The position numbers were made by a program, and so were the translations under genes. The notes beneath the pieces were generated by a model. It ran no database searches, was not told the origin of the DNA, and saw only the letters and a program-made list of their open reading frames with translations. Shown piece after piece: positions 1 through 64,000 of a DNA stretch of 64,000 nucleotides. Location of the stretch: the IMG/VR virus record IMGVR_UViG_3300014720_000002; one strand, written 5' to 3'. This DNA is from a virus. Positions within the stretch are counted from its first letter, which is position 1. Every line of letters begins with the position of its first letter.

Positions 1-123
1 CCGCAGGCGGCTCCCCAGCCGGCTCCTCCGGTGATGGCCGCGCCTCCGGCGCAGCAGTTCGTTCCTCCGCCGCAGGCGGCTCCCCAGCCGGCTCCTCCGG
101 TGATGGCCGCGCCTCCGGCGCAG
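1..123 (+). repeat. 69-bp period tandem repeat in coding sequence
   Basis: Bases 1-54 are identical to 70-123 (encoding PQAAPQPAPPVMAAPPAQ twice). Confidence 0.95.
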
Positions 124-264
124 GTTTCAGCCACAGCCTCGTTGCAGCCGCATGAGGCGGCACGCGTGGTTGAGTTGCAGCAGAAGTTCTCGGCCGATCC
201 GAAGTCGCTGACGCCTGCTGAGATGCAGGAGTTCGTGGCGCTCAGTTCTCGGCCGCGCGCGTGA
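1..264 (+). CDS. 3' end of a gene that begins before the window; Pro/Ala/Gln-rich linker plus short C-terminal helical domain
   Basis: Open frame from base 1 to TGA at 262-264; contains a 69-bp tandem repeat. Confidence 0.7.
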   Translation, partial: PQAAPQPAPPVMAAPPAQQFVPPPQAAPQPAPPVMAAPPAQVSATASLQPHEAARVVELQQKFSADPKSLTPAEMQEFVALSSRPRA

Positions 265-278
265 TGGTGGTCTAACCT

Positions 279-312
279 GGGGCCTGGGAGGCGGTCCTCC
301 CAGGCCCCGTTT
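279..312 (+). terminator. Intrinsic terminator-like hairpin
   Basis: 13-bp perfect stem ggggcctgggagg / cctcccaggcccc, 4-nt loop, followed by gttt. Confidence 0.65.
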
Positions 313-326
313 GGCGGTGCTTCTCT

Positions 327-1646
327 ATGTCGAAAAAAGGCACATCAAAAGCGTCCGGCGAGGCGCCGTTCAGCATTCTGGCCCGCGGCCCAAAGATGGT
401 TGCGGCAGTGCGCGAGAGTTTGTCCAAGGTCGAGGCCACCGCACGTCGGTCGCATTTCACACTTGGTCCGGATGAGCGGTTGTTGATTCCAACGCCGGAG
501 TTCCTGCTGCAGACAGCCATGCGCAGCCGTGGCTTCTTCTCGGGCACGCTGCTGGACATACTCGGCGGCGATGGGCTTGGTAAGACCACGCTGGGCTGGA
601 CGATCTTGGGGTGGTTCCTGCGGCACAACTGTCCGGCGTTGCATCTGGAGACGGAAAACAAGCCCATGCTTCCTGGTCGGGTGCAGCAGGCTCTGCACAC
701 CAACCGTGCGCTGGCCGCGCAGATGTATTCGGCGGTTCAGCGTGAGCAGGTGTTCACGATCCGCGACGCGGCGGTCAAGATTCACGAGTGGCTGATGACC
801 ATCCGGAATCCCAAGAGCGGTCCTGAAATCTACTGGCCACCCAACTACCCGGCCATCGTGGTGCTGGACACGTTCTCCAAGCTGCTGGCGCCCACACAGG
901 CCAGCAGCGTCAGCTACTACGCCGGTGAAGGTAAGGCGGAGAACAAGCGCGACTTGGGCGAGGGCAGCAACCAGGAACACGCCAAGCTGTCGCACTGGTG
1001 GTGCCGGGAGCTTCCGACGCTGCTGCGTTGCCACAACGCCTTCCTGGTGACCATCCGTCATCAGAACGAGGATGTGGACATGAGCGGCGGTGGTGGCGGT
1101 TCCTTCATCTCGCCAGAGGTCAAGGCTACCTTCAACCGCAAGTCCATCGGAGGCCAGGCGTTCAACCAGAACGCCGCGTTGCAGTTCATCCTGACCCGCA
1201 AAAACTTCGACGTGCGGCAGATCAATGGTGAGCGCGTCAAGGTGGGCATGAACGTGAAGCTGACGGTGTCGAAGAACTCGTTCGGCCCTCCCGGCGACTG
1301 CATCTACACGCTCACGCTGGTGCCGCAGGGCGATACGGCTGAGATCCAGACGCCGGCCATTTCGTGGGCCAACCAGTTGCCGGAAGTGCTGAGCGATCAG
1401 AAGCTGCTGCCCATCACCATCCGCAACGCGCGTTCGCTGGTGTGCCGTGACTTTGGTCTGGATGAACTCACGCCCGAGCAGTTTCACGGCCTGCTACACA
1501 GCAAGCCGGAGTTGGTGAACAATCTGGCGCTGCGAATGCAGTTGACCGGTTACGGTCCACTGTTCGTGACGCCGGAGATGAATCCTGCGTTTGCGGCGCA
1601 GGCGCAGGATGTGCCTCCTGTCGATGATACCTCGAAAGCTGAGTGA
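327..1646 (+). CDS. recA: RecA/UvsX-like recombinase
   Basis: Walker A GGDGLGKTT, Walker B VVLDTFS, and SIGGQAFNQNAALQF resembling RecA TTGGNALKFYASVRL. Confidence 0.85.
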   Translation: MSKKGTSKASGEAPFSILARGPKMVAAVRESLSKVEATARRSHFTLGPDERLLIPTPEFLLQTAMRSRGFFSGTLLDILGGDGLGKTTLGWTILGWFLRHNCPALHLETENKPMLPGRVQQALHTNRALAAQMYSAVQREQVFTIRDAAVKIHEWLMTIRNPKSGPEIYWPPNYPAIVVLDTFSKLLAPTQASSVSYYAGEGKAENKRDLGEGSNQEHAKLSHWWCRELPTLLRCHNAFLVTIRHQNEDVDMSGGGGGSFISPEVKATFNRKSIGGQAFNQNAALQFILTRKNFDVRQINGERVKVGMNVKLTVSKNSFGPPGDCIYTLTLVPQGDTAEIQTPAISWANQLPEVLSDQKLLPITIRNARSLVCRDFGLDELTPEQFHGLLHSKPELVNNLALRMQLTGYGPLFVTPEMNPAFAAQAQDVPPVDDTSKAE

Positions 1647-1653
1647 GGCCGAA

Positions 1654-2079
1654 GTGCGGCGGTTCATCAAGACCGCCACAGGTGAAGCAGAAGTGCTGCA
1701 GGACGGCAGTCCTGCCGGTATCCCTGCAGTATTGATGTGGCTCGTTGGGTGCGGCCGGCTGGACCTGCCGTTTGATCCTTGGGCTGTGTCGTTGTTGGAG
1801 CAGCGCGTGCCAGTGTTCGCCGAACTGCGGCGACCGCGTTCCTTGCTGTTGAGCAACCTGTATGACAGGGGCGACGAGACCATGGTGGTCGTTGACTCGC
1901 TTTTTTCCGGCAAGGATGCGGTGTTTTTCGTCCGCCGGCTGGAGGATCCGGACATGGTGGATGGATGGACCAGAAAGGCACGCGGGGCTGGTGTGGAAAC
2001 GGTGATCTTGGGAATGAAAGATACTTCCTCGGTGATCGCGTCGTCGTTGTTGGGATTCGTCCGCCCCCGAGAGGGTTGA
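1654..2079 (+). CDS. Hypothetical protein
   Basis: ORF directly after recA; GTG at 1654 with gagg upstream (start uncertain). Confidence 0.5.
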   Translation: MRRFIKTATGEAEVLQDGSPAGIPAVLMWLVGCGRLDLPFDPWAVSLLEQRVPVFAELRRPRSLLLSNLYDRGDETMVVVDSLFSGKDAVFFVRRLEDPDMVDGWTRKARGAGVETVILGMKDTSSVIASSLLGFVRPREG

Positions 2080-2202
2080 CGCATTCCCGGTTGGTTGCTT
2101 TGCGCGCCTGGTTGCAGCGGCAGGCTGCGGCGCGTAAGCAGCAGAAAGTGCGGTCTAAATTGCGGCTCAATCTGCCGCCGGATCGTGCTTCGTTGAACTG
2201 AC

Positions 2203-2646
2203 TTGGTGCTGATGATGCGGAACGTAAGATACCGATTTGTGCTGCGGCAGGATTACGCATCCCGCCAGCTTCGTGCTGGCGATGTCGTGGCCTTGGCTGC
2301 GGGTCAGTTTATCGACCGTTTTCGTAAGTCGGCCCATTATCTGGTGGAAGATCCTGGTGGCGGAGCGGGCTTCATCAATGGGCGCTTTTTGCTGCCGTTG
2401 GAGGACCTGTTCCGCCGCCAGCCACCAACTAACTTCTGGTTCCTCATTCGACAGGCAGAGTTTCTGTCAGGCCGAACCGATGTGTTTCTGTCCGACCCGC
2501 GGACGTTGACTTACGGAGGACTGCCGTTCCGGTTCGAGAGTCTCGGAGAGCTTGTGCATGCCATGCGCGAGCGCTTGCTCAGAGCGGAGGAGCACCTAGT
2601 GTGTTCGGCGGGGCGCATGCGGCATCTGCGGGAGGACTTGTCGTGA
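2203..2646 (+). CDS. Hypothetical protein
   Basis: ORF with stop overlapping the next start (GTGA). Confidence 0.6.
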   Translation: MVLMMRNVRYRFVLRQDYASRQLRAGDVVALAAGQFIDRFRKSAHYLVEDPGGGAGFINGRFLLPLEDLFRRQPPTNFWFLIRQAEFLSGRTDVFLSDPRTLTYGGLPFRFESLGELVHAMRERLLRAEEHLVCSAGRMRHLREDLS

Positions 2647-2879
2647 AATCTGGACGAAACGCCAACATCGCCGCCGCCATGTTTCCTTACCGGGTCCAGC
2701 GGTCGGTTCGTCGGACTTCACACAACCAGTGGCAGTGGACGGTTCTGAACGGCGACGGCCATTTGCTGGGTAGTGGCGTGGTCGGGTCGTCCTCGGCAGC
2801 CCGTGCGGCGCAGGACGACTGCAAGCGCGCGTTTGTGGCCCAGCAGGATCAACGTAGAAAAGAATTTTTGAACGGCTGA
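2643..2879 (+). CDS. Small hypothetical protein
   Basis: GTG overlaps the previous stop; fills the gap to recQ. Confidence 0.55.
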   Translation: MKSGRNANIAAAMFPYRVQRSVRRTSHNQWQWTVLNGDGHLLGSGVVGSSSAARAAQDDCKRAFVAQQDQRRKEFLNG

Positions 2880-2883
2880 ACGA

Positions 2884-4521
2884 ATGAGCGATTGCGACTG
2901 GAATCAGTTTGGACGGGCGATGACGAAGCTGCCAGAAGTGCTGGCACGGTTGGGATTTTCGTCACTACGTGCCGGGCAGGACAAGGCGGTGATGAATTTG
3001 TTCACGCAGCGGGACACGATCTGCATCCTGCCAACTTCCCACGGCAAGTCGGCCATCTACATGATCCCGGCCATGTGCCTGGACTGGCGGGTGCTCATCT
3101 TCAGTCCGCTGGTGGCCTTGATGCAGGATCAGGTGGTCAACCTGCAGAAGCATGGCCTGGCGGCGGGACAGGTCAGTAGCGCACAAACTCAGGCGGAGAA
3201 CAACATGACACTGGCTGCCTGGGAATCGGGCGAGCTTCAGTTTCTGCTGGTGGCGCCTGAACGGATGGACAATGAGCGGTTCAAGCAGGCCGTTGGTGTG
3301 CGCCGTCCCAACATGATCGCGGTGGATGAGGCGCATCTGGTGTCGGAGTGGTCCGACTCATTCCGGCCGGCTTATGCCCGAGTGGGTGACTTCATCCAGG
3401 AGATAAGGCCTGACGTGGTGCTGTGCCTCACTGCGACGGCCACGGAGGAGGTGGAGGGTGACATCCGCCGGGTTATTCATGTGCCGGATGCGCACAAGGT
3501 GGTCTATCTTCCGCCGCGCACCAACTTGCATCTGGCGAGCACTGCGTTCGAGTCGGACGGCCAACTGCTGCGCACGCTGAACGCCATCGAAGGTGCGATG
3601 ATCGTCTATTGCGTCACGCGTGCCCGGACGGAGGAATTGTTCCGGACTTTGAGCGCCTCCATCAAAGGTGGTTGCCTGGTTTATCACGGCGGCATGGACA
3701 CTGACGAGCGTGTCAGCAATCAGAACCTGTTCATGGGAAACCAGATGAGGGTCATGTTTGCCACCAATGCCTTTGGTCTGGGCGTCAACAAGTCCGACAT
3801 CCGCGGCGTGGTGCATCGCGATGCGCCGGCTTCTATTGAGGCGCTGGCTCAGGAGGTCGGTCGTGCTGGTCGTGATGGTCAGGATGCCTGGTGTCGCCTA
3901 TTTCACGACGAGGCGGCATTCCGGACTAATCGGTTCTTGATCGGACAGCGCTATCCGCCACAGCAGGTGGTGGAGGCGGTGTTTCATGGTCTGAATCGTT
4001 TCGCTGAAGCTGGCGGCGTCATCCAGCGGACGGTCAAGGAGTTGGCGGACTCCATGCAGTTAAAGCAGGCGGAGGTAGGGGCTGCTCTGGGCATCCTCAA
4101 ATCGGCCCGGGTGCTGGAGCGCATTGACAACGACAACGACGTGGCCCGGATTGTCCCGCTGCGCGATCATCCGGACGAGGCGTATCAACGGGCGGTCGAT
4201 CTGGCGCGGCAGCATGGCTTCAAGGTGCCTTCCGGTGGCTATGACATCGGTCTCGGCAATCTGCTTTCGCTCACTACGCTACGGAAAGTCACAGCCTTGC
4301 GCACGAAGCTTCGGGAGATGGATCAGACGGGCTACATCCGCTTTACACCGCCTTTCCGAGGGTCTTTGTCCAAGATCATCGGCGACGTGCGGCAGGTGGA
4401 TTTCTCCCGGCTGGCCCGGAAGCGTGCCGAGGCTTTTGGCAAGTTGGATGACGTGCAGGCGTTTATCGACACGCCTGACGCCGACAAGCTGCAGTTCATC
4501 AGCAGTTATTTCGGATCATGA
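2884..4521 (+). CDS. recQ: RecQ-family SF2 DNA helicase
   Basis: Motifs LPTSHGKS, VDEAH, LTATA, ATNAFGLGVNKSDIR, QEVGRAGRDG. Confidence 0.92.
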   Translation: MSDCDWNQFGRAMTKLPEVLARLGFSSLRAGQDKAVMNLFTQRDTICILPTSHGKSAIYMIPAMCLDWRVLIFSPLVALMQDQVVNLQKHGLAAGQVSSAQTQAENNMTLAAWESGELQFLLVAPERMDNERFKQAVGVRRPNMIAVDEAHLVSEWSDSFRPAYARVGDFIQEIRPDVVLCLTATATEEVEGDIRRVIHVPDAHKVVYLPPRTNLHLASTAFESDGQLLRTLNAIEGAMIVYCVTRARTEELFRTLSASIKGGCLVYHGGMDTDERVSNQNLFMGNQMRVMFATNAFGLGVNKSDIRGVVHRDAPASIEALAQEVGRAGRDGQDAWCRLFHDEAAFRTNRFLIGQRYPPQQVVEAVFHGLNRFAEAGGVIQRTVKELADSMQLKQAEVGAALGILKSARVLERIDNDNDVARIVPLRDHPDEAYQRAVDLARQHGFKVPSGGYDIGLGNLLSLTTLRKVTALRTKLREMDQTGYIRFTPPFRGSLSKIIGDVRQVDFSRLARKRAEAFGKLDDVQAFIDTPDADKLQFISSYFGS

Positions 4522-4943
4522 CTCCCGAGGAAGCGCTGGCCCGACTGGGCGACGTGGCACGCCGGCTACCCAAGCCGGTGCTGCCACCGTCTCCGGCGGC
4601 GCTTCCTCCTGGCATGCTGCGTTGCGCGTGCCAAAAGAAATTGATCGGAGTCGATGAGTTGACGCCGTGCGTGTCGCCCGTGCTCGGCTCGGTGTTGGAC
4701 GACATCTGCCGCGACTGTCGCAAGGACACGCAGAAGATGGCCTTGCTGGTGTGCGTCGGCTGCCGGCAGGTGGTGAGCCGGCTGGCTCCTCATCGCGATG
4801 CGTCAGGGTTCACGTTTGAGCCCGGCGGCATCTATCATGTGACAGCCTGCCCGGTGTGCCGGCCGGCTTTGAAGATGGGCGAGCCGTCGTGCCTGGTGGA
4901 GAAAGAGTTATACGATCGCGTCCGCAGGGGCGTGAAGCATTGA
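4518..4943 (+). CDS. Cys-rich putative Zn-binding protein
   Basis: Multiple CxxC/CxC pairs; ATGA-coupled to recQ. Confidence 0.65.
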   Translation: MTPEEALARLGDVARRLPKPVLPPSPAALPPGMLRCACQKKLIGVDELTPCVSPVLGSVLDDICRDCRKDTQKMALLVCVGCRQVVSRLAPHRDASGFTFEPGGIYHVTACPVCRPALKMGEPSCLVEKELYDRVRRGVKH

Positions 4944-4945
4944 GT

Positions 4946-5146
4946 ATGTCCTTTGGAACAATGATCGGATTTGGCCTCGGCTTTGTGGCCGGAGTCTGTG
5001 CTGGTGTGGTGCTGTGCGAGCGTGGCGTGGTCAGCGTCGAAGACATTCGCGAGGCTGCTGATGCCACGGTGACTGGCACGCGCAAGTTGCTCGACCAGAT
5101 TAGGTCGGGCGGAGAAAAGTCGGTGGAACCTGTTACCCAACTATGA
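4946..5146 (+). CDS. Small membrane protein
   Basis: N-terminal hydrophobic Gly-rich helix FGTMIGFGLGFVAGVCAGVVL. Confidence 0.55.
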   Translation: MSFGTMIGFGLGFVAGVCAGVVLCERGVVSVEDIREAADATVTGTRKLLDQIRSGGEKSVEPVTQL

Positions 5147-5715
5147 ACGAAAACATCCCAGATCCGCTGGCTTCGACCAGCGAGCTTGCAACTGTTACTC
5201 CGCGTCCTTCGTCTGAGACGATCAAGGTCGCGGCCTTCAATCCTTCCGAGCTTCCCGAGTTGCGGGACGGCAAGAAGGTTTTCACGGTTAGCGTGGTGAG
5301 TGAGAATTTCACGCCGCGCAGACTGCCCTGCACCGAGCGCGTCTTTGATGACGTGTCCAACGGCCGGCTGGATTTCGACAAGCGGTCGGATTTTCTGCTG
5401 CAGTTGGTGGACGGCGTGGTCACTGAGATCACCCGCATGGACAAACCCTCGACCATGCCTACCTTCACCCGCGCGCCAGACGGCGAGCCCGCCGGCATCG
5501 ACAACAATCTGGTGGTGGTCAAGGTAGCTTCCGACAGCCGTGTTTCGGTGACTTCTCAGCCTCCTCGCATTGCTCCCGGCACGCTCGACACCATCTTGCG
5601 AGGCGTTCGGTCTGGGATCGACACGTTCAAGGCGGGCGACCGTTTCGCTGGTGGGCAGGTGGTTGAGATCCGCAACCAGGCGGGCGGTAACCGGCTGGTG
5701 CTGGTGCGCCCGTAA
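5143..5715 (+). CDS. Hypothetical protein
   Basis: 190-aa ORF, ATGA-coupled. Confidence 0.65.
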   Translation: MNENIPDPLASTSELATVTPRPSSETIKVAAFNPSELPELRDGKKVFTVSVVSENFTPRRLPCTERVFDDVSNGRLDFDKRSDFLLQLVDGVVTEITRMDKPSTMPTFTRAPDGEPAGIDNNLVVVKVASDSRVSVTSQPPRIAPGTLDTILRGVRSGIDTFKAGDRFAGGQVVEIRNQAGGNRLVLVRP

Positions 5716-5773
5716 TCAGGGCTGTTCTTGTGGCATAAATTCATGACCAGGCGGTCGTCTGGTTTTGGAGAAC

Positions 5774-6796
5774 ATGCTTATGAACAACCCAGTGTTTGGT
5801 GAAGGGATCGACGCGCTTCTTGCTGGCGCGTCGATCCCTGACTTAGGTGAGGCGCCTGAGTCGAAATACAGCCGCAAGAAAAAACGCCGTCAGGCGTCGC
5901 CCGTGGAGTCGGCAGGGGTAGAGATCGCAGAGACGGCTGACGACTTGCCTGAAGTTGAGGGCGCATCTCGAATGACCGACGTAGAGTCAATGGACAACGG
6001 TCTTCCACCGCAAGGCGGACAACCTGAGCAGCCCGAGCAGCCGGAACCGGTGCAGCAGCCGTTGGCTGATGTCCCGTTGGAATGGCTGCGAATCACCCTG
6101 TGCGCGTTCGTAGGTCGCAAGGGCAAGCAACAACCGGACGTGCTGTCCTGCGGCACGGTGGCGGCTTGGTCGGATCCGCTGCAGAAGGCGGGCAACGGCT
6201 GGCCGCTGGCGCGTCTGGAGATCGGCATCTGGCGCATGGCCAGGATGGTCGAGGGCGACCAGATGACAGTGCGACCTGTGCTGGAGGAATCGACGGTGCT
6301 GTCGGTGACTGGTGCTCCGTTTGGTTTTGGTGGCGCAGGCACCTGTCAGGTCGAGCCGTCCCGGACGCTTGTGCCGCCGGCGTGGCTCGACATTGCCCAG
6401 TATCCTGTGTGCCTGACCGCACTGGAAAAATCGCAATCTAAGCAGTCGCTGCGGTCCATCTGGCCGTGGTTCTACCTGCTGACCGATGAGGTCAGTTCGC
6501 CCACGCGACAAGTCAGCAAACGTCTGTCCGGCTCGTCGGAGTCGGTGGATTTGGTGCCGGTGCTGCCGGTGGCTATCCTGCCGCGCGCGGCCGGCGATGC
6601 GGAGGCGGTTAGGCTGCGGTCCAGGTTGATGGACCGCGTAGGCTACGCTGCGCTCTACGTTGGATTCGGTGATCAGATGGCTCCCGGCATGTCGCCGGAT
6701 GTGCCGTTGGTGGTGGATCTGGGGTTTGACCAGATGCCAGCCTTGGATGGCTGGATGCAGGATGTGATCGACACGACGTATTCATTCGACGACTGA
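5774..6796 (+). CDS. Hypothetical protein with acidic low-complexity N-terminus
   Basis: Long ORF preceded by ggag. Confidence 0.7.
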   Translation: MLMNNPVFGEGIDALLAGASIPDLGEAPESKYSRKKKRRQASPVESAGVEIAETADDLPEVEGASRMTDVESMDNGLPPQGGQPEQPEQPEPVQQPLADVPLEWLRITLCAFVGRKGKQQPDVLSCGTVAAWSDPLQKAGNGWPLARLEIGIWRMARMVEGDQMTVRPVLEESTVLSVTGAPFGFGGAGTCQVEPSRTLVPPAWLDIAQYPVCLTALEKSQSKQSLRSIWPWFYLLTDEVSSPTRQVSKRLSGSSESVDLVPVLPVAILPRAAGDAEAVRLRSRLMDRVGYAALYVGFGDQMAPGMSPDVPLVVDLGFDQMPALDGWMQDVIDTTYSFDD

Positions 6797-6806
6797 GGTC
6801 GTCTTC

Positions 6807-6832
6807 AAACGGGGCAGGTGCCCCGTTTCTTT
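6807..6832 (+). terminator. Intrinsic terminator-like hairpin
   Basis: aaacggggc-aggt-gccccgttt followed by cttt. Confidence 0.6.
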
Positions 6833-6836
6833 AACT

Positions 6837-7199
6837 ATGCCCAACAATCCAGTTCAGCCTCCGGTTAAGGAGGCGTTTCACAAGGTAGAAGTTCCTCGGT
6901 CGGTGTTCCTCATCGTCACCGACAGCGAAGGGGCTGTGCGTGGTCTGTTCGGCGGTATCAATCCGTTGATGGCGGATCTGCTGCTCAGCACGGACAAGAC
7001 GGACGGGCAGACCCATGTCCAAAAAGTCGAGACGGATTCGCTGGTTATCGCCCTGGGGCAGGACTGCTTCAAGGTCAGCCGAGACTTCATCCTCCATTCC
7101 CGGGCGCTGTTTTTCCCGGCCTTGCGTTGGGACGAGATCGAGGGGCTTGACCGGCGTTTTCCTTCCGGGCTGCTCTACTGGCTGGTCATCTCGTATTGA
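6837..7199 (+). CDS. Hypothetical protein
   Basis: 120-aa ORF. Confidence 0.6.
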   Translation: MPNNPVQPPVKEAFHKVEVPRSVFLIVTDSEGAVRGLFGGINPLMADLLLSTDKTDGQTHVQKVETDSLVIALGQDCFKVSRDFILHSRALFFPALRWDEIEGLDRRFPSGLLYWLVISY

Positions 7200-7229
7200 C
7201 AGGTCTGTTCGGGCTGGTAGGTTTGCGCC

Positions 7230-7454
7230 ATGCCTTATTCCGAAGAACAGATCAAGAAGGCCAGCGGCAAGGCTGCCGTTGGGTTCACCGCTCAAATGCT
7301 CGGTTCCGGTGTCGCTGCGCCCCGCGCCGCCGCCTTGCTCAAGCGTGCGCAGAAGGTCGGCGAAGACACTGCCGCACGTCAGGCCAAGCTCGCCAAGGTC
7401 ATCTTGGACAAGCTGCCGGAGTTGCGTGGCGCTGCCGTCCCTGCCGCAGCCTGA
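7230..7454 (+). CDS. Small Ala/Lys-rich protein with K-x-A motif
   Basis: IKKASGKAA near the N-terminus. Confidence 0.6.
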   Translation: MPYSEEQIKKASGKAAVGFTAQMLGSGVAAPRAAALLKRAQKVGEDTAARQAKLAKVILDKLPELRGAAVPAAA

Positions 7455-7503
7455 GCACTTTGGTAGGTAGTCGTGCCTGGCCAGGGCGCGACAGTGCGCT
7501 GCT

Positions 7504-8130
7504 GTGAAAATCAAGTATCCGTATCAGCAGGCGTTCTCTCAGCGCCTGCGGTTGTTCCTCAACGAGGAACAACTGTCTTCCGTCAGCCTTGCTAAAAGGC
7601 TCAATCTACCGCGTAGCACGGTCGCCAAATGGCTCGCCGACAAGGCCGCCCCGGACAAGGCACGATTGGCCTCGGTCTGTAAGGCACTTGGTCTGGACGT
7701 TCGTGCTTTTGTCGATTCGGCGGCGTTTGATGCCGACCAGTTGCGGGAGCAATCCATGATACGCTCTGCGGTCAAGTATTACGAGGCGGCTTTGGCCAAA
7801 TCGGATCCGGCCATGATCTCGGAGGCGTTAGCACTTGCCGGCGTTGTTACGTTCATCGGGCTTCGTCAGCGCGGGCTACCCAGCGTGCTTGTGGCGGATG
7901 AGGCTGGGGTGACTCAGCTTTCGCTGCGGGGGCGCGACATGACTGATCTCCGTGTGCTGGTGGATCATTCGACGGCCAGCCAGGTCATGTTTTTGCGGGT
8001 GAAGTTTGTGGACGACGTTCCCGGACCTGCGCAGGTTTCGCCATTGACGCCTGTGGGCATTACTGGTCTGGCTGCTTTGCTTCGTGGTTATGCGGCCAAT
8101 CGTCACAATCTTATGAAGCCCCGCACATGA
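7504..8130 (+). CDS. XRE/Cro-C1-type helix-turn-helix protein
   Basis: LSSVSLAKRLNLPRSTVAKWLADKAAP...LASVCKALGL fits the HTH_3 pattern. Confidence 0.8.
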   Translation: MKIKYPYQQAFSQRLRLFLNEEQLSSVSLAKRLNLPRSTVAKWLADKAAPDKARLASVCKALGLDVRAFVDSAAFDADQLREQSMIRSAVKYYEAALAKSDPAMISEALALAGVVTFIGLRQRGLPSVLVADEAGVTQLSLRGRDMTDLRVLVDHSTASQVMFLRVKFVDDVPGPAQVSPLTPVGITGLAALLRGYAANRHNLMKPRT

Positions 8131-8546
8131 ACCTCAGCGATCTGCATGGAACGCCGCCGCCTGCTGTGCTGGCGCAGCGTGCGCGTGTGGCCGCCCTCCG
8201 CAATGGCACGCCGCCAATTTCGTCTCAGCCTTCAGTGTCGCGTGTTTCGTCTGGCGGAGCGTCGGCGATCCCGCCTTCGGCCGAGCGGCCTTGCGCGGTG
8301 CAGTTTGATGCCCCGCTGGACTTTGTTCGGCTGGAGTTTCAGGCCGCGGAGGTGGCCGTTGAAGACACCAGCATAACGGTGCTGTTCCGGCACGATTTCC
8401 GGCTGCACTTGGGTGATCTCAAACCTCGACTGCGTCTGCATATCGACGGCCAGCCCTACGATGCGGCGTATCTTGGTGGCTCGTTCCAGATACCCAGTAT
8501 GGGCTTGCGGGGCATGACGTTTGTGCGCATTCTACCCCAAGAATGA
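8127..8546 (+). CDS. Hypothetical protein
   Basis: ATGA-coupled ORF. Confidence 0.6.
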   Translation: MNLSDLHGTPPPAVLAQRARVAALRNGTPPISSQPSVSRVSSGGASAIPPSAERPCAVQFDAPLDFVRLEFQAAEVAVEDTSITVLFRHDFRLHLGDLKPRLRLHIDGQPYDAAYLGGSFQIPSMGLRGMTFVRILPQE

Positions 8547-8713
8547 CCAAGACAGGAAACCTTGAAACTGGCGTCACGCCCTCTGTCTGCTCTGGCCGTC
8601 CCTGCGACAGGATCGAGGATGGCGAGCCAGTGTGCGAGGGTGAATCGCCTGTTGATCCTGGTCTGAAGAAACTCGCGGCCACGCTGTCTCCCACAGATCC
8701 GGATGGACCCTAG
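8543..8713 (+). CDS. 56-aa Cys-containing protein upstream of the portal (not in the ORF track)
   Basis: MTKTGNLETGVTPSVCSGRPCDRIEDGEPVCEGESPVDPGLKKLAATLSPTDPDGP; ATGA-coupled upstream and overlapping the portal start. Confidence 0.55.
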   Translation: MTKTGNLETGVTPSVCSGRPCDRIEDGEPVCEGESPVDPGLKKLAATLSPTDPDGP

Positions 8714-10487
8714 ATTCGACTCGCTCGGCGGAATCGGTGGACGCGTCTTCGACGATCCGCTGTTGATGCACAGCAACCAGGCGCTACCTGATTCGCTGGA
8801 GAGCGCCCTGTCGTTCGCGCGGTTTCTTTACCTGCTGTCGCCCCAGTATCGCCAAGCCTCGACCCGGGTGCGCAGCTACTTTGTGACCGACTTCGATTAC
8901 GAAGGCGGCTCTGACGCTGAGCAGCGCGAGTGGGATGATTATCTGCATGATCAGTTGAACCTGCTTGGGTTTCTCCGAGAGGTCGGCGACGAGGAGGCGA
9001 CTTACGGCAATGCGTTCATCCGCATTCACTTCCCGTTTGATCGGTTCCTGGTCGATCCTGAGGGTGGCGCCGAGTATGCGCTGGACTTCTTCAAGCCCAA
9101 ATCGCTCCGGTTCAACCTCAAGCGGATGACCTACTCGGCACCGCACCCCAAGAACGGCAACACCGTCGAGTTCAAGTTTCGCGACCGGAAGTCACTGGAC
9201 GCGAGCCGTATTCGGCTGCGCCGCTTGCCTCCCGAACAGATTACGCTGGACCATGTGGCGTTGAGCGGTTCGACGCGGTTCGTGTATCGGTTCGACACTA
9301 CCACCATCGACGACGTCAAGCGCGGCCGGCTGCATACCATCAACGAGCTTCCGATGGACATGCTCAAGGCCATCTCGCTGAACGCCGACTTTCTCTTCCA
9401 TCCCGGCACCATTTTTCACCTCAAGGCGCCTGACATCACGGGCATCTCGAACAAGGGGTGGGGTATTCCTGGGACTCTGCTCAACTTCCCGAACATCTAC
9501 CAGATCCAGGCATACCGTAAGATCGACCAGGCGCTGGCCATGGATTACATGCTACCGTTCCGGCTGTTCACCCCGTGCTCGATGGACAAGATCACGGACG
9601 CGTTGAACATGATCATCATGCCGCAGTGGGTTGGCCAGATTCAGCAGATCATCGACAACCGGCGAAAGGACAAGTTCGCCATGCACGCGCTACCGTTCCC
9701 GGTGACCTACCAGGAGTTTGGCGCGCAGGGTAAGCAGTTGACGCCTTACGATCTGGCCGAGTTCCACACCAATGCGCTGCTGGATGGTATGGGCTTTCCG
9801 CAGGAATTGTTCAAGGGCACCGTGGCCTTTGTGCAGATGCCCACGGCGCTGCGGCTCTTCGAGAACAGTTTCAGCTATGTTGGTATCGGCTTCAACAGCC
9901 TGGTGCATTGGGTGACGAACAGCGTGCGCAGCTACCTCGGCTACGCCAAGATGCGGACTCGGTTGCAGCGGCCTTCGGTGGCCGACAGTATCGAGCGCAA
10001 GCAGTTCGTCTATCAGCTTGCGGCGATGGGCGAGATCAGCCGTGAGACGGCCTACGAGAGCCTCGGGGTGGATGACACCGTGGCGGAATTCCGCAAGCGC
10101 CTGCAGGAGGACATGGGCCGGCAGCGGGAACAGGTCAAGGCGCAGCAGGAACTGCAGAAGGAGATCGAGTCCGGCGCCATCATGGCGCAGGCTCCGGCTG
10201 GCGGCGCGGGCCAGCCCATGGGTGGCTCCATGCCCGGAGCGTCGCCTTCGGGTGGTCCGCAGGTCACTCCGTTGGATGTGCAGGGCGATGCGCAGCAACT
10301 GGCCGAATACTGGTTGTCGATTCCGACCGACGGCGAACGGACTAAGGCCATGCAGGCGGTGTCCACTACCAAGCCTGAACTCCATGCCATGGCCAAGGAG
10401 CTTATGGACCGCATCCGACGCTCCGGGGAGTCTCAGGGACGTCAGCAGGTGGCTGCGTCTTATCAGCAGGGAGGGGCGCCGGCATGA
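8703..10487 (+). CDS. Putative portal protein
   Basis: 594 aa; ATYGNAFIR resembles the YGNA(F/Y) motif of portal families; C-terminal coiled coil; heads a block of structural-looking genes. Confidence 0.5.
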   Translation: MDPRFDSLGGIGGRVFDDPLLMHSNQALPDSLESALSFARFLYLLSPQYRQASTRVRSYFVTDFDYEGGSDAEQREWDDYLHDQLNLLGFLREVGDEEATYGNAFIRIHFPFDRFLVDPEGGAEYALDFFKPKSLRFNLKRMTYSAPHPKNGNTVEFKFRDRKSLDASRIRLRRLPPEQITLDHVALSGSTRFVYRFDTTTIDDVKRGRLHTINELPMDMLKAISLNADFLFHPGTIFHLKAPDITGISNKGWGIPGTLLNFPNIYQIQAYRKIDQALAMDYMLPFRLFTPCSMDKITDALNMIIMPQWVGQIQQIIDNRRKDKFAMHALPFPVTYQEFGAQGKQLTPYDLAEFHTNALLDGMGFPQELFKGTVAFVQMPTALRLFENSFSYVGIGFNSLVHWVTNSVRSYLGYAKMRTRLQRPSVADSIERKQFVYQLAAMGEISRETAYESLGVDDTVAEFRKRLQEDMGRQREQVKAQQELQKEIESGAIMAQAPAGGAGQPMGGSMPGASPSGGPQVTPLDVQGDAQQLAEYWLSIPTDGERTKAMQAVSTTKPELHAMAKELMDRIRRSGESQGRQQVAASYQQGGAPA

Positions 10488-10696
10488 CCTCCAAGCCAGA
10501 CGTTGGCGCGGAGTTGGGCAGCTTCCTGCGCGCCTTGCGCGGCAAATCTCTGCCGTCCAACAAACCCACCGGACTGCCTTCCCGGCCATCTAACCAGGAT
10601 CAGGCGGAGGACGGCGGCTACGCGGCCGATGGTCTTGCTGATCCTGGCTTTGTTAATCCTGTGACTGGCTCTGGTTCCGGGCCTGTGTTACGCTGA
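10484..10696 (+). CDS. Small hypothetical protein
   Basis: ATGA-coupled to the portal-like gene. Confidence 0.55.
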   Translation: MTSKPDVGAELGSFLRALRGKSLPSNKPTGLPSRPSNQDQAEDGGYAADGLADPGFVNPVTGSGSGPVLR

Positions 10697-10703
10697 TGTC
10701 GTT

Positions 10704-11462
10704 ATGGTCACCAACCCTCAATTTCGAGAGTTCGTGGCGGGTCGCTACGGGGTCGATCCGGCGCACCCGTTCCAAGGTCTGCCGACGGCGCAACCTTCTT
10801 CTGAGCAGTCCAGCGACTTGACCCGGTCGCAGATGGCCTACCGGCTTGGTGTTGCGGCGCCAGATCAGGCCGAAGGTCGCAACCTTCTCGGTCCGGTCGG
10901 CAGCTACTTGTCTTCGCTGGGCAATGACACGCTGCGATCGCTTCTGCTGGGTGCGTCTTTTGGGGCGCTGGGTGGCGCGGGCTATGGGCTTGGCACTGGT
11001 CGAAAGGTGCTGCCGGCCGCGCTGTCAGGTTCGGCTGTGGGAGGTGCCGGATCGGCGGCTTTGAGCGAGATCATTCGGGCCTGGCGCAGCCTGGGTAGCG
11101 CCGGCACGGTCAATCAGAAGCAAGCGTCGGTTTTGGGAGATGATCCGCTGGTGGCTGTCCGGGCTGCACTGCTCTCTGACGGCGGCGTCGGTAGCGCCGA
11201 CAAGACCGCACTGATGCGCATGCTGCCTGAGCTAACCGCCCCGGAAGTCTCGCAACTGGTGGGGTTGTTGCGCACGGCCGCCGGCGCAGGCGCTGGGATC
11301 ATCATTGCCAGGTATCTGCTGCGGTTGGGTTTCGTCGGGTCGGTGTTGTCTGCGCTGGTCGGCGGTTATGCCGCCAGCCGTTTTGGCGGCTCGCGCAATT
11401 TTTATGGCCAGACCACCGAGACGGACACGGACTTGTTTGGGCGTCCTCGCCATGTGTTTTGA
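10704..11462 (+). CDS. Gly-rich membrane-like putative virion protein
   Basis: Two Gly-zipper hydrophobic regions separated by KQAS. Confidence 0.65.
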   Translation: MVTNPQFREFVAGRYGVDPAHPFQGLPTAQPSSEQSSDLTRSQMAYRLGVAAPDQAEGRNLLGPVGSYLSSLGNDTLRSLLLGASFGALGGAGYGLGTGRKVLPAALSGSAVGGAGSAALSEIIRAWRSLGSAGTVNQKQASVLGDDPLVAVRAALLSDGGVGSADKTALMRMLPELTAPEVSQLVGLLRTAAGAGAGIIIARYLLRLGFVGSVLSALVGGYAASRFGGSRNFYGQTTETDTDLFGRPRHVF

Positions 11463-11498
11463 GTGGTCAGCCCTTGTCGGGCTTGCTAGTGTTTTGCC

Positions 11499-12059
11499 AT
11501 GACTGCTGCGATTTCCCCGTTGACGCTGGTGCAGACCAGCCTGGCCGAGGATGTTCCTCTGGATTCACTCAGCGCTGTGCGCGGGCTGCAGGAGAAGCTG
11601 GCGGCTGATGGCGAGCCAGTTCGGCGCATGGTGCTCAAGGCTGCGGCGGACTGCATGCACGCGTTCGGAGCGCCCGGGCATCCGGCCACATGGCACGCCC
11701 ATTTTGCCGCCAAGTCTGCGGTCTGGACGCAGCATCACGCTGGACTCTACGATACGGTCGTGCGGACTTGCCGTTTGCATGACGGGCTGCACAAGCAGGC
11801 GTTCGCCGATGCGGCTGCCGCGGCCGGCCTGGCCGGCAAGGGTATCGGCTATGGTGCGTTGCTGGGTGGTGCCGGCCTGGGATCGCTCTACTGGCTGCTA
11901 TCCCGACACGCCAGCCAGGATGCGGCCGAGGTTGAGGCCATGAAGCAGCAGGAGGAATACTACCGCCGGCTTGGTCATCAGCTACAGGGGTCGTTGGCCA
12001 ATGAGTATCGGTATGACCGCGAGCACGAGACTCGGAAACGCCGTCCCCGCACTTCGTAA
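11499..12059 (+). CDS. Putative virion/membrane protein
   Basis: KSA and KQA motifs preceding a Gly-rich hydrophobic helix. Confidence 0.65.
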   Translation: MTAAISPLTLVQTSLAEDVPLDSLSAVRGLQEKLAADGEPVRRMVLKAAADCMHAFGAPGHPATWHAHFAAKSAVWTQHHAGLYDTVVRTCRLHDGLHKQAFADAAAAAGLAGKGIGYGALLGGAGLGSLYWLLSRHASQDAAEVEAMKQQEEYYRRLGHQLQGSLANEYRYDREHETRKRRPRTS

Positions 12060-12490
12060 TGACTGCCTTGTCGCCAGCCCTTTCTGAGTTGGTTCACGAT
12101 CCGCATCGTCTGCCGCCTGCGCCGGTTGGCCGAGCTTTTGTGCCGGCGCGTCCGGCCGCCGCCGTTCGTCCTTTGCCTGGGGTTGTTCCTGCTCAGGCGC
12201 CGACTGATTTCTCAAGCTCTGAGTGGGACACCACGCCGAGCGTTCCCAACCAGCTTCAGATACCGGATGCCTTTCGGCCTGATAAGGTGGAGGCGCTGAC
12301 CTTGCGCACCAACTCTGCGGAGGACATGAAGCGCTATGCGGATATTCTTACCAACGTCCGCAGCAACCGCGCGTGCTACGCCATTGTTGAGCATGACCGT
12401 CAGTTTCATGACGGGGTCTGGTTGATCTTCATGGTCTTGCAGCACTTCATGTTCAAGCGCGTGCTGAATTTACGGAAACCATCCCCATGA
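12059..12490 (+). CDS. Hypothetical protein
   Basis: TAATG-coupled ORF. Confidence 0.65.
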   Translation: MTALSPALSELVHDPHRLPPAPVGRAFVPARPAAAVRPLPGVVPAQAPTDFSSSEWDTTPSVPNQLQIPDAFRPDKVEALTLRTNSAEDMKRYADILTNVRSNRACYAIVEHDRQFHDGVWLIFMVLQHFMFKRVLNLRKPSP

Positions 12491-13788
12491 AAAAGTCCGC
12501 TGAAATCGACTGGAACACGGTAGGGCGAATGATGGCTGGCGGAGCCATGGCCGGGGCCGGCACGGCGTCGGTCGTCAGTCTGCTGCGCTACCTGCAGGAC
12601 CTGCGCACCCGGTCCGCCCAATCACAGCGCCCTGACACGGCATGGGACGACGATGTCGTGTATGTCAATCTGCCGGCGCGACCCAAGTCGGCTTCTGATG
12701 GCAGCAACACCGCCGCCACGTTTGCATTCGGTGGGCTTGGTGGTTTGCTGGGGACGCTGTTGTCCTACAACCTGGTGCGCGACCTGTATCACAAGCAGCG
12801 GAAACGCCAGTTGCAGTCGGACATCGACAAGGCCCAGCAGATCTACCTGGACCGTCTCAGTCCGGTTAAGTCTGCTGGCGGACAATTCTCTACCCTGACT
12901 AAGGGCGTCGGTAGCGCCTGGCTTTTGGCGCTGTTGACGACGCTGGGCTCAGCGGTGGTCAGCAACCGAATCTTGTCGTCCAAGTATCCCGCGCTCAAAT
13001 CGCCGAATCGGGACAAGCCGCGCAAGGTAGTTATTCGTCGGGCGCCATCAGGCGTGCCGTCCGAGGAGACCGTCGAGAATGTGGACGGGACCCCAGAGGC
13101 TACGGAGACGCTGCTGCGCAACCATTTGTCCAACAAGACGGCCAGTGCAGCCAGCGGCATGGCTGATCTTGTCGCGGCTGTTTCTCATGGACGCGGTGAG
13201 GAAGTGCTGGGGGCACTCCAGGCCGGAGGGCTGGACGGTATGTTCGCGGTGGTCAAAGGGGCGTCTGCCGTCGAGTCGCCGCTCTTCAAGCGCGACCTGG
13301 CGGCGACCTGGGTGGCCGCGCGACCTGGCCTGTCGGACGCCGTTCGGCCGTTGTTGGCTGCTGAGTTTCAGGCGGCACATCCAGGCGAGTATGACGTGAT
13401 CTGCAAGCTGGCGTCCCGTGACGTAGATGTTGTGCAGGAGCAGTTGTCGGTGCTGGCTCAGCTTGCGGTCGAGGTCAACCGAGATCAGCGGGCTGACCGG
13501 TGGCGGCCGGCGCTTGGCAAATCCGCCAGCGCGGACATGCTGGGATTGCTGCCTGGTCCGATGGATACGGTTGGGGTAGCCCACGAGCTTGCCAAGCTCC
13601 TTGCCCCGGAGGATGGCGAAGAAGCAGAACAGCCGGCGTCAACGCTGACCTCGGCTTCCAGCCGTGAGGCTGCGCCAATCACGCAGCATAAAAAAGGGCT
13701 GGACTTCGAGATGGACGACGAGGCGTCGTTGGCTTTTGCCAAGCGGCACGGTGACATGATCGACGGCGTTCTGCGCAAGAACACCTGA
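12487..13788 (+). CDS. Multi-pass Gly/Ala-rich putative virion protein with seven K-x-A motifs
   Basis: KKSA, KSAS, KSAG, KTAS, KGAS, KLAS, KSAS; three hydrophobic segments. Confidence 0.7.
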   Translation: MKKSAEIDWNTVGRMMAGGAMAGAGTASVVSLLRYLQDLRTRSAQSQRPDTAWDDDVVYVNLPARPKSASDGSNTAATFAFGGLGGLLGTLLSYNLVRDLYHKQRKRQLQSDIDKAQQIYLDRLSPVKSAGGQFSTLTKGVGSAWLLALLTTLGSAVVSNRILSSKYPALKSPNRDKPRKVVIRRAPSGVPSEETVENVDGTPEATETLLRNHLSNKTASAASGMADLVAAVSHGRGEEVLGALQAGGLDGMFAVVKGASAVESPLFKRDLAATWVAARPGLSDAVRPLLAAEFQAAHPGEYDVICKLASRDVDVVQEQLSVLAQLAVEVNRDQRADRWRPALGKSASADMLGLLPGPMDTVGVAHELAKLLAPEDGEEAEQPASTLTSASSREAAPITQHKKGLDFEMDDEASLAFAKRHGDMIDGVLRKNT

Positions 13789-13789
13789 G

Positions 13790-14341
13790 ATGGGCAAGCG
13801 ACGCATTCCTCTGCGCGTGCTGGGGCCTTCGGCGATCCGGCAACTGGCAGAGATGGGAGTGGATGTTTCCAAGGCGAAGACGCATGCCGGCAGTGTCCCG
13901 CCTGCGTCTTTGGCTGGTGGTAAATACCATGTGTCCGCCAAGGACGACCGGACGCTGGACGGCATTGTTTTTGCCTCCAAGCTGGAGATGTCCTGTTATC
14001 GTTTTCTCAAAGATCGAGGGATTGGATTTGAGCGTCAGACAGAGCATGTTCTGCAGGATGGTTTCGAGCACGAAGGCAGGCGAGTGGCTCCGATTCGTTA
14101 CGTCTCGGACTTTCGCATCCCAGTGCTTTCTGGTGTGCCTTTGGTGGTCGATGCAAAGGGTGTGATCACGCCCGTCTTCAGGCTGAAGCAGAAGCTCCTG
14201 CTCAAGCAAGGGGTCGTGATCAGTTGTGTGCGCAGCGTGGCCGAGTTGGCGGCGCTGCTGCAGGTCAATGGATTGTTCGGATCTACGAATGAGCGAAGCA
14301 AGCAAGCCGGCGGCGTTGCCGCCGGCGGTGACCCTGCCTGA
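13790..14341 (+). CDS. DUF1064-family PD-(D/E)XK endonuclease-like protein
   Basis: TLDGIVFASKLEM...FERQTEHVLQ...IRYVSDF...VVDAKGVITPVFRLKQKL. Confidence 0.8.
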   Translation: MGKRRIPLRVLGPSAIRQLAEMGVDVSKAKTHAGSVPPASLAGGKYHVSAKDDRTLDGIVFASKLEMSCYRFLKDRGIGFERQTEHVLQDGFEHEGRRVAPIRYVSDFRIPVLSGVPLVVDAKGVITPVFRLKQKLLLKQGVVISCVRSVAELAALLQVNGLFGSTNERSKQAGGVAAGGDPA

Positions 14342-14762
14342 TTCAGGCACAGGTATCACTCAGTTGACGGAGTCTGAAATAGCGGCATGGCGGACAGCCT
14401 GGCAGGAGTATGCCAGACATGTGCCACGGCTGCACGAGGCGGAGGTCTTTCACAACGCATGGCGGACACTGTGTTCCGTCCATACCCGGCTGCGTGGCGT
14501 GTCGCTTGCATTGCCGGAGCCGTCGGTGGTTGGCGAGCCTAGCCGGATGTGCTGGTTCTGTTTCTATGGTTCTTCCGGGCGGCTGATTCGATTCGTGCCA
14601 TCCAACCGCCTGGTGCCGCATCTGGCTCCCGACGCGCCGCGGCATTTTCCGCCGCACTATGTGCCTGCCTGCATCAACTGCTGGCAGGAGGAATTGCAGT
14701 CCGGGCGCATTGGCGACCTGCCGGTTGTTTTGTTGCCCCCTGCTCCACGATACCTCTCATGA
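14289..14762 (+). CDS. Hypothetical protein (CxxC motifs)
   Basis: ORF with CWFC and CINC. Confidence 0.55.
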   Translation: MSEASKPAALPPAVTLPDSGTGITQLTESEIAAWRTAWQEYARHVPRLHEAEVFHNAWRTLCSVHTRLRGVSLALPEPSVVGEPSRMCWFCFYGSSGRLIRFVPSNRLVPHLAPDAPRHFPPHYVPACINCWQEELQSGRIGDLPVVLLPPAPRYLS

Positions 14763-15556
14763 TTACTCAAGCTGAAATCGACAACTTCTATCTGCGCGTC
14801 ACCACGGCGGTCAGCAAGGCCGCCTCGTCGGCTCCTGCTTACGGCTACCACCTGCTGGCGCTCTGGCAGGACGCACAGTTGAAGCCGCTGATCTGCTCCG
14901 CTCCCGGCTCTGTCCGGGTGGCCTACCATCATGCCTACGTCGGCGGCTGGCTGGACCATGTGGAGGATGTGCTGCAGAACGGCCTGCGGGTGGCCGGCGG
15001 CTATGCGCAAGGCGTGACCAACCCAGGCGGCGGTGCCGATACCTGGACGCTCAAGAACGGGCATCAGGTCACCGCGCTGGAGGTGTGCGCGGTCGCCATC
15101 CTCCATGACTTCTACAAGGTCTGCGATCCCTGGCGGCAGCCCAACTACGTGCCGAACTTCGTGCAGGGCAAGAAGAAGACGGACCCTCCGCTCGTGCAGT
15201 CAACGGCCATCCCGTTCAAGCGCAACCCGGACGCGTTCGCCCCGATTCTGGCCGATGATGTGCGTGACCCGAATCGACCTCAGTTGAACGCCAGTCGTCG
15301 TGCCCTCCTAGCGCACACCCTCCCGCGCGCGGCCGGCGGCGAGAAGTCCCTGGCCGTGATCGCCGCCCTGGCCCCGGAGCTACACGCCGCCCTCCCGCCC
15401 CAGGTGGTCAACGCCATCCTCTACCATGACGGCCTCTACGGGGAGAACGCCGACCAGGTGTATGGCAACGAAACGCCCCTCCAGATCATCATGCACTTCG
15501 CCGACATGATGTCCTCCCGGCTCGCCCGCCCACCCAAGGCCGTCGAGCCCGAGTGA
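14759..15556 (+). CDS. HD-domain phosphohydrolase (YhaM-like HD core)
   Basis: YHHAYVGGWLDH ... AILHDFYKV ... ILYHDG ... MHFADMMSSR. Confidence 0.8.
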   Translation: MITQAEIDNFYLRVTTAVSKAASSAPAYGYHLLALWQDAQLKPLICSAPGSVRVAYHHAYVGGWLDHVEDVLQNGLRVAGGYAQGVTNPGGGADTWTLKNGHQVTALEVCAVAILHDFYKVCDPWRQPNYVPNFVQGKKKTDPPLVQSTAIPFKRNPDAFAPILADDVRDPNRPQLNASRRALLAHTLPRAAGGEKSLAVIAALAPELHAALPPQVVNAILYHDGLYGENADQVYGNETPLQIIMHFADMMSSRLARPPKAVEPE

Positions 15557-15566
15557 GGGTGATTGT

Positions 15567-15820
15567 CTCGTTAATGGCGTCCTACCCGCCATTAACGAGC
15601 AAATTCCAGGTGGAACAGAGGCGCGTCTGCTCGTTAATCCGGCAGCCGCACCTCCATTAACGAGCATCTGCTCGTTAATGAGTGCCAAAAGTGTGCCATA
15701 CGCGAGACAAATGCTCATAAACGAGATTTGCGCAAACGTAGCAACTAATTGATTTGCAACGTGTTCCACGGGGAAACATCCAAATTGTGAACGATAAAGA
15801 GCAGGAAACGCTCGTTAATG
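15567..15820. repeat. Cluster of CTCGTTAAT direct and inverted repeats beside an AT-rich tract (candidate origin or operator array)
   Basis: Forward copies at 15567, 15630, 15671, 15811; reverse copies at 15591, 15656; nested 11-13 bp palindromes. Confidence 0.85.
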
Positions 15821-16200
15821 CGAAGGGGGTCGGTTTGTGCGCGACATGCCGATTACACCCTTCACGACCTCAACAGCGCACTTGCCTGGCCTGTCACGCC
15901 CTTCACGAGAGGGCATACTACCAGCGGCGCAAGGCCTACGTGCGCGAGCTTCAGGCGATCATCGACGGGCTGACCGGCAAGGACCCGGCGACCGAGGAGA
16001 CCTGGCGCAAGGTCGTGGGCTCCCGGCATGTGCTGGTGGTGCCGCCGGATGATTCGTTCGCGGACGTTTTCGCCGGCTTGGTGACGGGGTTTTTGCCTGA
16101 TGGGTTGGTGCGGGTGACGGGTTACGATGGTGCCAGCCGGACAGCCCATGTGTTGCAGTTGCGACCGGATGCGGGTAGAAAGCGGTTTTGGTATGACTAA
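15754..16200 (+). CDS. Hypothetical protein with N-terminal Cys cluster
   Basis: CATC...CLAC; start uncertain. Confidence 0.55.
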   Translation: MQRVPRGNIQIVNDKEQETLVNAKGVGLCATCRLHPSRPQQRTCLACHALHERAYYQRRKAYVRELQAIIDGLTGKDPATEETWRKVVGSRHVLVVPPDDSFADVFAGLVTGFLPDGLVRVTGYDGASRTAHVLQLRPDAGRKRFWYD

Positions 16201-16531
16201 CTCTTCAAGTTTTCGGTTTGTGCCTCTGGCTGAAGTTGTGATGACCGAGCACAAGTATCAGTTCTTGCCGGAGGGTTCCGCGGCGTCTGTGGATAAGGGC
16301 ACGCTCGTTAAGCTGTGGTGCGAGTCAGATAAACCCGGACGCCGCTCGGAGGTGTTCTGGGTGCTGGTCACTCGGCGACTCGCATCTACCGCGCGAGGGT
16401 TGCAGTTTGAAGGTCGTGTGAATAACCGTCTCCAGCGCACGGATGAGCACGGGCTGTCCTACGAAGACGTGGTGCGGTTCACCGAGGATCAGATCGTGGA
16501 CATCGCGCTCGGGCTAAAGGTGGCGACATGA
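16193..16531 (+). CDS. Hypothetical protein (DUF2314-like)
   Basis: EVFWVLV...FEGRVNN...VRFTEDQIVD pattern, recalled from memory. Confidence 0.5.
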   Translation: MTNSSSFRFVPLAEVVMTEHKYQFLPEGSAASVDKGTLVKLWCESDKPGRRSEVFWVLVTRRLASTARGLQFEGRVNNRLQRTDEHGLSYEDVVRFTEDQIVDIALGLKVAT

Positions 16532-17079
16532 AAGGACCCTGGCTCGATCTGGATGGTGTGCTCGTGGATGCCAACCGCGGCTTCGCGGAGGTTTTCGGCG
16601 TTGAGTATCCGTCGTCTGGGATGGTGGAGCACGACTGGATACTGAGGGCCGGCGGAATCACGCCGATGGAGTTCATGACGCGCATGGACGCATTGCCTAT
16701 GGAGTTCTGGCGTGACCTTCCGCCGCTGCCGTGGGCCGCCGACCTGGTGCAGTTTTTGGACCTGCGCTTCGACCAGTGGAGCATCGTTTCACATGCGGTC
16801 TGGTCGCCGGCATGCTGGCACGGCAAGGCGGAATGGGTGCGTCGCTTCCTCGGCCGTGCCCACCTTTCCCGGCTGCATTTGGTTGGTTACGGCAGCACCA
16901 AGGCCGCGCTGGCCTCGCCGGGTGCGCTGTTGGTGGACGACCGTGGTCAGAACTGTGTGGAGTGGAATGCCGCCGGAGGAAGGGCCTATCACTGGCGTCC
17001 GTTTGTGCCTGAGGATGCTCAGCACGCCGACGTGGTGGTTGAGTGCAAGGAATTTCTACTTGGCGGTCTTGCCAGGTAG
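16528..17079 (+). CDS. HAD-family 5'(3')-deoxyribonucleotidase
   Basis: DLDGVLVD motif I and LLVDDRGQN motif IV. Confidence 0.85.
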   Translation: MKGPWLDLDGVLVDANRGFAEVFGVEYPSSGMVEHDWILRAGGITPMEFMTRMDALPMEFWRDLPPLPWAADLVQFLDLRFDQWSIVSHAVWSPACWHGKAEWVRRFLGRAHLSRLHLVGYGSTKAALASPGALLVDDRGQNCVEWNAAGGRAYHWRPFVPEDAQHADVVVECKEFLLGGLAR

Positions 17080-17348
17080 GGTTAGCTTTCGGTCAGTTGC
17101 AGTCGCCGGTTCGCCGTGGTCCGCAGGCCTCAGGGCCGTTCAGGGCACAGCAAGAATGGCGATGCAAGTTCCGAACCGCCCCGGTCAGGGTAAAACCTGA
17201 CCGGGGTTCTCGCTGCAATGGAGGTCGATTCAGTGCTATATGATTTTGGAGGAGCCGTCTTACGTTTAAGATCTGTGCTGCCTCCAGAACGGTCCTTACC
17301 TTTACCCCGCGGGTCTAGGCCGTCAACCATCACAGGGGAATCAACACC

Positions 17349-17933
17349 ATGAACAGACACCACATGCCGGAATCGCTTCTGGCTCGCGTAACCGCAATCC
17401 AAGCAACAGTGCAACAACCCTGGCCGGCTGAGGACGGGCCGGAGGTTTTGAAGGCCATTGACGTGGTTTTTCCGGCAGATGCAGGCACCAAGAAAGTGTT
17501 CAACCTGGCCTGCGCCAAGTTGATCTGGCTCCAGTTTGCAAAAGACAAGTCAGAGACCGCCCGGCTCAAGGTGGTGCGCGAGTCTCTCGCCACCATACTG
17601 GCTTTCATTGCGGCGTCCGGTATCGAGCTAGACGACGTTCTGGACTTGATCGTTGGACAGGTCGAAGAGGTTGGAGACGGCGCCCTGGTGACATCCGAAG
17701 ACACTGCCAATCTCGACGTCCTGAACGACGAGATCCAGCGCGCAACCAGACTGGCTTTGCCGGCGGCCACCAAGCAGGCGCTGGTCAAGGCAGCGACGGA
17801 CGCGTTCGCCGCCGAGATGGAGCATGTGCTTGCGGGGGTAACCGCACGCATGAAAGACAGCAACCCGCCCCGGCAGCGCGCTGAGGCGGCCATGGCGACA
17901 CGATACCCGGGCTTGAAGCCGGCGGCGCTGTAG
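17349..17933 (+). CDS. Hypothetical helical protein
   Basis: 194-aa ORF. Confidence 0.65.
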   Translation: MNRHHMPESLLARVTAIQATVQQPWPAEDGPEVLKAIDVVFPADAGTKKVFNLACAKLIWLQFAKDKSETARLKVVRESLATILAFIAASGIELDDVLDLIVGQVEEVGDGALVTSEDTANLDVLNDEIQRATRLALPAATKQALVKAATDAFAAEMEHVLAGVTARMKDSNPPRQRAEAAMATRYPGLKPAAL

Positions 17934-18065
17934 GTTCAGAATCACGCCGGCGGGCGGGACAGCCACCGTCCGCCGGCATCTATTTTCACAACCAAGAAAA
18001 GTTTTACGGCTTACTGCAAGAGTCAGGGCGGCGGGTCGCCGCGCAAGGATCTCGTTCAGCAGTTT

Positions 18066-18665
18066 TTGGACGGGCTGCACAAGCAGGTGCAGTTCGACAG
18101 CACTGAGGCGCGCTATTTCTGGAAGATGACTGCGGACGGGCTGCCGTCGGACAAGGACAGGCTGGATGTCTGTGTCTGCACCAACTCGGCCAGGCTGGTG
18201 GCGCGCAGGTTTGGCGGTGCACTACTGGGGTATTCGGCGCGAGACAACCCGGCAGCCGTGGTGTCGCCACATGACTTTGCGCTTTGCGGGACGCTGGTGG
18301 TTGACTACTGGTCCCGCTTTCCAGGAGCTAAGTCCGAGAGCGCGGTGCTGGATTTGTCCGACCTGTCGCAGCGGCGAGAGGCTTTGCGGCTTTACGGCGA
18401 TCCGGAGCGCTGGCAGTTGGTCGAGCCTGTGCTGGTATTTCATCCGGAGCAGGCAGATCTACAGAAGGCGGTGCAGGAAGGCTACGACTGGTATGGCCGA
18501 CCGACCCGGACGGTGCGTGAGATTTTGATCTGCATGTTCCGCTCCGAGGGTATGGACTATGTGGCCGCCAGTGCGGCTGCGGTGCGGGCCATCGCAAAGA
18601 TGAACCAGGGTTTCAACCAGTTCACTTATGGACGGTTCACGCTGAGCGTGCAGAAGAATGGATAA
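18066..18665 (+). CDS. Hypothetical protein
   Basis: ORF; start uncertain (possibly ATG 18126). Confidence 0.6.
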   Translation: MDGLHKQVQFDSTEARYFWKMTADGLPSDKDRLDVCVCTNSARLVARRFGGALLGYSARDNPAAVVSPHDFALCGTLVVDYWSRFPGAKSESAVLDLSDLSQRREALRLYGDPERWQLVEPVLVFHPEQADLQKAVQEGYDWYGRPTRTVREILICMFRSEGMDYVAASAAAVRAIAKMNQGFNQFTYGRFTLSVQKNG

Positions 18666-18804
18666 GCATTCAGATGGAGGCTCTGCAGTCGCCGCGACTG
18701 CGGTGGTGGTTACGGGTCTGGCGGTGTTGATGTGCAAGCCGGTGATTTTGCTGCTCGGTGTAGCGTATCTGTGGCAGCGTTCAGAAGTATCAGACGATGA
18801 ATAA
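18658..18804 (+). CDS. 48-aa membrane protein (not in the ORF track)
   Basis: MDKHSDGGSAVAATAVVVTGLAVLMCKPVILLLGVAYLWQRSEVSDDE; overlaps both neighbours. Confidence 0.5.
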   Translation: MDKHSDGGSAVAATAVVVTGLAVLMCKPVILLLGVAYLWQRSEVSDDE

Positions 18805-19300
18805 CAATAGCAAGCTGTTGGAGTTGCTGGCCGTGGGTTATCCTGATGGTCAGTGCATTCTGGATTCTTACGACCACGACTCCGGGCAGGCCGTCCTGTT
18901 CGATGGCGATTCGCTGGCGCACTTTGTCGTGTCCGAGGCATTGTCGGTGACTGATGGCAAGACGGACCGGCCAAAAGATCCACTCGTCTTTGAAGTCGGT
19001 TTGGCCATGCAGAAGGCGTCCGCTGAACTGGCACGGCTGGCCGAGCATTGCCGGCAGGCTGGCATTCAGCAGATGGTCGATACGTTCTTGCGGGAGATGA
19101 AGGACTCCAAGCGACAGTCCTTCTCTGCCGCGACGTTGGAACAGTGGTTGTGCGTAATCGGCGACACGGACATGCTGCTCATGCAGGACGACATGCTGCT
19201 CTGCCTGTGGCGGCATTTTCCGGAGCAGACCCGCGGGACTGGTCCGTGGATTATCACCCGGGAGGACTTGCTCAATCTGAAGCTGCCGGATAAGGTGTGA
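18797..19300 (+). CDS. Hypothetical protein
   Basis: 167-aa ORF. Confidence 0.65.
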   Translation: MNNNSKLLELLAVGYPDGQCILDSYDHDSGQAVLFDGDSLAHFVVSEALSVTDGKTDRPKDPLVFEVGLAMQKASAELARLAEHCRQAGIQQMVDTFLREMKDSKRQSFSAATLEQWLCVIGDTDMLLMQDDMLLCLWRHFPEQTRGTGPWIITREDLLNLKLPDKV

Positions 19301-19303
19301 CCC

Positions 19304-19867
19304 ATGCCGGCACGATCTGGAAGCCAACAGCGGTTCATGGGTTTGGTGCATGCGGTGCAGTCTGGCCGCAAGCCGATGTCTGAAGTGTCACCTGAAGTGG
19401 CGCGGGTTGCGCGCACTATGACGCCCAAGGATGTCACGGAGTTTTCCAGCACCAAGCATGACGACTTGCCGGCCAAGGTTCGCGCCGCCGAGGACGCGGA
19501 CTCGCGCAAGTCTGCTCGTTGGACCCACAGCATGCGTCTGGGTTTGGTGATTTCGCCCTGGTTGATGTTCGGCTTGTCCAAGGCCGCTTCGTTGGAGGCG
19601 GCAGTCAAATCGACAGAGAAGCAGCTTAGGGCTGCACAGCAGTCGCGTGAGGCGTCGTTAAAGGCTCACGCTTCAGCTTTGCAGACGCGGCTGACGGCGG
19701 CGATGAACCGGGCGCAGACGGCAGAGCAGTCTGCGCAGCAGGCGCAGTCGGATGGCCAGGCGGCTCTGTCGGCCATGAGTCAGCCTGGCCCGCAGCCGCC
19801 TGCGGCGCAGGTGCCTTACGGGCAGATGCTGGCTGGTGGAGCGCAGATGACCGAGCAGCAAAAATGA
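19304..19867 (+). CDS. DUF3008-like N-terminal domain plus coiled coil
   Basis: MPARSGSQQRFMG...TMTPKDVTEFSSTKHDDLPAKV; KSA and KAA motifs follow. Confidence 0.7.
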   Translation: MPARSGSQQRFMGLVHAVQSGRKPMSEVSPEVARVARTMTPKDVTEFSSTKHDDLPAKVRAAEDADSRKSARWTHSMRLGLVISPWLMFGLSKAASLEAAVKSTEKQLRAAQQSREASLKAHASALQTRLTAAMNRAQTAEQSAQQAQSDGQAALSAMSQPGPQPPAAQVPYGQMLAGGAQMTEQQK

Positions 19868-21027
19868 TTGTTCAGTTCCCTTCCGGCCGGACGACTTCCT
19901 CCGGCCCATCGACAGGAGTGGAGTCAAAATTAGCCAAGGTCAACGGACGTGCGGCTGTTTTAGACCGGACGCCTGAGTTGGTGGTGCGCGGCCCGTTAAA
20001 CGGCTATGCCAGCTACGGTCTGCTGGCGCACTGGCTGGTGAGCAGTTTTCTTGATCTTGGTGTTGATGCGGTGCTCGTGCCGACCAACGGAACTGTCTTC
20101 GACGAGAAGTTCGACGCGTTCATCCCCGAGCGGGTGAAGCGGGTGACCTCGTTCGGCGATGTTCGGGCGGCGTTCGAGTTGCAGGTCTCGCCGCCTGGCT
20201 GGCCGGTAAGCCACGAACGGGCGGTGGTGATGACCATGCACGAGTCCACTAGACTGACCGGGACGCAGCGGGCAGAGTTGCGCAAGGCCGCTGCGCTGAT
20301 CACCCCTACCAAGTGGAATGCCAACATGTTTCGGCGTGAGCTTGGAAAGCTGCCGGTTAATGTAGTCCCACTTGGGGTGGATCTTTCGGTCTTCCGGCCC
20401 CGGGCACTGCCGGCAGGTCCGGCGTGTGTCTTTGGAACCGCCGGCAGGTTTGTCGGTGCTGGCACACGCAAGAATGTGGCGCAGGTCTTGCGGGTGTTCT
20501 TGCGGGAGTTTGACGGCAATCCAAGAGCGAGGCTGCAGGTGAAGTGTTTTCCGGATTGTCAGGTGGACACGCTTCGACACACCCAGGTGGAGTTTGTCCG
20601 CGAGTTTCTGTCTGGTCCGTCGCTGGCTGATTGGTATGCCCGCCAGCACTGCTTCGTTAGTTCCAGCGCTGGGGAGGGCTGGGGGCTGATGCTGCAGGAG
20701 GCCATGGCGGTCGGTCGTCCGGTGATTACCCCGCAGTTTGGCGGGGTAACGGCTTTCACGTCGCCGGGTTCGTGCGAGACGGTGGACCATGCAGAGGTCG
20801 AAGTGCCGGACGGTGATGAGTATTACGCCGGCTGTCGTGCGGAGGTTTCAGATGATGCGCTGGCGGCAGGCATGCGCCAGATTTACTCCGAGTGGCAGTC
20901 TGGCGCGTTGCGTTGGCGTGGGTGGAAGGCGGCGCAGCAGGCGAGCAAGTTTCCGTGGATGGCGTGCCCGCTGGGCGTGCTGGACGTGTTGTCGATGCAG
21001 GGGTTCCTACCGTCCCGGTCGGCTTGA
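19864..21027 (+). CDS. GT-B fold (GT4-like) glycosyltransferase
   Basis: EGWGLMLQEAMAVGRPVITPQFGG signature. Confidence 0.88.
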   Translation: MIVQFPSGRTTSSGPSTGVESKLAKVNGRAAVLDRTPELVVRGPLNGYASYGLLAHWLVSSFLDLGVDAVLVPTNGTVFDEKFDAFIPERVKRVTSFGDVRAAFELQVSPPGWPVSHERAVVMTMHESTRLTGTQRAELRKAAALITPTKWNANMFRRELGKLPVNVVPLGVDLSVFRPRALPAGPACVFGTAGRFVGAGTRKNVAQVLRVFLREFDGNPRARLQVKCFPDCQVDTLRHTQVEFVREFLSGPSLADWYARQHCFVSSSAGEGWGLMLQEAMAVGRPVITPQFGGVTAFTSPGSCETVDHAEVEVPDGDEYYAGCRAEVSDDALAAGMRQIYSEWQSGALRWRGWKAAQQASKFPWMACPLGVLDVLSMQGFLPSRSA

Positions 21028-21070
21028 AGTTACGCTTGGCCGAGGCGTTGACCTATGGCAGGCTGAACGC

Positions 21071-22135
21071 ATGACCGCACCTCCAGCGCTCGAACCTCCC
21101 GGCGTCAAGCTGAGCGACTGGGACGATTTTGACTCGCATAGAGATGCCATCTACACCCAGGCGCGCGAGGCGATGCTCAAGAAGTTCCCGCAGAGCTACG
21201 GTGGCGTCCGGCTTGAACTCCATGACCTCGATTACGAGGATCCTCCTCGGGCATCATTGGCCGAGCAGAAGCGCGCCATCCTTGAGAACCGGTATCTGCA
21301 TCGCCGGCTGCGCGGCACCTGGCGCATGTTCGATGACAAGACCGGTGACCTGCTGGAAGAGCGGCGCAGCACGGTGATGAAAGTTCCCATGCTGACCGAC
21401 CGAGGAACTTTCATCCATGGCGGCAACGAATACACGACGCTGCACCAGGCTCGCCTGATGCCGGGCGTGTTCACCCGGCGGAAGGCCACCGGCGAACTGG
21501 AGACGCACTTCAACGTGCGGCGCGGCACGGGTTCTTCGTTCAGGGTTCATTTGGAGCCGGAGAGCGGTCTGTTCAAGCTGGACATTGGTCAGTCCAGCTT
21601 GCGGCTTTACTCGTTGCTGAAGGACATCGGCGTGTCTGACGAGGAGTTGGAGAAGCGCTGGGGTCCGGAGTTGCTGCAGACCAACCGTAACAAGTATGAC
21701 GCGCGTGTCTTTGAAAAGGCGTATCAACGTCTGGTGCGGCAGCCAAAAGCCGAGGCCACGCGCGAGGAAAAGGCACAGGCCATACGCGAGGCGATGATGC
21801 GCGCCAGGATGGATCGCCGGGTGGTGGAGCGGACGCTGCCAAACCTGTTCAACCGGAAGGTGGCCGCTGCATGGCAGCAGGGCCGCGACGACGATTTTGA
21901 CCGGGCTGACTACATCATGCTTGCCCGGCTGCTGGACGAGAAGTTTGGGTCGGGCATACCGACGGACTTGACCACATCAGAACTGGTGGAACGCCTTCGG
22001 ACTGAGATGGGTGAGTTGCTGCCGCAGGTGGACGACCGTCTTCTGCGGCAATGGGTAGAAAATCAGAAAAATCATGAAACGACTACTGGCGACGTTGGTG
22101 GTGTTGGGTCTGACGCAGTTCTGTCATGGGTCTGA
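21071..22135 (+). CDS. rpoB: DNA-directed RNA polymerase beta subunit, N-terminal fragment
   Basis: KVPMLTDRGTFIHGGNEYTTLHQARLMPGVF aligns with bacterial [30 protein letters not shown]. Confidence 0.88.
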   Translation: MTAPPALEPPGVKLSDWDDFDSHRDAIYTQAREAMLKKFPQSYGGVRLELHDLDYEDPPRASLAEQKRAILENRYLHRRLRGTWRMFDDKTGDLLEERRSTVMKVPMLTDRGTFIHGGNEYTTLHQARLMPGVFTRRKATGELETHFNVRRGTGSSFRVHLEPESGLFKLDIGQSSLRLYSLLKDIGVSDEELEKRWGPELLQTNRNKYDARVFEKAYQRLVRQPKAEATREEKAQAIREAMMRARMDRRVVERTLPNLFNRKVAAAWQQGRDDDFDRADYIMLARLLDEKFGSGIPTDLTTSELVERLRTEMGELLPQVDDRLLRQWVENQKNHETTTGDVGGVGSDAVLSWV

Positions 22136-22526
22136 GGCTGCGACCAGACAGGAACTCGTCCTGGCTTCGGTGCTGATTGGCGAGGCAGGCGGTGAAGGTC
22201 TGCGTGGTATGCAGGCCGTGGCCGACGTCATCCGCACGCGGGCTGGACTGGCCGGCACCGATGCTTACCAGGTGACGCGACGCAGGGCAGCGTTTTCCGT
22301 GCTGGGTAAGGGTGAGTCGCGCCTGTATCAGAAATCGCGACAGCACGTCCGGTTTCCCCAGGCGCTCGCATTGGCTCAGCAGTTGATGCGGCAGCCATCG
22401 AGCTTGCCATCCGTTGTTCCAGGCGCGACGCATTTCACTAATCGGCACGAGCGGCCCTATTGGGCTCGTGGTCGCGCGCCGCTTTACGTGGTGGGTGAGC
22501 AGGCGTTTTGGAAGTTGAAGATCTAG
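22074..22526 (+). CDS. SleB/Hydrolase_2-family cell wall hydrolase with signal peptide
   Basis: LASVLIGEAGGEGLRGMQAVADVIRTR ... GATHF ... PYWA ... VGEQAFW; hydrophobic N-terminus. Confidence 0.85.
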   Translation: MKRLLATLVVLGLTQFCHGSEAATRQELVLASVLIGEAGGEGLRGMQAVADVIRTRAGLAGTDAYQVTRRRAAFSVLGKGESRLYQKSRQHVRFPQALALAQQLMRQPSSLPSVVPGATHFTNRHERPYWARGRAPLYVVGEQAFWKLKI

Positions 22527-22549
22527 CCAGTTGGTGGCAGCCTGACCGC

Positions 22550-23080
22550 ATGACGCGTGATCAAGCACTCCAGCGGTGGCAGGCTATGGCGCCTGGCCGC
22601 AAGCAGGCTCTGGCCGACAACATCCTCAATCCCATCAGTCAGTTTGGCAGTGCCATGTCGCATCTGCCGCAGGTCTCCAATTTGCGTCCGATGGTCACCA
22701 AGGCGCCTCCTGAAACATTGGCGGGTGCAGCGGCCAATACCTTCTGGCGTGGTCCGATGGAGGGGGTCAAGTTCCTCGGGCATACTCTGCTGGGCAAGGG
22801 CGCTCTGCCGGCGGCTGGGCTTACGCCCAACCAGATCGGCAAGAATCCTGCGCACGGTCCTGGTGTGCTGGAGAACCTCGTGAATTATGGAATTGGCATG
22901 GCCAGTGGCCAGCGTGAGACTGTCGGACCTTTCTCGCGTGTGTTCACTGGGCCGATTCAACGCGCCATGCCGCACGCTGAGCGTTACATGGATCTCACCG
23001 GCAGGCTTGGACAGAAAGCAGTGTGGGAGCCTATCGAGGCGGTCAAGCAGTGGTGGAACGAGCCTATCTCCGTTTATTGA
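22550..23080 (+). CDS. Hypothetical amphipathic protein
   Basis: ORF between the hydrolase and the RNAP fragment. Confidence 0.6.
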   Translation: MTRDQALQRWQAMAPGRKQALADNILNPISQFGSAMSHLPQVSNLRPMVTKAPPETLAGAAANTFWRGPMEGVKFLGHTLLGKGALPAAGLTPNQIGKNPAHGPGVLENLVNYGIGMASGQRETVGPFSRVFTGPIQRAMPHAERYMDLTGRLGQKAVWEPIEAVKQWWNEPISVY

Positions 23081-23083
23081 ACC

Positions 23084-23761
23084 ATGCCGATAGCCCTCAG
23101 CAAGGTGCAGGCGGCGCTGGAAAAGTCGGCGTTGACTGCGCGTCCGAGAACACATGAGGAGCGGGATGACGATGTTCCTGCGGATGTGGACGCCCTGCTC
23201 GCTTCGACGGAGAAATTGTTGGCTGTAAGCCGCGGGGTGGCGGATGCGGATGAGCGCGACAGTCTTGAGTTTCGACAGGTGCTACGTCCGGCCGATTTGC
23301 TGGCAGAGCGGGTGCATTTGGACGCGGACAAGGTGCTGCGCACAACCATGCGCCGGCTGGCCAAGCAGCGCAGCCTCAAAGCGGTTGGCCCTTCGCACTT
23401 CGACCGCTATGCCACCGGGCTGCTGATCGGGCATGAGTTGTCGGCTCCGCTGGAGGAGATCAATCCGCTGCAGTTGGTCGAGCAGGCCCGGCGCATCACT
23501 CAGATGGGACCTGGCGGCCTGCCGTCGGAGGAATCCATCACCCCTGAGGCGCAGAATCTGCATCCATCGCAGTTTGGATTTTTGTCAACCACGGAAGGCC
23601 CTGAAAGTTCGAGAATTGGTATCGACACCAGGCTGGCCTGGGGCGCCAAGTATGGCAGTGACGGCAAGCTGTATCAGAAGTTTGTGGATCGCAAAGCTGG
23701 CCGAGCACGCTGGGTTTCTTATCCAGAGATCGCCGGCAGAACCATCGGTATTCCAAGATAA
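23084..23761 (+). CDS. rpoB: RNA polymerase beta subunit, middle fragment (fork loop/Rif-pocket region)
   Basis: EEINPLQLVEQARRITQMGPGGL...QNLHPSQFGFLSTTEGPESSRIG matches [23 protein letters not shown]...[23 protein letters not shown]. Confidence 0.92.
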   Translation: MPIALSKVQAALEKSALTARPRTHEERDDDVPADVDALLASTEKLLAVSRGVADADERDSLEFRQVLRPADLLAERVHLDADKVLRTTMRRLAKQRSLKAVGPSHFDRYATGLLIGHELSAPLEEINPLQLVEQARRITQMGPGGLPSEESITPEAQNLHPSQFGFLSTTEGPESSRIGIDTRLAWGAKYGSDGKLYQKFVDRKAGRARWVSYPEIAGRTIGIPR

Positions 23762-24021
23762 TGGCCAGTAGTTACCGGCGTGTTCGCCGGCTTAGGGACG
23801 CAGCCAAGCTGCTGCGTCATTGGACAAGGAAGCTGCATGACACCACGGAAAGCTGGCAGGGCCGCATCGGCACTGAACTGGCCTACTTGTGTCACGCGGT
23901 GCTGAACAACCACAAGGTTGATTTGAAACACAATTCTCCTCTTTTGCGGAAGATGAACGAGGTGGATCCCGCGAGGGCATCCGACATCTGGTTCTTCATC
24001 TGCGAAGTCAACGACGAGTAG
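23761..24021 (+). CDS. Small hypothetical protein
   Basis: TAATG-coupled ORF. Confidence 0.55.
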   Translation: MASSYRRVRRLRDAAKLLRHWTRKLHDTTESWQGRIGTELAYLCHAVLNNHKVDLKHNSPLLRKMNEVDPARASDIWFFICEVNDE

Positions 24022-24080
24022 CGCGGTGTGCCGGCGCTGCCTGTCGTCATCAACACAGGCACGTTCGGAAAGCAAACCAC

Positions 24081-24527
24081 ATGAAAGCAGAAAAGCAGAA
24101 ATCACAGGGGTTCTGGGCGTCGCTCGGGACCATCATAGCCGCGCCGTTCATGGCCGGCGTTGAGTTCATCGACACCCGCCCGGGTGGCAAGGCGGTGCGC
24201 CGCCATCTCGGCGACAAGAAGTTCGAGGTGGTGACGCAGGGCGAGGGTGACAGCCAGACCTACACCATCGAATGCGTCAGCAAGCGCACCGGCAAGGTGC
24301 GTGAGCGCCTGCCGCGTGCCTTCGACAAGGGCGAACTCGCCGCCGCCTACGCGCTGGGCGCGCAGGATCTGGCGGACAGCGCCAGCAAGCTGCGTCGTCG
24401 CGCCATCAACGCGCACGAGCGCAACGTGGCCGAGGTGCTGAAGGCCGAGAAGAAGGCGAGCAAGAAAGCGGCGACCGAGCCGGCACCCGAGGTGCCCGAT
24501 CCGCTGGCTGTCACCGCGGCGACCTGA
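24081..24527 (+). CDS. Hypothetical protein (strong codon bias, Lys/Ala-rich tail)
   Basis: 148-aa ORF followed by a terminator. Confidence 0.7.
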   Translation: MKAEKQKSQGFWASLGTIIAAPFMAGVEFIDTRPGGKAVRRHLGDKKFEVVTQGEGDSQTYTIECVSKRTGKVRERLPRAFDKGELAAAYALGAQDLADSASKLRRRAINAHERNVAEVLKAEKKASKKAATEPAPEVPDPLAVTAAT

Positions 24528-24545
24528 GTCGGTTTGGCAATGTGA

Positions 24546-24584
24546 AGAGCGCCCCGGTCATTGCGGACCGGGGCGCTCTGTTTT
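24546..24584 (+). terminator. Intrinsic terminator
   Basis: 14-bp perfect stem agagcgccccggtc / gaccggggcgctct followed by gtttt. Confidence 0.8.
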
Positions 24585-24602
24585 AGACGGCGATTGTTTA
24601 GC

Positions 24603-25619
24603 ATGAAAGAAGAGACACGGATGTTGGATGTGCTCACGCGCAACGGCGTGCTGGGTGCGGTGTGCATTGGCTTCTGGCGTGGGCGCAAGAAGCTCCGGGC
24701 CAAGGAGATTGGAATGTCGGAGTCGGATTCGGTGGCGGCGCTGGTGTCGTTCGGGCAGAAGCGCCTGGTCAAGACGGAGGTGCTGCATCCTTTGACGCTC
24801 ATCGAAGGGAGGGCGCGCGACTACCTGGCGGTCAATTCGTTTCCATTCATGGATGGGCTGGCCAACTTCATCCCCAACATCAGGCTGGCTGAGACCCAGC
24901 AGCGAATGGATGCGTTCAAGGCCGAGTTTGAGTCGGAGCGCGACAAGTTCATGCAGCGCTACGACACGCTGCGTCAGGAGAGCGTCGAGGAGTGGCGCAA
25001 GACTGCCCCGGAGATCAACAAACAGAATCCTGAGTTCCTCGTGTCGGCCATCGAAGAGGCGTTTCCGGTGGCGGCTTACGTGCAGGCCAGTTTCAAGTTC
25101 GACTTCAAGCTGTTCTCAGTGGGTGTCCCGACCGAGGTGCAGGCCAGTGGTTTGACGATGGTGGCAGTGGGTGACCAGTTGGCGGTGATGGAAGCCCGCA
25201 AGCGCGCCGCGGCCGAGGCCTCAGCCAAGATCCGGACAGATGCCGACCGGTTCGTCAGCGAGTGTGTCAAGAGCTTGCGCGAGCAGACGGCCATGCTGTG
25301 CTCCGAAATGCTGCAGAGCACCAACGCCTCCGAGAGCGGGGTGCATCAGAAGACCCTGAACCGGTTGCGCACGTTCATTGGGCATTTCAAGCAGATGAAC
25401 TTCGTCAATGACACGCAGATGGACCGGATGCTGGCGCAGGCCGAGGCCGAGTTGCTGTCGAAGTCCGCCAAGGATTACCGGGACAGCAAGGACGCCCAGA
25501 CCAGCTTGATCAACGGCCTGCAGGCGCTGCGCTCCAAGGCTCAGCAACTGGCGGCCGAGGATGTGACCGGAGTGGTCAGTCAGTTTGCTGAGGTTGGTTC
25601 CCGCAACATGCTGCTATGA
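24603..25619 (+). CDS. DUF3150-like protein
   Basis: FWRGRKKLRAKEIG...SFGQKRLV...SFPFMDGLANFIP...HQKTLNRLRTFIGHFKQMNFVND; family recalled from memory. Confidence 0.7.
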   Translation: MKEETRMLDVLTRNGVLGAVCIGFWRGRKKLRAKEIGMSESDSVAALVSFGQKRLVKTEVLHPLTLIEGRARDYLAVNSFPFMDGLANFIPNIRLAETQQRMDAFKAEFESERDKFMQRYDTLRQESVEEWRKTAPEINKQNPEFLVSAIEEAFPVAAYVQASFKFDFKLFSVGVPTEVQASGLTMVAVGDQLAVMEARKRAAAEASAKIRTDADRFVSECVKSLREQTAMLCSEMLQSTNASESGVHQKTLNRLRTFIGHFKQMNFVNDTQMDRMLAQAEAELLSKSAKDYRDSKDAQTSLINGLQALRSKAQQLAAEDVTGVVSQFAEVGSRNMLL

Positions 25620-26050
25620 GTCACGTTGACATGGTGGAGATCGAGGTGAAGTCGCTGCAGGCGCTCAAGGAAGCGTGTGCGGCGCTTGGGCTGTCGTTCC
25701 AGGACGGCAAGAAGACCTACGAGTGGTATGGCACGTCGGTGGGCGACTATCCGCTACCCAAGGGCATGACCAAGGCTGACCTGGGCAAGTGTGCGCACGC
25801 CATCAAAGTGCCAGGTGCGTCGTATGAGATCGGCGTGGTGCAGGACAAGCAGACCGGCCATTTTGGGCTCGTCTATGACTTCTGGGGATCCAACCAGGGC
25901 GAGCCGATCATGAAGCGGTTGGGTAAAGGGCTGGAGAAGCTGAGGGCCGAATATGCGGCACAGGCCGCTATCGAGCAGGCTCAGCGGCGTGGTCTTCGGG
26001 TCACTCGCACCCTGCTGCAGGATAACCGTCTGCGCCTGCGGATTCAATGA
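25616..26050 (+). CDS. DUF1257 (Ycf35-like) protein
   Basis: MSHVDMVEIEVKSLQALKEAC...YEIGVV...FGLVYDFW...LRAEYA. Confidence 0.8.
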   Translation: MSHVDMVEIEVKSLQALKEACAALGLSFQDGKKTYEWYGTSVGDYPLPKGMTKADLGKCAHAIKVPGASYEIGVVQDKQTGHFGLVYDFWGSNQGEPIMKRLGKGLEKLRAEYAAQAAIEQAQRRGLRVTRTLLQDNRLRLRIQ

Positions 26051-26250
26051 GCAAACCCTACATCGAAGTTACCATCGACCTGAACACTGCCGTCACCACT
26101 GTGGAGGCGCACGGGTTCAAGGGAAAATCCTGCGTGGAAGGCACGGCGGAGATTCTGGCGGCGCTCGGCAAGTCGGAGCAGCGCAAGCTGAAGTCCGACT
26201 ATCACCAGCGCGAGGCCGTCAACGCTTCCCGGCTGAAAGCCGGCCGGTGA
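26047..26250 (+). CDS. DUF2997-like protein
   Basis: IEVTID...VEAHGFKGKSCVEGTAEILAALG pattern. Confidence 0.75.
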   Translation: MSKPYIEVTIDLNTAVTTVEAHGFKGKSCVEGTAEILAALGKSEQRKLKSDYHQREAVNASRLKAGR

Positions 26251-26501
26251 TGGATCTGTTCATTGATGCCGCCGGCAACATCACGGCGCTGCACTCTGAT
26301 CTCATCCCGCTACCTGAACTTGGTCGCATGACCACGCGCCGGGTGTCCGACATACGGTGGTCGGACCCCCGGCAGGTATGGGAGGTGTTCGGATTGGCAG
26401 AAGGACGGGTTTTGTTCAGTGATCGGGACCGGTCGGTGTGCCTGTCCTGGGAGGTGGAGTATTTCAACGGAAAGATTTTGAATGAAGAAGTTCTCGGCTG
26501 A
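26250..26501 (+). CDS. Small hypothetical protein of the AAA module
   Basis: TGATG-coupled; MDLFIDAAGNITALHSD...WEV...WEVEYFN. Confidence 0.65.
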   Translation: MDLFIDAAGNITALHSDLIPLPELGRMTTRRVSDIRWSDPRQVWEVFGLAEGRVLFSDRDRSVCLSWEVEYFNGKILNEEVLG

Positions 26502-27519
26502 GTTTGTCGGCAGTTACATCCAGTGCGGCAATCCAGGGCTGTTCCTGGTCACGTCGGAGCAGCAGCGGGTGGAGCATGACTTCTTGGCGCTGGTGCGCGG
26601 TAACGTCAAGCTGTCGAAGCACAAGGTGTTCTGTTGGAACATGGCGTCTGGTGTGATCGACCGCAAGGAGTGCAAGCAGGTCTCCGAAGCAGCGGATCCG
26701 CTGGAGGTGCTTCAACTGTTCGTGTCTCCGGATGGACAGACGTTTCCCGCCAAGTCGGCAGTGCTGCTGATGGAGGATCTGCATCTGCACCTGGAGGGCG
26801 GTGTGCCCAACGCCATTCTGATCAGCGCCATCAAGCGCACGCTGCGCATCGCCAAGTCACAGAACAAGACGCTGGTCATGACGGGTTGCCGGTTTGTCCT
26901 GCCGCCTGAGTTGGAGCGTGAACTGGTGATGGTGGATTACGCTCTGCCCGATGCTGTCATGCTGGGGACGGTGCTGGACAATGTGGTGAAGTCCGCCAAC
27001 ACCGCCATCAAGGCTTCCGGTGGGGGTGAGATCAGCTTGGAGCCGACCGCGCGCGAGTCGATTGTCGCCTCGGCGAGCGGCATGACGGTAGCCGAGGCCG
27101 AGAACGCGTTCGCGCTGTCGCTGGTCCGTCACAAGTCGGTGGTCGCCACGGTTGTGGCGGAAGAGAAGGCTTCTGCCGTCCGCAAGAGTGGTGTGCTTGA
27201 ACTCGTTAGCACGCAGCTTTCGCTGAGTGATGTCGGCGGGCTGGAGACCCTCAAGGAGTGGCTGCAGACCAGGCGGCGTGCGCTGACCAAGGAAGCACGA
27301 GACTTTGGCCTGCCGTCCTTGCGGGGCATCCTGCTGCTCGGTCCTCCCGGCACCGGTAAGTCACTGGTGGCCAAGGCCACGGCCGTGTCGTTTGATGTGC
27401 CATTGGTCAAGCTGGACTTCGGGCGTCTGTTCGGCAGTTTGATCGGACAGACGGAGCAGAATCTACGCAACGCTCTCAACACGGTGGAGGCCATTTCGCC
27501 GTGTGTGTTGTGGTGTGAT
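26482..27519 (+). CDS. AAA+ ATPase (Ycf46-like), exon 1
   Basis: DVGGLETLKEWL, Walker A GPPGTGKS; ends in Walker B VLWCD. Confidence 0.9.
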
Positions 27520-28416
27520 TGACATTTGGTCACACCTTAAAACTGTGTGAATTGCTGGAACAGCCTTAGAGCCTTGTTACCCTTTGGGTCGAAAAAACAA
27601 GGATTGGCCAATCAGCAGCTAAGCCTTTTTGCTGGCGCAAGCTGGTGGATCGGAAAGTTCAACGACTAGGGCTACGGCCCGTAGCTCCGAAGACGGAGCG
27701 AAGCGCACAGGTATTTTGCTTGAAAAGGTTTCTCAACTTCTGCAGCCTGACTGCATGTGGTCAAGAAACCATAACTGTTGTGTGGTATGCAGTGGTGTCG
27801 ATTCTCCGCACATGGCCGGTGGCCGGTGTAGTAAATGTTATCAGGCCATCTACAGAAGCCTCCACAAGGAGCAGATGGCTGAGAGCAAGCGTCGCTGGTA
27901 TAAGCGTCACATGACTCCTGAGCTTATGCGCAGCATACGCGAGGAACGTCATTTTGGCTCTAACCGGACGCTGGCTTTGGAGAGAGATGGATTCAAGTGT
28001 CAGCTTTGCGAATGCCGCGATCTTAAAAAGCTCGTTGTGCACCACAAAGATGGACATGGAAGATCTACTGATGCTCCTAATAACGATTTGGATAATCTTC
28101 AGACGCTGTGTCGGAAACATCACATCAAGGTGCATTTAGCAGAGTTGCAACTGGCCAAGAAAGGCTTGCTTGTAATACCTGATAAGATGCGTAAAGGCAG
28201 CTACCGTCAGAGACCCATTTCTGGCTGGTCTAGGTTGTATGCGCACTGCGTCGTTTGTGAGAAATCTGACAGCCCGCACAAGGGAAGAGGTTGGTGTAAC
28301 CGTTGCGCCCAGCGCAAGGATCTACACCATCTCTACGAGCAAAGTCCAAGATATAGTCTGAGCTTCAAGGAAACTTGAAGAGGGTGGCTGGTATCGAGCC
28401 ATCCGAAACAAAACTG
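27520..28416 (+). mobile_element. Group I self-splicing intron (IA2-like) inserted in the AAA ATPase Walker B motif
   Basis: P1 ggtgtgatt/ggtcacacc with U27519-G27529 wobble; P aattgctggaa; Q aatcagcag; R gttcaacgactag; S aagatatagtct; P3 ctgtgtg/cgcacag; P7.1 and P7.2 hairpins; P9 cttcaag-gaaa-cttgaag; terminal G28416. Splicing restores WCD|EIEK. Confidence 0.93.
27755..28378 (+). CDS. Intron-encoded HNH homing endonuclease
   Basis: RDGFKCQLC...VHHKDG...NDLDNLQTLCRKHHIKVH; lies between P3' and P7'; lower GC than flanks. Confidence 0.88.
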   Translation: MWSRNHNCCVVCSGVDSPHMAGGRCSKCYQAIYRSLHKEQMAESKRRWYKRHMTPELMRSIREERHFGSNRTLALERDGFKCQLCECRDLKKLVVHHKDGHGRSTDAPNNDLDNLQTLCRKHHIKVHLAELQLAKKGLLVIPDKMRKGSYRQRPISGWSRLYAHCVVCEKSDSPHKGRGWCNRCAQRKDLHHLYEQSPRYSLSFKET

Positions 28417-28968
28417 GAAATTGAGAAGGGGCTATCCGGCACCAAGTCCGGCGGGGCCTCTGATGGTGGCGTTATGGATCGCGTGTTCGGTGCGTTCCTT
28501 ACCTGGCTCAACGAAAAGACGGTAGATGTTTTCGTGGTCGCCACGGCGAACAAGGCAGCGGAGTTGCCGCCTGAGTTCCTTCGTCCGGGCCGGTTTGACT
28601 CCCTGTTCTTCGTTGATCTTCCGACGGCGTCGGAGCGCGAGGTCATCTGGAAGATCCAGATGGCCAAGTATGGGCGCAAGCTCAAGGGCTTCGACCTCAA
28701 GGAACTGGCGGTCAACACCAGTGGGTTCACCGGCGCCGAGATCGAGGCCATCCTGGTGGAGGGCCTGCACATGGCATTCGCGGCCGAGCGCGATCTCAAG
28801 CAAAACGACCTGCTGGAGGCGCGCAAGCAAATCTCCCCGGTGGCCAAGGTCATGGGCGATCAGCTTGTGCAACTGCGCAACTGGGCCAAGGACCGGACCC
28901 GTCCGGCCGGGCTGGGTTTCGCTGAGACGCCGACGGCAGAACTTGGCGAGCGTGCACTGAGCGTATGA
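28417..28968 (+). CDS. AAA+ ATPase (Ycf46-like), exon 2
   Basis: EIEKGLSG...SDGG...FLTWL...VFVVATAN...LPPEFLRPGRFD; spliced product 529 aa. Confidence 0.9.
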   Translation, partial: EIEKGLSGTKSGGASDGGVMDRVFGAFLTWLNEKTVDVFVVATANKAAELPPEFLRPGRFDSLFFVDLPTASEREVIWKIQMAKYGRKLKGFDLKELAVNTSGFTGAEIEAILVEGLHMAFAAERDLKQNDLLEARKQISPVAKVMGDQLVQLRNWAKDRTRPAGLGFAETPTAELGERALSV

Positions 28969-29438
28969 ACAGGTTTGCCCATCAAACGAGCGTGTCGCCC
29001 GACAAGTCCCGGGCTGAAATCCAGGCTGTGCTGACCCGCTATGGCGCCACGGCGTTCATGTATGGGGAGCAAGGCGGACGCGCGCTGATCTGTTTCCAGG
29101 TCAATGCGCGGATGGTGAAGTTTGTGCTGGACCTGCCGGTGGCGTAGGAGCGTGAGTTCACACACACGCCCACCGGCAGGTTGCGGTCACAGGCAGAGCG
29201 GTTGAAGGCCCATGACCAGGAGGTGCGGCGCCGTTGGCGGGCGCTCTGCTTGGGCATCAAGGCCAAGCTGGAGTTTGTCCAGTCGGGCATCAGCGTGTTC
29301 GAGAAGGAGTTTCTCGCCCATCTGGTGCTGCCGTCGGGCGAACAGGTTGGCGATTACGTGCTGCGGCACGCTGATCGCCTGTTGTCGGATGCAGGCAGCA
29401 GCGCATTGCTGCTGGAGTTTGGACAGGAGCCGAAATGA
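28965..29438 (+). pseudogene. Phage-type hypothetical gene interrupted by an in-frame TAG at 29145-29147
   Basis: ORFs 28965-29147 and 29181-29438 are in the same frame and read as one continuous protein (SRAEIQAVL...EREFTHTPTGR...RRWRAL...KAKLE). Confidence 0.6.
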
Positions 29439-30196
29439 CACAACCAACATCACTGGCGGCATTCGCCAAGATGCAGGAGCGGAAGTTGCTGACCGGCTGG
29501 TATGTGGTGATCGCGGAGGCGGTCGCCCACCAGCCCGGCATGACACAGAACGAGATCGCCCAGTGGATCCGTGAAAGCGACAGCGAACTGGCCAAGCCGC
29601 GCGAGGTGCGACGCAAGGTCCAGCCACACACCATTAGCCCACGGTTCGCGGAGATGGTGCGGCGTGGTTCGCTGGTGGAGGTTGGTTTGAAGCGGTGCAG
29701 CGTTACGGGCGAAGAGGTGAAGACCTACGCGCTGCCGGAGACTCCGCCGGAGGCGTTGTCGCCTGGTGCGCGCAGGCAGTCCAAGCTCAAGGCAGCGCTT
29801 GTGCGGATTGTCGGCTTGGAGCAGCAGGTCATGCAGTTGCAGGTGCAGTTGCAGGATGCGACGCTACGTGAGCCGATGCCGGCACTGGAGTCGGATGACC
29901 TCGGGCTGCTGCGGCTCGGGGACCCGAACCCGCCGGCCAACTGGCGTGGTTACGTCATCAGCCAGTATGCCAAGTCACCCAATGCGGCGGGCTGGCGGGT
30001 GCTGGTCGGGACGATCTTCGCGCGCGAGTTCAGCAACATGCCGGTGCCGCTGGCCGATCTGCTGGAGATTACCCGGGCAGGCTTGCGGAATGCGCACACA
30101 GGCATCGTGGCCGCCACTGGTCTGGCGGATGAAGATCTGGCCAAGATTGAAGCGTGGCTGAACGAGGCGCTCGCCCAGGTCGCGCCTCCGGCCTGA
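29435..30196 (+). CDS. Hypothetical protein with winged-HTH-like N-terminal region
   Basis: GMTQNEIA...TISPRFAEMVRRGSLVEVGLKRCSVTG. Confidence 0.65.
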   Translation: MTQPTSLAAFAKMQERKLLTGWYVVIAEAVAHQPGMTQNEIAQWIRESDSELAKPREVRRKVQPHTISPRFAEMVRRGSLVEVGLKRCSVTGEEVKTYALPETPPEALSPGARRQSKLKAALVRIVGLEQQVMQLQVQLQDATLREPMPALESDDLGLLRLGDPNPPANWRGYVISQYAKSPNAAGWRVLVGTIFAREFSNMPVPLADLLEITRAGLRNAHTGIVAATGLADEDLAKIEAWLNEALAQVAPPA

Positions 30197-30366
30197 TAAG
30201 ATTTGGACGAGCCTGCCTGGTAACGGGCAGGTCACGTCCGCGGGTCGGCTTTCGTGATGGTTGCGCCGACCCGCCACTTGCAGATGCACATGACGGCATG
30301 GCAACTCTGGGTCCAATTCCCAGAGTTGTCTTTTCGCCGGACTGTGTTAATCGTCACTCACTTTAC

Positions 30367-30784
30367 GGGCCTGAATTGGTTTCGACTGCAGATTGTGCGC
30401 CGTGAGTTGCATGCAGTGGATGATCGTTGGCCACGCTAAACTTCGATCAAAAGTATCAGCCAACTCGCAAGAGGACGCTGGTCTGCTCGCCGAAGCGGCT
30501 CGCATCATGGGCAACCCTGATGCCGTGCTCGCCAAGTATGAGCAGGCTGTTCTGGCCTAACCAAAGCCAGCCGTTCGCCGGGTGACACCTGCTGTCCCGG
30601 AACGAACGTCATCAGCAGGTTCAATCAGCAGCCAGGCGACCGGCTGTTGGGTGTGACTGTCAGGCGCAAACCTTGTCGGCCAGTTCTCCTGGTTCGAGTC
30701 GGCAAGTTACTAACCGGGAAAAGCATGTAGAGCTTGCGGTAGTCAGTGTGCAGGACCTCGGTTCAACCCCGAGCAGGTCCACCA
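30367..30784 (+). ncRNA. ssrA: tmRNA (transfer-messenger RNA), 418 nt
   Basis: 5' GGGCCTGAATTGGTTTCGAC pairs with 3' CAGGTCC-ACCA; T-arm ctcggttcaaccccgag; PK1-like gtgg/ccac plus tgatcg/cgatca; tag ORF 30459-30560. Confidence 0.95.
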
Positions 30785-30811
30785 ATTTGCCGGCCTCCCT
30801 GGGCTGGCTTG

Positions 30812-30848
30812 AACGCCGGTCACTTGTGTGTCCGGCGTTTCTTCTTCA
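30812..30848 (+). terminator. Terminator-like hairpin after tmRNA
   Basis: aacgccgg/ccggcgtt stem followed by tcttcttc. Confidence 0.55.
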
Positions 30849-31007
30849 GGGGTCATCAACGGAATCATCACTATGTTGGACGTGCTCGCCTGTTTAGCCG
30901 AAACCATCACACCGCCCGTCAGTCTGCCTTTACCGGCAGTTAGACCTCCGGCCTCTCCCGTCGTTACCGCCACTGCCCATGCTGGCAGGCAATCGCTACA
31001 GACCGGC

Positions 31008-31763
31008 ATGCCCAAGAGCATACCGGCCCGCAATCTGCGCCCATCGCTTCCGCCGGCGGATCCCAGCACATGGGGTCACACGGCGCCGCCCTTCTCCTTC
31101 ATCCGTCCGGTCAAAGATGATCCCAATCAGTTCCACGTCACCCTTCGACAGGCATCTGGTCCCGGATTCGGCACCGGAACTGCCATCGTCAGGGCGGACG
31201 AGATTCCCCAGGATGGAGACCTTACTGGGATTCGCTGGTCGGTGGAGTGGGCGTTCTTTCCGTCCGACTTCCGGACTTACAGCTACGTCACCGAGAAGTG
31301 GCGGCTGGAAGAGTTGAAGAAACACCGCGGCGAACTCCGCAATTCCTTCATCCTAGAGCTTGCCTCCAACGAGGCAGTGCTGCGCGGCAGGATTCCGCCG
31401 ATGGCCCGGTTGCTGACGCTGGATGGTCGCACGGCCGTCATGTGGCGCGAACTGGACGCGCTGGCATTCAAGCTGCCCATGTCGCCCCGGCATCGCGGTT
31501 ACTGGATGTCGTTCATGGGGCGGATGCCGGACCACAACGTGTGGGTCACCAAGCGCAGGGAGCGTTCGGGCGCGGCCAAGGCGCAAGCCGCGGCGGCAGC
31601 CCGTGCTGTGCGTTTTGCTGCGGCGCCGCAGCCGGTGGGTGAAGGCCAGCGCGAGCATCATGAGCGGCGGCGCCATGGTCTGCGCCATGCCGTGTTAGAT
31701 GGATTGGTTGTGGATGGTCACACGGCCTCTGCCAGCGACCTCAAGCAACTGCTTGGGCTGTGA
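31008..31763 (+). CDS. Hypothetical protein
   Basis: Open frame 30828-31763; ATG 31008 chosen, start uncertain. Confidence 0.55.
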   Translation: MPKSIPARNLRPSLPPADPSTWGHTAPPFSFIRPVKDDPNQFHVTLRQASGPGFGTGTAIVRADEIPQDGDLTGIRWSVEWAFFPSDFRTYSYVTEKWRLEELKKHRGELRNSFILELASNEAVLRGRIPPMARLLTLDGRTAVMWRELDALAFKLPMSPRHRGYWMSFMGRMPDHNVWVTKRRERSGAAKAQAAAAARAVRFAAAPQPVGEGQREHHERRRHGLRHAVLDGLVVDGHTASASDLKQLLGL

Positions 31764-31774
31764 GTTGAACTGAC

Positions 31775-31804
31775 GAGGAGGCGTGGGAATTCCCACGCCT
31801 CCTC
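31775..31804. repeat. Perfect 30-bp palindrome
   Basis: gaggaggcgtgggaa|ttcccacgcctcctc. Confidence 0.9.
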
Positions 31805-32001
31805 TGGTTCTAGGTTCGGCTGATTGTTAGCTATTGGCTTGCTGACTAAGAACAAAGCCGTTAAATCCGTCCGGCAGCACTGTGAGTCTTCCGATGGCTT
31901 ACCGGGTCGGCGGGATGGCGGATCTTGGTGTTGGGTGTGGTCCGGCTGTAGTCGATCTGGGAAAGTCAGCCTGTTTGCTGGCCTGTGGTGCTGCCTTTGT
32001 T

Positions 32002-32220
32002 TTGCGCGTTGAGATTGAAATCGAAGACACGCTGGTGGCTGAAGGCGGGCAGACTCCCCGCCCAGGGCTGAGCGCCACTTGCTCGCGCTGCGACCACTGC
32101 GTTGAAGTAGCCGGCGAAGGCCCTTCAGCGGAGATGGCGCTGCAGACTTTGCTGCGCCGCACCTGTCCGTTGCGTGAGCAGAACCGGTATGTGACGCTGC
32201 CAGATGAGCGAATGGATTGA
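32002..32220 (+). CDS. Small Cys-containing hypothetical protein
   Basis: RVEIEIEDT...ATCSRCDH...TCPLREQNRYV; TTG start inferred. Confidence 0.5.
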   Translation: MRVEIEIEDTLVAEGGQTPRPGLSATCSRCDHCVEVAGEGPSAEMALQTLLRRTCPLREQNRYVTLPDERMD

Positions 32221-32692
32221 ACCTCGGTCCCGCGCCTGCTACATTGGCCCCATGTTCAAATGCGCAGCAGTAGGACAAGACAGCCTGGGCGAAGCTGCCG
32301 GTATCTTGCGCGACATCTACAACGAGAATCCGAGCTACTGGCCGCACGGCCTGTCAGTCGGTCACTTTGACGGCGGGCTGTGGCTGGTTCGTGAGAAGTC
32401 TTCCAGCGCTCCGGTAGGTTTCGTCGGTTGGCAGGAGCGGCCTGAGCGTTCGGCGAGCGGCCTCCGCAAGATAGGCTACTATTCCATCGGAGTGCTGCCA
32501 GCCTATCGAGGCAACGGCTTTGCGCGCGAGGCGGTGGGCAAGCTACTGAGCTTTAAGTCCGCCGCTGTGGACGAGGTCAGGGCGCTGATCAAGCAGCACA
32601 ATCTGCCGTCGTTGCGGCTGGCCGCCAGCCTGGCTGTGCCCGTGGTTAAACTTGCCAGCGCTGCTCCAGCAGGTAAGGTAGCCCGGCGATGA
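32204..32692 (+). CDS. GNAT-family acetyltransferase
   Basis: IGVLPAYRGNGFAREAV acetyl-CoA motif A; NLPSLRLA. Confidence 0.85.
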   Translation: MSEWIEPRSRACYIGPMFKCAAVGQDSLGEAAGILRDIYNENPSYWPHGLSVGHFDGGLWLVREKSSSAPVGFVGWQERPERSASGLRKIGYYSIGVLPAYRGNGFAREAVGKLLSFKSAAVDEVRALIKQHNLPSLRLAASLAVPVVKLASAAPAGKVARR

Positions 32693-34161
32693 GCAGCCTG
32701 AACTACATCCCTTGGCTGGCCGGCGGTGTCGGCCTGGCTGCGTTGGAGAACAAGCTCATTGCAGAGGAGATTCCTGACCCGCTGAAGACGGTCAACCTGG
32801 GTGTTGGGGCTGTGACCGGATTTCTGGGTGCTAACCCGACCACGCGGACGGCGGCGCTTAATAGTCTTCCGTTCAAGCAGCTAGGTCTGTTCGGTGTCGG
32901 CGCCATGGACAAGTTTCGCCGCCAGCAGCAGTCGTTGGTGGATACCAACCTGACGACGGCCAACATCAACAAGGACACGGCGCGGTTGCATCAAGATGAC
33001 GCCGGTAATCGCAAGGCGATGGCTTTGGCCTTTTTGCTGCCGGCTTTGGTGGGTAGCGGGGCGCTGGCTTACTACGCCTACAACAAGGGGCAGCGGTCTT
33101 CGCCGGGATCTCGGTTTCAGACTGTGGACAGCAAGGGCGCTCCCAAGGGGCGTCGGCGGGTGAAGATCGAGGTGCCGGCGTCGGCCTTGCCGGATGAATT
33201 TTTCTCGTCTTTGATCAACGTGGACGACAATTCCAAGGCGTTCACCCGGGTGCAGGAGAAGAGCGAAGCTCCAGTGCGCAAGCGTGCTTCCGCTGACCGT
33301 TCTATTCCCGGCATGGTTTGGGACACAGCACAGGAGTTCACTGGACTACCTTCGGTGACGCGCTCGCTACGGGAGGCAGGGCAGGCCACTGCGCAAGGCG
33401 TGGCTGGCAACTACGACGAGGCTGGTCGTTATGGTTTGGCCTCGGCGGGTAATCTGGCCATTGGGGCGCTTGGTGCGCAGACCATGCCTTGGCTGCTGGG
33501 CAAGATGCTGACGCAGAAGCGGCTGGCTGACTGGCGCAACTCCCGCAAATTTTCACCGTCGGGATTTTTGGACCCCAAGTTGCCGCACATCGGCAACTGG
33601 ATCTGGCGCCATTCGTTCGGCAATCAGTTGTCACCGCAGCAGGCCAAGGCGCGCAAGGCCATGTCGGCTACCAGCATGGCGGCCGGCGGTAAAGCCGTTG
33701 ACATGCGTGGCGCGTTGGACCGTGCCCGGGACATCAAGTTTCGTTACGATCCCCGCCGGTTTGCGTGGAGTAATCCCGCGGCGGCAAAACCGTATTCCCT
33801 GGGTAGCGTGTTCAATCGACTGCTGACGGAGTCGCCAGGGGGAGCCAGCACCGGCATTCTTGGGCGTGCCGCCGACATCGGACGCTACGGGGCCAACCGC
33901 GCGGTCAATGCCGCCTACTGGACGCACCAGCTTGCCCGGCGCAATCCGATGGCGTCGTTGTTCGCGCTTGGCCTGCCTTTGTCTGGGCTTGGGTCCATCA
34001 AGGACGACGACAATTTGAACGCGGCCCGCGCAGCCGGCGCGGCCAATTCTTTCTTCACGGCGCCCAGCCGCAACGGTCGGCCGGTGAGCCAGACCTTGGA
34101 CTCCATCCTCGGTTTGATCGGCGGCAACCAGCCGCATCCGGTGGTCGGACAGCTTCGTTGA
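32689..34161 (+). CDS. Gly/Ala-rich multi-hydrophobic putative virion (internal/ejection) protein
   Basis: Several hydrophobic helices; KRAS at an apparent domain boundary. Confidence 0.65.
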   Translation: MSSLNYIPWLAGGVGLAALENKLIAEEIPDPLKTVNLGVGAVTGFLGANPTTRTAALNSLPFKQLGLFGVGAMDKFRRQQQSLVDTNLTTANINKDTARLHQDDAGNRKAMALAFLLPALVGSGALAYYAYNKGQRSSPGSRFQTVDSKGAPKGRRRVKIEVPASALPDEFFSSLINVDDNSKAFTRVQEKSEAPVRKRASADRSIPGMVWDTAQEFTGLPSVTRSLREAGQATAQGVAGNYDEAGRYGLASAGNLAIGALGAQTMPWLLGKMLTQKRLADWRNSRKFSPSGFLDPKLPHIGNWIWRHSFGNQLSPQQAKARKAMSATSMAAGGKAVDMRGALDRARDIKFRYDPRRFAWSNPAAAKPYSLGSVFNRLLTESPGGASTGILGRAADIGRYGANRAVNAAYWTHQLARRNPMASLFALGLPLSGLGSIKDDDNLNAARAAGAANSFFTAPSRNGRPVSQTLDSILGLIGGNQPHPVVGQLR

Positions 34162-34167
34162 ATTCCG

Positions 34168-35220
34168 ATGAGGGTAATTACCATGACCGGGTGGCGGCGC
34201 CCGGAGCTTACGAATGCCGTGCTTGATTCCCTGGCCCAGTGCTGCGGCTCAGACCGTTACGAGGTCTTGTTGCATCTTGAGCCAGGGCACGAGGCTGAGA
34301 TTTTGAAGGTGGTCGGCAAACCGCGTCCGTTTGTGGTGCACACGTCCGTCAACAAGACTGTGCTTGGCATTTCTACCAACACGCTGGCGGCGTTGGAGCA
34401 CGGTTTTGCCCGGTCAGAGTTTGTGGTCCACCTGGAGGATGACTCATTGCTGCTACCCAATGCCCTGCGGTTCTTCGAGTGGTTCGACGATCGTCGGGCT
34501 TTGCGGGAGGTGCATCGGCTGGCGACTCTGTCGGCTTATTCGACGCACCAGGGATTGAACCATGACACTGCTGCACCCGACGAGGTGTTTGTGCAGCGCT
34601 GGTTCAGTTGCTCTGCCTGGGCCACCTGGCGTGATACCTGGCAGGCCATGAAGCGTAGCTGGGGCGGCGACGCGCGCGGTTTTGCCCGCCACGTCTGCGG
34701 CTTTCAACTGCTGCACGACCTTCACCAGGCATATCCTGGCCAGTCCTTGTGCAAGAACATAGGCTTTGGGGCTGCTGGTTCGGTCAACGCCGGGCAAGGC
34801 TTTACGATGCCGGGTCAGGTCTGCGACCACGTCGCGGTGCCTCGTGACTACTGGATCAGCCGTCTGCCATCAACGGCGCGGCCTAGCTTCATGGACGCGG
34901 ACGTGACGCCGGCTGAAGCAGCCGTGGCTTTGCACTGGATTGCCTCCAGCATGCCGGATGGCGGTTGGAGGTATCCGGGTTCAGTGCGGGGGCGCCCGTG
35001 GACTGCGCTTGGGGTGCTGCCTTCTGACGTTGGGCCGCTATTGCTGGACGACAGCATCGCGTGTCCGATGGATGCCAGCATGGCGTTGCTGGAGACTTGG
35101 CCTACCGTGGTGGTGGTATGCGGGACAGGCTGGCCGGCGGTGTTGGTGGAACGCGGCTACCGACTGGAGTTCGAGCATTTGAACGAAGGTGCAGGAGTGC
35201 GGAAGTTTGTGCGGCAATGA
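34168..35220 (+). CDS. GT-A fold (GT2-like) glycosyltransferase
   Basis: RRPELTNAVLDSL ... FVVHLEDDSLL ... WATWRDTW. Confidence 0.78.
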   Translation: MRVITMTGWRRPELTNAVLDSLAQCCGSDRYEVLLHLEPGHEAEILKVVGKPRPFVVHTSVNKTVLGISTNTLAALEHGFARSEFVVHLEDDSLLLPNALRFFEWFDDRRALREVHRLATLSAYSTHQGLNHDTAAPDEVFVQRWFSCSAWATWRDTWQAMKRSWGGDARGFARHVCGFQLLHDLHQAYPGQSLCKNIGFGAAGSVNAGQGFTMPGQVCDHVAVPRDYWISRLPSTARPSFMDADVTPAEAAVALHWIASSMPDGGWRYPGSVRGRPWTALGVLPSDVGPLLLDDSIACPMDASMALLETWPTVVVVCGTGWPAVLVERGYRLEFEHLNEGAGVRKFVRQ

Positions 35221-35558
35221 AGGAGCATAATCTGGCGGACCTGAGGTCTGCCCTGAAGGCGTCGGGTGTGTCGGCCAGGGATCGCGGCACGGTCTTGGAG
35301 TTCAAGTTCTCCCGGAATTTCGTGAGGCAGTTGGAACTGTTTGCTCCTGGGTGTGGCAGCCGGACCCATGTTCCTGGCACGAATGGCGGACAGATGGAGT
35401 GTGGCGCCTGGCTGACTTGGATGGACGGAACTCGCATCCAGCAGTTCTGTGGTTACTGTGAGTCTCAACTGAATGCACCTGCAGTCGTTTGTTTATCGCA
35501 ATGTCCGGTTTCGCAGCAAGGTAATGGCCGAGATGGCCTGGTGGTTGGACCGGTTTGA
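35217..35558 (+). CDS. Hypothetical protein
   Basis: ATGA-coupled; overlaps the next ORF by 86 nt. Confidence 0.45.
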   Translation: MKEHNLADLRSALKASGVSARDRGTVLEFKFSRNFVRQLELFAPGCGSRTHVPGTNGGQMECGAWLTWMDGTRIQQFCGYCESQLNAPAVVCLSQCPVSQQGNGRDGLVVGPV

Positions 35559-36132
35559 ACTGGGCTGGGCTTATGAGCCCGAAACTTTGGTTGATGGGCC
35601 GGTCTCGGTGACGCCCGACTTCTGGCTTCCCGACATCCAGACGCTGGTGTTTGTGCAGACCCGTGTGCTGCCCAGCGACCACTGGGAGGCCAGCATGCGC
35701 ATGGTGGGGACGCTTGGCCGTCGGACCGTGTTTCTGGAAATGGACCGGCACGTCGTTGGACCGATGGAGGACATCCCCGATCCAGCGCGCCTGGTGACCT
35801 GCCTCGACGGGTTGTTCAAAGTTGAACCAAACACGGACTGCACCTTCGCCGAGCCGGGTCAGGGTTGGTTCTGGCACAGCCGCTTTGCCCAGTCCGTTTC
35901 GCACATCAAGCAGTTGGCCAGCGGCGCGCATGTGCTGCTGATTCGATGCACCGTGTGCGGCGTGGTGCATTGGACGCATCGGGCGGGCGACATGCTCTGT
36001 CCCCGGTGTCAGTTGGGCAATTCCAGCAAACCTGAGCGCTGGCAGAAGCACATCATTCCCGCGCTGCATCTTCGGACGATGGCTGAGGTGCACCGGCTGG
36101 TTGAACAGGCCCGCAGTTTTTCCGGCGCGTGA
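35473..36132 (+). CDS. PD-(D/E)XK nuclease-like protein with C-terminal Cys motifs
   Basis: FRSKVMAEMAWWLD...WAYEPE...TPDFWLP...FVQTR; CTVC and CPRC. Confidence 0.65.
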   Translation: MHLQSFVYRNVRFRSKVMAEMAWWLDRFELGWAYEPETLVDGPVSVTPDFWLPDIQTLVFVQTRVLPSDHWEASMRMVGTLGRRTVFLEMDRHVVGPMEDIPDPARLVTCLDGLFKVEPNTDCTFAEPGQGWFWHSRFAQSVSHIKQLASGAHVLLIRCTVCGVVHWTHRAGDMLCPRCQLGNSSKPERWQKHIIPALHLRTMAEVHRLVEQARSFSGA

Positions 36133-39100
36133 CGCCGGCGTTAGCCGAGCCAGCCGGTGGGAAGTGGTTTGCCCCACCGGCTGGCTTTCAGCGGCTCGAC
36201 AAACCGTCCGAGGTGGTGTGTCATGTGGACATGCCGACTGCAATCCAGACGCCCCGGCGGGCAGTGGTCCGTGGTAGCACGCTGACCGAGGCCGACGATA
36301 CCGACGTAGAGTTTGAACTGGACAGTCCTGATCAGTTCTTCGGCTCCCACATCGGCCTCATCCCATTGCGTTCCGCGGTGGCTGGTCCGCGGCTGTTCTA
36401 CGGTGCACGGTTCTACAACCAGGCTCTTCCTTTGCCGCAGGCTGAAGCTCCGCTCGTGCAGGCGCTGGCCGACAAGGATGAGCAGGGCCGTTCGTTCGAT
36501 GAGATTCTCGGCAAGGCGGCAGGCGCTAGGCTGGCCAAGGCTGACGGCGTGGTTCGGGACGTGACGCCTGACTGGATTGAACTGGAGCTTTCAGACGGCA
36601 AACGTGAGCAGGTCGAGCTTTACAACAAGCTGCCGTTCAACCGCAAGACCAGCCTGACCAATACCCCGGTGGTGAAGCCCGGCGATCAAGTGCGCTCAGG
36701 ACAGGTGCTGGCCAAGTCAAACTTCACGGATGCAGAAGGCCGGCTGGCGATGGGGTTGAACGCGCGCATTGGGCTGGTGCCCTACCTTGGCAAGTCCATG
36801 GATGATGCCGTGGTGGTGAGCGATGCGTTCGCACGCCGGCTTTCCAGCGAGCACCTCTACGGCTACGACCTGGACAACCGCAATGGCATCAAGTTCGGCA
36901 AGGCCCATTATGCCGGCATCTTCCCTGGACGTTTCATCAAGGACCAGTTGGAGAAGCTGGATGATGACGGGGTGGTGCGTCCTGGCATGCTGGTGCAGCC
37001 TGGCGATCCGCTCATCCTGGCTACCCGGCCTCGCGTAGTGTCCAGCACGTCCGCCCAGCTTGGTTTGCTCAGCAAGCACATGAAGAACGCGCGCACCAAT
37101 GCCGCTTTGCTGTGGGATCACGACGAACCAGGGACAGTGACCGATGTGGTCCGCCTGCCCGACGGTTCGGCCAAGGTCAACGTGCAAGTCATTGAGCCTA
37201 CGCGACTTGGCGATAAGATCGTAATGCGATCCGGGCAAAAAGGGATAATTTCCGAGATCCTCCCTGACGACCAGATGCCACGCACGGCTGACGGCCATCC
37301 GTTGGAGGTTCTGCTCAATCCGCTGGGCATCCCCTCGCGGGTGAACAACTCGCTGGTTTATGAGCTTCTGCTCGGCAAGGCGGCACGCAAGAGCGGCAAG
37401 CCGTTCAAGCTGCCGGCGTTCCTGCCGGAAGGTCAGCAGTGGGACAAGATCGTTGAGCAGCATTTGAAGGATGCTGGGCTGACTGACACTGAGGAGGTCT
37501 ATGACCCCAAGTTTGGGCGCAAGCTGGAGCGGCCGGTGACGGTGGGCGATGGTTACGTGCTCAAGCTTCATCACACGTCAGCATCTAAGATTTCTACTCG
37601 CGGACAAGGGAGCTACACTTGTTTTGATGATATTACTGAAGTGTGCACGCGTCGAGGCTGGGTGGCGTGGCCGGATGTAACAGCCGACGATGAGTTCGCG
37701 ACTGCAGATGACGGCAAGCTTGTGTTCAGTAGGGCCAGCCGTATCACAAAAGAGTTTTACTCTGGAGAATTGGTAGGGTTTGAGGGACGGTATTTGGATT
37801 GGCTTGTGACTCCGAACCATAACCTTTTGGTCAAGTTCAGAAAGCCATCTAGTCGATTGCGTATGGAGCGCGCTGATGCGCTGTTCGGTAGGTCGTTCTA
37901 CGTGCCTCAGTTTGGGTTTGCTGAGTTGCATGGTAGAAATCCTCGGCGTTTTGTTTTGTCCGGTCGCGTAATTAGAGACACTCTTGGTAGGGTGTATAAC
38001 ACTCCTGGGTTTGAGTGCGAGTTTGAAGACTTTGCTGATTTTGCGGGATGGTGGTTGTCCGAAGGCGAGGTTCGTTTGACTGAAGGCAGAGTTAAGTTAT
38101 ACCAGTCAGAGAAAGCCAATCCTGCAAAGTTCCAACAGATTGAGTCGCTTTTGAAGCGGCTAGGCGTGGCCTTCAACGCTATCCGAAGGAATGGGGTGGG
38201 TGTAGGATGGCAGTTCGCCAATAAATCATTGGCTTTTTTTCTGGCTAGTGAATTCGGGTCTGGTTCTGTCAATAAGAAGATACCAGAGTTTATGCTTTCG
38301 GCGGGTTTGTCGGCGCGTCGTAGAATGTATTCCAGCATGATGCTAGGCGACGGGACTGCCGATTCATCCGGTATGGATGTGTGCTACAACACCTGCTCCA
38401 AGAGACTGGCTGATGATTTTCAGCGGCTGTGCATTGGGCTTGGGTTTGGGTCAGTGATAAGTTATAGACCGGCTACTACTAGTAGTGCTATTAGAGGCAG
38501 AGTAGTTCATTCTGGACCTATATGGCGTTGTGGTGTCAGCCTTCGTAGGAAGTTTGCCTTGGTCGAGAATTACAGCAATCGACCCACAAGGCATTATCGC
38601 CAGCACTATGAGGGATTTGTTTATTGCGCTACTATTCCTGTAACCGGCTTGTTGCTAGTCCGCAGAAATGGTAAGCCTATGTGGTCTGGTAATTCAAACG
38701 AGCAACCCGCCCACGGCGGCGGCGAAACGGCTCAGGCCAAGCGGTTGTCTGGACTGGAGTCGCGCGCTTTGATCTCGTCGGGGGCCTACAACGTCCTGCG
38801 CGAAGGAGCTACGCTGCGGGGCCAGCGCAACGACGAGTATTGGCGTCAACTGCACATGGGCCTTCAACCCCGGGACCCAGGTCGTCCGTTCATGTTCTCG
38901 AAGTTCCTGGCCATGCTGTCCGGTGCCGGCTATCTGGCGCGCAAGCTGCCCAAGGACCGGTATCGGCTTCAGTTCATGACCGATCGTGATCTGGATGGGT
39001 TGAATCCAACGGAATTGTCCAACGGTGAGATAGTTGACATCGGCACGTTCGAGCCGGTAAAGGGCGGTCTGTTCGATCCGTCCATCACTGGCCGGCAAAG

Positions 39101-39296
39101 CTGGGGTGCCATCAGGCTGCCCCAGCCCATGCCGAATCCGGCAGCCGAGGATGTGATCAGAAAGCTGCTCGGGTTGACACAGAAAGAGTTTCGTTCGGTG
39201 CTGTCCGGCGAGATGGAGTTGCCGGTAGAGACGCTGCAGAGACTGAGACATGAACAACAAGGAGTTGGACGCGGCAGTGCTGGAAGCGGTGGATAA
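36129..39296 (+). CDS. rpoB: RNA polymerase beta C-terminal fragment fused to beta' N-terminal fragment, containing an intein
   Basis: GDKIVMRSGQKG, LNPLGIPSRVN, YVLKLHH, KRLSGLESRAL, then FEPVKGGLFDPSITG...WGAIRLPQP (beta' region). Confidence 0.92.
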   Translation: MTPALAEPAGGKWFAPPAGFQRLDKPSEVVCHVDMPTAIQTPRRAVVRGSTLTEADDTDVEFELDSPDQFFGSHIGLIPLRSAVAGPRLFYGARFYNQALPLPQAEAPLVQALADKDEQGRSFDEILGKAAGARLAKADGVVRDVTPDWIELELSDGKREQVELYNKLPFNRKTSLTNTPVVKPGDQVRSGQVLAKSNFTDAEGRLAMGLNARIGLVPYLGKSMDDAVVVSDAFARRLSSEHLYGYDLDNRNGIKFGKAHYAGIFPGRFIKDQLEKLDDDGVVRPGMLVQPGDPLILATRPRVVSSTSAQLGLLSKHMKNARTNAALLWDHDEPGTVTDVVRLPDGSAKVNVQVIEPTRLGDKIVMRSGQKGIISEILPDDQMPRTADGHPLEVLLNPLGIPSRVNNSLVYELLLGKAARKSGKPFKLPAFLPEGQQWDKIVEQHLKDAGLTDTEEVYDPKFGRKLERPVTVGDGYVLKLHHTSASKISTRGQGSYTCFDDITEVCTRRGWVAWPDVTADDEFATADDGKLVFSRASRITKEFYSGELVGFEGRYLDWLVTPNHNLLVKFRKPSSRLRMERADALFGRSFYVPQFGFAELHGRNPRRFVLSGRVIRDTLGRVYNTPGFECEFEDFADFAGWWLSEGEVRLTEGRVKLYQSEKANPAKFQQIESLLKRLGVAFNAIRRNGVGVGWQFANKSLAFFLASEFGSGSVNKKIPEFMLSAGLSARRRMYSSMMLGDGTADSSGMDVCYNTCSKRLADDFQRLCIGLGFGSVISYRPATTSSAIRGRVVHSGPIWRCGVSLRRKFALVENYSNRPTRHYRQHYEGFVYCATIPVTGLLLVRRNGKPMWSGNSNEQPAHGGGETAQAKRLSGLESRALISSGAYNVLREGATLRGQRNDEYWRQLHMGLQPRDPGRPFMFSKFLAMLSGAGYLARKLPKDRYRLQFMTDRDLDGLNPTELSNGEIVDIGTFEPVKGGLFDPSITGRQSWGAIRLPQPMPNPAAEDVIRKLLGLTQKEFRSVLSGEMELPVETLQRLRHEQQGVGRGSAGSGG
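37620..38693 (+). mobile_element. Intein (358 aa) with LAGLIDADG homing endonuclease
   Basis: Starts CFDDITEV, ends VRRNGKPMWSGN followed by Ser; FAGWWLSEG and MMLGDGT motifs; lower GC than flanks. Confidence 0.93.
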
Positions 39297-39690
39297 CGGC
39301 CACGTTGCCCTGAAGCAGTTGAAGGAAAGGTTGGCGGAGGTGTTTAGGAACGACAAAGACATCGGCAAGCCATCGTTTGGTGGGCGCGTAGATATGAGGA
39401 TCGACGCGCTGGTTCAACGCGACCTGTTGCGTCGATTTGGCAAAGATCGATTCAAGCCCACTGGGCGGCGTAGCTGGGAGGTTCACGTCTATGCTCGCCA
39501 GCATTCGGTCGATCCGATTGCCAAGTGGTTGATTGAAGATCGAACTGAGCGAGAGGCGCGCAAGGAGGCTGAGGCTGACATACGCCGGGAGTATCCTGCC
39601 GCTGAGGATTGGACGTTGAACGAAAGACCATGGAGCTTATGCAGATTACCCCGATCCAAGGTTTCAAAGCCATCACAGCCGTCTCGTTGA
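39250..39690 (+). CDS. Hypothetical protein
   Basis: 146-aa ORF with winged-helix-like N-terminus. Confidence 0.55.
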   Translation: MNNKELDAAVLEAVDNGHVALKQLKERLAEVFRNDKDIGKPSFGGRVDMRIDALVQRDLLRRFGKDRFKPTGRRSWEVHVYARQHSVDPIAKWLIEDRTEREARKEAEADIRREYPAAEDWTLNERPWSLCRLPRSKVSKPSQPSR

Positions 39691-40160
39691 ACGGCTGCAT
39701 CGGCAAGGATGGGCGACTACCGTGGCATTTGCCGGAAGACCTGCAGTGGTTCAAGGAAACCACCCTGGGTGGAACCCTGGTGATGGGCCGCAAGACCTAC
39801 GACTCGGTTGGCTGCCTGCCTGGTCGTGGGCTGGTGGTCGTCAGCCGTTCTGCGGTGGTCGCCAACTGCTGCGCTTTCGATGTTCCGCCTGCGCACTTGA
39901 TCGAGCATGTGCGAACGCTGACCAGCGGAGGGCACCGGCTGTGGTTGTGCGGTGGTGCCCAGACTTATCGGGAGTTCTTGCCGTGGTGTGAGGAGCTTTA
40001 CGTGACACTGGTGCGGCAGATGGTGGATGGCGACGCCTTCTTTCCGCCCGTCAGTGCACGCGAGTTCCGGGTGCAGGAGGTGCTGCGGGACACGCCCGAG
40101 CTTCAGATTGTGAGGATGAGGAACGCAGCTTTGTTTGGTGACCATGGCCTACGAGATTGA
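39630..40160 (+). CDS. folA: Dihydrofolate reductase
   Basis: IGKDGRLPWHLPEDLQWFKETT...VMGRKTYDS...GGAQTY...GDAFFP. Confidence 0.93.
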   Translation: MELMQITPIQGFKAITAVSLNGCIGKDGRLPWHLPEDLQWFKETTLGGTLVMGRKTYDSVGCLPGRGLVVVSRSAVVANCCAFDVPPAHLIEHVRTLTSGGHRLWLCGGAQTYREFLPWCEELYVTLVRQMVDGDAFFPPVSAREFRVQEVLRDTPELQIVRMRNAALFGDHGLRD

Positions 40161-40704
40161 AGTGTTGGATGGAGACGGTTGGACGGTGCAGATGCTGCTA
40201 TACCTGCGGCTGAATAAAAGCCGATTCTGGGTGCATGAGATGCGGCGGTTTCCGCGTGGCAAAAGGTCGGTGGTGTCGCTGCACAAGATCCGACTGAAGC
40301 ATTCCAAGGGCTACTGCGGCAATCATCCCGGCGCGTGCGCGTTGACGGGTGATGCTGCTCCGCATCGCCGGGGCAACTGGCTTGAGGGTGCTGATTGGGT
40401 GGCGTTTCACGACATGGTCAATGATATGCTGGATGCCGCGAAGGTGCAGGCCAACGTGCATTCGGCGGGTCGGCGGTTTTGGATCCGTCGCGGCAATCAG
40501 CGCCGTGTCCGGTTCTGGGGGCGCAATCTGCTCACGCGCGCGGCAGAGTTCTTTCCAGACGAGCCGGACAGTTACGTGGTCAATGTAGGTGGCAGTGGAC
40601 TGCGCAGCGTATTTCCTCCAGGAACTCCTGGCATCCCAGAATGGCGGGTGGAAGCCGAACAGATGCAACCTTATGTCGAATTGTTCAGAGCCGGTGTGCA
40701 TTGA
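40144..40704 (+). CDS. Hypothetical protein
   Basis: ORF overlapping both neighbours. Confidence 0.6.
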   Translation: MAYEIEVLDGDGWTVQMLLYLRLNKSRFWVHEMRRFPRGKRSVVSLHKIRLKHSKGYCGNHPGACALTGDAAPHRRGNWLEGADWVAFHDMVNDMLDAAKVQANVHSAGRRFWIRRGNQRRVRFWGRNLLTRAAEFFPDEPDSYVVNVGGSGLRSVFPPGTPGIPEWRVEAEQMQPYVELFRAGVH

Positions 40705-41158
40705 GCCGGCGCGGTGGAGCAAGGACCATTGGTCCTGCTTGCTGTTCCTGGAGACGGTCATCGTCGATCATCGCGGCACGTTTTCAGACCGGCTGCGCAT
40801 GAGCATGCGAACTAACCCGGAGACGCATCCGGCGTATGGTTACTGGCTGCACGATGCGCCACGTTGGCGGGCTGAGTGGGGCACTCGTGTGTTCTACAGC
40901 GATGTGGGAACCAACCTGGTTCGCCTGGACGCGCATGATGACTGGGATTGCCTGGAAGACATGGAGTCATCCGGTTTGCTGGTGAACCGTGGTTCTGCCA
41001 TGAATCCGGCGCTGCGTCTGACTGACCGAGGGGTTCGTTTGCACGGCATGGCAAGGACGCATCGTGCCGATGGCAAGAAGTTGGTGGACTTCCGGATTTC
41101 TCCGGAGACGTGGGAAGGTCTGGTGCGAATTTATGATCAAGCAGAACGCGGGGTTTAA
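40673..41158 (+). CDS. Hypothetical phage protein
   Basis: WSKDHWSCLL...HDDWDCLEDM...LTDRG. Confidence 0.6.
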   Translation: MSNCSEPVCIEPARWSKDHWSCLLFLETVIVDHRGTFSDRLRMSMRTNPETHPAYGYWLHDAPRWRAEWGTRVFYSDVGTNLVRLDAHDDWDCLEDMESSGLLVNRGSAMNPALRLTDRGVRLHGMARTHRADGKKLVDFRISPETWEGLVRIYDQAERGV

Positions 41159-42056
41159 GCATAAGCTCTCCAAGGAGGCTGTGGATGCGCTGTTCAAGCC
41201 GTGTCCGGTCTGTGCGGCACGGGCGCACTTGCATGTGCAGCGTGGGCGTCCGCTTGGCTGCCGTTGTGCCGATCAGGGCGATCTTTTGACGGCGCTGTAT
41301 CGGCTGGCAGTGCCGGACTTCGACCGGTTTGAGAAGCTGCCCGGGTATCCGGTCGTCAATCTGGCCACTGGCGACTACTTGATGCGGGCCTGGGTGCGTC
41401 GGGATCAGCGCCTGTCTCCGGACGTGATGGCGGGCGGCGCCTGGATGAACAGCGGGTTCTCGTCCCGCGAGCGCGTAGAGGTCACCGGCACGCTGCTGGA
41501 CTTCGAGGTGTGGTTGCCAGAGTCGATGGTGATGTCGGCGCCGACGCCATCGGAAGTCGAGCCGACTCAGTCAGCCGTGACCATCGTGCCCGAACCTTTG
41601 AATCAGTTGCCAGTAACCATGACGACCAACCCGCAAGGTCAGATTGAAGCAGTTGTCATCGGACACGGCTTATCGCCTGTCCTCGCTGATCAGCTACAGG
41701 AATTGTTCCGCATGCAGCGCCTGCTGAACCAGCGCATCGGCGTCAACACGGACTCGATGACGGAAGAGGAGAAGACCAAGTGGCTCCTGAACTACACCCG
41801 CGCCATGCAGCAGGAGATGGCCGAACTGACCGACAGCGTCCCGTGGAAGTGGTGGGCCAAATACCAGAAGTTCGACGAGCAGAACGCGCGCGTGGAGGTT
41901 GTTGACCTGTTCCACTTCCTCATCAGCATGGCGCAGGTGCTTGGGATGAGCGCGGACGACGTCTTCGCCGTCTACGTAAAGAAGAACGCGGTCAACTTCC
42001 AGCGCCAGGAGTCAGGCTACACGCAGAAGGACGCGAACGATTCCAAGCACATCTGA
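41133..42056 (+). CDS. dut: Dimeric (all-alpha) dUTPase with a long N-terminal extension
   Basis: AMQQEMAELTDSVPWKWW...ARVEVVDLFHFLIS...YVKKNAVNFQRQ. Confidence 0.88.
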   Translation: MIKQNAGFKHKLSKEAVDALFKPCPVCAARAHLHVQRGRPLGCRCADQGDLLTALYRLAVPDFDRFEKLPGYPVVNLATGDYLMRAWVRRDQRLSPDVMAGGAWMNSGFSSRERVEVTGTLLDFEVWLPESMVMSAPTPSEVEPTQSAVTIVPEPLNQLPVTMTTNPQGQIEAVVIGHGLSPVLADQLQELFRMQRLLNQRIGVNTDSMTEEEKTKWLLNYTRAMQQEMAELTDSVPWKWWAKYQKFDEQNARVEVVDLFHFLISMAQVLGMSADDVFAVYVKKNAVNFQRQESGYTQKDANDSKHI

Positions 42057-42457
42057 TGAGCGACTGGGTTCTGGAGATGCGGCTGCGGTTGGCTGGCGAT
42101 CCCGTGCAGATGCGGGAGCCGTTGCTGGCCGCAGCCGGCGATCCATGCAGCTTGCTGAATGGCTGGGAGGACATGTCGGCGTCGGTTGTGTCCCAGAGCA
42201 AGTGTGACATCGAGTTCAAGCTGGCGCAGTGCGGCATGCCCGAGACGGCCATCGCCCACAGTGCCCGGCTGGCCAGGCAGTTCTCCAGCACCAAGGTGAC
42301 GCTGTATTGGCTGGCCGTTGAGCAATGCACGGTCGGACGGGTGATGTTTCGCCACGGCCAGCAGCAACTCAACGAGCTGTTCGCGGTGACCAGGAAGTTC
42401 CGCAGGATGACCAAAGCCTGGTTTCAAGTGGACCTGAGTCCTTCAGTTCAAAGCTAG
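42056..42457 (+). CDS. Hypothetical protein
   Basis: TGATG-coupled ORF. Confidence 0.55.
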   Translation: MSDWVLEMRLRLAGDPVQMREPLLAAAGDPCSLLNGWEDMSASVVSQSKCDIEFKLAQCGMPETAIAHSARLARQFSSTKVTLYWLAVEQCTVGRVMFRHGQQQLNELFAVTRKFRRMTKAWFQVDLSPSVQS

Positions 42458-42796
42458 GTCTGGATCTTCACCACCTCGCCGGTGTGCCCAAGGCTGTTGT
42501 GGTAGTTTTGGGTTGCGCGGCTGGTTGAGTGGATCAGACAGCATCGGCACGGTCTGTCCGGCCAGATGATGGTCACAGTCTGGCAGGAATGCGATCTGCC
42601 CGTCTTTGATCCAGGCGTGGCACCGAGGGTTGGCTGGCAGCAGCAGTGACGGGCTGACTGTTGGCCGCTCAAGATCACCGTTCCAGGTCCAAATCCCTCC
42701 GGTGATGGGGTTGGGCTTGGTCACCCAGATGCCATGCAACTCCCGGCAGCCTGGACAGTGGAACACCAGAACATCGGAAACTATCGACAATACCAT
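42443..42796 (-). CDS. Zn-binding DUF6527-like protein; only well-supported minus-strand gene
   Basis: FHCPGCRELH...WTWNGDLERPTVSPSLL...CHAWIKDGQIAFLPDCDHHLAGQTV; fills a gap in + strand coding. Confidence 0.72.
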   Translation of the reverse strand: MVLSIVSDVLVFHCPGCRELHGIWVTKPNPITGGIWTWNGDLERPTVSPSLLLPANPRCHAWIKDGQIAFLPDCDHHLAGQTVPMLSDPLNQPRNPKLPQQPWAHRRGGEDPDLALN

Positions 42797-45740
42797 GCCT
42801 GATAATGACAGAGGCGCTGAGCCAGCGAAAGACGAGGATGACGACGGTAAGCTGGAATGCTGCGAGTGCGGCAAGACGATAACCGAGGCCGAGGATGTCT
42901 CCAGCTTCTGCGGGTCTATCTGCGAAGAATGTGCGCCCAAGCACGCGCGCCAGTGCGGCGTGTGCTGTAGTGATTTTCTGTCGCGGGGGTTGGTGGAAGA
43001 GGACGACCTGAAAGAATCAGTCAACGAACAAACATGAGCGCTACCACGACGGTGGATCTGGCCAAGGTCAGCTACGCCACATTCTTCTTCGAGACTGCGG
43101 ACGGTCAGTGTCGCGCGAAGCGCAGGCCGGCCAGCATGACCGTGCATGGTCGGCCTGTGGCTGAGCACGAGCCGGCGTTCCGGCTGGACAGTCATCCCGA
43201 CGAGACGGTCGGCCAGCGGGCCGTCCGGCTTGGTCTGGTGGACCGGTGGATTCCGGTGGTGGTCCTGCGCATCTCCAGTGCGGACAAGCTCAGGTTCACC
43301 GGTGAGCGCGCCGAGAAGCTGTGGGATGCCTGGAACGCCCGGGTGTTCGGTGGAGGTCGAAAGGCGTCCCGTGGCTGACGGCGCTTTGTCTGCGGCTCTG
43401 CGCGTGGCGTTCGAGTCCTGGATTTCGCAGATGCCTTACGAGCGGTCGGTGGACCGCTGGCCGGACAACGAAATTGAATTTGCCTGGCCTGGTCAATACA
43501 AGGACATCTCGGTGCAACTGGCCTGGGAGGCCTGGCAGGAAGGAAGAAAACTGTGAATAAACTACACAACGATCTCGACACGGTGGACCGGGCCATGTCG
43601 TTTCAAACGGTGGCTTTTGTGCGCCGCGGCATGCTGCATCGGCGCGGCTTTGGTCTGGACGCGGTCAAGGACTTGTGGGACTGGGTCAGTGATTTCACAT
43701 CCACCGCCGCCGAAGGGCAGTTGGCCAACTGCATTGCGGTGTCTGAGTTGTTGAAGATCGAAGAGGACGACTGCTCGCCGGATGCCGCCAATCTTGCCCG
43801 GATGATCGGCATCATGGCCAAGGTGGGCGGGGCTGAGTCGGTTACCTTTGAACAGTGAGCATGGAAATTCTGCATATCCTTAAAGCGCCGGGTCAGCCGG
43901 TAGTTCGGCTCGCCGGTTTGACTGGTGACAAGTCGGGACCTCCGATCGGTGTCGATGTGGAGATCGGAGGTTATGGGCCAGTCATCGTGCTGCCGTTGAA
44001 GCAGCCTGAAGATCCGCACGGCACGGCCCAGGTAGTGGTGGACTACTTCAACGGCGGTCTTCAGGCACTGATCTATGACTCTCCGTGTGACGAGCAGGCG
44101 GTGGCCATACGTTACAAGGACGATGGCACCATTGCTGAGATTGCGGTTCGGTCCGATCTGCTGGGCAAGGTCATCAATAACGAGCGCGTGAGTGCATGGC
44201 AGGAGGCGCGCGACAAAGGAAAGGCAAGCTGATGGCTGCGCGCACTTACGACGTGGTGCACTTTGCCTACTGCGGTATGTCCATTCCGTTGCTGGAGGAT
44301 GTGGACTACGAGTCGGCCCGGGAACGGTTCAAGCAGAGGATTGGCTATTTCCGGCGTCAGTTTGGTGGCGAGGTGGTGCACCGTGGCCGCAGTGAGGCCG
44401 AACTCTGCGAGCCTGAACAGTGCATGATGGTGCCGGATGCCTGCGGCACGCTGAAGATTGTCCGGCATGGAGAATGGAGCGCCTGATGCCAAAGCAAGTA
44501 GCGCTGGTTTTGACGGAAGAGCAAGTGCGTGACCTGGCTGACTGGCTGGCGTTTTGCCGGCGCAGGGTCGAGGCCGATCAGTCGCATACTTGCATGCTGA
44601 ATTGTTTCAAGTCTTCGCTTGGACCGCTGCAGGATGTGGTTGGTTGTGCGGTCACCAAGCTGGTTGAATCATGAGCGCAGATTCCTCTAAAGCAGTGTTT
44701 TACGGTCCGGAACGGTTGTTCGACCTGGAAGTCTTTCGGACGTTGCCCGAAGATCAGCGCACTGCTGTGTTTATGCTGATTCAGCAGCGCAGCCAGCAGT
44801 TGCGGCTACAACGGTGGAGCCAGGTGTCGGAGGACGTGCTTCATGCCGCGCTGAACATCTACCGGGCTGACGCTGGCGGATGTGTTCCAGACGATGAGAT
44901 TGGTGACGATGTGAACAAGGCGGTCGAGACCAAGTTCTACGACTTCATGCACGTCGTCCGCGATCTGGCGGAGTGGAAACTTCGCCGCCGGCGTTACCGT
45001 CCGGCGTTAAACATCATCGTCTGGCCGTCCTACGAGGACAGCACCGTGTCAATCATCTACGACCAGGACAAGCCGCTGTTCTACCTATGGCACTGTCAGA
45101 AAGCATGGACGTTCAATTTCTCGACCACTGAGGAGGTGGCCGTAGAACTGCTGCGCCTCGCCGGCAACGTCGAGCGCAGCTATGCCCGGTTAAGTAAGGT
45201 GCGTCGCAGTTTGCCGAGGCTCTTCTCGGCGACTTCGGCGATGTAGCTCCCTGGGAAAACCATCATGCAAGCTAACCATCAAACGGCAGGGTGTGGAGTG
45301 ATGAATGTGCGACGTTGAGCGTCCGACAGGCAAGATTTACGGGTGATATTTGGACCGGCCCCGCAGGGGCCAGGTTCTTTAGCTGTATGCCGAAAGAAAG
45401 TTTTGCGGAGACGCTGCATCTGTCCACCAGCAAGATGCTGATGGATCTGGCACGCGAGAATGAGGAAGGCGCCATCATCCTGGATGGGCTTGATGCTGCC
45501 GTGCTGGGGGTGGTTTCCAGATGCGGTCAGGCGCCGTGCCTGCTGTATTCCTCCGAGCGCATCGTGCGCATCCTGATGGAACGGGACGGCATGACTCGCG
45601 AGGACGCGGAGGAGTTCTTCGACTTCAACACCGCTGGAGCCTATATGGGAGAGCGCACGCCGCTTTTCCTGCATGATATTGAGTGCCCTGCGTTGCTGCG
45701 CTGGACCAACGAGAACGAAACTGAAAATGCCAAAAATTAA
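42795..45740 (+). other. Run of small hypothetical CDSs (42795-43037, 43034-43378, 43371-43556, 43553-43858, 43855-44232, 44232-44486, 44486-44674, 44671-45246, 45387-45740)
   Basis: Head-to-tail ORFs, most with overlapping stop/start codons. Confidence 0.65.
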
Positions 45741-46130
45741 GAAGCGGTATTCTCCAGCCCCAGTGCCTGAACTTCGCACAGTGGCGTTCATCCGGAGTGA
45801 CCATAGTTATCCCGATGGCGTTGAAACGCTTGCCTTGCTACAGGTCCGCACACACGTCACCAGCCGGGATGAACTTGCCGTTCGATTGCGCGAGGCTGTG
45901 CACCAGTGGACGCTCTGCACGGAGCTTGGTGCGCGGGTGCGCAAGGAGAGTTCAGAAGACACCAACATCGGGGATCTTGCCAGCTACGACGTGCTGGATG
46001 TCCGCCGGTGCTGGACCGATTGCTGGATGAGCAGGGCTTGACTGAGGTGCGTCTGCTGGCGGTGTTTGATGACGGGCCTTCGCTGCCCTACGACATGCTG
46101 CTGATTCGCCCTACCGAAGATGAAAAGTGA
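45727..46130 (+). pseudogene. Probable frameshifted gene (shift near 45997-46001)
   Basis: Frame A (...NIGDLASYDVLD) continues plausibly as frame B (CPPVLDRLLDEQGLTEV...), which ends coupled to the next gene. Confidence 0.45.
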
Positions 46131-46434
46131 TCCTGTTGTTTGGCTGCTCGCGCTGACTGGTCTCGTCTGCCTGTTCCATCTGCTCCAGCATGGGCCTCGT
46201 TCGACTTCTGAGGCTGTGCAGTCGGGATTTAGATGGGCCGGGTTGTTGGGGATCGCTCTGGTGCTGGCCGCACTTGGTGTGGCCTCGTTGGCGGTGCTGC
46301 TCTGCGCACTGCTTGCTGGAGCGGTCCTGCTGGTGGCGCTGCTGGTGCTAGTCCTGCTGACCTGCATCTGCATGCTGCCTGTGTTTCTGCTGGGTAGCGT
46401 GTTGGTGGTTGGATCAATGGAGTTGTTACCATGA
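46120..46434 (+). CDS. Leu-rich membrane protein
   Basis: Long hydrophobic stretches. Confidence 0.55.
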   Translation: MKSDPVVWLLALTGLVCLFHLLQHGPRSTSEAVQSGFRWAGLLGIALVLAALGVASLAVLLCALLAGAVLLVALLVLVLLTCICMLPVFLLGSVLVVGSMELLP

Positions 46435-46646
46435 GCAAGAAATCTGGAAAGAGACGGCGGCTGACGGACAAGCAGTATGCCGCCTCTGGCGGTTCCATCT
46501 GCCCGTCATGCCGGACGGAGAACCAGCTTACGGCCGGCAGGCATGAGGCTGATGGCGATCGGATTGAGTTCGAGGTGTGCTGTGAAAAGTGCGGCTTCGA
46601 CTTCTTCGACATCTACCAACTGGTTGGCTACAGGAAGGCGGAATGA
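46431..46646 (+). CDS. Zn-ribbon protein
   Basis: CPSC...CEKC. Confidence 0.7.
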   Translation: MSKKSGKRRRLTDKQYAASGGSICPSCRTENQLTAGRHEADGDRIEFEVCCEKCGFDFFDIYQLVGYRKAE

Positions 46647-47371
46647 AGCGCGCAGCATTTACACCCGACCAAGTCGCCCGGCTGATTGACAAGCCTGGCC
46701 GACGCAAGAACAAGCTGGAGGCGGTGTATCGGCTCAAGCTGTCGGACGAGGACTACCGGGAGGAGTTGGAGGCCGAGATTTATCGGGATCCGCTGGCCCG
46801 AGGCTTGGCGTTTGAGCAGGAGATTGCTGCGCACTTCCCCGCTGACCGTGGTGCCGAGGTGCCTGATGAGGGCGCCTGGGTGCTGGTGAAGCACGCGCCC
46901 AGAGTCGGCTTTCCGACGGGGAAATCGTTCCAACCTCCGCCACTCTCGATCTGGTTTGCCTTGGCGGAGTGGCGACCGTCAGCACGGATGCGCGGAACCG
47001 CCTTCCGGCATCTGGCCCGCATCCTGACCCCGGAAGGGGAGATGTGCCTGGAGCCGCACGAGTATGTGGTGTTCAAGAGTGGTCTGAGCAATCTGCTTGG
47101 CGTTGACGACGACAATCAGGTGCGGATCCACTATCTGAGCGGCGATGCCGCCATCGATGAGGACAAGCTTTTCTATCTTCAGTCGCGTGGCATTCCCCGC
47201 AGCCGTGCCGTGCTGATGCTGGTGGATCATGTGCGCAACCAGAACTGGTGCTGGTTTTCGCTGCCCATCGAGTATGCCCAGATGTTTGGGTTTGATCGGG
47301 CTCCGCGTGGTATTGCTGAGCGTCGCCCGGCTGAGCTTGCCCCAGAAGAGGAGGAACTGACACATGCCTGA
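46643..47371 (+). CDS. Hypothetical protein containing a SufB/SufD C-terminal-like segment
   Basis: AAIDEDKLFYLQSRGIPRSRAVLMLV at 47138-47233. Confidence 0.65.
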   Translation: MKRAAFTPDQVARLIDKPGRRKNKLEAVYRLKLSDEDYREELEAEIYRDPLARGLAFEQEIAAHFPADRGAEVPDEGAWVLVKHAPRVGFPTGKSFQPPPLSIWFALAEWRPSARMRGTAFRHLARILTPEGEMCLEPHEYVVFKSGLSNLLGVDDDNQVRIHYLSGDAAIDEDKLFYLQSRGIPRSRAVLMLVDHVRNQNWCWFSLPIEYAQMFGFDRAPRGIAERRPAELAPEEEELTHA

Positions 47372-47612
47372 GAAAACGAACAAGCCTGCGCCTGGCTGGT
47401 CGGTGCTGCTGGTGCCGACGGAAGATGCCGAGCTTTTGATGGAGACGCTGAGCATGGACGCCAAGTCCCGTCATTTCGACCGTGAGCTTCGGCTGAAGAT
47501 CGAGAAGTCCTTGGACCAGGTAACTGAGTTCGAGGTCGCGCACGAGCAGGCGATGGCGGTTCAGACGCTGCTTCTACCCATCGTGCGCGGTGCATCCAGC
47601 CATGAAAGTTAG
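47364..47612 (+). CDS. Small hypothetical protein
   Basis: 82-aa ORF. Confidence 0.55.
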   Translation: MPEKTNKPAPGWSVLLVPTEDAELLMETLSMDAKSRHFDRELRLKIEKSLDQVTEFEVAHEQAMAVQTLLLPIVRGASSHES

Positions 47613-48099
47613 TTACCGACAACCGTTGTCCAACGTCCGCGCTTTGCTGTTGATGTGGTCGTTGATCATCATTCAGGGGCTGATTATCGCCAGCTTCGGT
47701 CTGGGCGTTCCGGTGTCCGCCTTGCTTGGTGGCATTGTCGGAGGTTTGACCGCCTGGCTGACTGCCGATTGGTGGCGTCGCGGGGTGCCTGTGTTCCGGC
47801 TGTTCGACGGCGCTCTTGTGCCTGACGTGTCGATGGTTGTGGATAACGGGCAGGCGTCCAAGCACGACCTTAACCGGTCTGCGCTGATGTGGGACTACGA
47901 GCGCACGCTGGCCGGATTGAACTCGCTGGTGATGGTGAGTTGGACGGAATGGGCATGCGCCGCCACGATCCAGTCTTCCCGGTCGGCGCTGCCTGAGGCC
48001 GGTCGGACGGCCAGTGTTGATGCACTGCTTTGGGAGATTCGGAGCAAGTTTGTTGAACTGTATGGAAGAGAGCCCATTATTGCCTGGGTCCGCCGGTGA
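47602..48099 (+). CDS. Membrane protein
   Basis: Two N-terminal hydrophobic helices. Confidence 0.6.
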   Translation: MKVSYRQPLSNVRALLLMWSLIIIQGLIIASFGLGVPVSALLGGIVGGLTAWLTADWWRRGVPVFRLFDGALVPDVSMVVDNGQASKHDLNRSALMWDYERTLAGLNSLVMVSWTEWACAATIQSSRSALPEAGRTASVDALLWEIRSKFVELYGREPIIAWVRR

Positions 48100-48760
48100 C
48101 GGCTATGCCGCGCTGGCGGACGAGTGGATGGTGATTGGCGACGGAAAGCGGTTCAACTTTCTGGACCCCAAGCCGGAGGACATCAACATTGCGGACATTG
48201 TTCGCGGGCTGTCCAAGCTGTGCCGGTATTGCGGTCAATGCAACGGCTTCTACAGCGTGGCCCAGCATAGTGTGCTGGTGGCCAAGTGCGTGCCGGCGAA
48301 GTTCAAGCTGGAGGCGCTGCTGCATGACGCCGCGGAGGCCTACCTGGGTGACATCATCCAACCGGTGAAGCGGTTCCTTCCGGAGTTCCGTCGGATGGAG
48401 CATCATGTCTGGAAGGCCATTGCCGCTGCCTTTGAACTGCCGGAGCAGACGTCACCCGAGGTGAAGGAGGCCGACCGGCGGATGATGGTGACCGAGAAGC
48501 GGTCGCTGTTTCCGGCCCTTACTCCGGTGTGGCAGTTGGAGAAGCAGGGGGTCGTGCCTTATCCCGCGCTGCGGATTGTCGGACTCTCGCATGAATCCGC
48601 ACGCGAAGGTTTCCTGCTGTCATTCCACACGTATGTCCGGCTGCAGAAGGCGTTTCGGGACGGTCGTGTGTCTGTGTGCGACCGCTGCACCGAACTTGCG
48701 GTCGAGGATGCTACCGGCGTCTGTTTCAGCCAGGTTTGCCTTCCTTACGACAAAAGATGA
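48062..48760 (+). CDS. HD-domain 5'-deoxynucleotidase-like (YfbR/YfdR-type) hydrolase
   Basis: YSVAQHSVLV ... ALLHDAAEAYLGDI ... VKEADRRM. Confidence 0.88.
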   Translation: MEESPLLPGSAGDGYAALADEWMVIGDGKRFNFLDPKPEDINIADIVRGLSKLCRYCGQCNGFYSVAQHSVLVAKCVPAKFKLEALLHDAAEAYLGDIIQPVKRFLPEFRRMEHHVWKAIAAAFELPEQTSPEVKEADRRMMVTEKRSLFPALTPVWQLEKQGVVPYPALRIVGLSHESAREGFLLSFHTYVRLQKAFRDGRVSVCDRCTELAVEDATGVCFSQVCLPYDKR

Positions 48761-50368
48761 GTGCTCAAATCGAGATGCCTGAATACTACCGGGCGCCGCT
48801 GACGGAGCGGGACGAAATAACGGCCTGGTTGCTGGATTACAACGCTCGGTCTTGGGACCGGCGAGGTGGTTTTGGCTACGAGGCGCAGCCGTTCTCCAAG
48901 GCAGGCTTCTCCCGCGGACCTTGGCTGTTCTGCTTCAACGTAAAGGTGCGCGCACATCTGGACTGGAGTCACGCTGGACTGCTGACCAGCGCGGTGCAGG
49001 CGGGTCACCTTGACCGTAAAACGGCGACCGATGCGCATTGGCTGTCCGAGACCGAACAGCGGCTGACCGATACGTCGGATGACGCCTTGTGGGATGCTGG
49101 CATTGAGGACAGCCGGGACGTGTTCTGCGGCCGGGACGGCAAGCCGGACGACGACGGCTACTCCATGCTCTGGGATGGCACACACGTCGATACCCGGTTT
49201 GCCTTTCTCGGCAGGTCCGGCGGCTGGCTGGCGCTGACCGGTTTTGAAGGCCACCGGCTGGCTGGAGATGCGGAGGAGGTGCTGGCTGAAATGTCGGATG
49301 AGTGTTTGCGGCGGCTGTATGCCTTTTTGGTGATGCTGCAGCACGACCTGGTCGGTGACCTACCCTCCCGGATGGTTCACGCAGCGGCGGCGTTTCACTT
49401 CTTCCACAATATCTGTGGCGACATCTGCCGGACGGAGGACTTGGTTGGAGCAGGAATCTGAGGTATGGAAGCTACTGAGATACTTAACAGTTATCTGAAC
49501 GTGGCGGAACCAGTTGCCCGGCGTTTGCTGGAGCTTGCCCGAGCCCAGGCTCACACTGACGCAGCGTGTAAGCAGGCGGCGGCTGAACTGGAAGTTTATC
49601 TGGAACGGTTCGACAATGACCGGTTGGTTCGCGATGCGGCCATCCGTGAACTGGCGGAGTCTAACTTGCCGCTGGCTGATGGTGAACTAGAGATGGACCC
49701 CAACGCTGTGGTCAGCGAAGGCGACGACAATGGTGCCTATGTCATGACGTGGTCGTGGGTGTCGTTTGCGGACACTGCCTTGGACAAGGAAAAAGACTAA
49801 TGAACGGACACGTATTTAGGGAAGTGCATGGTGTCATGGTGCAGGAGTTTGATCCTGTGTCGTGCCGGGTGGTGGGTATGCGGTTTCAGCCGGACGACGG
49901 CGAACATCGCTCGCTGGATGCCGTGTTTGACGAGATTGGGTTTGATGCTTCGGTGGACCAGCGCAGCCGCAAGGCGCTGCTGGCGCAGGACCTGCGCAAT
50001 CTGTTCATTCCGCGGCTGGTGGCCCAGACGGAGCGCAGCATGGTATGGCAGATCGACGAGCACATGGTCATGGTCGGACGGATAACCGCCACGGCTGACC
50101 GCAAGGCACAGGTGTTGCACGACGCTGCGCTCATCCCTGCGGCCGACTGGGAAGATCTCGGCTGGCCGGACGGACGCAAGCTGGATGCCTGGTGCAAAAA
50201 GAGATTCAAGCCGGCCAAGCCATGAGTGCTCAGACTATCTTTGAAGCGCATCGCCGCGAGTGTCCACTGACGGATGCCGAGGCGGTGGATGTGCTGTTGG
50301 AATACATCGACAACCAGGAGTCGCCCGAGGGGTTTTCCGACTTCCTGGACAATCGACCGCCGGACTGA
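48757..50368 (+). other. Run of hypothetical CDSs (48757-49461, 49465-49800, 49800-50225, 50222-50368)
   Basis: Head-to-tail coupled ORFs. Confidence 0.65.
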
Positions 50369-50383
50369 TGTCATGCGTTAGCC

Positions 50384-51256
50384 ATGAACCAACCGATACT
50401 CGTTGTCCGCACTGATACCGGCACCAACCCGTCGTCGCTGTTCTCCTGGTCGGCTGAACAGGCGGGGCTGCCGGCATGGAACCGGCTGTCAGCCACGCCA
50501 TCCGTATTGCTGGACCATCTCAAGGCACAGGTCCTGCCGGATCTGTCGGACGATGACGTCCTGGTATGTCTGGATGGCACCAGCAGCCTCTGCGTGCGCC
50601 GCCTCTACGCCCCGGACGCGTTCGCCAAGCGGCTGCATCAGACGATGGATGAACTGTCGGCCGATGTGCTGCTGGCCTCCTGCGTCAACTGCTATCCAGC
50701 CACAGCCAAGCTGATGGCCGTCTGTGACCGCAGCTTCGGCAAGTTGAAGCGCAACCGGTATCCTTCGGCAGATGGCTGGGCTGCCCGGGTTGGGGCGTTT
50801 CGGCGGCTGGTGCGCCGGCACGGAGCCCAGTCGCTGATGTCTGAGCGCTGGTGGGCGGAGGTGATCGAGGTGAACTGGGGCAATTACGGAAACCAGCCCC
50901 GGATCGTCATCGATCATGACTGCCATTTGTTTCAGCCGCTGGACGACATGGTGTTGGACCTGGCGCCAGCCCCATTCTCGTTGCTGAACAGCCGCACGGG
51001 CGCGCAGCCGATGTTCCTGCAGCGGACGGGGGTGGCCAGCCTCGGGCCATGGATGGAGATGATCTGGCCGACTGGGCCTGGCAAACCGTGGGAGCGCTTT
51101 CTCGGTGAATATGAGAAGCAGCGCTACGACGTGGTGCTGGATTCGGGCGAGATGTTACTGGACCTGTGGCCGAATGCCGGGCTGTTCGTGGATCATTCCG
51201 CGCAGGATCGGACGGTTGTGGGTGAACGGGTGGTTTGGTTGCGTCCCAGAACATGA
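50384..51256 (+). CDS. Divergent glycosyltransferase-like protein (PLOD-type GT-A domain-like)
   Basis: DVLVCLDG...VLLASCVNCYP...RYPSADGW...IVIDHDCHLFQPL resembles the PLOD GT domain, but motifs are degenerate. Confidence 0.5.
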   Translation: MNQPILVVRTDTGTNPSSLFSWSAEQAGLPAWNRLSATPSVLLDHLKAQVLPDLSDDDVLVCLDGTSSLCVRRLYAPDAFAKRLHQTMDELSADVLLASCVNCYPATAKLMAVCDRSFGKLKRNRYPSADGWAARVGAFRRLVRRHGAQSLMSERWWAEVIEVNWGNYGNQPRIVIDHDCHLFQPLDDMVLDLAPAPFSLLNSRTGAQPMFLQRTGVASLGPWMEMIWPTGPGKPWERFLGEYEKQRYDVVLDSGEMLLDLWPNAGLFVDHSAQDRTVVGERVVWLRPRT

Positions 51257-54230
51257 ATGCCGACCGAGGAAGGTCCACTGAGTTCGGCGCCTGCAACGGG
51301 TGCCGGACGCACCTCACTGCGCATGGAGTGGCGCCGCACGCCGTCACCCAGTTTTCTTTCAGCGATGGTTCGCTGCTGGGGCTGTGCGATGCGTGCTGCG
51401 AGCAGCTTCGTAACCTGATTGATGAGCAAACAAGAGCTAGAAATAAAACACCTGAGGCGGAAGCTCCGGCTCGCCAGAAGTGCTTTGTCGTTCGCGGCCG
51501 ACTATCCGGCCAACAGCAACAGCGAGCCGGACGTGATGGGCGAGGCGGTTGACCGGATCAGCCAGCAGGCTGTCTCGTGCCTGGCGGCCTGGGCTTGCCT
51601 GGACCGCCAGCATCGTCGAAAGTCTGCCAAGCATGGCTAAAGCCGTCATACCCGGATTTGCGACAACTTCGCTGTTCACGCCAACGGTGCTGCGCTTTGT
51701 GCGTGACCGTGCGATGGACTACCCGCGGCGGTCCCAGCGGCAGGTGGTCAACATGGTTCGACCACTGGCCCGCCGGCCTTTTGAAGAGCGCGTTGTCACC
51801 ACTGAAGATGGCCTGCCGGTGCTGCATGTCGGCCAGCAGATAGTGCTGACCAGCACGGCGGACGGGCTGAATGTGCAGGTGCTCAACCGGTATGTCCGCC
51901 AATGTCCGGATGGTCAGCGCATTCCGCTGTCGATGGACATGGCGCAGTCGCTGGATGAGTTGCAGGGCGTAATGCCGCAGGAGAATTGAGCTATGGATGT
52001 TTCCAAAATGCCGTGGCAGTTGACGCTGCTGCCGCACGAAGACTGTGCGCCGAGCGAGAAAGAGGGCTGGCCAGACTATCTGGTAGGCGGGTTGACCCTG
52101 GCCCAGGCCGCGGTCCGGTTGGACCTGCGGGTGCTGGAGCAGACCGGCAACTTCCTGTCGGCGGCTGATGACGAGTTCTTCTTGCGACTACACCGGATCC
52201 GCAACGGCAAGGACGAGTCGCCGGCATGGGACGAGGAGCGGCAGAGCGGCTGGGTGCTGAAGGTGGTGCACCGTCCAAGCACTCCCGGACACGCATGAGC
52301 CGTTCAACCAGGCCCAGCCCTCAGATGCTGGCCATGCTGCGCAGCCTGCGTGACCATGGCGATTACGGTTATCATCTGCATGGGGCAGCCCAGCATGGCG
52401 GTGCGTCAGGCACGCTGTGCGCACTAATCCATCGCGGGTGGGTGTCCAACAGCGACCGGTGCAAGCTGGCGTTGACGGAGGCAGGACTAAAGATTCTCCA
52501 GGATCATGAGCAGAAAAGTCGAACTGGTGCTTGAAGTGAAGTTGGTGGTGGAGGTGGATGAAGGAGTTTCGATGCAGACGGTGGTGGATGAGTTGGACTA
52601 CGAGTTCAACAACCCCGACTCCGGAAGTTTCAACATCGTGGACACCGAGATCCGAGACTACAAGGTGGTTGATTCCAAATGAGCAAACCGAAGAAGGTCA
52701 AGCTGGTCCCGCCGGACTTGCAGCAGTGTCAGGCGGAAAAGGCTGACGGGTCGTTCATGACGCTGGGACCGGTTCGCCGGGAACGGTGCAAGAACGTGCC
52801 CGTGGTGGTGGCCAAGGAACGCAAGCCTGGCGCGGATGGTCAGCGGGGCAGTATGTCGCTGTGCACTGAGTGCCGGCAGGTCTGCATCGACAGGCTTGGA
52901 AAGGGCTACGCCTCGTTCACCAAGATCAACCGCATCAAGGTATCCAGCCGAAGGTTCTACCGCAGCCGGTTCTGGGTGGAGATCCTGTCCGAGGAGCCAC
53001 TCCCGGACGTGTCGCTGCGCACGCTGATGGATGACTGCGAGAATGGTCCTTACAGCGGCGACAGCGGGCATAGCAAGACGGAAGAGATCGATGGGCCAAA
53101 AGCTGCCAGGTTGCTGCTGAAGCAGGGCAGCGATCCTGGGTTCTTCATGCTGACCAACAAGGGCGAGGACACGGAGGAATAACATGCCAGACGAGCAGAT
53201 TATCAAGCTGGGCACGCGCCAGAAGAATGCGCTGCTGTGGGTGGCTGGACGGACGTCAGCCGCCAAGGTGACACCGTCGTCGCTGCAAGACCTGGTCCGG
53301 CTGAAGCTGATCGAGCGGGATGGCAGCGCACGCAGCGTGGCATTCAAGCTGACCACCACAGGCCAGACGTGGCTGGACCAACACGCACCATGAGCCACAC
53401 CGATCCCGGCAGCTTGCCGCGTGATGTCCGGGTCAAGCTCCTGCAAATTCGCGCAGCGCTGCTGCAGAACGACATGCACGAAGCGCAGCACCTGCTTTAT
53501 TCAATCGCAGACCCTGAGTTCCGCAGCATTGAGGCGTGGGAACGCCTGTCGGACGGCATAACGGAGGTGGCGCCGGCGACAACGACGGAGGCCATGGACG
53601 CCCTAGTGTATCAGATCAATCGGCTTACCCATCGTCCCATCAAGGCATGGTTGGGAGGTGTGGTGTTGATCGGCAACCTGCATTGTCTGGGAGACGAGTC
53701 TTCTGGCGGCCTTCGGTATCGCTGTGTTGAGGTCATCAACCGCGAGGGAGTGGTCCGCGATCATTTGAGTGGCTGGCACACGGAAGGTGAGATGGTGCTG
53801 GCGTTGAAGGTGGCATTGGAACACACACGGGACAAGTATGCACAGTCACGAAATAGAGAAGATGGTTGATGCCTTGAACAAGGCTGGGTTGATTGCCCCG
53901 ACTCTCGTCAATGCGATCATCACCAGTTTGGAGGAATACTGGATCGACCGCATGGCCGTGGTCTGGACTACGGAGGATGTGCACCGGCAGTTAAATCAGC
54001 GTGGGCTGGTAATGGATGACGATCGGGCGGTGCAGATCCTGGGTCAACTGCTGGATGACCATGACGCCAACCATGGCATCAACTGGAACACCATCGACTT
54101 CGCCCTGCCATCGGCAGACGACGAGGCTGTCCGCAAGCTCACCCCAGCACAGAAGCAGGCGGTGGAGAATGGCCACTGGTATCTGCTGGTGCCCAAAGGC
54201 AAGCGCCGGTTCTGCGAAAAGCGCGCGTAA
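51253..54230 (+). other. Run of about 10 small hypothetical CDSs (e.g. 51419-51640, 51633-51989, 51993-52298, 52295-52534, 52679-53182, 53184-53393, 53390-53869, 53838-54230)
   Basis: Densely packed + strand ORFs. Confidence 0.6.
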
Positions 54231-54312
54231 CACCAGACCAGTCCGTGTCATAAGTCTTTGGGAGACGTCCTCTCCCATTTAACCAGACAGTGAACGCGGC
54301 TTGTTGGCCGCA

Positions 54313-54350
54313 GCCCGCCCCGGACTTGATCGGTCTGGGGCGGGCCTTTT
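54313..54350 (+). terminator. Intrinsic terminator
   Basis: gcccgccccggac / gtctggggcgggc stem followed by ctttt. Confidence 0.8.
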
Positions 54351-54445
54351 CATGTCCTGGCTGCAGGCCCGTCACCAGGGCCTGGTCCAACCGGGTTATC
54401 CGGAAGCGTGGGAGGCGCCGCCTGCATGGCGGCATCACTGCACAT

Positions 54446-55406
54446 GGCAAAATCCCTGAACCTCGACAAGAAGAAGACCCAACGCATCCTGCCGGCGAGT
54501 GATCCGGTGGACTTCAGCAGCTTGTCGCCCGACGAGGCGATGATGTTGAAGGAGGAGTTGGCCATCGCTACCTCATCGGTGGACCCAAGACACCTGTGGT
54601 TCGCCGCCCAGGAGCAGTCCGGCCCACTGCCCCGTTCGGCGGTGGCACCCACAAAGGAAGGCGACCGCGCGCTGCGGTTGCAACTCTACATCGTCCGGCA
54701 CGGCGGCCAGGCGAAGCCGGTCGTCAAGGACACGGCGTTCGGCATGCTGACGGCCGCTTCGGCTGTGCTCGGGTTTAACCGGGCCTAAACCATCATCCTC
54801 CCGTGGGCTGCCAGCGACAGCCCACGGGAGGTATCCAACTGCTGCCGAATTTTATGCCCGATACTCCCGATGAACCAGTGCTGTGTCCGTTCTGCTGCGG
54901 GGACAAGCTTTTCGTGTGCGTTCAGTGGACCGCCGTAAGCGAACAAGATCCCCACCACAGCGAGGCACTGACCGAGCATCAATGTCGTGATTGTGCACGG
55001 TCGTTCTGGGTGTGACACACCTCATTCACGAGCACCCCTGCAGCCAAAAACGAGCAGGGTGGCGAAAACTTGAAAACCCCACCAAGGGCGCGGCTGCTCA
55101 AATTTAACCATGTCTGCATCACCGTTCACTGAAGAAGAGTTGCAGTTCATCTGCCAGGCTGGCTGGGCCTGCCTCATCAGCAGCCCAGGTGCCATGCCTA
55201 ACCCGATTGCCCGGTTGACGCCGGAGGCGCATACCGCGCTGGCACGCAAGCTGGAGTTGGCACTGGGCAAGGGCAAGCCAGGCGCGGTGCACCTGAAACC
55301 GGATGGCTGGTATTTCTGGGACGAGACAGGTGCGCATGCCCTGGGGCCGTTCGCCACCAGCGACGAGGCGGCGCACATGCTGAAGCGCTACGCTGACAGC
55401 CTTTGA
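54446..55406 (+). other. Three small CDSs (54446-54788, 54856-55015, 55110-55406) separated by hairpin-containing spacers
   Basis: ORFs plus inverted repeats in each spacer. Confidence 0.6.
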
Positions 55407-55530
55407 CACTTTACCCAGCGTGGCCGCCTATCACCGGCGCGCTGGGTCAACTAACAAACAGTGATGGCTGGCGAAGGAGTCTCCGCTGGACGGGCGAATG
55501 CCAAGCAGTGCTCCAAAACAAACAAACGGT

Positions 55531-56391
55531 ATGATGAAAGAGAACAAGATGGTGATCGCGGTCACGTTGACCGCACCCCTGCTGGGCGGGCTGCCCTTCA
55601 GCGACATTGCGCAGGACCACCTGCGCGTCAAGACGGAGAAGGAGAACAAGAAGGACCTCTCCAACCTGGAGCCTCGCGTCGCGGAGGAACTGGCCGTCGC
55701 TGCTGCCCAGGCCGAGCAGCGCCGGTTGCAACTCCTGGCCGCTGGGCTGGACGCCGAAGAGGCGCGCGGCACCACCGGGTTTGCCCGTGACGACATGGGC
55801 TTGTTCGTGTGGGACTATTGGTTCCGTGGCTTCATCAAGGAAGCCCTGGAGACGGTGATCGAGTGCGGCTGTGCACCCGCCGGCTTCAACCCCTGGAACC
55901 GCAAGAAGAAGGTCGATCAGTTGATCTTCGTGGAGCCGCGGCGCATCTATCTGCGCAAGCCGTCAGCGGAGCGCACGGCGTCATCGTCCACGGTCTGGAC
56001 CGAATCCCCCGGTTTCAACACCCGGCCGATCCGGACGGAGGATCAGCGCACTGGCGCCCAGCGCACGGCCATCGCGCGCAGCGAGGAAGTGCCGGAAGGC
56101 ACCTGGTTCGTGGCCGAGTTGGTGTATCTTGGGCCGGAGGAGGTCAAGGTCAGCAAGAGCGGCAAGTCGCAACCGATCGTGACCAAGGAGTTGATCGCAG
56201 ACATCCTCACCTACGGCCGCCGAAAGGGTCTCGGTCAGTGGCGGTCTGGTGGCTGGGGCACGTTCGACTGGCAGGAGTTGCCGGACAACAAGCTGGTGAT
56301 CAAGGCGTCCCGTGGTGTCGCCTCCGTGCCCAAGCAGGGCATCCACATCGAATGCACTCCCGGCTGTCCCCAGCCGGCCGTTGCGGTCTAG
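55531..56391 (+). CDS. Stand-alone Cas7/RAMP-like (Csf2-like) protein
   Basis: N-terminal VTLTAPLLGG strand, FVWDYWFRGFIKEA helix, RSEEVPEGTWF, and C-terminal Gly-rich loop GLGQWRSGGWGTF. Confidence 0.78.
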   Translation: MMKENKMVIAVTLTAPLLGGLPFSDIAQDHLRVKTEKENKKDLSNLEPRVAEELAVAAAQAEQRRLQLLAAGLDAEEARGTTGFARDDMGLFVWDYWFRGFIKEALETVIECGCAPAGFNPWNRKKKVDQLIFVEPRRIYLRKPSAERTASSSTVWTESPGFNTRPIRTEDQRTGAQRTAIARSEEVPEGTWFVAELVYLGPEEVKVSKSGKSQPIVTKELIADILTYGRRKGLGQWRSGGWGTFDWQELPDNKLVIKASRGVASVPKQGIHIECTPGCPQPAVAV

Positions 56392-56407
56392 TTGTCGAGC
56401 ACAGCAC

Positions 56408-56442
56408 CCAGCCGGCCGGAGCATTTGCTTCCGGCCGGCTGG
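56408..56442 (+). terminator. Hairpin downstream of the Cas7-like gene
   Basis: ccagccggccgga / tccggccggctgg 13-bp stem; no U-tract. Confidence 0.45.
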
Positions 56443-56459
56443 TCTGCTAGTCTGAGCAC

Positions 56460-59400
56460 ATGCAAAACGACATTGGTCTCCCTACTGTAGTCCTGGCTGT
56501 GCTGGTGGTGGTCCAACTCTTGTGGATTGTCCGGCAGACGGACTTCGGCAAGCTGGTCAAGCGCAGCAATCAACTGCCCAAGTTCGGCGCCAACCCGGAC
56601 TATCATTGGGTGCAGATTCGGCGTGAGGGCGGCGCGGCCTGGCTGGCGCTGACTGACGTGGAACTCGACACTGCCATCAAACGGGCCGAGGCCAACGACG
56701 AAGATCGACCATGACCAAACAACAGGCCGCGCGCGTGCGGCAACTGATCCGGGCCTTGCGCTCGGGCAAATTCAAGCAGTGCCGAAACCGGCTTCGCTCT
56801 GTGAGGGGTGACCGGTTTTGTGCTTCTGGGGTGGCTTGCGAGCTTTATTCCCGGAACATGAAAGGCACGGACGGAGTCTGGCAGATGTCGGAGGATGGTG
56901 ATGAGCAGGAGTTTCAATCTGGGCCACAGTCGAACTGCCAGACGCTGCCGTATCTGGTGCGGCAGTGGTTAGGCTTCCCCGATGACACCCAGGCTTTCAT
57001 CGGGGCTGCGTTCGTGCATGAGTGGAATCTGGATCCGAATCTTGATGTGGAACGGGTTGGCTTGGAGTTGCTGAACGATGGCGTTCGACAGAGTGCTGGA
57101 TTTTCCAAAAGTCACCGCGGCATGAACTTCAAGCAGATCGCCTGTGTGCTGGAGCGCTGGCTTCGCCACCAGCCCATTTCGGACTGACTCCTATGCTCAC
57201 GCTTACTGATAAGTCTCCCTGCCCTGTGCAAGGCAAGCATCACAACAAGCCAATGGAGAAGGTGCCGGCGGATTATCTGGACTGGCTTGTGGGACAGCCC
57301 TGGTGCCGGAGCAAGTATCCGGAGGTGGACGACTACGTGACGCGCAACCGCAAGGCGCTCGACATGGAGTTGCGGCAGATGGGCAAGCTGGACTGACGCA
57401 TGAACATCAACACCAATCTCTACGACGGCTACGAGGTGCATCCCTGCCGGCTCGTGATGAAGAACGGCACGGTTGTCGCCCGAGGCTCCACCTGGCAACC
57501 CCGGCTGGACCGGTGGATCGCGGTGGAGGTCAACCACGAGCAAGACCAGCATCCGGAGCACACCTGGTTCTGGTGCCTGTATGGGCACGGGTTCAGCGGC
57601 GGGCTGACGGACATCGCAGACGCGCCAACCAAGGACGAAGTCCTGTCGATAGCCAGCTACCTGAACGAGCACAAGCTGCTGCCGCCCTATGCGCGTCTGC
57701 TGTCTGCTGGCGACTTCTCGGCGCTGTTCCGCTACTCCCGGGTGGTGGTTCATCCGTTCAAGCTGGCGAAGCGTGGTGGCAGTTCCATCTACTTCAAGCG
57801 GGGCATGCACGTCCGGCACGGGATGCCGTCGGAGGCCACGGTCTGTGCGCCTGACGACAAGCATCTGTTCGCCTACGGCTTGTATGGTGTGCTGAGTGAG
57901 GGCGAGTGGCTTCAGGGTCGCCGACCGTCCGGAACGGCTGGTCCTTCAGAGTCTCTGGTCGATGACCGAGGAAAGGAAGAGCACCTGCTGGACTTCGCCA
58001 CTGCCGATGAAGCCGAACGTGCGGCCTGCTATGTGGCGACGCATGGCGTCCTTCCACCCATCCTCAAATGGCTGCGTTGAACTCGGCGGGCCTGGTCGAT
58101 GTGTTTGAGATGTTGCTGGCCGTCAGCCGGTTGCTTCCGGAGGGGCATCAACTGGACTTTGCGGTTTCTCCGCATTGCATCCATCTGCACCTGATCGGCA
58201 GGGCTGGAGAGGATGTGGCGACGAACCTGCATGAACTGGACGGACGTCCAGAACAGGTTCAGGAAATGCAGGACAGCCTGGCCGGACTGCTGCGCAAAGT
58301 GGCGGCACCAGAAAAGCTGAGCCCGCAGTCTGGCCTGCAGTCAGTGATGGCTGGTCTGCAGGCTTGGGTGGACGACGACAAACTGCCGGCTGCGTTCCGG
58401 CACAAGGCCGGGCTGATGCTGGCTGGAGTGAGAGAACTGAATGCTAAATCTTGAAAAGGATGAACACCGGCTGTGGGAACTGGCCGCGGCGTTTGCTGCT
58501 GCCAACGCAGGCGCTGGCGCAGCCTGTCAGATAGCGGATGAACTGGTGCTCGCGTTTCGCGCCCGGCGGCAGCACTCCGTAGGTCACTCGGGTCCGCCAC
58601 CTGCAGGCAGGCCGGCACCGGCGGCTCCGCCCCAGTCTGCGCGACAGCCTGAACCAACCGCTCCGCCAGTCTGGAAAGGCCCTAGCAACGATCCGCCGGT
58701 CAAGGCGGCTCCGTTGCCGGGTGCTGCTGCGCCCAAGCCATCGGCGCGTCGCGGCAAAGCGTTGGCGGACATGTCCATCAACGAAAAGCTGGCTGAATTA
58801 CAGCGGCTGCAGGCCAGGTTCACCGAGTCACCCACTAGCCTTAACCCGGAGGAGATGCAGGACATGGTGGTCTTGACGAATGACGAACTGCTGAAACGCA
58901 TCACTCCCGCCCATGCCTAAAGCTGCGCCGTTGATGACGGCCAAGTCCAGCCCGCTGCGACGTAGTCTCAACCAACTGGCCAGGAAGTTTTACCAGGCGC
59001 ATGGCTACACAGTGTCGTCAGAGTATGACTTCGAGCGCGCGGTGCATCCGCAAGAGGCCGGGATGTGGAGCTTGGCGGTAATTGCCCACGAGCATTTCAC
59101 TGGCGATACGCCGGACCCTGGAGAACTGGAGGACCTACCATGATCGATGTGTTTGACCTGACAGGTTTGGATCCGACAGTGACGCCACGGGAGCACGCGC
59201 TGCTGGACAAGCTGGACCGTGCGGAAGCGTCGCTGGTTGACTTGCTGCAGTTCATCCAGGCGCAGACCGACTTGCCCGATGGGCTGGCGGCGCAGGTGCG
59301 CGAGGATCTGGCGGCCATAAAAGTGTCGCTGCACGAGTCCGGATTCAACTACCAGCACTATCCGGAACTGCGGGACGAACTGCCCGTCTATTCGATGACG

Positions 59401-60344
59401 GACCAGCCGCCTACCTGCCCCAAGTGCGGGACCAGGATCAAGGTCTGGCTGCAGGGGGAAACTGGAAATAAGCAGGTGGTGAAGTGCCGTCCGTGCAACT
59501 TCATCTACCGGCTGGAGGAAGACGAAGACGATCATGATTAAGCTTAGGAAAGGTGACAAGGTGGTGTGGTGGGACGGAGAGCCAGGACATCTCGGCACGC
59601 GGCATTACGGACGGGTGGAACGGACGAAGCTGAAGAACAAGAACGGCGTGCCATTGGACTTCACGGCGGTGTTCCCGCGTCCTGGTGGCAAGCTGCACAA
59701 GCGGTTCAGCCAGCTTGACCGCGACACGGTGCTGCTGCTGGCGCCCCGTAGCGAGTGGGCCTCGTTCCTTACGTTCAAGCTGCCGGAACATGTCGAGGTG
59801 GCCAGGATTCCCGGCTGTGCGCAGCCGACTTACGGGCTCTTCAACATGAACGTGGCCGGGGTTGGCTGGTCGCAGTTGCACGGGGTCATGCGGTCTGAGC
59901 AGGAGATCCCGCTGGAGTTCTGGCGCCACGGCAGGACCAAGCGCGATCTGGATTGGTGTCTTCGTGCCGGCGAGAGCGAGGTAAAGCTCGACTGGCCCTG
60001 GCCCATCAATGGCGCCATTGCGGCAGCGCTGAAGGGAGTGGACATACATGAGTGACCGCCTGTTCGCCTACTATCTGGTAACAGTGTCGGAGGCTGGCGA
60101 TGTCCTGGAGCGTGGGTTCAGCAGTCCGCACGACGATCTGGCGCAGCGGCCGTATTCTGACGACTGCCCGGTCGTGGTCTGCTCAAATCAGGCGGTGCGG
60201 CGGGTGGACAGCAGGGCAGAACTGGACATGCCGCCCTGTCTAAACCCTGATTGCGGCAGGTCCATTTCCTATTTTGCCTGTGACCGCTGCGACATGTGTG
60301 GCGAGAAAGTGCTGCCGCTGGGGTCGGTCTTGGTTGTCCCATGA
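56460..60344 (+). other. Run of small hypothetical CDSs (56460-56714, 56711-57187, 57193-57396, 57400-58080, 58068-58454, 58441-58920, 58913-59143, 59140-59541, 59534-60055, 60048-60344)
   Basis: Head-to-tail ORFs; 57193-57396 has a GKH..KPMEKVPADYLDWL motif (DUF3820/ExoX C-terminal-like). Confidence 0.65.
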
Positions 60345-60688
60345 AGCCGCCTTGCCATGCCTGCAGGGCGGTCTGCTGCAGGGACACGGGTGCTTGGCCG
60401 TTTGCCTGCGTGCTGAGCAGCCGTGATCTGCGGCAGCCGCATCTCCGCTCGGTGGCGGTGTGGCCCGCCGGCGGCAGCTTGGCGGTGCTGCCTTACAAGC
60501 ACGGTCGCTGCGTGTTTCTGAACCCGAAGACCAACCTGTGCCGGACTTACGCCGACAGACCGGAGGCCTGCCGTGACTTCGACTGCACGCAGTGCATTCC
60601 GGAGGGAGCGTTCCTGAAGACCAACCCTAAGGTGATCGACCTGATTGAAAATGAGCGACGAAAAGCTAAACCCAGAACAGGTCCGTGA
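60341..60688 (+). CDS. YkgJ-family CxxCxxCC cysteine-cluster protein
   Basis: CHACRAVCC ... CVFL ... CRTYADRPEACRDFDC. Confidence 0.82.
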   Translation: MKPPCHACRAVCCRDTGAWPFACVLSSRDLRQPHLRSVAVWPAGGSLAVLPYKHGRCVFLNPKTNLCRTYADRPEACRDFDCTQCIPEGAFLKTNPKVIDLIENERRKAKPRTGP

Positions 60689-63600
60689 GGCCATCCTGTC
60701 CGAGATGGCCCGGACGTTCTTTGTCACCGCCTACGCGGACGCGTGGGACAACAAGGAGCTTCCACCAACTGCACCTCACGCAGGGCCTGGCGACGAGTGG
60801 TTCGCTTGCGCTCCCGAGGAGACACCCCGCGCTGCGAGGGTGCTGGCTGAAAGCCTGGTGACGGCCATCGAGACACATGACGATGTGAAGGTGGAGGAGG
60901 TCTTTCAGCGCAACGCGGACCTGACCGAAGGCCATCTGAGCGAACCCACTCCGGACAGCTTCGGGTATTGCCTGGCCATGGAGTGCCTTGGGCATGGCGT
61001 TGGCTGGGGTGATGACCATCCGGAGCACAACCTCAACCTGCCGTATCTGGAGTGCTGGCTGGAGATCAGCATTCCGCCTTTGCCGATCACTGTGCGCAGT
61101 GACTGGATACTTCTGGACTCTCTGGAGGGTGGTCCTCTTTGGCTGACTATCGACCACACTGGCCACCGGTTCTTCGGCGATGAGGGCGTTCCGCCGCCGT
61201 TTCAGACTGTCTGCCGACCAGCCACCAAGCCATGATCCACATCGAAGTCATGGTTGAATCGCACCCGACGCTGATCTGCTGCCTTCACCGGCTGCCTGAT
61301 GGCGATCTGTTCAAACGCAAATACATCGGATACGGGCGGCGGGCCGCGGTGGCGCAGTTTCGTCGGGAAGTGCGGGAAGAACTGAGAAAGTTGAAAGCAT
61401 GAGCAATCCATTGGTCGAGAAGTTGAACGAGCAGGTGAAGTCGCTGTGCCAGTGCTGCCAAGACCGGCTGTGCGACATCGCCAGGCACGAGTCGGCCGTC
61501 AGACTGTGGCGGGACGAGTTTTGGCCAGGCACCCGGCTGGACACTGTGCGCGAACGGCTCCGTGAGGCGTTTGTTGGCATGGACCTGCGGCAGGGCACGC
61601 CCTATTTCCGGCTGCATGGTCGCCCAGTCATCAAATCGCCTGTCGAGCATCTGCCGGTGGCTCAGCTTACGGGTAGCCTGGCCGACACGCTGATATGGCT
61701 GGAGTTCCGCAAAAGTCAGCGGGACAAGCGGCAGGTCGCTGAAGCGGCTGCCATGCGGCGTGGCATCATTAGCCGGGAGCGGGATTGGCGGCGGCTGCCG
61801 CTGGCCATCCGCACGGCGGCAGCCGCCATCATTGAGGAACAAGAACATGCCACTGGCTAAGAAGTGCTGGCGCGCTCGGGTGCGCGAGATCTACGACAGT
61901 CCCGAGGAGTTGGAGGCGTATGACCGCAACTACCGCATCTGTGCCCGGCTGGGATTCTTAGATGTGGCTGAACTGTGGGAGACCAACCCTAAGATCGAAG
62001 GTTCGGTTTATCCTGCTGACTTGCGCGTGGTGCCTTCGCCAGACGCCAAGCGACAGCCGGTAAAGGTGCAGATCGAGCCGGAAGGTGCCGCGGGTCCGTA
62101 TCTGGTTGGGCTGTTGCCGAAGTCGATGAGCGGGGTGTCGGCGCGGGATATTGTGTTCCGGGTCAAGACGCGCAAGGACGACGGCTTCAAGATTCTCCAG
62201 GTGCTTACGGAGGGTCGTTGGCGTCCGGTGTGGGCCTGCAATCCGACATTCTTCAAGCAGCACTTCCGAGCAGTCAAATGAGCAGAAAAACTCACAGGCA
62301 GGACGCGTGGCGTGCGCATGAGGAGATGGCGGCGGCGCTGGCCAATGACATTGCCGAGGGGATCGATAATGGCGAGTCACGCAGGAAGCTGCGACAGGCC
62401 GTCACCTACTTCGCCATGAAGGCACATTACGAGCAGCAGGCCCGTCTGCTGGTTGAGAGCCGGCTGAAGGTCATGACACTCGGGTTGGAGTTGATGCAGT
62501 CGGTGGTGGTTAGATAAACGAAGTAAAACCATGTCAGAATACGATGTAGAAGTGACCCGCACGGCGGCTGAAACAAAGACGTTTCGCGTGATGGCCGAGG
62601 ACGCCGAAGCGGCCAAGGACAAGGCCGTGGAAGCCGCGGCCAACACGGTATTCAACAACCCCGGATGTCCGACCTACGAGGCGCTGCTTCCTTACCGTGT
62701 CTTGGGCCATCAAAAGTAGCATGAGCGAAACGACCAAGTTCAAAATGGAGTGCCTGGCCGAGAATGCGGCGCTGTTCCTGGAATGGCTACGCACGCGCGG
62801 CGGGCTGGCGATCTGGGAGAGTGCTGACTTTGGCCGGGCTGGTGAGTCTTGGACAACACCTGCCCGGACGGTCTGCGGAAAGGTCATGCAGAAGCCGTAT
62901 TGGTTCTGCAAATCCGAGCCGAAGCAGATCGTTGCAGATCCGGCCGAGGTGGGCGTGTTCACGGCGGCGCTGTTCAAGGAGTTTCCGGTGCGGTTGCGTG
63001 CTGCCCGAGGTGGATTGGTGTTCAAGCTGCAGGACTCCAGCCAGCGCAGCCTGGACCGGGTCATGCAGTCGTGTCGCAACAAGCATCCCGGTTGTGAGGT
63101 GTATTGGGAACGTGGCGGCATCGAAATAACGGATCGGCCGGCCATGCGTGTCTATTACGTCACCGGCGTGAGGCCATTGCTGGAATGGGCGGCAGAGAAA
63201 GGATTGTGACTTATGAGAATTCGATTGAGCCAGCAACATGGAGTCGCTCCGATGCTGACCTGCTGCCAGTTGTGCGGCGGGGATACGAACGAGTTGCTGT
63301 TGTTGGGCGCCAGTGCTGACAAGGTGTGTCGGGAGACGTTCGGCCAGTCTTATAGCGGCAGCAGTTGCCAGCGCATTCCGCACGGCATCTGCGACAAGTG
63401 CAAGGCGATGCTGGACGGCGGCGCTGCGTGCTACATCTGCCCTGAGCGCCAGGCTATCCTGATGTTCTCCGCGGAGTGCGTCAGCCGCAACGGCTGGCCC
63501 GGCGCTGGCAAGGTCTCCCGGCTTCGGCCTGAAGACATGGCGAAGCTGCAGGCGATGGTGGCTGAAGCGCCGGCACCTGGTGTCGAGCATGCAGCATGAA

Positions 63601-63967
63601 GACTACCGCAGAACGGTTCGCGGCCTTGTCGGGTCTGATTCATGGACGCGTGGGCAAGACGTCGGCAGGGCTGGGTCTGGTTGACTATCCGGTTATCGAA
63701 CTGGAGATGGAGCGCGACGATCAGCCGCAATTTCCATCACGTTACGTGATCTTTGCCCTGCGGCTGGATGATCGACGGGTCTGTTACGAGGTCACACCCA
63801 TGCTTAAACCCGAGCATGGAGATGCCAGCCAGGATGTCTGGCGTTCGGCGCGCGAGCACCAGCGGTTTTGCCGGATCGTCCGCGGCTGGCGTGACTGGCT
63901 GCGTCCCCGGCTGCGCAAGCTCGGTCTGCGGCTTGGGAGACGGGTCGAGAGTGTCTATTTAACATGA
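60651..63967 (+). other. Run of small hypothetical CDSs (60651-61235, 61399-61860, 61847-62281, 62278-62517, 62531-62719, 62721-63209, 63213-63599, 63596-63967)
   Basis: Densely packed + strand ORFs. Confidence 0.6.
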
Positions 63968-64000
63968 ACAATAGCTTGATGGATCTGGCCCGCCGCCGGG

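Follow-up and report, generated by a model that had tools for sequence, protein, structure and literature searches.

Three genes for the RNA polymerase beta subunit

The DNA analysed here (the window) is a stretch of 64 kb from the start of a tailed phage genome of ~194 kb. As shown in Table 1, the beta subunit of RNA polymerase (RNAP) is not encoded in it as a single polypeptide of ~1100-1400 aa, but in three genes that start at 21071, 23084 and 36129, named P1, P2 and P3 in what follows. An earlier note on this DNA had described three pieces collinear with RpoB, kept apart by a cell-wall hydrolase and by about 12 kb of other genes. This description was borne out, as the three are real ORFs of the plus strand that match RNAP beta, the gene behind P1 gives a Hydrolase_2 match, and the gap from P2 to P3, filled by other genes, is ~12.4 kb long. 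The hydrolase gene is not a part of the polymerase. The ORF that precedes P2 has a length of 176 or 164 aa in the gene calls of two metagenome assemblies, and Pfam and PHROG searches returned no match and no recognisable family for it.

Table 1. Features of the RNAP locus, in window coordinates
Feature	Positions	Strand	Content and evidence
P1, RNAP beta N-terminal piece, 354 aa	21071..22135	+	beta1 N-part and beta2 lobe
Cell-wall hydrolase gene, Hydrolase_2/SleB-like, endolysin-type	22074..22526	+	PF07486, E 7.5e-7; phrog_938 endolysin, E 4.8e-13
ORF, 190 aa	22508..23080	+	called as a gene in both independent assemblies
P2, RNAP beta middle piece, 225 aa	23084..23761	+	second part of beta1, fork/Rpb2 domain 3, conserved region D
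P3 precursor gene, 1055 aa	36129..39296	+	beta C-half, intein, beta C-terminus and beta' N-terminus in one frame
P3 N-extein	36129..37619	+	beta from ~E. coli residue 640 through the DPBB/hybrid-binding domain (Rpb2_6); ends ...GSYT
Intein, 358 aa, LAGLIDADG homing endonuclease	37620..38693	+	Pfam LAGLIDADG_3, E 3e-7
P3 C-extein, first part	38694..38963	+	beta C-terminal ~90 residues; boundary approximate
P3 C-extein, second part	38964..39293	+	beta' N-terminal ~110 residues, fused in frame to beta

The order of the genes around P1 and P2 was reproduced in a JGI contig and a Logan contig, and that around P3 in an ENA contig and a Logan contig; a misassembly is unlikely because independent assemblies give the same order. 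The surroundings of P1 and P2 consist of structural-type genes, with a portal gene upstream that is homologous to that of Salmonella phage Arash (E 3e-47). A group I intron lies in the same genome region, inside an AAA gene, and was the only intron, a cis one, detected by the Rfam scan. No Shine-Dalgarno-like motif was found upstream of the starts of P1, P2 or P3.

The core of P1 corresponds to residues 1-272 (nt 21071-21886) and is devoid of the SI1 insertion of the E. coli protein. A profile built from P1 and its relatives matched bacterial beta chains in the PDB (E 1.4e-10), and the start at 21071 was also the one chosen by the metagenome gene callers. The AlphaFold (AF2) model of P1 reached a pLDDT of 88, in such a way that residues 4-272 align to E. 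coli beta ~20-440; with VIA-align, residues 17-272 were superposed on E. coli beta 28-439, and residues 129-262 on the beta2 domain of 3lti (151-413) with a Z of 9.8 and an rmsd of 3.2 Å. P2 is equivalent to E. coli beta ~424-620. It matches Pfam RNA_pol_Rpb2_3 (PF04565, E 2e-8), its profile falls on E. coli beta 424-596 (E 1.2e-15), and it stops at the profile position where P2 also stops in every fused P1-P2 homologue. Modelled alone, P2 gave a pLDDT of 61, too poor for a fold search, a low value that was expected because P2 is a fragment.

The extra tails attributed to these two pieces in the earlier note also stood. The last residues of P1 (~273-354), helical in the model and specific to the lineage, and the first residues of P2 (~1-30) are without counterpart in beta, and compact homologues of 484-488 aa in which P1 and P2 are fused have neither of them. 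In relatives, unrelated enzymatic domains (2H phosphoesterase) stand in place of the tails.

P3, from the beta C-half into beta', and its intein

P3 had been taken for the C-terminal piece of beta, and it does contain the C-half and the C-terminus of this subunit, but an intein and the N-terminus of beta' lie inside it as well. The precursor shows a strong match to Pfam RNA_pol_Rpb2_6 (PF00562, E 9e-52), its residues 66-314 map to E. coli beta 656-902, and the motifs GDK..R.G.KG..S, NPLG.PSR.N and KL.H...K...R..G.Y are present in the PDB alignment. Translation may instead begin with the ATG at 36231, which is the start of a homologue with 89% identity.

The C-extein gave no match against the PDB as a single sequence, and a profile was needed. 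With it, positions 4-84 matched the C-termini of beta chains (E. coli 1256-1335 of 1342; best E 1.5e-4), and positions 89-139 matched residues 8-59 of beta' in many bacterial chains (E ~1e-3). The second part corresponds to the N-terminus of the beta' clamp without the Zn-binding loop, and its last residues correspond to the bacterial "...ERVLYF" segment; collinearity with Arash gp206 extends to residue 1104 of the latter, in which the Pfam Rpb1_1 match starts at 1022. P3 ends at one common alignment column in all the split relatives. Between the P3 exteins and the relative that is 89% identical, a dN/dS of 0.073 was measured (dS ~1). The division of beta among three genes that are not neighbours is real and conserved, and purifying selection acts on it.

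The intein occupies conserved region H, next to the active site. It begins with Cys1 (C498), carries a block B of the TxxH type (TPNH) and two LAGLIDADG-type motifs, and ends in Asn (N855) followed by Ser at position +1 (S856), having thus the N-terminal Cys/Ser, the C-terminal Asn and the +1 Cys/Ser/Thr of inteins. Its base composition is foreign, with 49% GC versus 60.5% in the exteins and a GC3 of 0.49 versus 0.69-0.73. An intein-less allele, P0122, is 89-90% identical to P3 on either side of the site (89% overall) and reads ...GSYTSNEQPAHGGG... unbroken, with a GSYT-SNEQ junction without gap. In these respects, foreign base composition included, the element resembles the LAGLIDADG-type inteins that phages and microbes carry in essential genes for replication and transcription. 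Like them, it has Hint termini, contains a homing endonuclease, sits in the most conserved segment close to the active site, and shows presence/absence polymorphism between close relatives. It differs from them in its end, ...WSGN, where Gly takes the place of the usual penultimate His of block G. Six allelic inteins at the same P3 site share both termini, and the missing His looks like a trait of the family rather than decay, because all seven end in SGN. Protein splicing is probable, given that the termini are conserved and the host gene is essential.

Relatives, breakpoints and known polymerases

Five complete relatives were found in IMG/VR (CheckV 100%, three of them with terminal repeats) with an alignment as query, after a single-protein scan gave none. 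All five have the polymerase in five pieces, P1 to P5, with the same breakpoints, and share 49-63% identity with the window in P3. P3 lies ~13-47 kb from P2, and P4 and P5 are elsewhere in the genome; in three of them (G002-G004) P1 and P2 are adjacent or overlapping, with no gene between. Each of the five has one set of RNAP genes, which includes a catalytic beta' gene (PF00623), and the relatives carry inteins at many other sites of the RNAP pieces. Sigma genes are also found in relatives. The same five-piece architecture was detected in hundreds of metagenomic protein clusters. Homologues of P3 number >1520, most of them of 635-690 aa, and stand-alone P4 proteins of ~380 aa are numerous. 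P1 forms 1190 clusters at 50% identity; among the best 150, P1 is alone in 100, fused as P1-P2 in 21, as P1-P2-P3 in 7 and as P1-P4 in 22. The scattered layout is the norm in a big and little-described phage lineage, and no one-off.

In the window itself, a six-frame scan for a (N)ADFDGD-like motif was empty, in agreement with the absence of the catalytic part of beta' stated in the earlier note, and nothing resembling the assembly subunits alpha or omega was found. The P4 of this phage was not recovered by protein searches restricted to candidates of 210-669 aa, or by a metagenome scan, with no contig from the JGI sample of the window among the matches. A scan of genome contigs gave three MAG contigs from Oscillospiraceae and Verrucomicrobiaceae bins, too few for a host call, and no INPHARED phage gave a megablast match to 20 kb of the window.

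The suggestion that these genes represent a separately derived RNAP lineage was not upheld. Judged by sequence, the enzyme belongs with those of phage Arash and of Vibrio phages D69, D181 and D148, and with a very large metagenomic family (>1500 P3 homologues and the P1 clusters mentioned above). The proteins gp206/gp216 of Arash and VPHD69_0261 of D69 (1527 aa) are homologous to the pieces, 27-34% identical and collinear over P1-P3. By tblastn, gp206 residues 19-288 fall on P1, 270-468 on P2, 492-925 on the P3 N-extein and 926-1104 on the C-extein, with E values from 3e-65 to 2e-18 for the four segments. Also as in P3, beta runs in frame into beta' in Arash, where the C-half of beta' is a separate gene with the same P4/P5 boundary and a homologous portal gene lies upstream. 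The Arash and D69 proteins, too, can still be aligned to bacterial RpoB/RpoC. The difference is that in Arash and D69 the equivalents of P1, P2, P3 and P4 form one polypeptide of ~1525 aa without intein, whereas in the split lineage they are four genes over tens of kb, with an intein in P3 of the window.

The break between P1 and P2 corresponds to the end of the beta2 lobe (E. coli beta ~440), that between P2 and P3 falls between regions D and E (E. coli beta ~620-640), and that between P3 and P4 is ~130 residues into beta'. The second one lies within ~10-20 residues of the N-beta/C-beta split of the non-virion RNAP of phage AR9, whose N-beta (496 aa) ends within ~7 residues of the end of P2 and whose C-beta starts ~20 residues from the start of P3; this comparison rests on the non-virion enzyme, the virion beta piece of AR9 being in a short 310-aa frame. 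N-beta of AR9 spans P1 and P2 in one chain, in such a way that, of the breakpoints for which novelty had been considered, that of P2/P3 coincides with a described one and the P1/P2 cut is without AR9 counterpart.

By sequence, the enzyme is not a phiKZ/AR9-type RNAP. Identity of P3 is 29% over 137 aa to AR9 versus 34% over 434 aa to Arash, and the pieces in the window still match Pfam and PDB bacterial models strongly, unlike the phiKZ/AR9 proteins, whose divergence is much greater (hhalign E 1e-3 for the N-beta parts). Both types share a multi-piece two-barrel organisation without alpha or omega, with beta and beta' cut into separately encoded, dispersed pieces. In phiKZ/AR9, however, beta is in two pieces and none runs across the beta/beta' junction, whereas in the window phage beta is cut twice. 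Moreover, the phiKZ/AR9 phages have two paralogous sets of the enzyme and no sigma factor (PMC7598289, PMC7824862), in contrast to the single RNAP set of the complete relatives and the sigma genes found in relatives.

Fusion of the two large subunits has natural precedents. In Helicobacter, Campylobacter and Wolbachia, two complete subunits are joined in frame, the C-terminus of beta to the N-terminus of beta'. P3 differs from these in that it has only the C-half of beta and ~110 aa of beta', the latter being cut again ~130 residues in.

The multi-subunit-RNAP-encoding Caudovirales, or mReC (Weinheimer and Aylward 2020, PMC7481178), are similar to the split lineage by their description, as tailed phages recovered without cultivation from metagenomes, aquatic ones among others, with genomes that reach >200 kb and with beta and beta' close enough to the cellular ones to be aligned. 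The mReC screen required beta and beta' matches of at least 800 aa, with NADxDGD (PMC7481178), and would therefore exclude an intein-free P3 of ~640 aa and a P4 of ~380 aa. The mReC paper makes no mention of splits, fusions or inteins (PMC7481178), and six sample ids and six contig prefixes from the records of the relatives had no match in the portions of its supplement that were searched.

A five-piece enzyme and its implications

Taken together, these data make it very probable that the phage encodes its own bacterial-type two-barrel RNAP, made of five separately translated pieces that assemble non-covalently; for the window phage, the number five is deduced from the five pieces of its relatives. 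P1 would provide the beta1/beta2 lobe, P2 the fork and region D, and P3 the C-half of beta plus the first ~110 aa of beta', being functional only after the LAGLIDADG intein splices itself out. Outside the window, P4 would supply the rest of the N-half of beta', with the Mg-binding aspartate loop, and P5 its C-half, with the bridge helix and the trigger loop. The cuts fall at domain boundaries or surface-exposed linkers, and the split enzyme would be active through non-covalent assembly of the pieces, as in the phiKZ/AR9 enzymes.

By analogy with Arash, the enzyme could travel inside the virion and, together with a phage sigma factor, transcribe the early genes; in Arash, gp206 and gp216 rank with the virion proteins of highest abundance (PMC10585845), with the limit that packaging is known for this fused enzyme only, which is ~30% identical to the split form. 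A functional non-virion polymerase for middle or late genes, with early genes read by a host RNAP redirected by phage sigma, has a lower but appreciable probability. The phiKZ/AR9 phages have such enzymes, the P2/P3 break matches the beta split of the AR9 one, and Arash-type phages encode sigma factors. However, each complete relative has a single RNAP set, and the only set of Arash is packaged; in addition, structural-type genes surround P1 and P2 in the window, where the portal gene precedes them and a cell-wall hydrolase gene separates the two, and a cell-wall hydrolase of Arash, Gp8, is reported among its virion proteins (PMC10585845).

Two other readings have very little probability. According to one, the pieces are decaying pseudogene remnants of a captured rpoB scattered by rearrangements, which would suit short, non-adjacent pieces with non-homologous tails and mobile elements in and around them, but hardly breakpoints that are identical in five complete genomes at 49-63% P3 identity to the window, a dN/dS of 0.07, conserved catalytic-core motifs that are all intact, an architecture repeated in hundreds of clusters, or a fused homologue that is an abundant virion protein in Arash. 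According to the other, equally improbable, the pieces are rejoined into one beta chain, either by trans-splicing introns or by trans-splicing of a split intein with the tails of P1 and P2 as halves, in a genome rich in inteins and with a group I intron, where the C-tail of P1 (~80 aa) and the N-head of P2 (~30-50 aa) are roughly of the size of such halves; against this, the model shows only helices in the P1 tail, which has no Cys/Ser1 or TxxH block, the P2 head is without a ...HN end followed by Cys/Ser/Thr, the same being true of the P2/P3 termini, relatives carry unrelated 2H phosphoesterase domains instead of tails, and the single cis intron is in the AAA gene. The tails as split-intein halves were discarded on the basis of sequence and predicted structure.

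Returning to the five-piece enzyme, the fission and scattering of its genes most likely come from repeated invasion by mobile elements and from gene insertions, having in mind the group I intron found here and the inteins at many sites in relatives.

Split phage RNAPs are known as a phenomenon, and the scattered P1-P5 layout is a further variation on it rather than a new lineage. To our knowledge, work on split multisubunit RNAPs of phages has so far been limited to phiKZ/AR9-type viruses, whose RNAP sequences are too diverged for a clear origin or for rules of assembly. The split lineage offers the same phenomenon in proteins that can be aligned to bacterial RpoB and RpoC, with fused, partly fused and fully split versions to be compared. 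The sites at which the chain tolerates a break are mapped, one where the beta2 lobe ends, one in the linker that joins regions D and E, and one near residue 130 of beta', and the beta/beta' boundary itself appears dispensable. The pieces are also natural material for the engineering of minimal or modular RNAPs, and bring with them a set of site-specific inteins in active-site segments. For surveys of phage RNAPs, the consequence is that screens filtered by length, as that of mReC at no less than 800 aa, miss a large part of the split diversity.

The range of architectures goes from beta and the N-half of beta' on one chain, in Arash and D69, to P1-P4 as four genes, with P5 always separate. We consider it possible, although rather doubtful, that the lineage keeps a living series from one chain of ~1500 aa (longer with inserts) to five scattered genes, and that, if the cut shared with AR9 is inherited, the phiKZ/AR9 RNAPs could descend from a bacterial-looking enzyme of the Arash/mReC kind. 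If this were true, stepwise fission by inteins, introns and homing endonucleases would give the RNAPs of jumbo phages a traceable origin.

The RNAP beta pieces of the window

The earlier note had described an RNA polymerase (RNAP) beta subunit divided among three genes of this uncultivated phage, and the three pieces (P1, P2 and P3) proved to be real. P1 has no match in Pfam but does match PDB beta chains (as a profile, E 1.4e-10), and in its AlphaFold model (pLDDT 88) residues 4-272 align to approximately residues 20-440 of E. coli beta, with residues 129-262 superposing on residues 151-413 of the beta2 domain crystal structure 3lti (rmsd 3.2 Å, Z 9.8). Its residues 273-354 are modelled as a helical tail that is absent from beta. 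P2 was mapped by profile search onto E. coli beta 424-596, reaching up to about 620 in other chains, and residues 66-314 of P3 map onto 656-902. The extra tails on P1 and P2 were also confirmed, and since compact P1-P2 fusions (484-488 aa) lack the tail of P1 as well as the head of P2, these are extras associated with the break.

The pieces lie apart, as had been noted: a Hydrolase_2 cell-wall hydrolase and a 190-aa ORF of no known family stand between P1 and P2, while P2 and P3 are about 12.4 kb apart, an interval with at least 15 genes as well as a tmRNA gene and a group I intron. The same gene order is repeated in independent JGI, Logan and ENA assemblies. No DFDGD-type motif was found in any of the six frames of the window, in agreement with the earlier placing of the catalytic NADFDGD part of beta' outside it.

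Features of the window (nucleotide positions)
Feature	Position	Strand	Description
Portal homologue	8703-10487		tblastn E 3e-47 with Arash portal
Glycosyltransferase	19864-21027		group 1; immediately upstream of P1
P1, beta N-terminal piece	21071-22135	+	354 aa; PDB beta chains, AlphaFold model
P2, beta middle piece	23084-23761	+	225 aa; Rpb2 domain 3 (Pfam E 2e-8)
DUF3150, DUF1257-like, DUF2997 genes	24561-26250		conserved; directly upstream of AAA ATPase gene
AAA ATPase gene	26482-27522 / 28375-28968		interrupted by intron
Group I intron	27493-28380	+	Rfam RF00028, 67 bits, E 6e-15
Intron ORF	27629-28378	+	low GC3; no Pfam match
Intron ORF	27761-28135	-	low GC3; no Pfam match
tmRNA gene	30367-30784	+	Rfam 104 bits; ARAGORN call
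GNAT acetyltransferase	32204-32692		upstream of P3 neighbourhood
P3, beta C-half gene	36129-39296	+	Rpb2 domain 6 (Pfam E 9e-52)
P3 intein	37620-38693	+	aa 498-855; 358 aa, Cys1, block B TPNH, two LAGLIDADG-type motifs
Dihydrofolate reductase	39609-40160		E 1e-38; downstream of P3
dUTPase_2/MazG-like domain protein	41064-42056		330 aa; downstream of P3

The window has a GC content of about 60%, with nearly all genes on the + strand. P3 was found in the protein index on a 194,028-bp contig, and the first gene has identical coordinates in a JGI contig, which suggests that the window starts where its own record does. The source is a tailed phage. The window encodes a homologue of the portal of Salmonella phage Arash, and the closest IMG/VR relatives (184-212 kb, rated 100% complete, with terminal repeats in three) carry portal and major-capsid homologues.

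Among the neighbouring genes, the AAA+ ATPase is split by the intron near positions 64-74 of the AAA profile; in the 89%-identical relative the gene is uninterrupted (529 aa). The intron ORFs may encode a homing endonuclease. The predicted tmRNA tag is unusually long (33 residues), and the three DUF genes keep the order seen in a close relative (L007).

The intein and the beta/beta' junction in P3

P3 had been taken for the beta C-terminus, and the finding is more intricate than first described: the beta C-half holds, and the same gene also carries an intein and a beta' N-terminus. The Arash RNAP protein gp206 aligns to the gene by tblastn in two blocks (residues 492-925 to nt 36300-37616, and 926-1104 to nt 38691-39212), which bracket an insertion with a Pfam LAGLIDADG domain at P3 residues 739-780 and a C-terminal end ...SGN followed by Ser. 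The closest P3 homologue (P0122, 89% identical), from a 196.8-kb ENA contig syntenic with the window, is free of the intein, with GSYT-SNEQ uninterrupted across the site, which corresponds to bacterial ...GPYS/LVTQQPLGG... (slash, insertion point) in the active-site-proximal region H. Compared with the 89%-identical relative, the exteins show a dN/dS of 0.073. The intein was probably acquired recently, since its GC content is 49% versus 60.5% in the exteins. Six further inteins, 31-47% identical, occupy this site in other family members and share a CxD..TEV start, LVTPNH and a ...VRRNGKP..SGN/S end, in such a way that the missing penultimate His appears to be a family trait. At least five other sites in the P3 gene carry inteins in other members.

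In gp206 (1525 aa), Rpb2_3 and Rpb2_6 precede Rpb1_1, which starts at residue 1022, and Rpb1_2, which contains the catalytic loop; gp216, the other Arash RNAP protein, carries Rpb1_5. By this domain order, beta is fused with the N-half of beta' in Arash. The C-extein, the part of P3 after the intein and the one covered by the second gp206 block, matches as a profile the C-termini of beta chains, with a best E of 1.5e-4 (in E. coli, residues 1256-1335 of 1342), and, directly afterwards, residues 8-59 at the N-terminus of beta' (E about 1e-3). All split relatives end P3 at a common column (...LLGLT..EF..VL.G), past which Arash continues. This P3/P4 cut corresponds to a point about 130 residues from the start of bacterial beta', immediately before GAEAI..LL..DL, the consensus segment with which the P4 proteins (beta' N-half) begin.

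A five-piece layout across the relatives

Both Arash proteins were searched by tblastn against five complete IMG/VR relatives (G001-G005, 49-63% identical in P3). In all five, P1 to P5 are separate open frames with identical breakpoints, spanning gp206 residues about 1-290 (P1), 270-469 (P2), 477-1110 (P3) and 1130-1525 (P4), with P5, the beta' C-half, equivalent to gp216; PF00623 is present in every one. The earlier proposal of a separately derived lineage is thus not sustained. P1 and P2 adjoin or overlap in G002-G004 and are one gene apart in G001; P2 and P3 are about 13-47 kb apart, and P4 and P5 further off.

More than 1520 P3 homologues were found, mostly of 635-690 aa; some contain inteins and reach about 1000-1070 aa, and a few are fused to PF00623; stand-alone P4 proteins (about 380 aa) are numerous. 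P1 forms 1190 clusters at 50% identity, the best 150 of which comprise 100 with only P1, to which unrelated C-terminal domains are often attached, 21 P1-P2, 7 P1-P2-P3 and 22 P1-P4, and none with P5. In a quick P1-core tree these architectures clustered yet required at least 25 changes, a rough figure, as some representatives may be truncated.

Inteins or intein-sized insertions were also seen in other RNAP pieces of the relatives (L-numbers, their sequence stretches), including G002 P3 (L120:9087-12104) and G001 P2 (L027:5712-7163), whose Rpb2 domain 3 holds a LAGLIDADG insertion. P5 of G002-G004 (L116:1316-4762, L136:4721-8197, L146:1698-4754) reaches about 1020-1160 aa versus about 615 aa elsewhere, and P4 of G004 (L154:2107-5493) and G005 (C1:178250-181384) has insertions of about 500-600 aa in or just after the catalytic DFDGD loop. 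In G004 the boundary residues (...DFDG-N-C..., resuming ...VVF-D-T-MNAHV) are unusual for an intein. In G002 and G003 the loop reads DHDGD in place of DFDGD. Some RNAP pieces of the relatives are fused to, or share an open frame with, accessory enzyme domains: a C-terminal 2H/LigT-like phosphoesterase on P1 of G001 (L027:3441-4985) and G002 (L121:14972-16585), and a NUDIX-like domain upstream of G001 P4 in the same open frame (L030:5718-7766). Such additions recall the HD domain carried by the virion C-beta of jumbo phage AR9.

Comparison with other phage RNAPs

The P1/P2 cut falls where the beta2 lobe ends, at about E. coli residue 440; P2/P3 lies at about 620-640, where a variable segment separates conserved regions D and E; and P4/P5, like the gp206/gp216 boundary, comes after the beta' double-psi barrel. 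In hhalign, AR9 non-virion C-beta residue 23 stood opposite P3 residue 76, and N-beta 380-446 opposite P2 106-168, leaving 50 residues to the N-beta end versus 57 to that of P2; N-beta 96-168 matches the P1 motif region, and AR9 N-beta therefore corresponds to P1 plus P2. The comparison with AR9 suggested earlier thus gave a divided result: its single non-virion beta cut coincides with P2/P3 to within about 10-20 residues, whereas the P1/P2 cut and the junction-spanning P3 have no counterpart in phiKZ/AR9. This fits the published accounts of those enzymes, in which beta is in two pieces and the cut in beta' follows the barrel (PMC7598289, PMC7824862). The mReC sequences, from metagenomic Caudovirales with alignable beta/beta', were filtered at ≥800 aa per subunit, and splits, fusions and inteins are all unmentioned in that paper (PMC7481178). 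Our literature search found no published description of the five-piece layout.

Arash gp206 and gp216 are abundant virion proteins, and sigma factors were also reported (PMC10585845). Most likely, the P3 intein would splice out and the five chains would then assemble non-covalently, and, by analogy, virions probably contain the enzyme. The five-piece layout is the norm in a large and mostly uncultivated group related to Arash.

Follow-up and report, generated by a model that had tools for sequence, protein, structure and literature searches.

Layout of the polymerase genes in the window

The window, that is, the whole 64-kb stretch of viral DNA analysed here, encodes an RNA polymerase (RNAP) β subunit that is spread over three genes, the last of which runs past the end of β into a β′-like tail. 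The enzyme belongs to the same RNAP family as the virion-associated polymerase of Salmonella phage Arash (gp206 and gp216, PMC10585845) and those of the Vibrio phages D69, D181 and D148. The features are as follows:

20789..22135, + strand: RNAP β N-terminal piece 1, collinear with Arash gp206 residues 19-288 (tblastn E 1.9e-18)
23084..23761, + strand: RNAP β N-terminal piece 2, Arash gp206 residues 270-468 (tblastn E 6.9e-24)
36129..39296, + strand: ORF of the RNAP β C-half with β′ tail, TAA stop at 39294-39296
36129..37619, + strand: N-extein, β catalytic double-psi barrel and flap region, Arash gp206 residues 492-925 (tblastn E 3e-65)
37620..38693, + strand: LAGLIDADG intein, 358 aa, Pfam LAGLIDADG_3 (PF14528)
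38694..38948, + strand: C-extein, β C-terminal clamp region, about E. coli RpoB 1256-1342
38940..39095, + strand: β′ N-terminal homologue, first part, about E. coli RpoC 13-64, ending ...GGLFDPSITGR
39095..39096, + strand: site of the missing Cys4 zinc-binding domain (ZBD), equivalent of E. coli RpoC 65-99
39096..39230, + strand: β′ N-terminal homologue, second part, about E. coli RpoC 100-156, with two helices after WGAIRLPQP
39231..39296, + strand: poorly conserved C-terminal extension and TAA stop, overlapping the start of the next ORF (39250-39690)

The second N-terminal piece corresponds to Rpb2 domain 3 (Pfam RNA_pol_Rpb2_3, E 2e-8). Residues 137-497 of the 36129-39296 product match Pfam RNA_pol_Rpb2_6 (PF00562; E 9e-52, 176.8 bits against a cut-off of 23.4), and the translation contains the catalytic-loop motif of Rpb2 domain 6 (GDK..R.G.KG type), GDKIVMRSGQKG. 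No β′ core was found in the whole 64-kb window by tblastn with Arash gp206. The ORFs downstream of 39296 encode a 146-aa protein of no known function and then DHFR, neither of which is β′-like. Megablast of the whole gene against GenBank phages returned zero matches.

The intein begins with Cys 498 and ends with ...SGN 855, followed by Ser 856 at the +1 position; its penultimate residue is Gly in place of His. Supporting these boundaries, the relative P0004 is an intein-less allele that reads GSYT immediately followed by SNEQPAHGGG exactly over the predicted splice junction. As the intein lies directly upstream, the β/β′ junction falls wholly within the C-extein.

The junction and the missing zinc-binding domain

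The preliminary description of this DNA had quoted a series of strings leading from the end of β into a β′-like sequence. We verified them, in the quoted order and in frame, in the translation of 36129-39296: PFMFSKFLAMLSGAG (nt 38886-38930) is followed by YLARKLPKDRY and then by RLQFMTDRDL (from 38964), and the frame continues to the TAA. PFMFSKFLAMLSGAG is the last β helix, after which the frame enters the β′ homologue without a stop or linker, placing the junction at about 38940-38963. A profile of 121 homologues spans both subunits: its positions 3-68 match residues 1256-1323 of E. coli RpoB, and its positions 86-133 match residues 16-63 of E. coli RpoC. The family HMM thus identified the tail as a β′ N-terminus, as had been proposed. 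When the tail family was compared by hhalign with residues 1-260 of E. coli RpoC, the alignment covered residues 13-156 (E 4e-4), with WGAIRLPQP as the equivalent of RMGHIELASP in RpoC. Neither the C-extein nor the tail on its own matched any Pfam family, even with the cut-off relaxed to E 10, and phmmer with the C-extein against PDB sequences gave one chance ribosomal match only.

The β′ identity of the tail also follows from homologues in which it continues into the β′ catalytic barrel, namely Arash gp206 and many metagenomic relatives. Residues 926-1104 of Arash gp206 align to the tail (tblastn 1.6e-18), and its junction is that of the window, with no linker, no ZBD, the GGLFD block and 32% identity over the C-extein. 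The protein then runs on past the tail region into the β′ lid motif and an AADYDGD catalytic loop. It matches Pfam Rpb1_2 (E 6e-16), and its residues 1022-1260 correspond to Rpb1_1 profile positions 11-261 at E 6.5e-7, below the Pfam gathering score. Likewise, PF00562 and PF00623 occur on a single chain in the fused metagenomic proteins P0111, P0117, P0183, P0218, P0265 and P0271.

Structural comparison pointed in the same direction, with Z-scores for the tail that are all ≤4.2 and individually weak. In the AF2 model of aa 915-1030 (pLDDT 87.8), the last β-subunit strand and the first β′ strand form one hairpin. RNAP clamps or largest-subunit N-termini accounted for 7 of the 17 PDB representatives that matched the tail model at Z≥2. 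The best of these was the archaeal clamp 3qqc_A (Z 3.9-4.2, rmsd 3.6, 108 aligned, 14% identity); Mtb β′ residues 0-134 (Z 3.0, rmsd 4.5, 94 aligned; VIA-align) and residues 3-121 of the AR9 nvRNAP chain 7s00_d (Z 2.3) also matched. Foldseek searches of the PDB with both models returned nothing at E≤0.001. At E-values above 0.1, most top rows were RNAP β, β′ or Pol I largest subunits, and the top matches for the β clamp part of the C-extein were bacterial β chains. The HMM, the structure comparison and the recurrence of the junction described below all favour the original claim: the match between tail and β′ is neither chance nor an assembly artefact, and it is confirmed that the β C-terminus is covalently continuous with a true β′ N-terminal homologue.

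The alignment of the tail to RpoC contains a single gap, 35 residues long, and this gap is RpoC 65-99, the Cys4 zinc ribbon. The E. coli ligands are C70, C72, C85 and C88; the window tail has no Cys at all, no conserved Cys was found in the tail family, and none of the 149 representative relatives carries two CxxC motifs at the ZBD place. The reported lack of the ZBD therefore holds; it goes back far in the family as a whole and did not arise by a local deletion. A search for a separate ZBD gene found none. The upstream ORF 35473-36132 was considered as a source of a ZBD in trans and rejected for want of evidence: it has two C-terminal CxxC pairs with only weak rubredoxin-like matches and an N-terminal part without known function, it is missing from L003, and nothing ties it to β′. 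The β′ ZBD is also lacking in the nvRNAP of phage AR9 (PMC7618050). Together, the family-wide loss and AR9 indicate that a 'universal' element is dispensable, and the family offers a way to study the role of the ZBD in contacting the spacer, in RNA exit and in termination. The altered promoter recognition and termination that the preliminary description drew from the arrangement would be putative effects.

The preliminary description had also proposed looking for a separate sigma-like gene. Such a gene exists in relatives of the window: the sigma-like protein gp10 of Arash is conserved there and finds a homologue in the 200-kb relative G001. Tblastn with Arash gp10 detected no sigma gene within the window, and Pfam Sigma70_r2 and r4 gave nothing above cut-off in G001 despite the gp10 homologue there.

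Position, conservation and origin of the subunit boundary

Natural full-length rpoB-rpoC fusions are found in Helicobacter and Wolbachia, where the ZBD is kept. Like them, the window gene joins the β C-terminus to the β′ N-terminus; these ends are neighbours in the clamp, which allows them to be joined directly. While the covalent continuity announced in the preliminary description stands, the gene is not a full fusion of the Helicobacter/Wolbachia kind: it includes only the first β′ block, lacks the ZBD and stops ~95-115 residues into β′. The subunit boundary is thus shifted, not removed. Arash differs from the window in that one 1525-aa chain comprises all of β and β′ up to the catalytic barrel, where the window has β in three genes and a chain that stops early in β′.

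The shifted boundary is a recurrent trait of a little-described phage RNAP family that is large, with 728 clusters at 50% identity. Over 100 independent metagenomic proteins share the junction architecture. In about 118 of the 121 close homologues, which come from different samples, the gene ends within ~20 aa of the tail, mostly at about ELPxHLR, and the syntenic closest relative has the same end point. Against a 90%-identical relative, dN/dS was 0.069 for the tail, compared with 0.038 for the β part and 0.38 for the C-terminal extension; the tail is under strong purifying selection. The rest of β′ begins in relatives where the tail ends (G001; the contig of P0004/P0150). In G001, the β′ core lies about 60 kb off and the β′ C-half about 80 kb off. 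The stand-alone β′ cores of relatives lack the GGLFD block, and that of P0153 begins 70 aa ahead of the lid.

As a separate observation, P0177 seems to be split one helix earlier, within the last β helix; its contig is 4 kb long, and the split may be an artefact of gene calling.

We also modelled the tail together with the β′ core of the closest relative (P0150 residues 585-959). The docking gave an ipSAE of 0.64, compared with 0.00 for the best control. In the calibration, 58 of 80 solved complexes and 2 of 110 mismatched pairs attained this mark, counts that are only rough since the docking alignments were home-made, and a pass may reflect likeness to known RNAPs, as the split gene comes from a family with solved complexes. 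Contacts agreed by ≥76% between runs, with a partner pLDDT of ≥71, and are predicted between the second β′ part of the tail and the strand preceding the β′ lid.

We consider the following explanation, taken as a whole, very probable. The β C-half covalently bears the first conserved block of β′ (E. coli β′ 13-156, zipper to region A) minus the zinc ribbon, and its gene ends there; a distant gene would supply the clamp coiled coil, the lid and the catalytic NADFDGD barrel from the tail's end point on, and yet another gene the β′ C-half. Judging from the docking model, the most likely role of the tail is to fill out the clamp in trans by packing against the pre-lid strand of the β′ core protein, and this docking would tie the β module to the β′ module. 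An Arash-like fused β-β′ gene was most likely split at the variable, insertion-prone linker just past the tail block. Fission of a fused gene is the likely origin of the arrangement.

The shifted boundary might instead be primitive, with an RNAP made of many small pieces at the outset and the fused forms (Arash, giant single chains) arising later by gene fusion, much as jumbo-phage RNAPs have been argued to be relics of such ancestors; Iyer et al. (PMC7824862) propose multi-piece ancestors for phage RNAPs. Of the 121 closest homologues only P0111 and P0117 are fused, and a FastTree tree, rooted on the long Arash branch only, places them deep within the split clade; their linkers hold a HRPENF...GANDWE domain that is otherwise found N-terminal on stand-alone β′ cores. 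This nesting makes it probable that fusion or re-fusion took place at least once. However, fused forms make up the majority of the diverse representatives (85 of 149 clusters), the most distant relatives (Arash and the Vibrio phages) are fused, orthodox β′ N-termini are rare (3 of 149), and the tail-to-lid distance is constant at ~120 aa in compact fused forms. Considering these points, we regard a primitive shifted boundary as unlikely.

Two further readings would deny that the tail is a displaced piece of β′ or that its end is genuine. One holds that the tail extends the C-terminus of β in this lineage only, perhaps as a small DNA-binding module of the helix-turn-helix type, and that its likeness to β′ is due to chance. 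The lack of a direct Pfam or PDB sequence match would fit, as would the weak match of the last two helices to XRE-type HTH proteins (Z about 3.3), but a chance likeness would hardly be collinear with β′ 13-156 with one ZBD-sized gap. Moreover, fused homologues run on into true β′, the few structural matches are enriched in RNAP largest-subunit N-termini, and the block is missing from stand-alone β′ cores, so we judge this reading very improbable. The other holds that the early stop comes from a frameshift, a misassembly or recent decay of a fused gene. The overlap of the gene end by the next ORF (39250-39690; 47 nt, in another frame) might raise such a suspicion, yet the shared end point in independent homologues and in the syntenic closest relative, a downstream ORF that is not β′-like, the purifying selection on the tail and the intact β′ core gene elsewhere in relatives make an artefact or pseudogene extremely improbable.

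Relation to known polymerases and wider reading

Phage RNAPs of the phiKZ/AR9 type resemble that of the window in that phage-encoded β and β′ homologues are distributed over several genes (PMC7598289, PMC7824862, PMC7618050). For the phiKZ/AR9 type, no α or ω homologues are reported. The splits of this type lie after the β′ barrel and within β, and a subunit uniting the β C-terminus with the β′ N-terminus is not described in these three papers. In addition, phages of this type are reported without sigma homologues, whereas relatives of the window have a sigma-like gene. The mReC Caudovirales (PMC7481178) share with the window family that they are large metagenomic tailed phages whose RNAP bacterial β/β′ profiles can recognise; fusion, shifted boundaries and the ZBD are not discussed in that paper. 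Our search of a limited literature collection gave no relevant description of a phage β-β′ fusion or shifted boundary. Both the Arash record and the text consulted in the Arash paper (PMC10585845) call gp206 only 'beta subunit', the latter with no mention of a fusion, so the annotation of the family could be corrected.

The best structural match of the tail, 3qqc chain A, is an engineered single chain that joins archaeal clamp segments of different subunits, zinc sites included. It is an artificial counterpart of the natural chimera in the window, with a weak likeness between the two.

Subunit boundaries of cellular RNAPs are very stable. Known exceptions are the split subunits of cyanobacteria and plastids and those of archaea, the fusion in Helicobacter and Wolbachia, and the fragmented subunits of the phiKZ type. 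To these the present family adds a boundary that has moved into β′, giving a chimeric β + β′(N) subunit. It represents a variation on split or fused polymerases already known, not a new type of machine. As fused, orthodox and shifted states coexist in one family, the family amounts to a natural experiment on clamp assembly and on whether a covalent β-β′ link aids it, and since Arash is a cultured member with a polymerase abundant in virions, such ideas are testable at the bench.

The free N-terminus of the β′ core has acquired enzymes that process nucleotides or RNA ends repeatedly among the relatives. In P0150, the closest relative, it holds an inorganic pyrophosphatase and a HAD/PNKP-like phosphatase; other cores carry a NUDIX domain (P0161) or zinc ribbons (P0124 and others), and the fused forms have large inserts at the same spot. 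One could speculate that the ZBD-less junction and the break are an adaptive clamp docking point, the free β′ core N-terminus recruiting enzymes that process nucleotides or RNA ends, and not neutral fragmentation; we give this idea only a small chance of being right. If it were true and the domains lay near the product paths, the polymerase could couple transcription to pyrophosphate removal or to processing the 5′ ends of the RNAs it makes. Such an enzyme would be the counterpart, in a bacterial virus, of capping or processing enzymes tethered to a polymerase. A 2H-phosphoesterase family match in the β′ core of P0151, taken from precomputed annotation only, adds a further domain type to those seen at the β′ cores.

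The beta C-half gene and the identity of its tail

The DNA is phage-like, with a G+C content of 60.6%, and carries the following pieces of an RNA polymerase (RNAP) beta subunit.

Beta pieces and landmarks in the window
20789-22135: beta N-terminal piece
23084-23761: beta N-terminal piece
36129-39296 (+): beta C-half ORF, 1055 aa, with RNAP Rpb2 domain 6 at residues 137-497 (Pfam, E 9e-52)
37620-38693 (+): LAGLIDADG intein, residues 498-855 (358 aa), directly after GQGSYT in the beta subunit
38694-39293 (+): C-extein, the part of the gene 3' of the intein
39095/39096 (+): zinc-binding domain deletion point, between aa 989 and 990 (hhalign gap)

The intein begins with Cys, ends with SGN and is followed by Ser at +1; it lacks the usual penultimate His, its end being Gly-Asn. 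P0004, the 90% identical protein of the syntenic relative L016, has no intein, and its GSYT/SNEQPAHGGG spans the predicted splice junction exactly. Inteins occur at this and other RNAP sites in many family members. The stretch singled out in the preliminary description (38850-39296) falls entirely within the C-extein and includes none of the intein, and all protein strings quoted there are present in the translated ORF in the order claimed.

Continuity with fused relatives, direct alignment, structure and selection all identify the tail, which follows the last beta helix, as a beta' homologue. When the C-extein was compared with GenBank phages by tblastn, four records matched, Salmonella phage Arash and three Vibrio phages (~32% identity, E ~1e-16, 86-87% of the query covered). 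The match in Arash falls within gp206, a fused chain of 1525 aa in which a complete beta is followed by the tail-matching segment and then by the beta' lid motif PVIPPVMRP and the AADYDGD catalytic loop. Pfam assigned Rpb2_6, Rpb1_2 (E 6e-16) and Rpb1_1 to gp206; the Rpb1_1 match (residues 1022-1260, profile positions 11-261, E 6.5e-7) is under the gathering score, and its N-terminal edge is the start of the window's tail. PF00562 and PF00623 also stand together on a single chain in the metagenomic relatives P0111, P0117, P0183, P0218, P0265 and P0271. An HMM built from 121 C-exteins matches E. coli RpoB 1256-1323 at positions 3-68 and E. coli RpoC 16-63 at positions 86-133, and when the tail family was compared with RpoC 1-260 by hhalign, residues 13-156 of RpoC were aligned (E 4e-4). 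The earlier reading of the tail as a beta' N-terminus thus holds, by collinearity with RpoC and by continuity with beta' in the fused relatives.

Two AlphaFold2 models, one covering the C-extein (pLDDT 81.5) and one aa 915-1030 (pLDDT 87.8), agree that a single hairpin is formed by the last strand of beta and the first of beta'. Compared with 48,161 PDB representatives, the aa 915-1030 model reached Z >= 2 for only 17 chains, seven of which are RNAP clamps or largest-subunit N-termini.

RNAP matches of the tail model
3qqc_A: archaeal RNAP clamp, Z 3.9, rmsd 3.6 Å, 108 aligned
6edt_D: M. tuberculosis beta', residues 0-134, Z 3.0, rmsd 4.5 Å, 94 aligned
7s00_d: AR9 nvRNAP, residues 3-121, Z 2.3, rmsd 4.1 Å, 83 aligned
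Remaining four: two Pol I largest subunits, ASFV RPB1 and plastid beta'

The individual Z scores are weak, and the weight of this comparison lies in the RNAP enrichment and the agreeing residue ranges. Foldseek searches of the PDB with the C-extein and shorter models gave no significant E-value. Relative to L016, dN/dS was 0.069 for the tail and 0.038 for the beta part, with relaxed selection only in the last ~20 residues of the protein (0.38).

Absence of the zinc-binding domain

The hhalign alignment contains one gap, of 35 residues, corresponding to RpoC 65-99, the Cys4 zinc ribbon (ZBD), in agreement with the absence initially described. None of the best 149 of 728 homologous clusters has two CxxC motifs in the tail segment, so ZBD absence is a trait of the whole family. 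The phiKZ nvRNAP structure paper describes the ZBD as otherwise universal, yet also absent from the AR9 nvRNAP (PMC7618050), which resembles the window's family in this respect. Altered promoter recognition and termination, as previously proposed, are plausible by analogy with bacterial ZBD roles.

We looked for a ZBD acting in trans and found none. Zinc ribbons at the N-termini of beta' core proteins occur only in some of them, and no evidence supports such a role for ORF 35473-36132 (219 aa), possibly a mobile nuclease. This ORF lies directly 5' of the beta C-half gene with a 4-nt overlap and has two C-terminal CxxC pairs; L016 has a gene of equal length (219 aa) at the syntenic position, and in another relative, L003, the ORF is missing.

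This RNAP family seems to work with a sigma-like factor. The sigma-like protein gp10 of Arash was detected in virion preparations (PMC10585845). A gp10 homologue (E 1.6e-9) is encoded by G001, a 98% complete 200-kb relative, and gp10 as query gave no match within the 64 kb. Of the two separate genes sought, ZBD and sigma-like, only the latter was found, in the relative and not in the window.

The shifted boundary and the rest of beta'

Approximately 118 of the 121 closest homologues share the run-on into beta' and stop within ~20 residues of the tail end; among these 121 and Arash, only P0111, P0117 and Arash continue past it. The beta' core and beta' C-half were not found within the 64-kb window. 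G001 has the same truncated beta gene at 79.3-81.2 kb, a beta' core at 138.8-142.0 kb (a 1044-aa frame broken by an intein) and a beta' C-half at 159.9-162.8 kb. The stand-alone beta' cores of relatives lack the GGLFD block, the shortest (P0153) begins 70 aa before the lid, and the GGLFD-to-lid distance in compact fused forms is constant at ~120 aa; in relatives, tail and stand-alone core are therefore complementary pieces.

The window's tail was modelled in complex with P0150 (residues 585-959), the beta' core encoded on the contig that also carries P0004. The ipSAE was 0.64 (best control 0.00). Among solved complexes 58 of 80 attain this value, and among mismatched pairs 2 of 110; since the alignments used were our own, these counts are approximate. 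Docking runs shared at least 76% of contacts, partner pLDDT was at least 71, and the closest contacts were between WGAIRLPQP... and the pre-lid strand. Because this is a split gene from a family with solved complexes, the pass may mean only likeness to known polymerases. Homology and conservation are shown, as is complementarity in the relatives, and the docking model passes. We further infer that the tail would complete the clamp in trans and would help to keep the beta and beta' modules together.

At the split point, the stand-alone cores of several relatives are extended N-terminally by further domains: an inorganic pyrophosphatase (InPase, E 1e-40) and a HAD/PNKP-like domain in P0150 of the closest relative, a HAD-like segment and two CxxC..CxxC ribbons in P0124 (G001 138826-141957), NUDIX in P0161 and, by precomputed annotation only, a 2H-phosphoesterase family match in P0151. 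To our knowledge, a pyrophosphatase fused to an RNAP subunit is unusual.

Distribution and origin

Searched by phmmer in a set of 1.84 billion representatives, the 115-aa tail matched 728 clusters at E <= 0.001, the top 149 of which were sorted by tail position.

Tail position in the top 149 clusters
Internal (fused forms, the longest 3038 aa including inteins): 85
C-terminal, window-like: 31
N-terminal (orthodox beta', e.g. P0324): 3
Protein < 350 aa (most of them probably fragments): 19
Other: 11

The tail is internal in giant chains of 2500-3000 aa (P0271, 3038 aa; P0266, 2907 aa; P0235, 2542 aa); P0271, alone scanned with Pfam among the three, holds beta and beta' barrels and inteins on a single chain.

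Fission of a fused beta-beta' gene is the favoured origin, since fused forms are commonest in the wider family and include its most distant members; the direction is not settled. The break lies directly after an ELP..LR motif, at a linker of variable length (~40 aa in Arash; 170-500 aa in P0111, P0117 and P0218). When a FastTree tree is rooted on Arash, P0111 and P0117, a fused pair, fall within the split clade, so on this topology either re-fusion must have happened at least once or fission must have recurred. P0177 (622 aa, 4-kb contig) is a beta' protein whose start lies within the last beta helix (MPDTPMVFNKFKTLLQGAG...) and which continues through tail and beta' core; either its gene was called wrongly or it may mark a third alternative split site, one helix further upstream.

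The preliminary description is confirmed as an observation and partly supported as an interpretation, namely for beta' identity and ZBD absence. Conserved and functional, the enzyme varies on the split and fused phage RNAPs already known: it has a shifted beta/beta' boundary and family-wide ZBD loss and is no new kind of system; our literature search found no description of this combination.

Just downstream of the RNAP gene lie a dihydrofolate reductase (39609-40160, E 1e-38) and a dUTPase_2/MazG-like pyrophosphohydrolase (41064-42056), an order that the closest relative shares. The window also encodes a full-length tmRNA (30367-30784, Rfam RF00023, 104 bits) and a 260-aa ORF (46589-47371) that matches the SufBD core over a short stretch only (Pfam positions 204-230, 27.3 bits). 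The two halves of an AAA ATPase gene flank a Group I intron (27493-28380, RF00028, 67 bits): ORF 26482-27522 ends with Pfam AAA positions 1-64, and ORF 28375-28968 contains positions 74-130.
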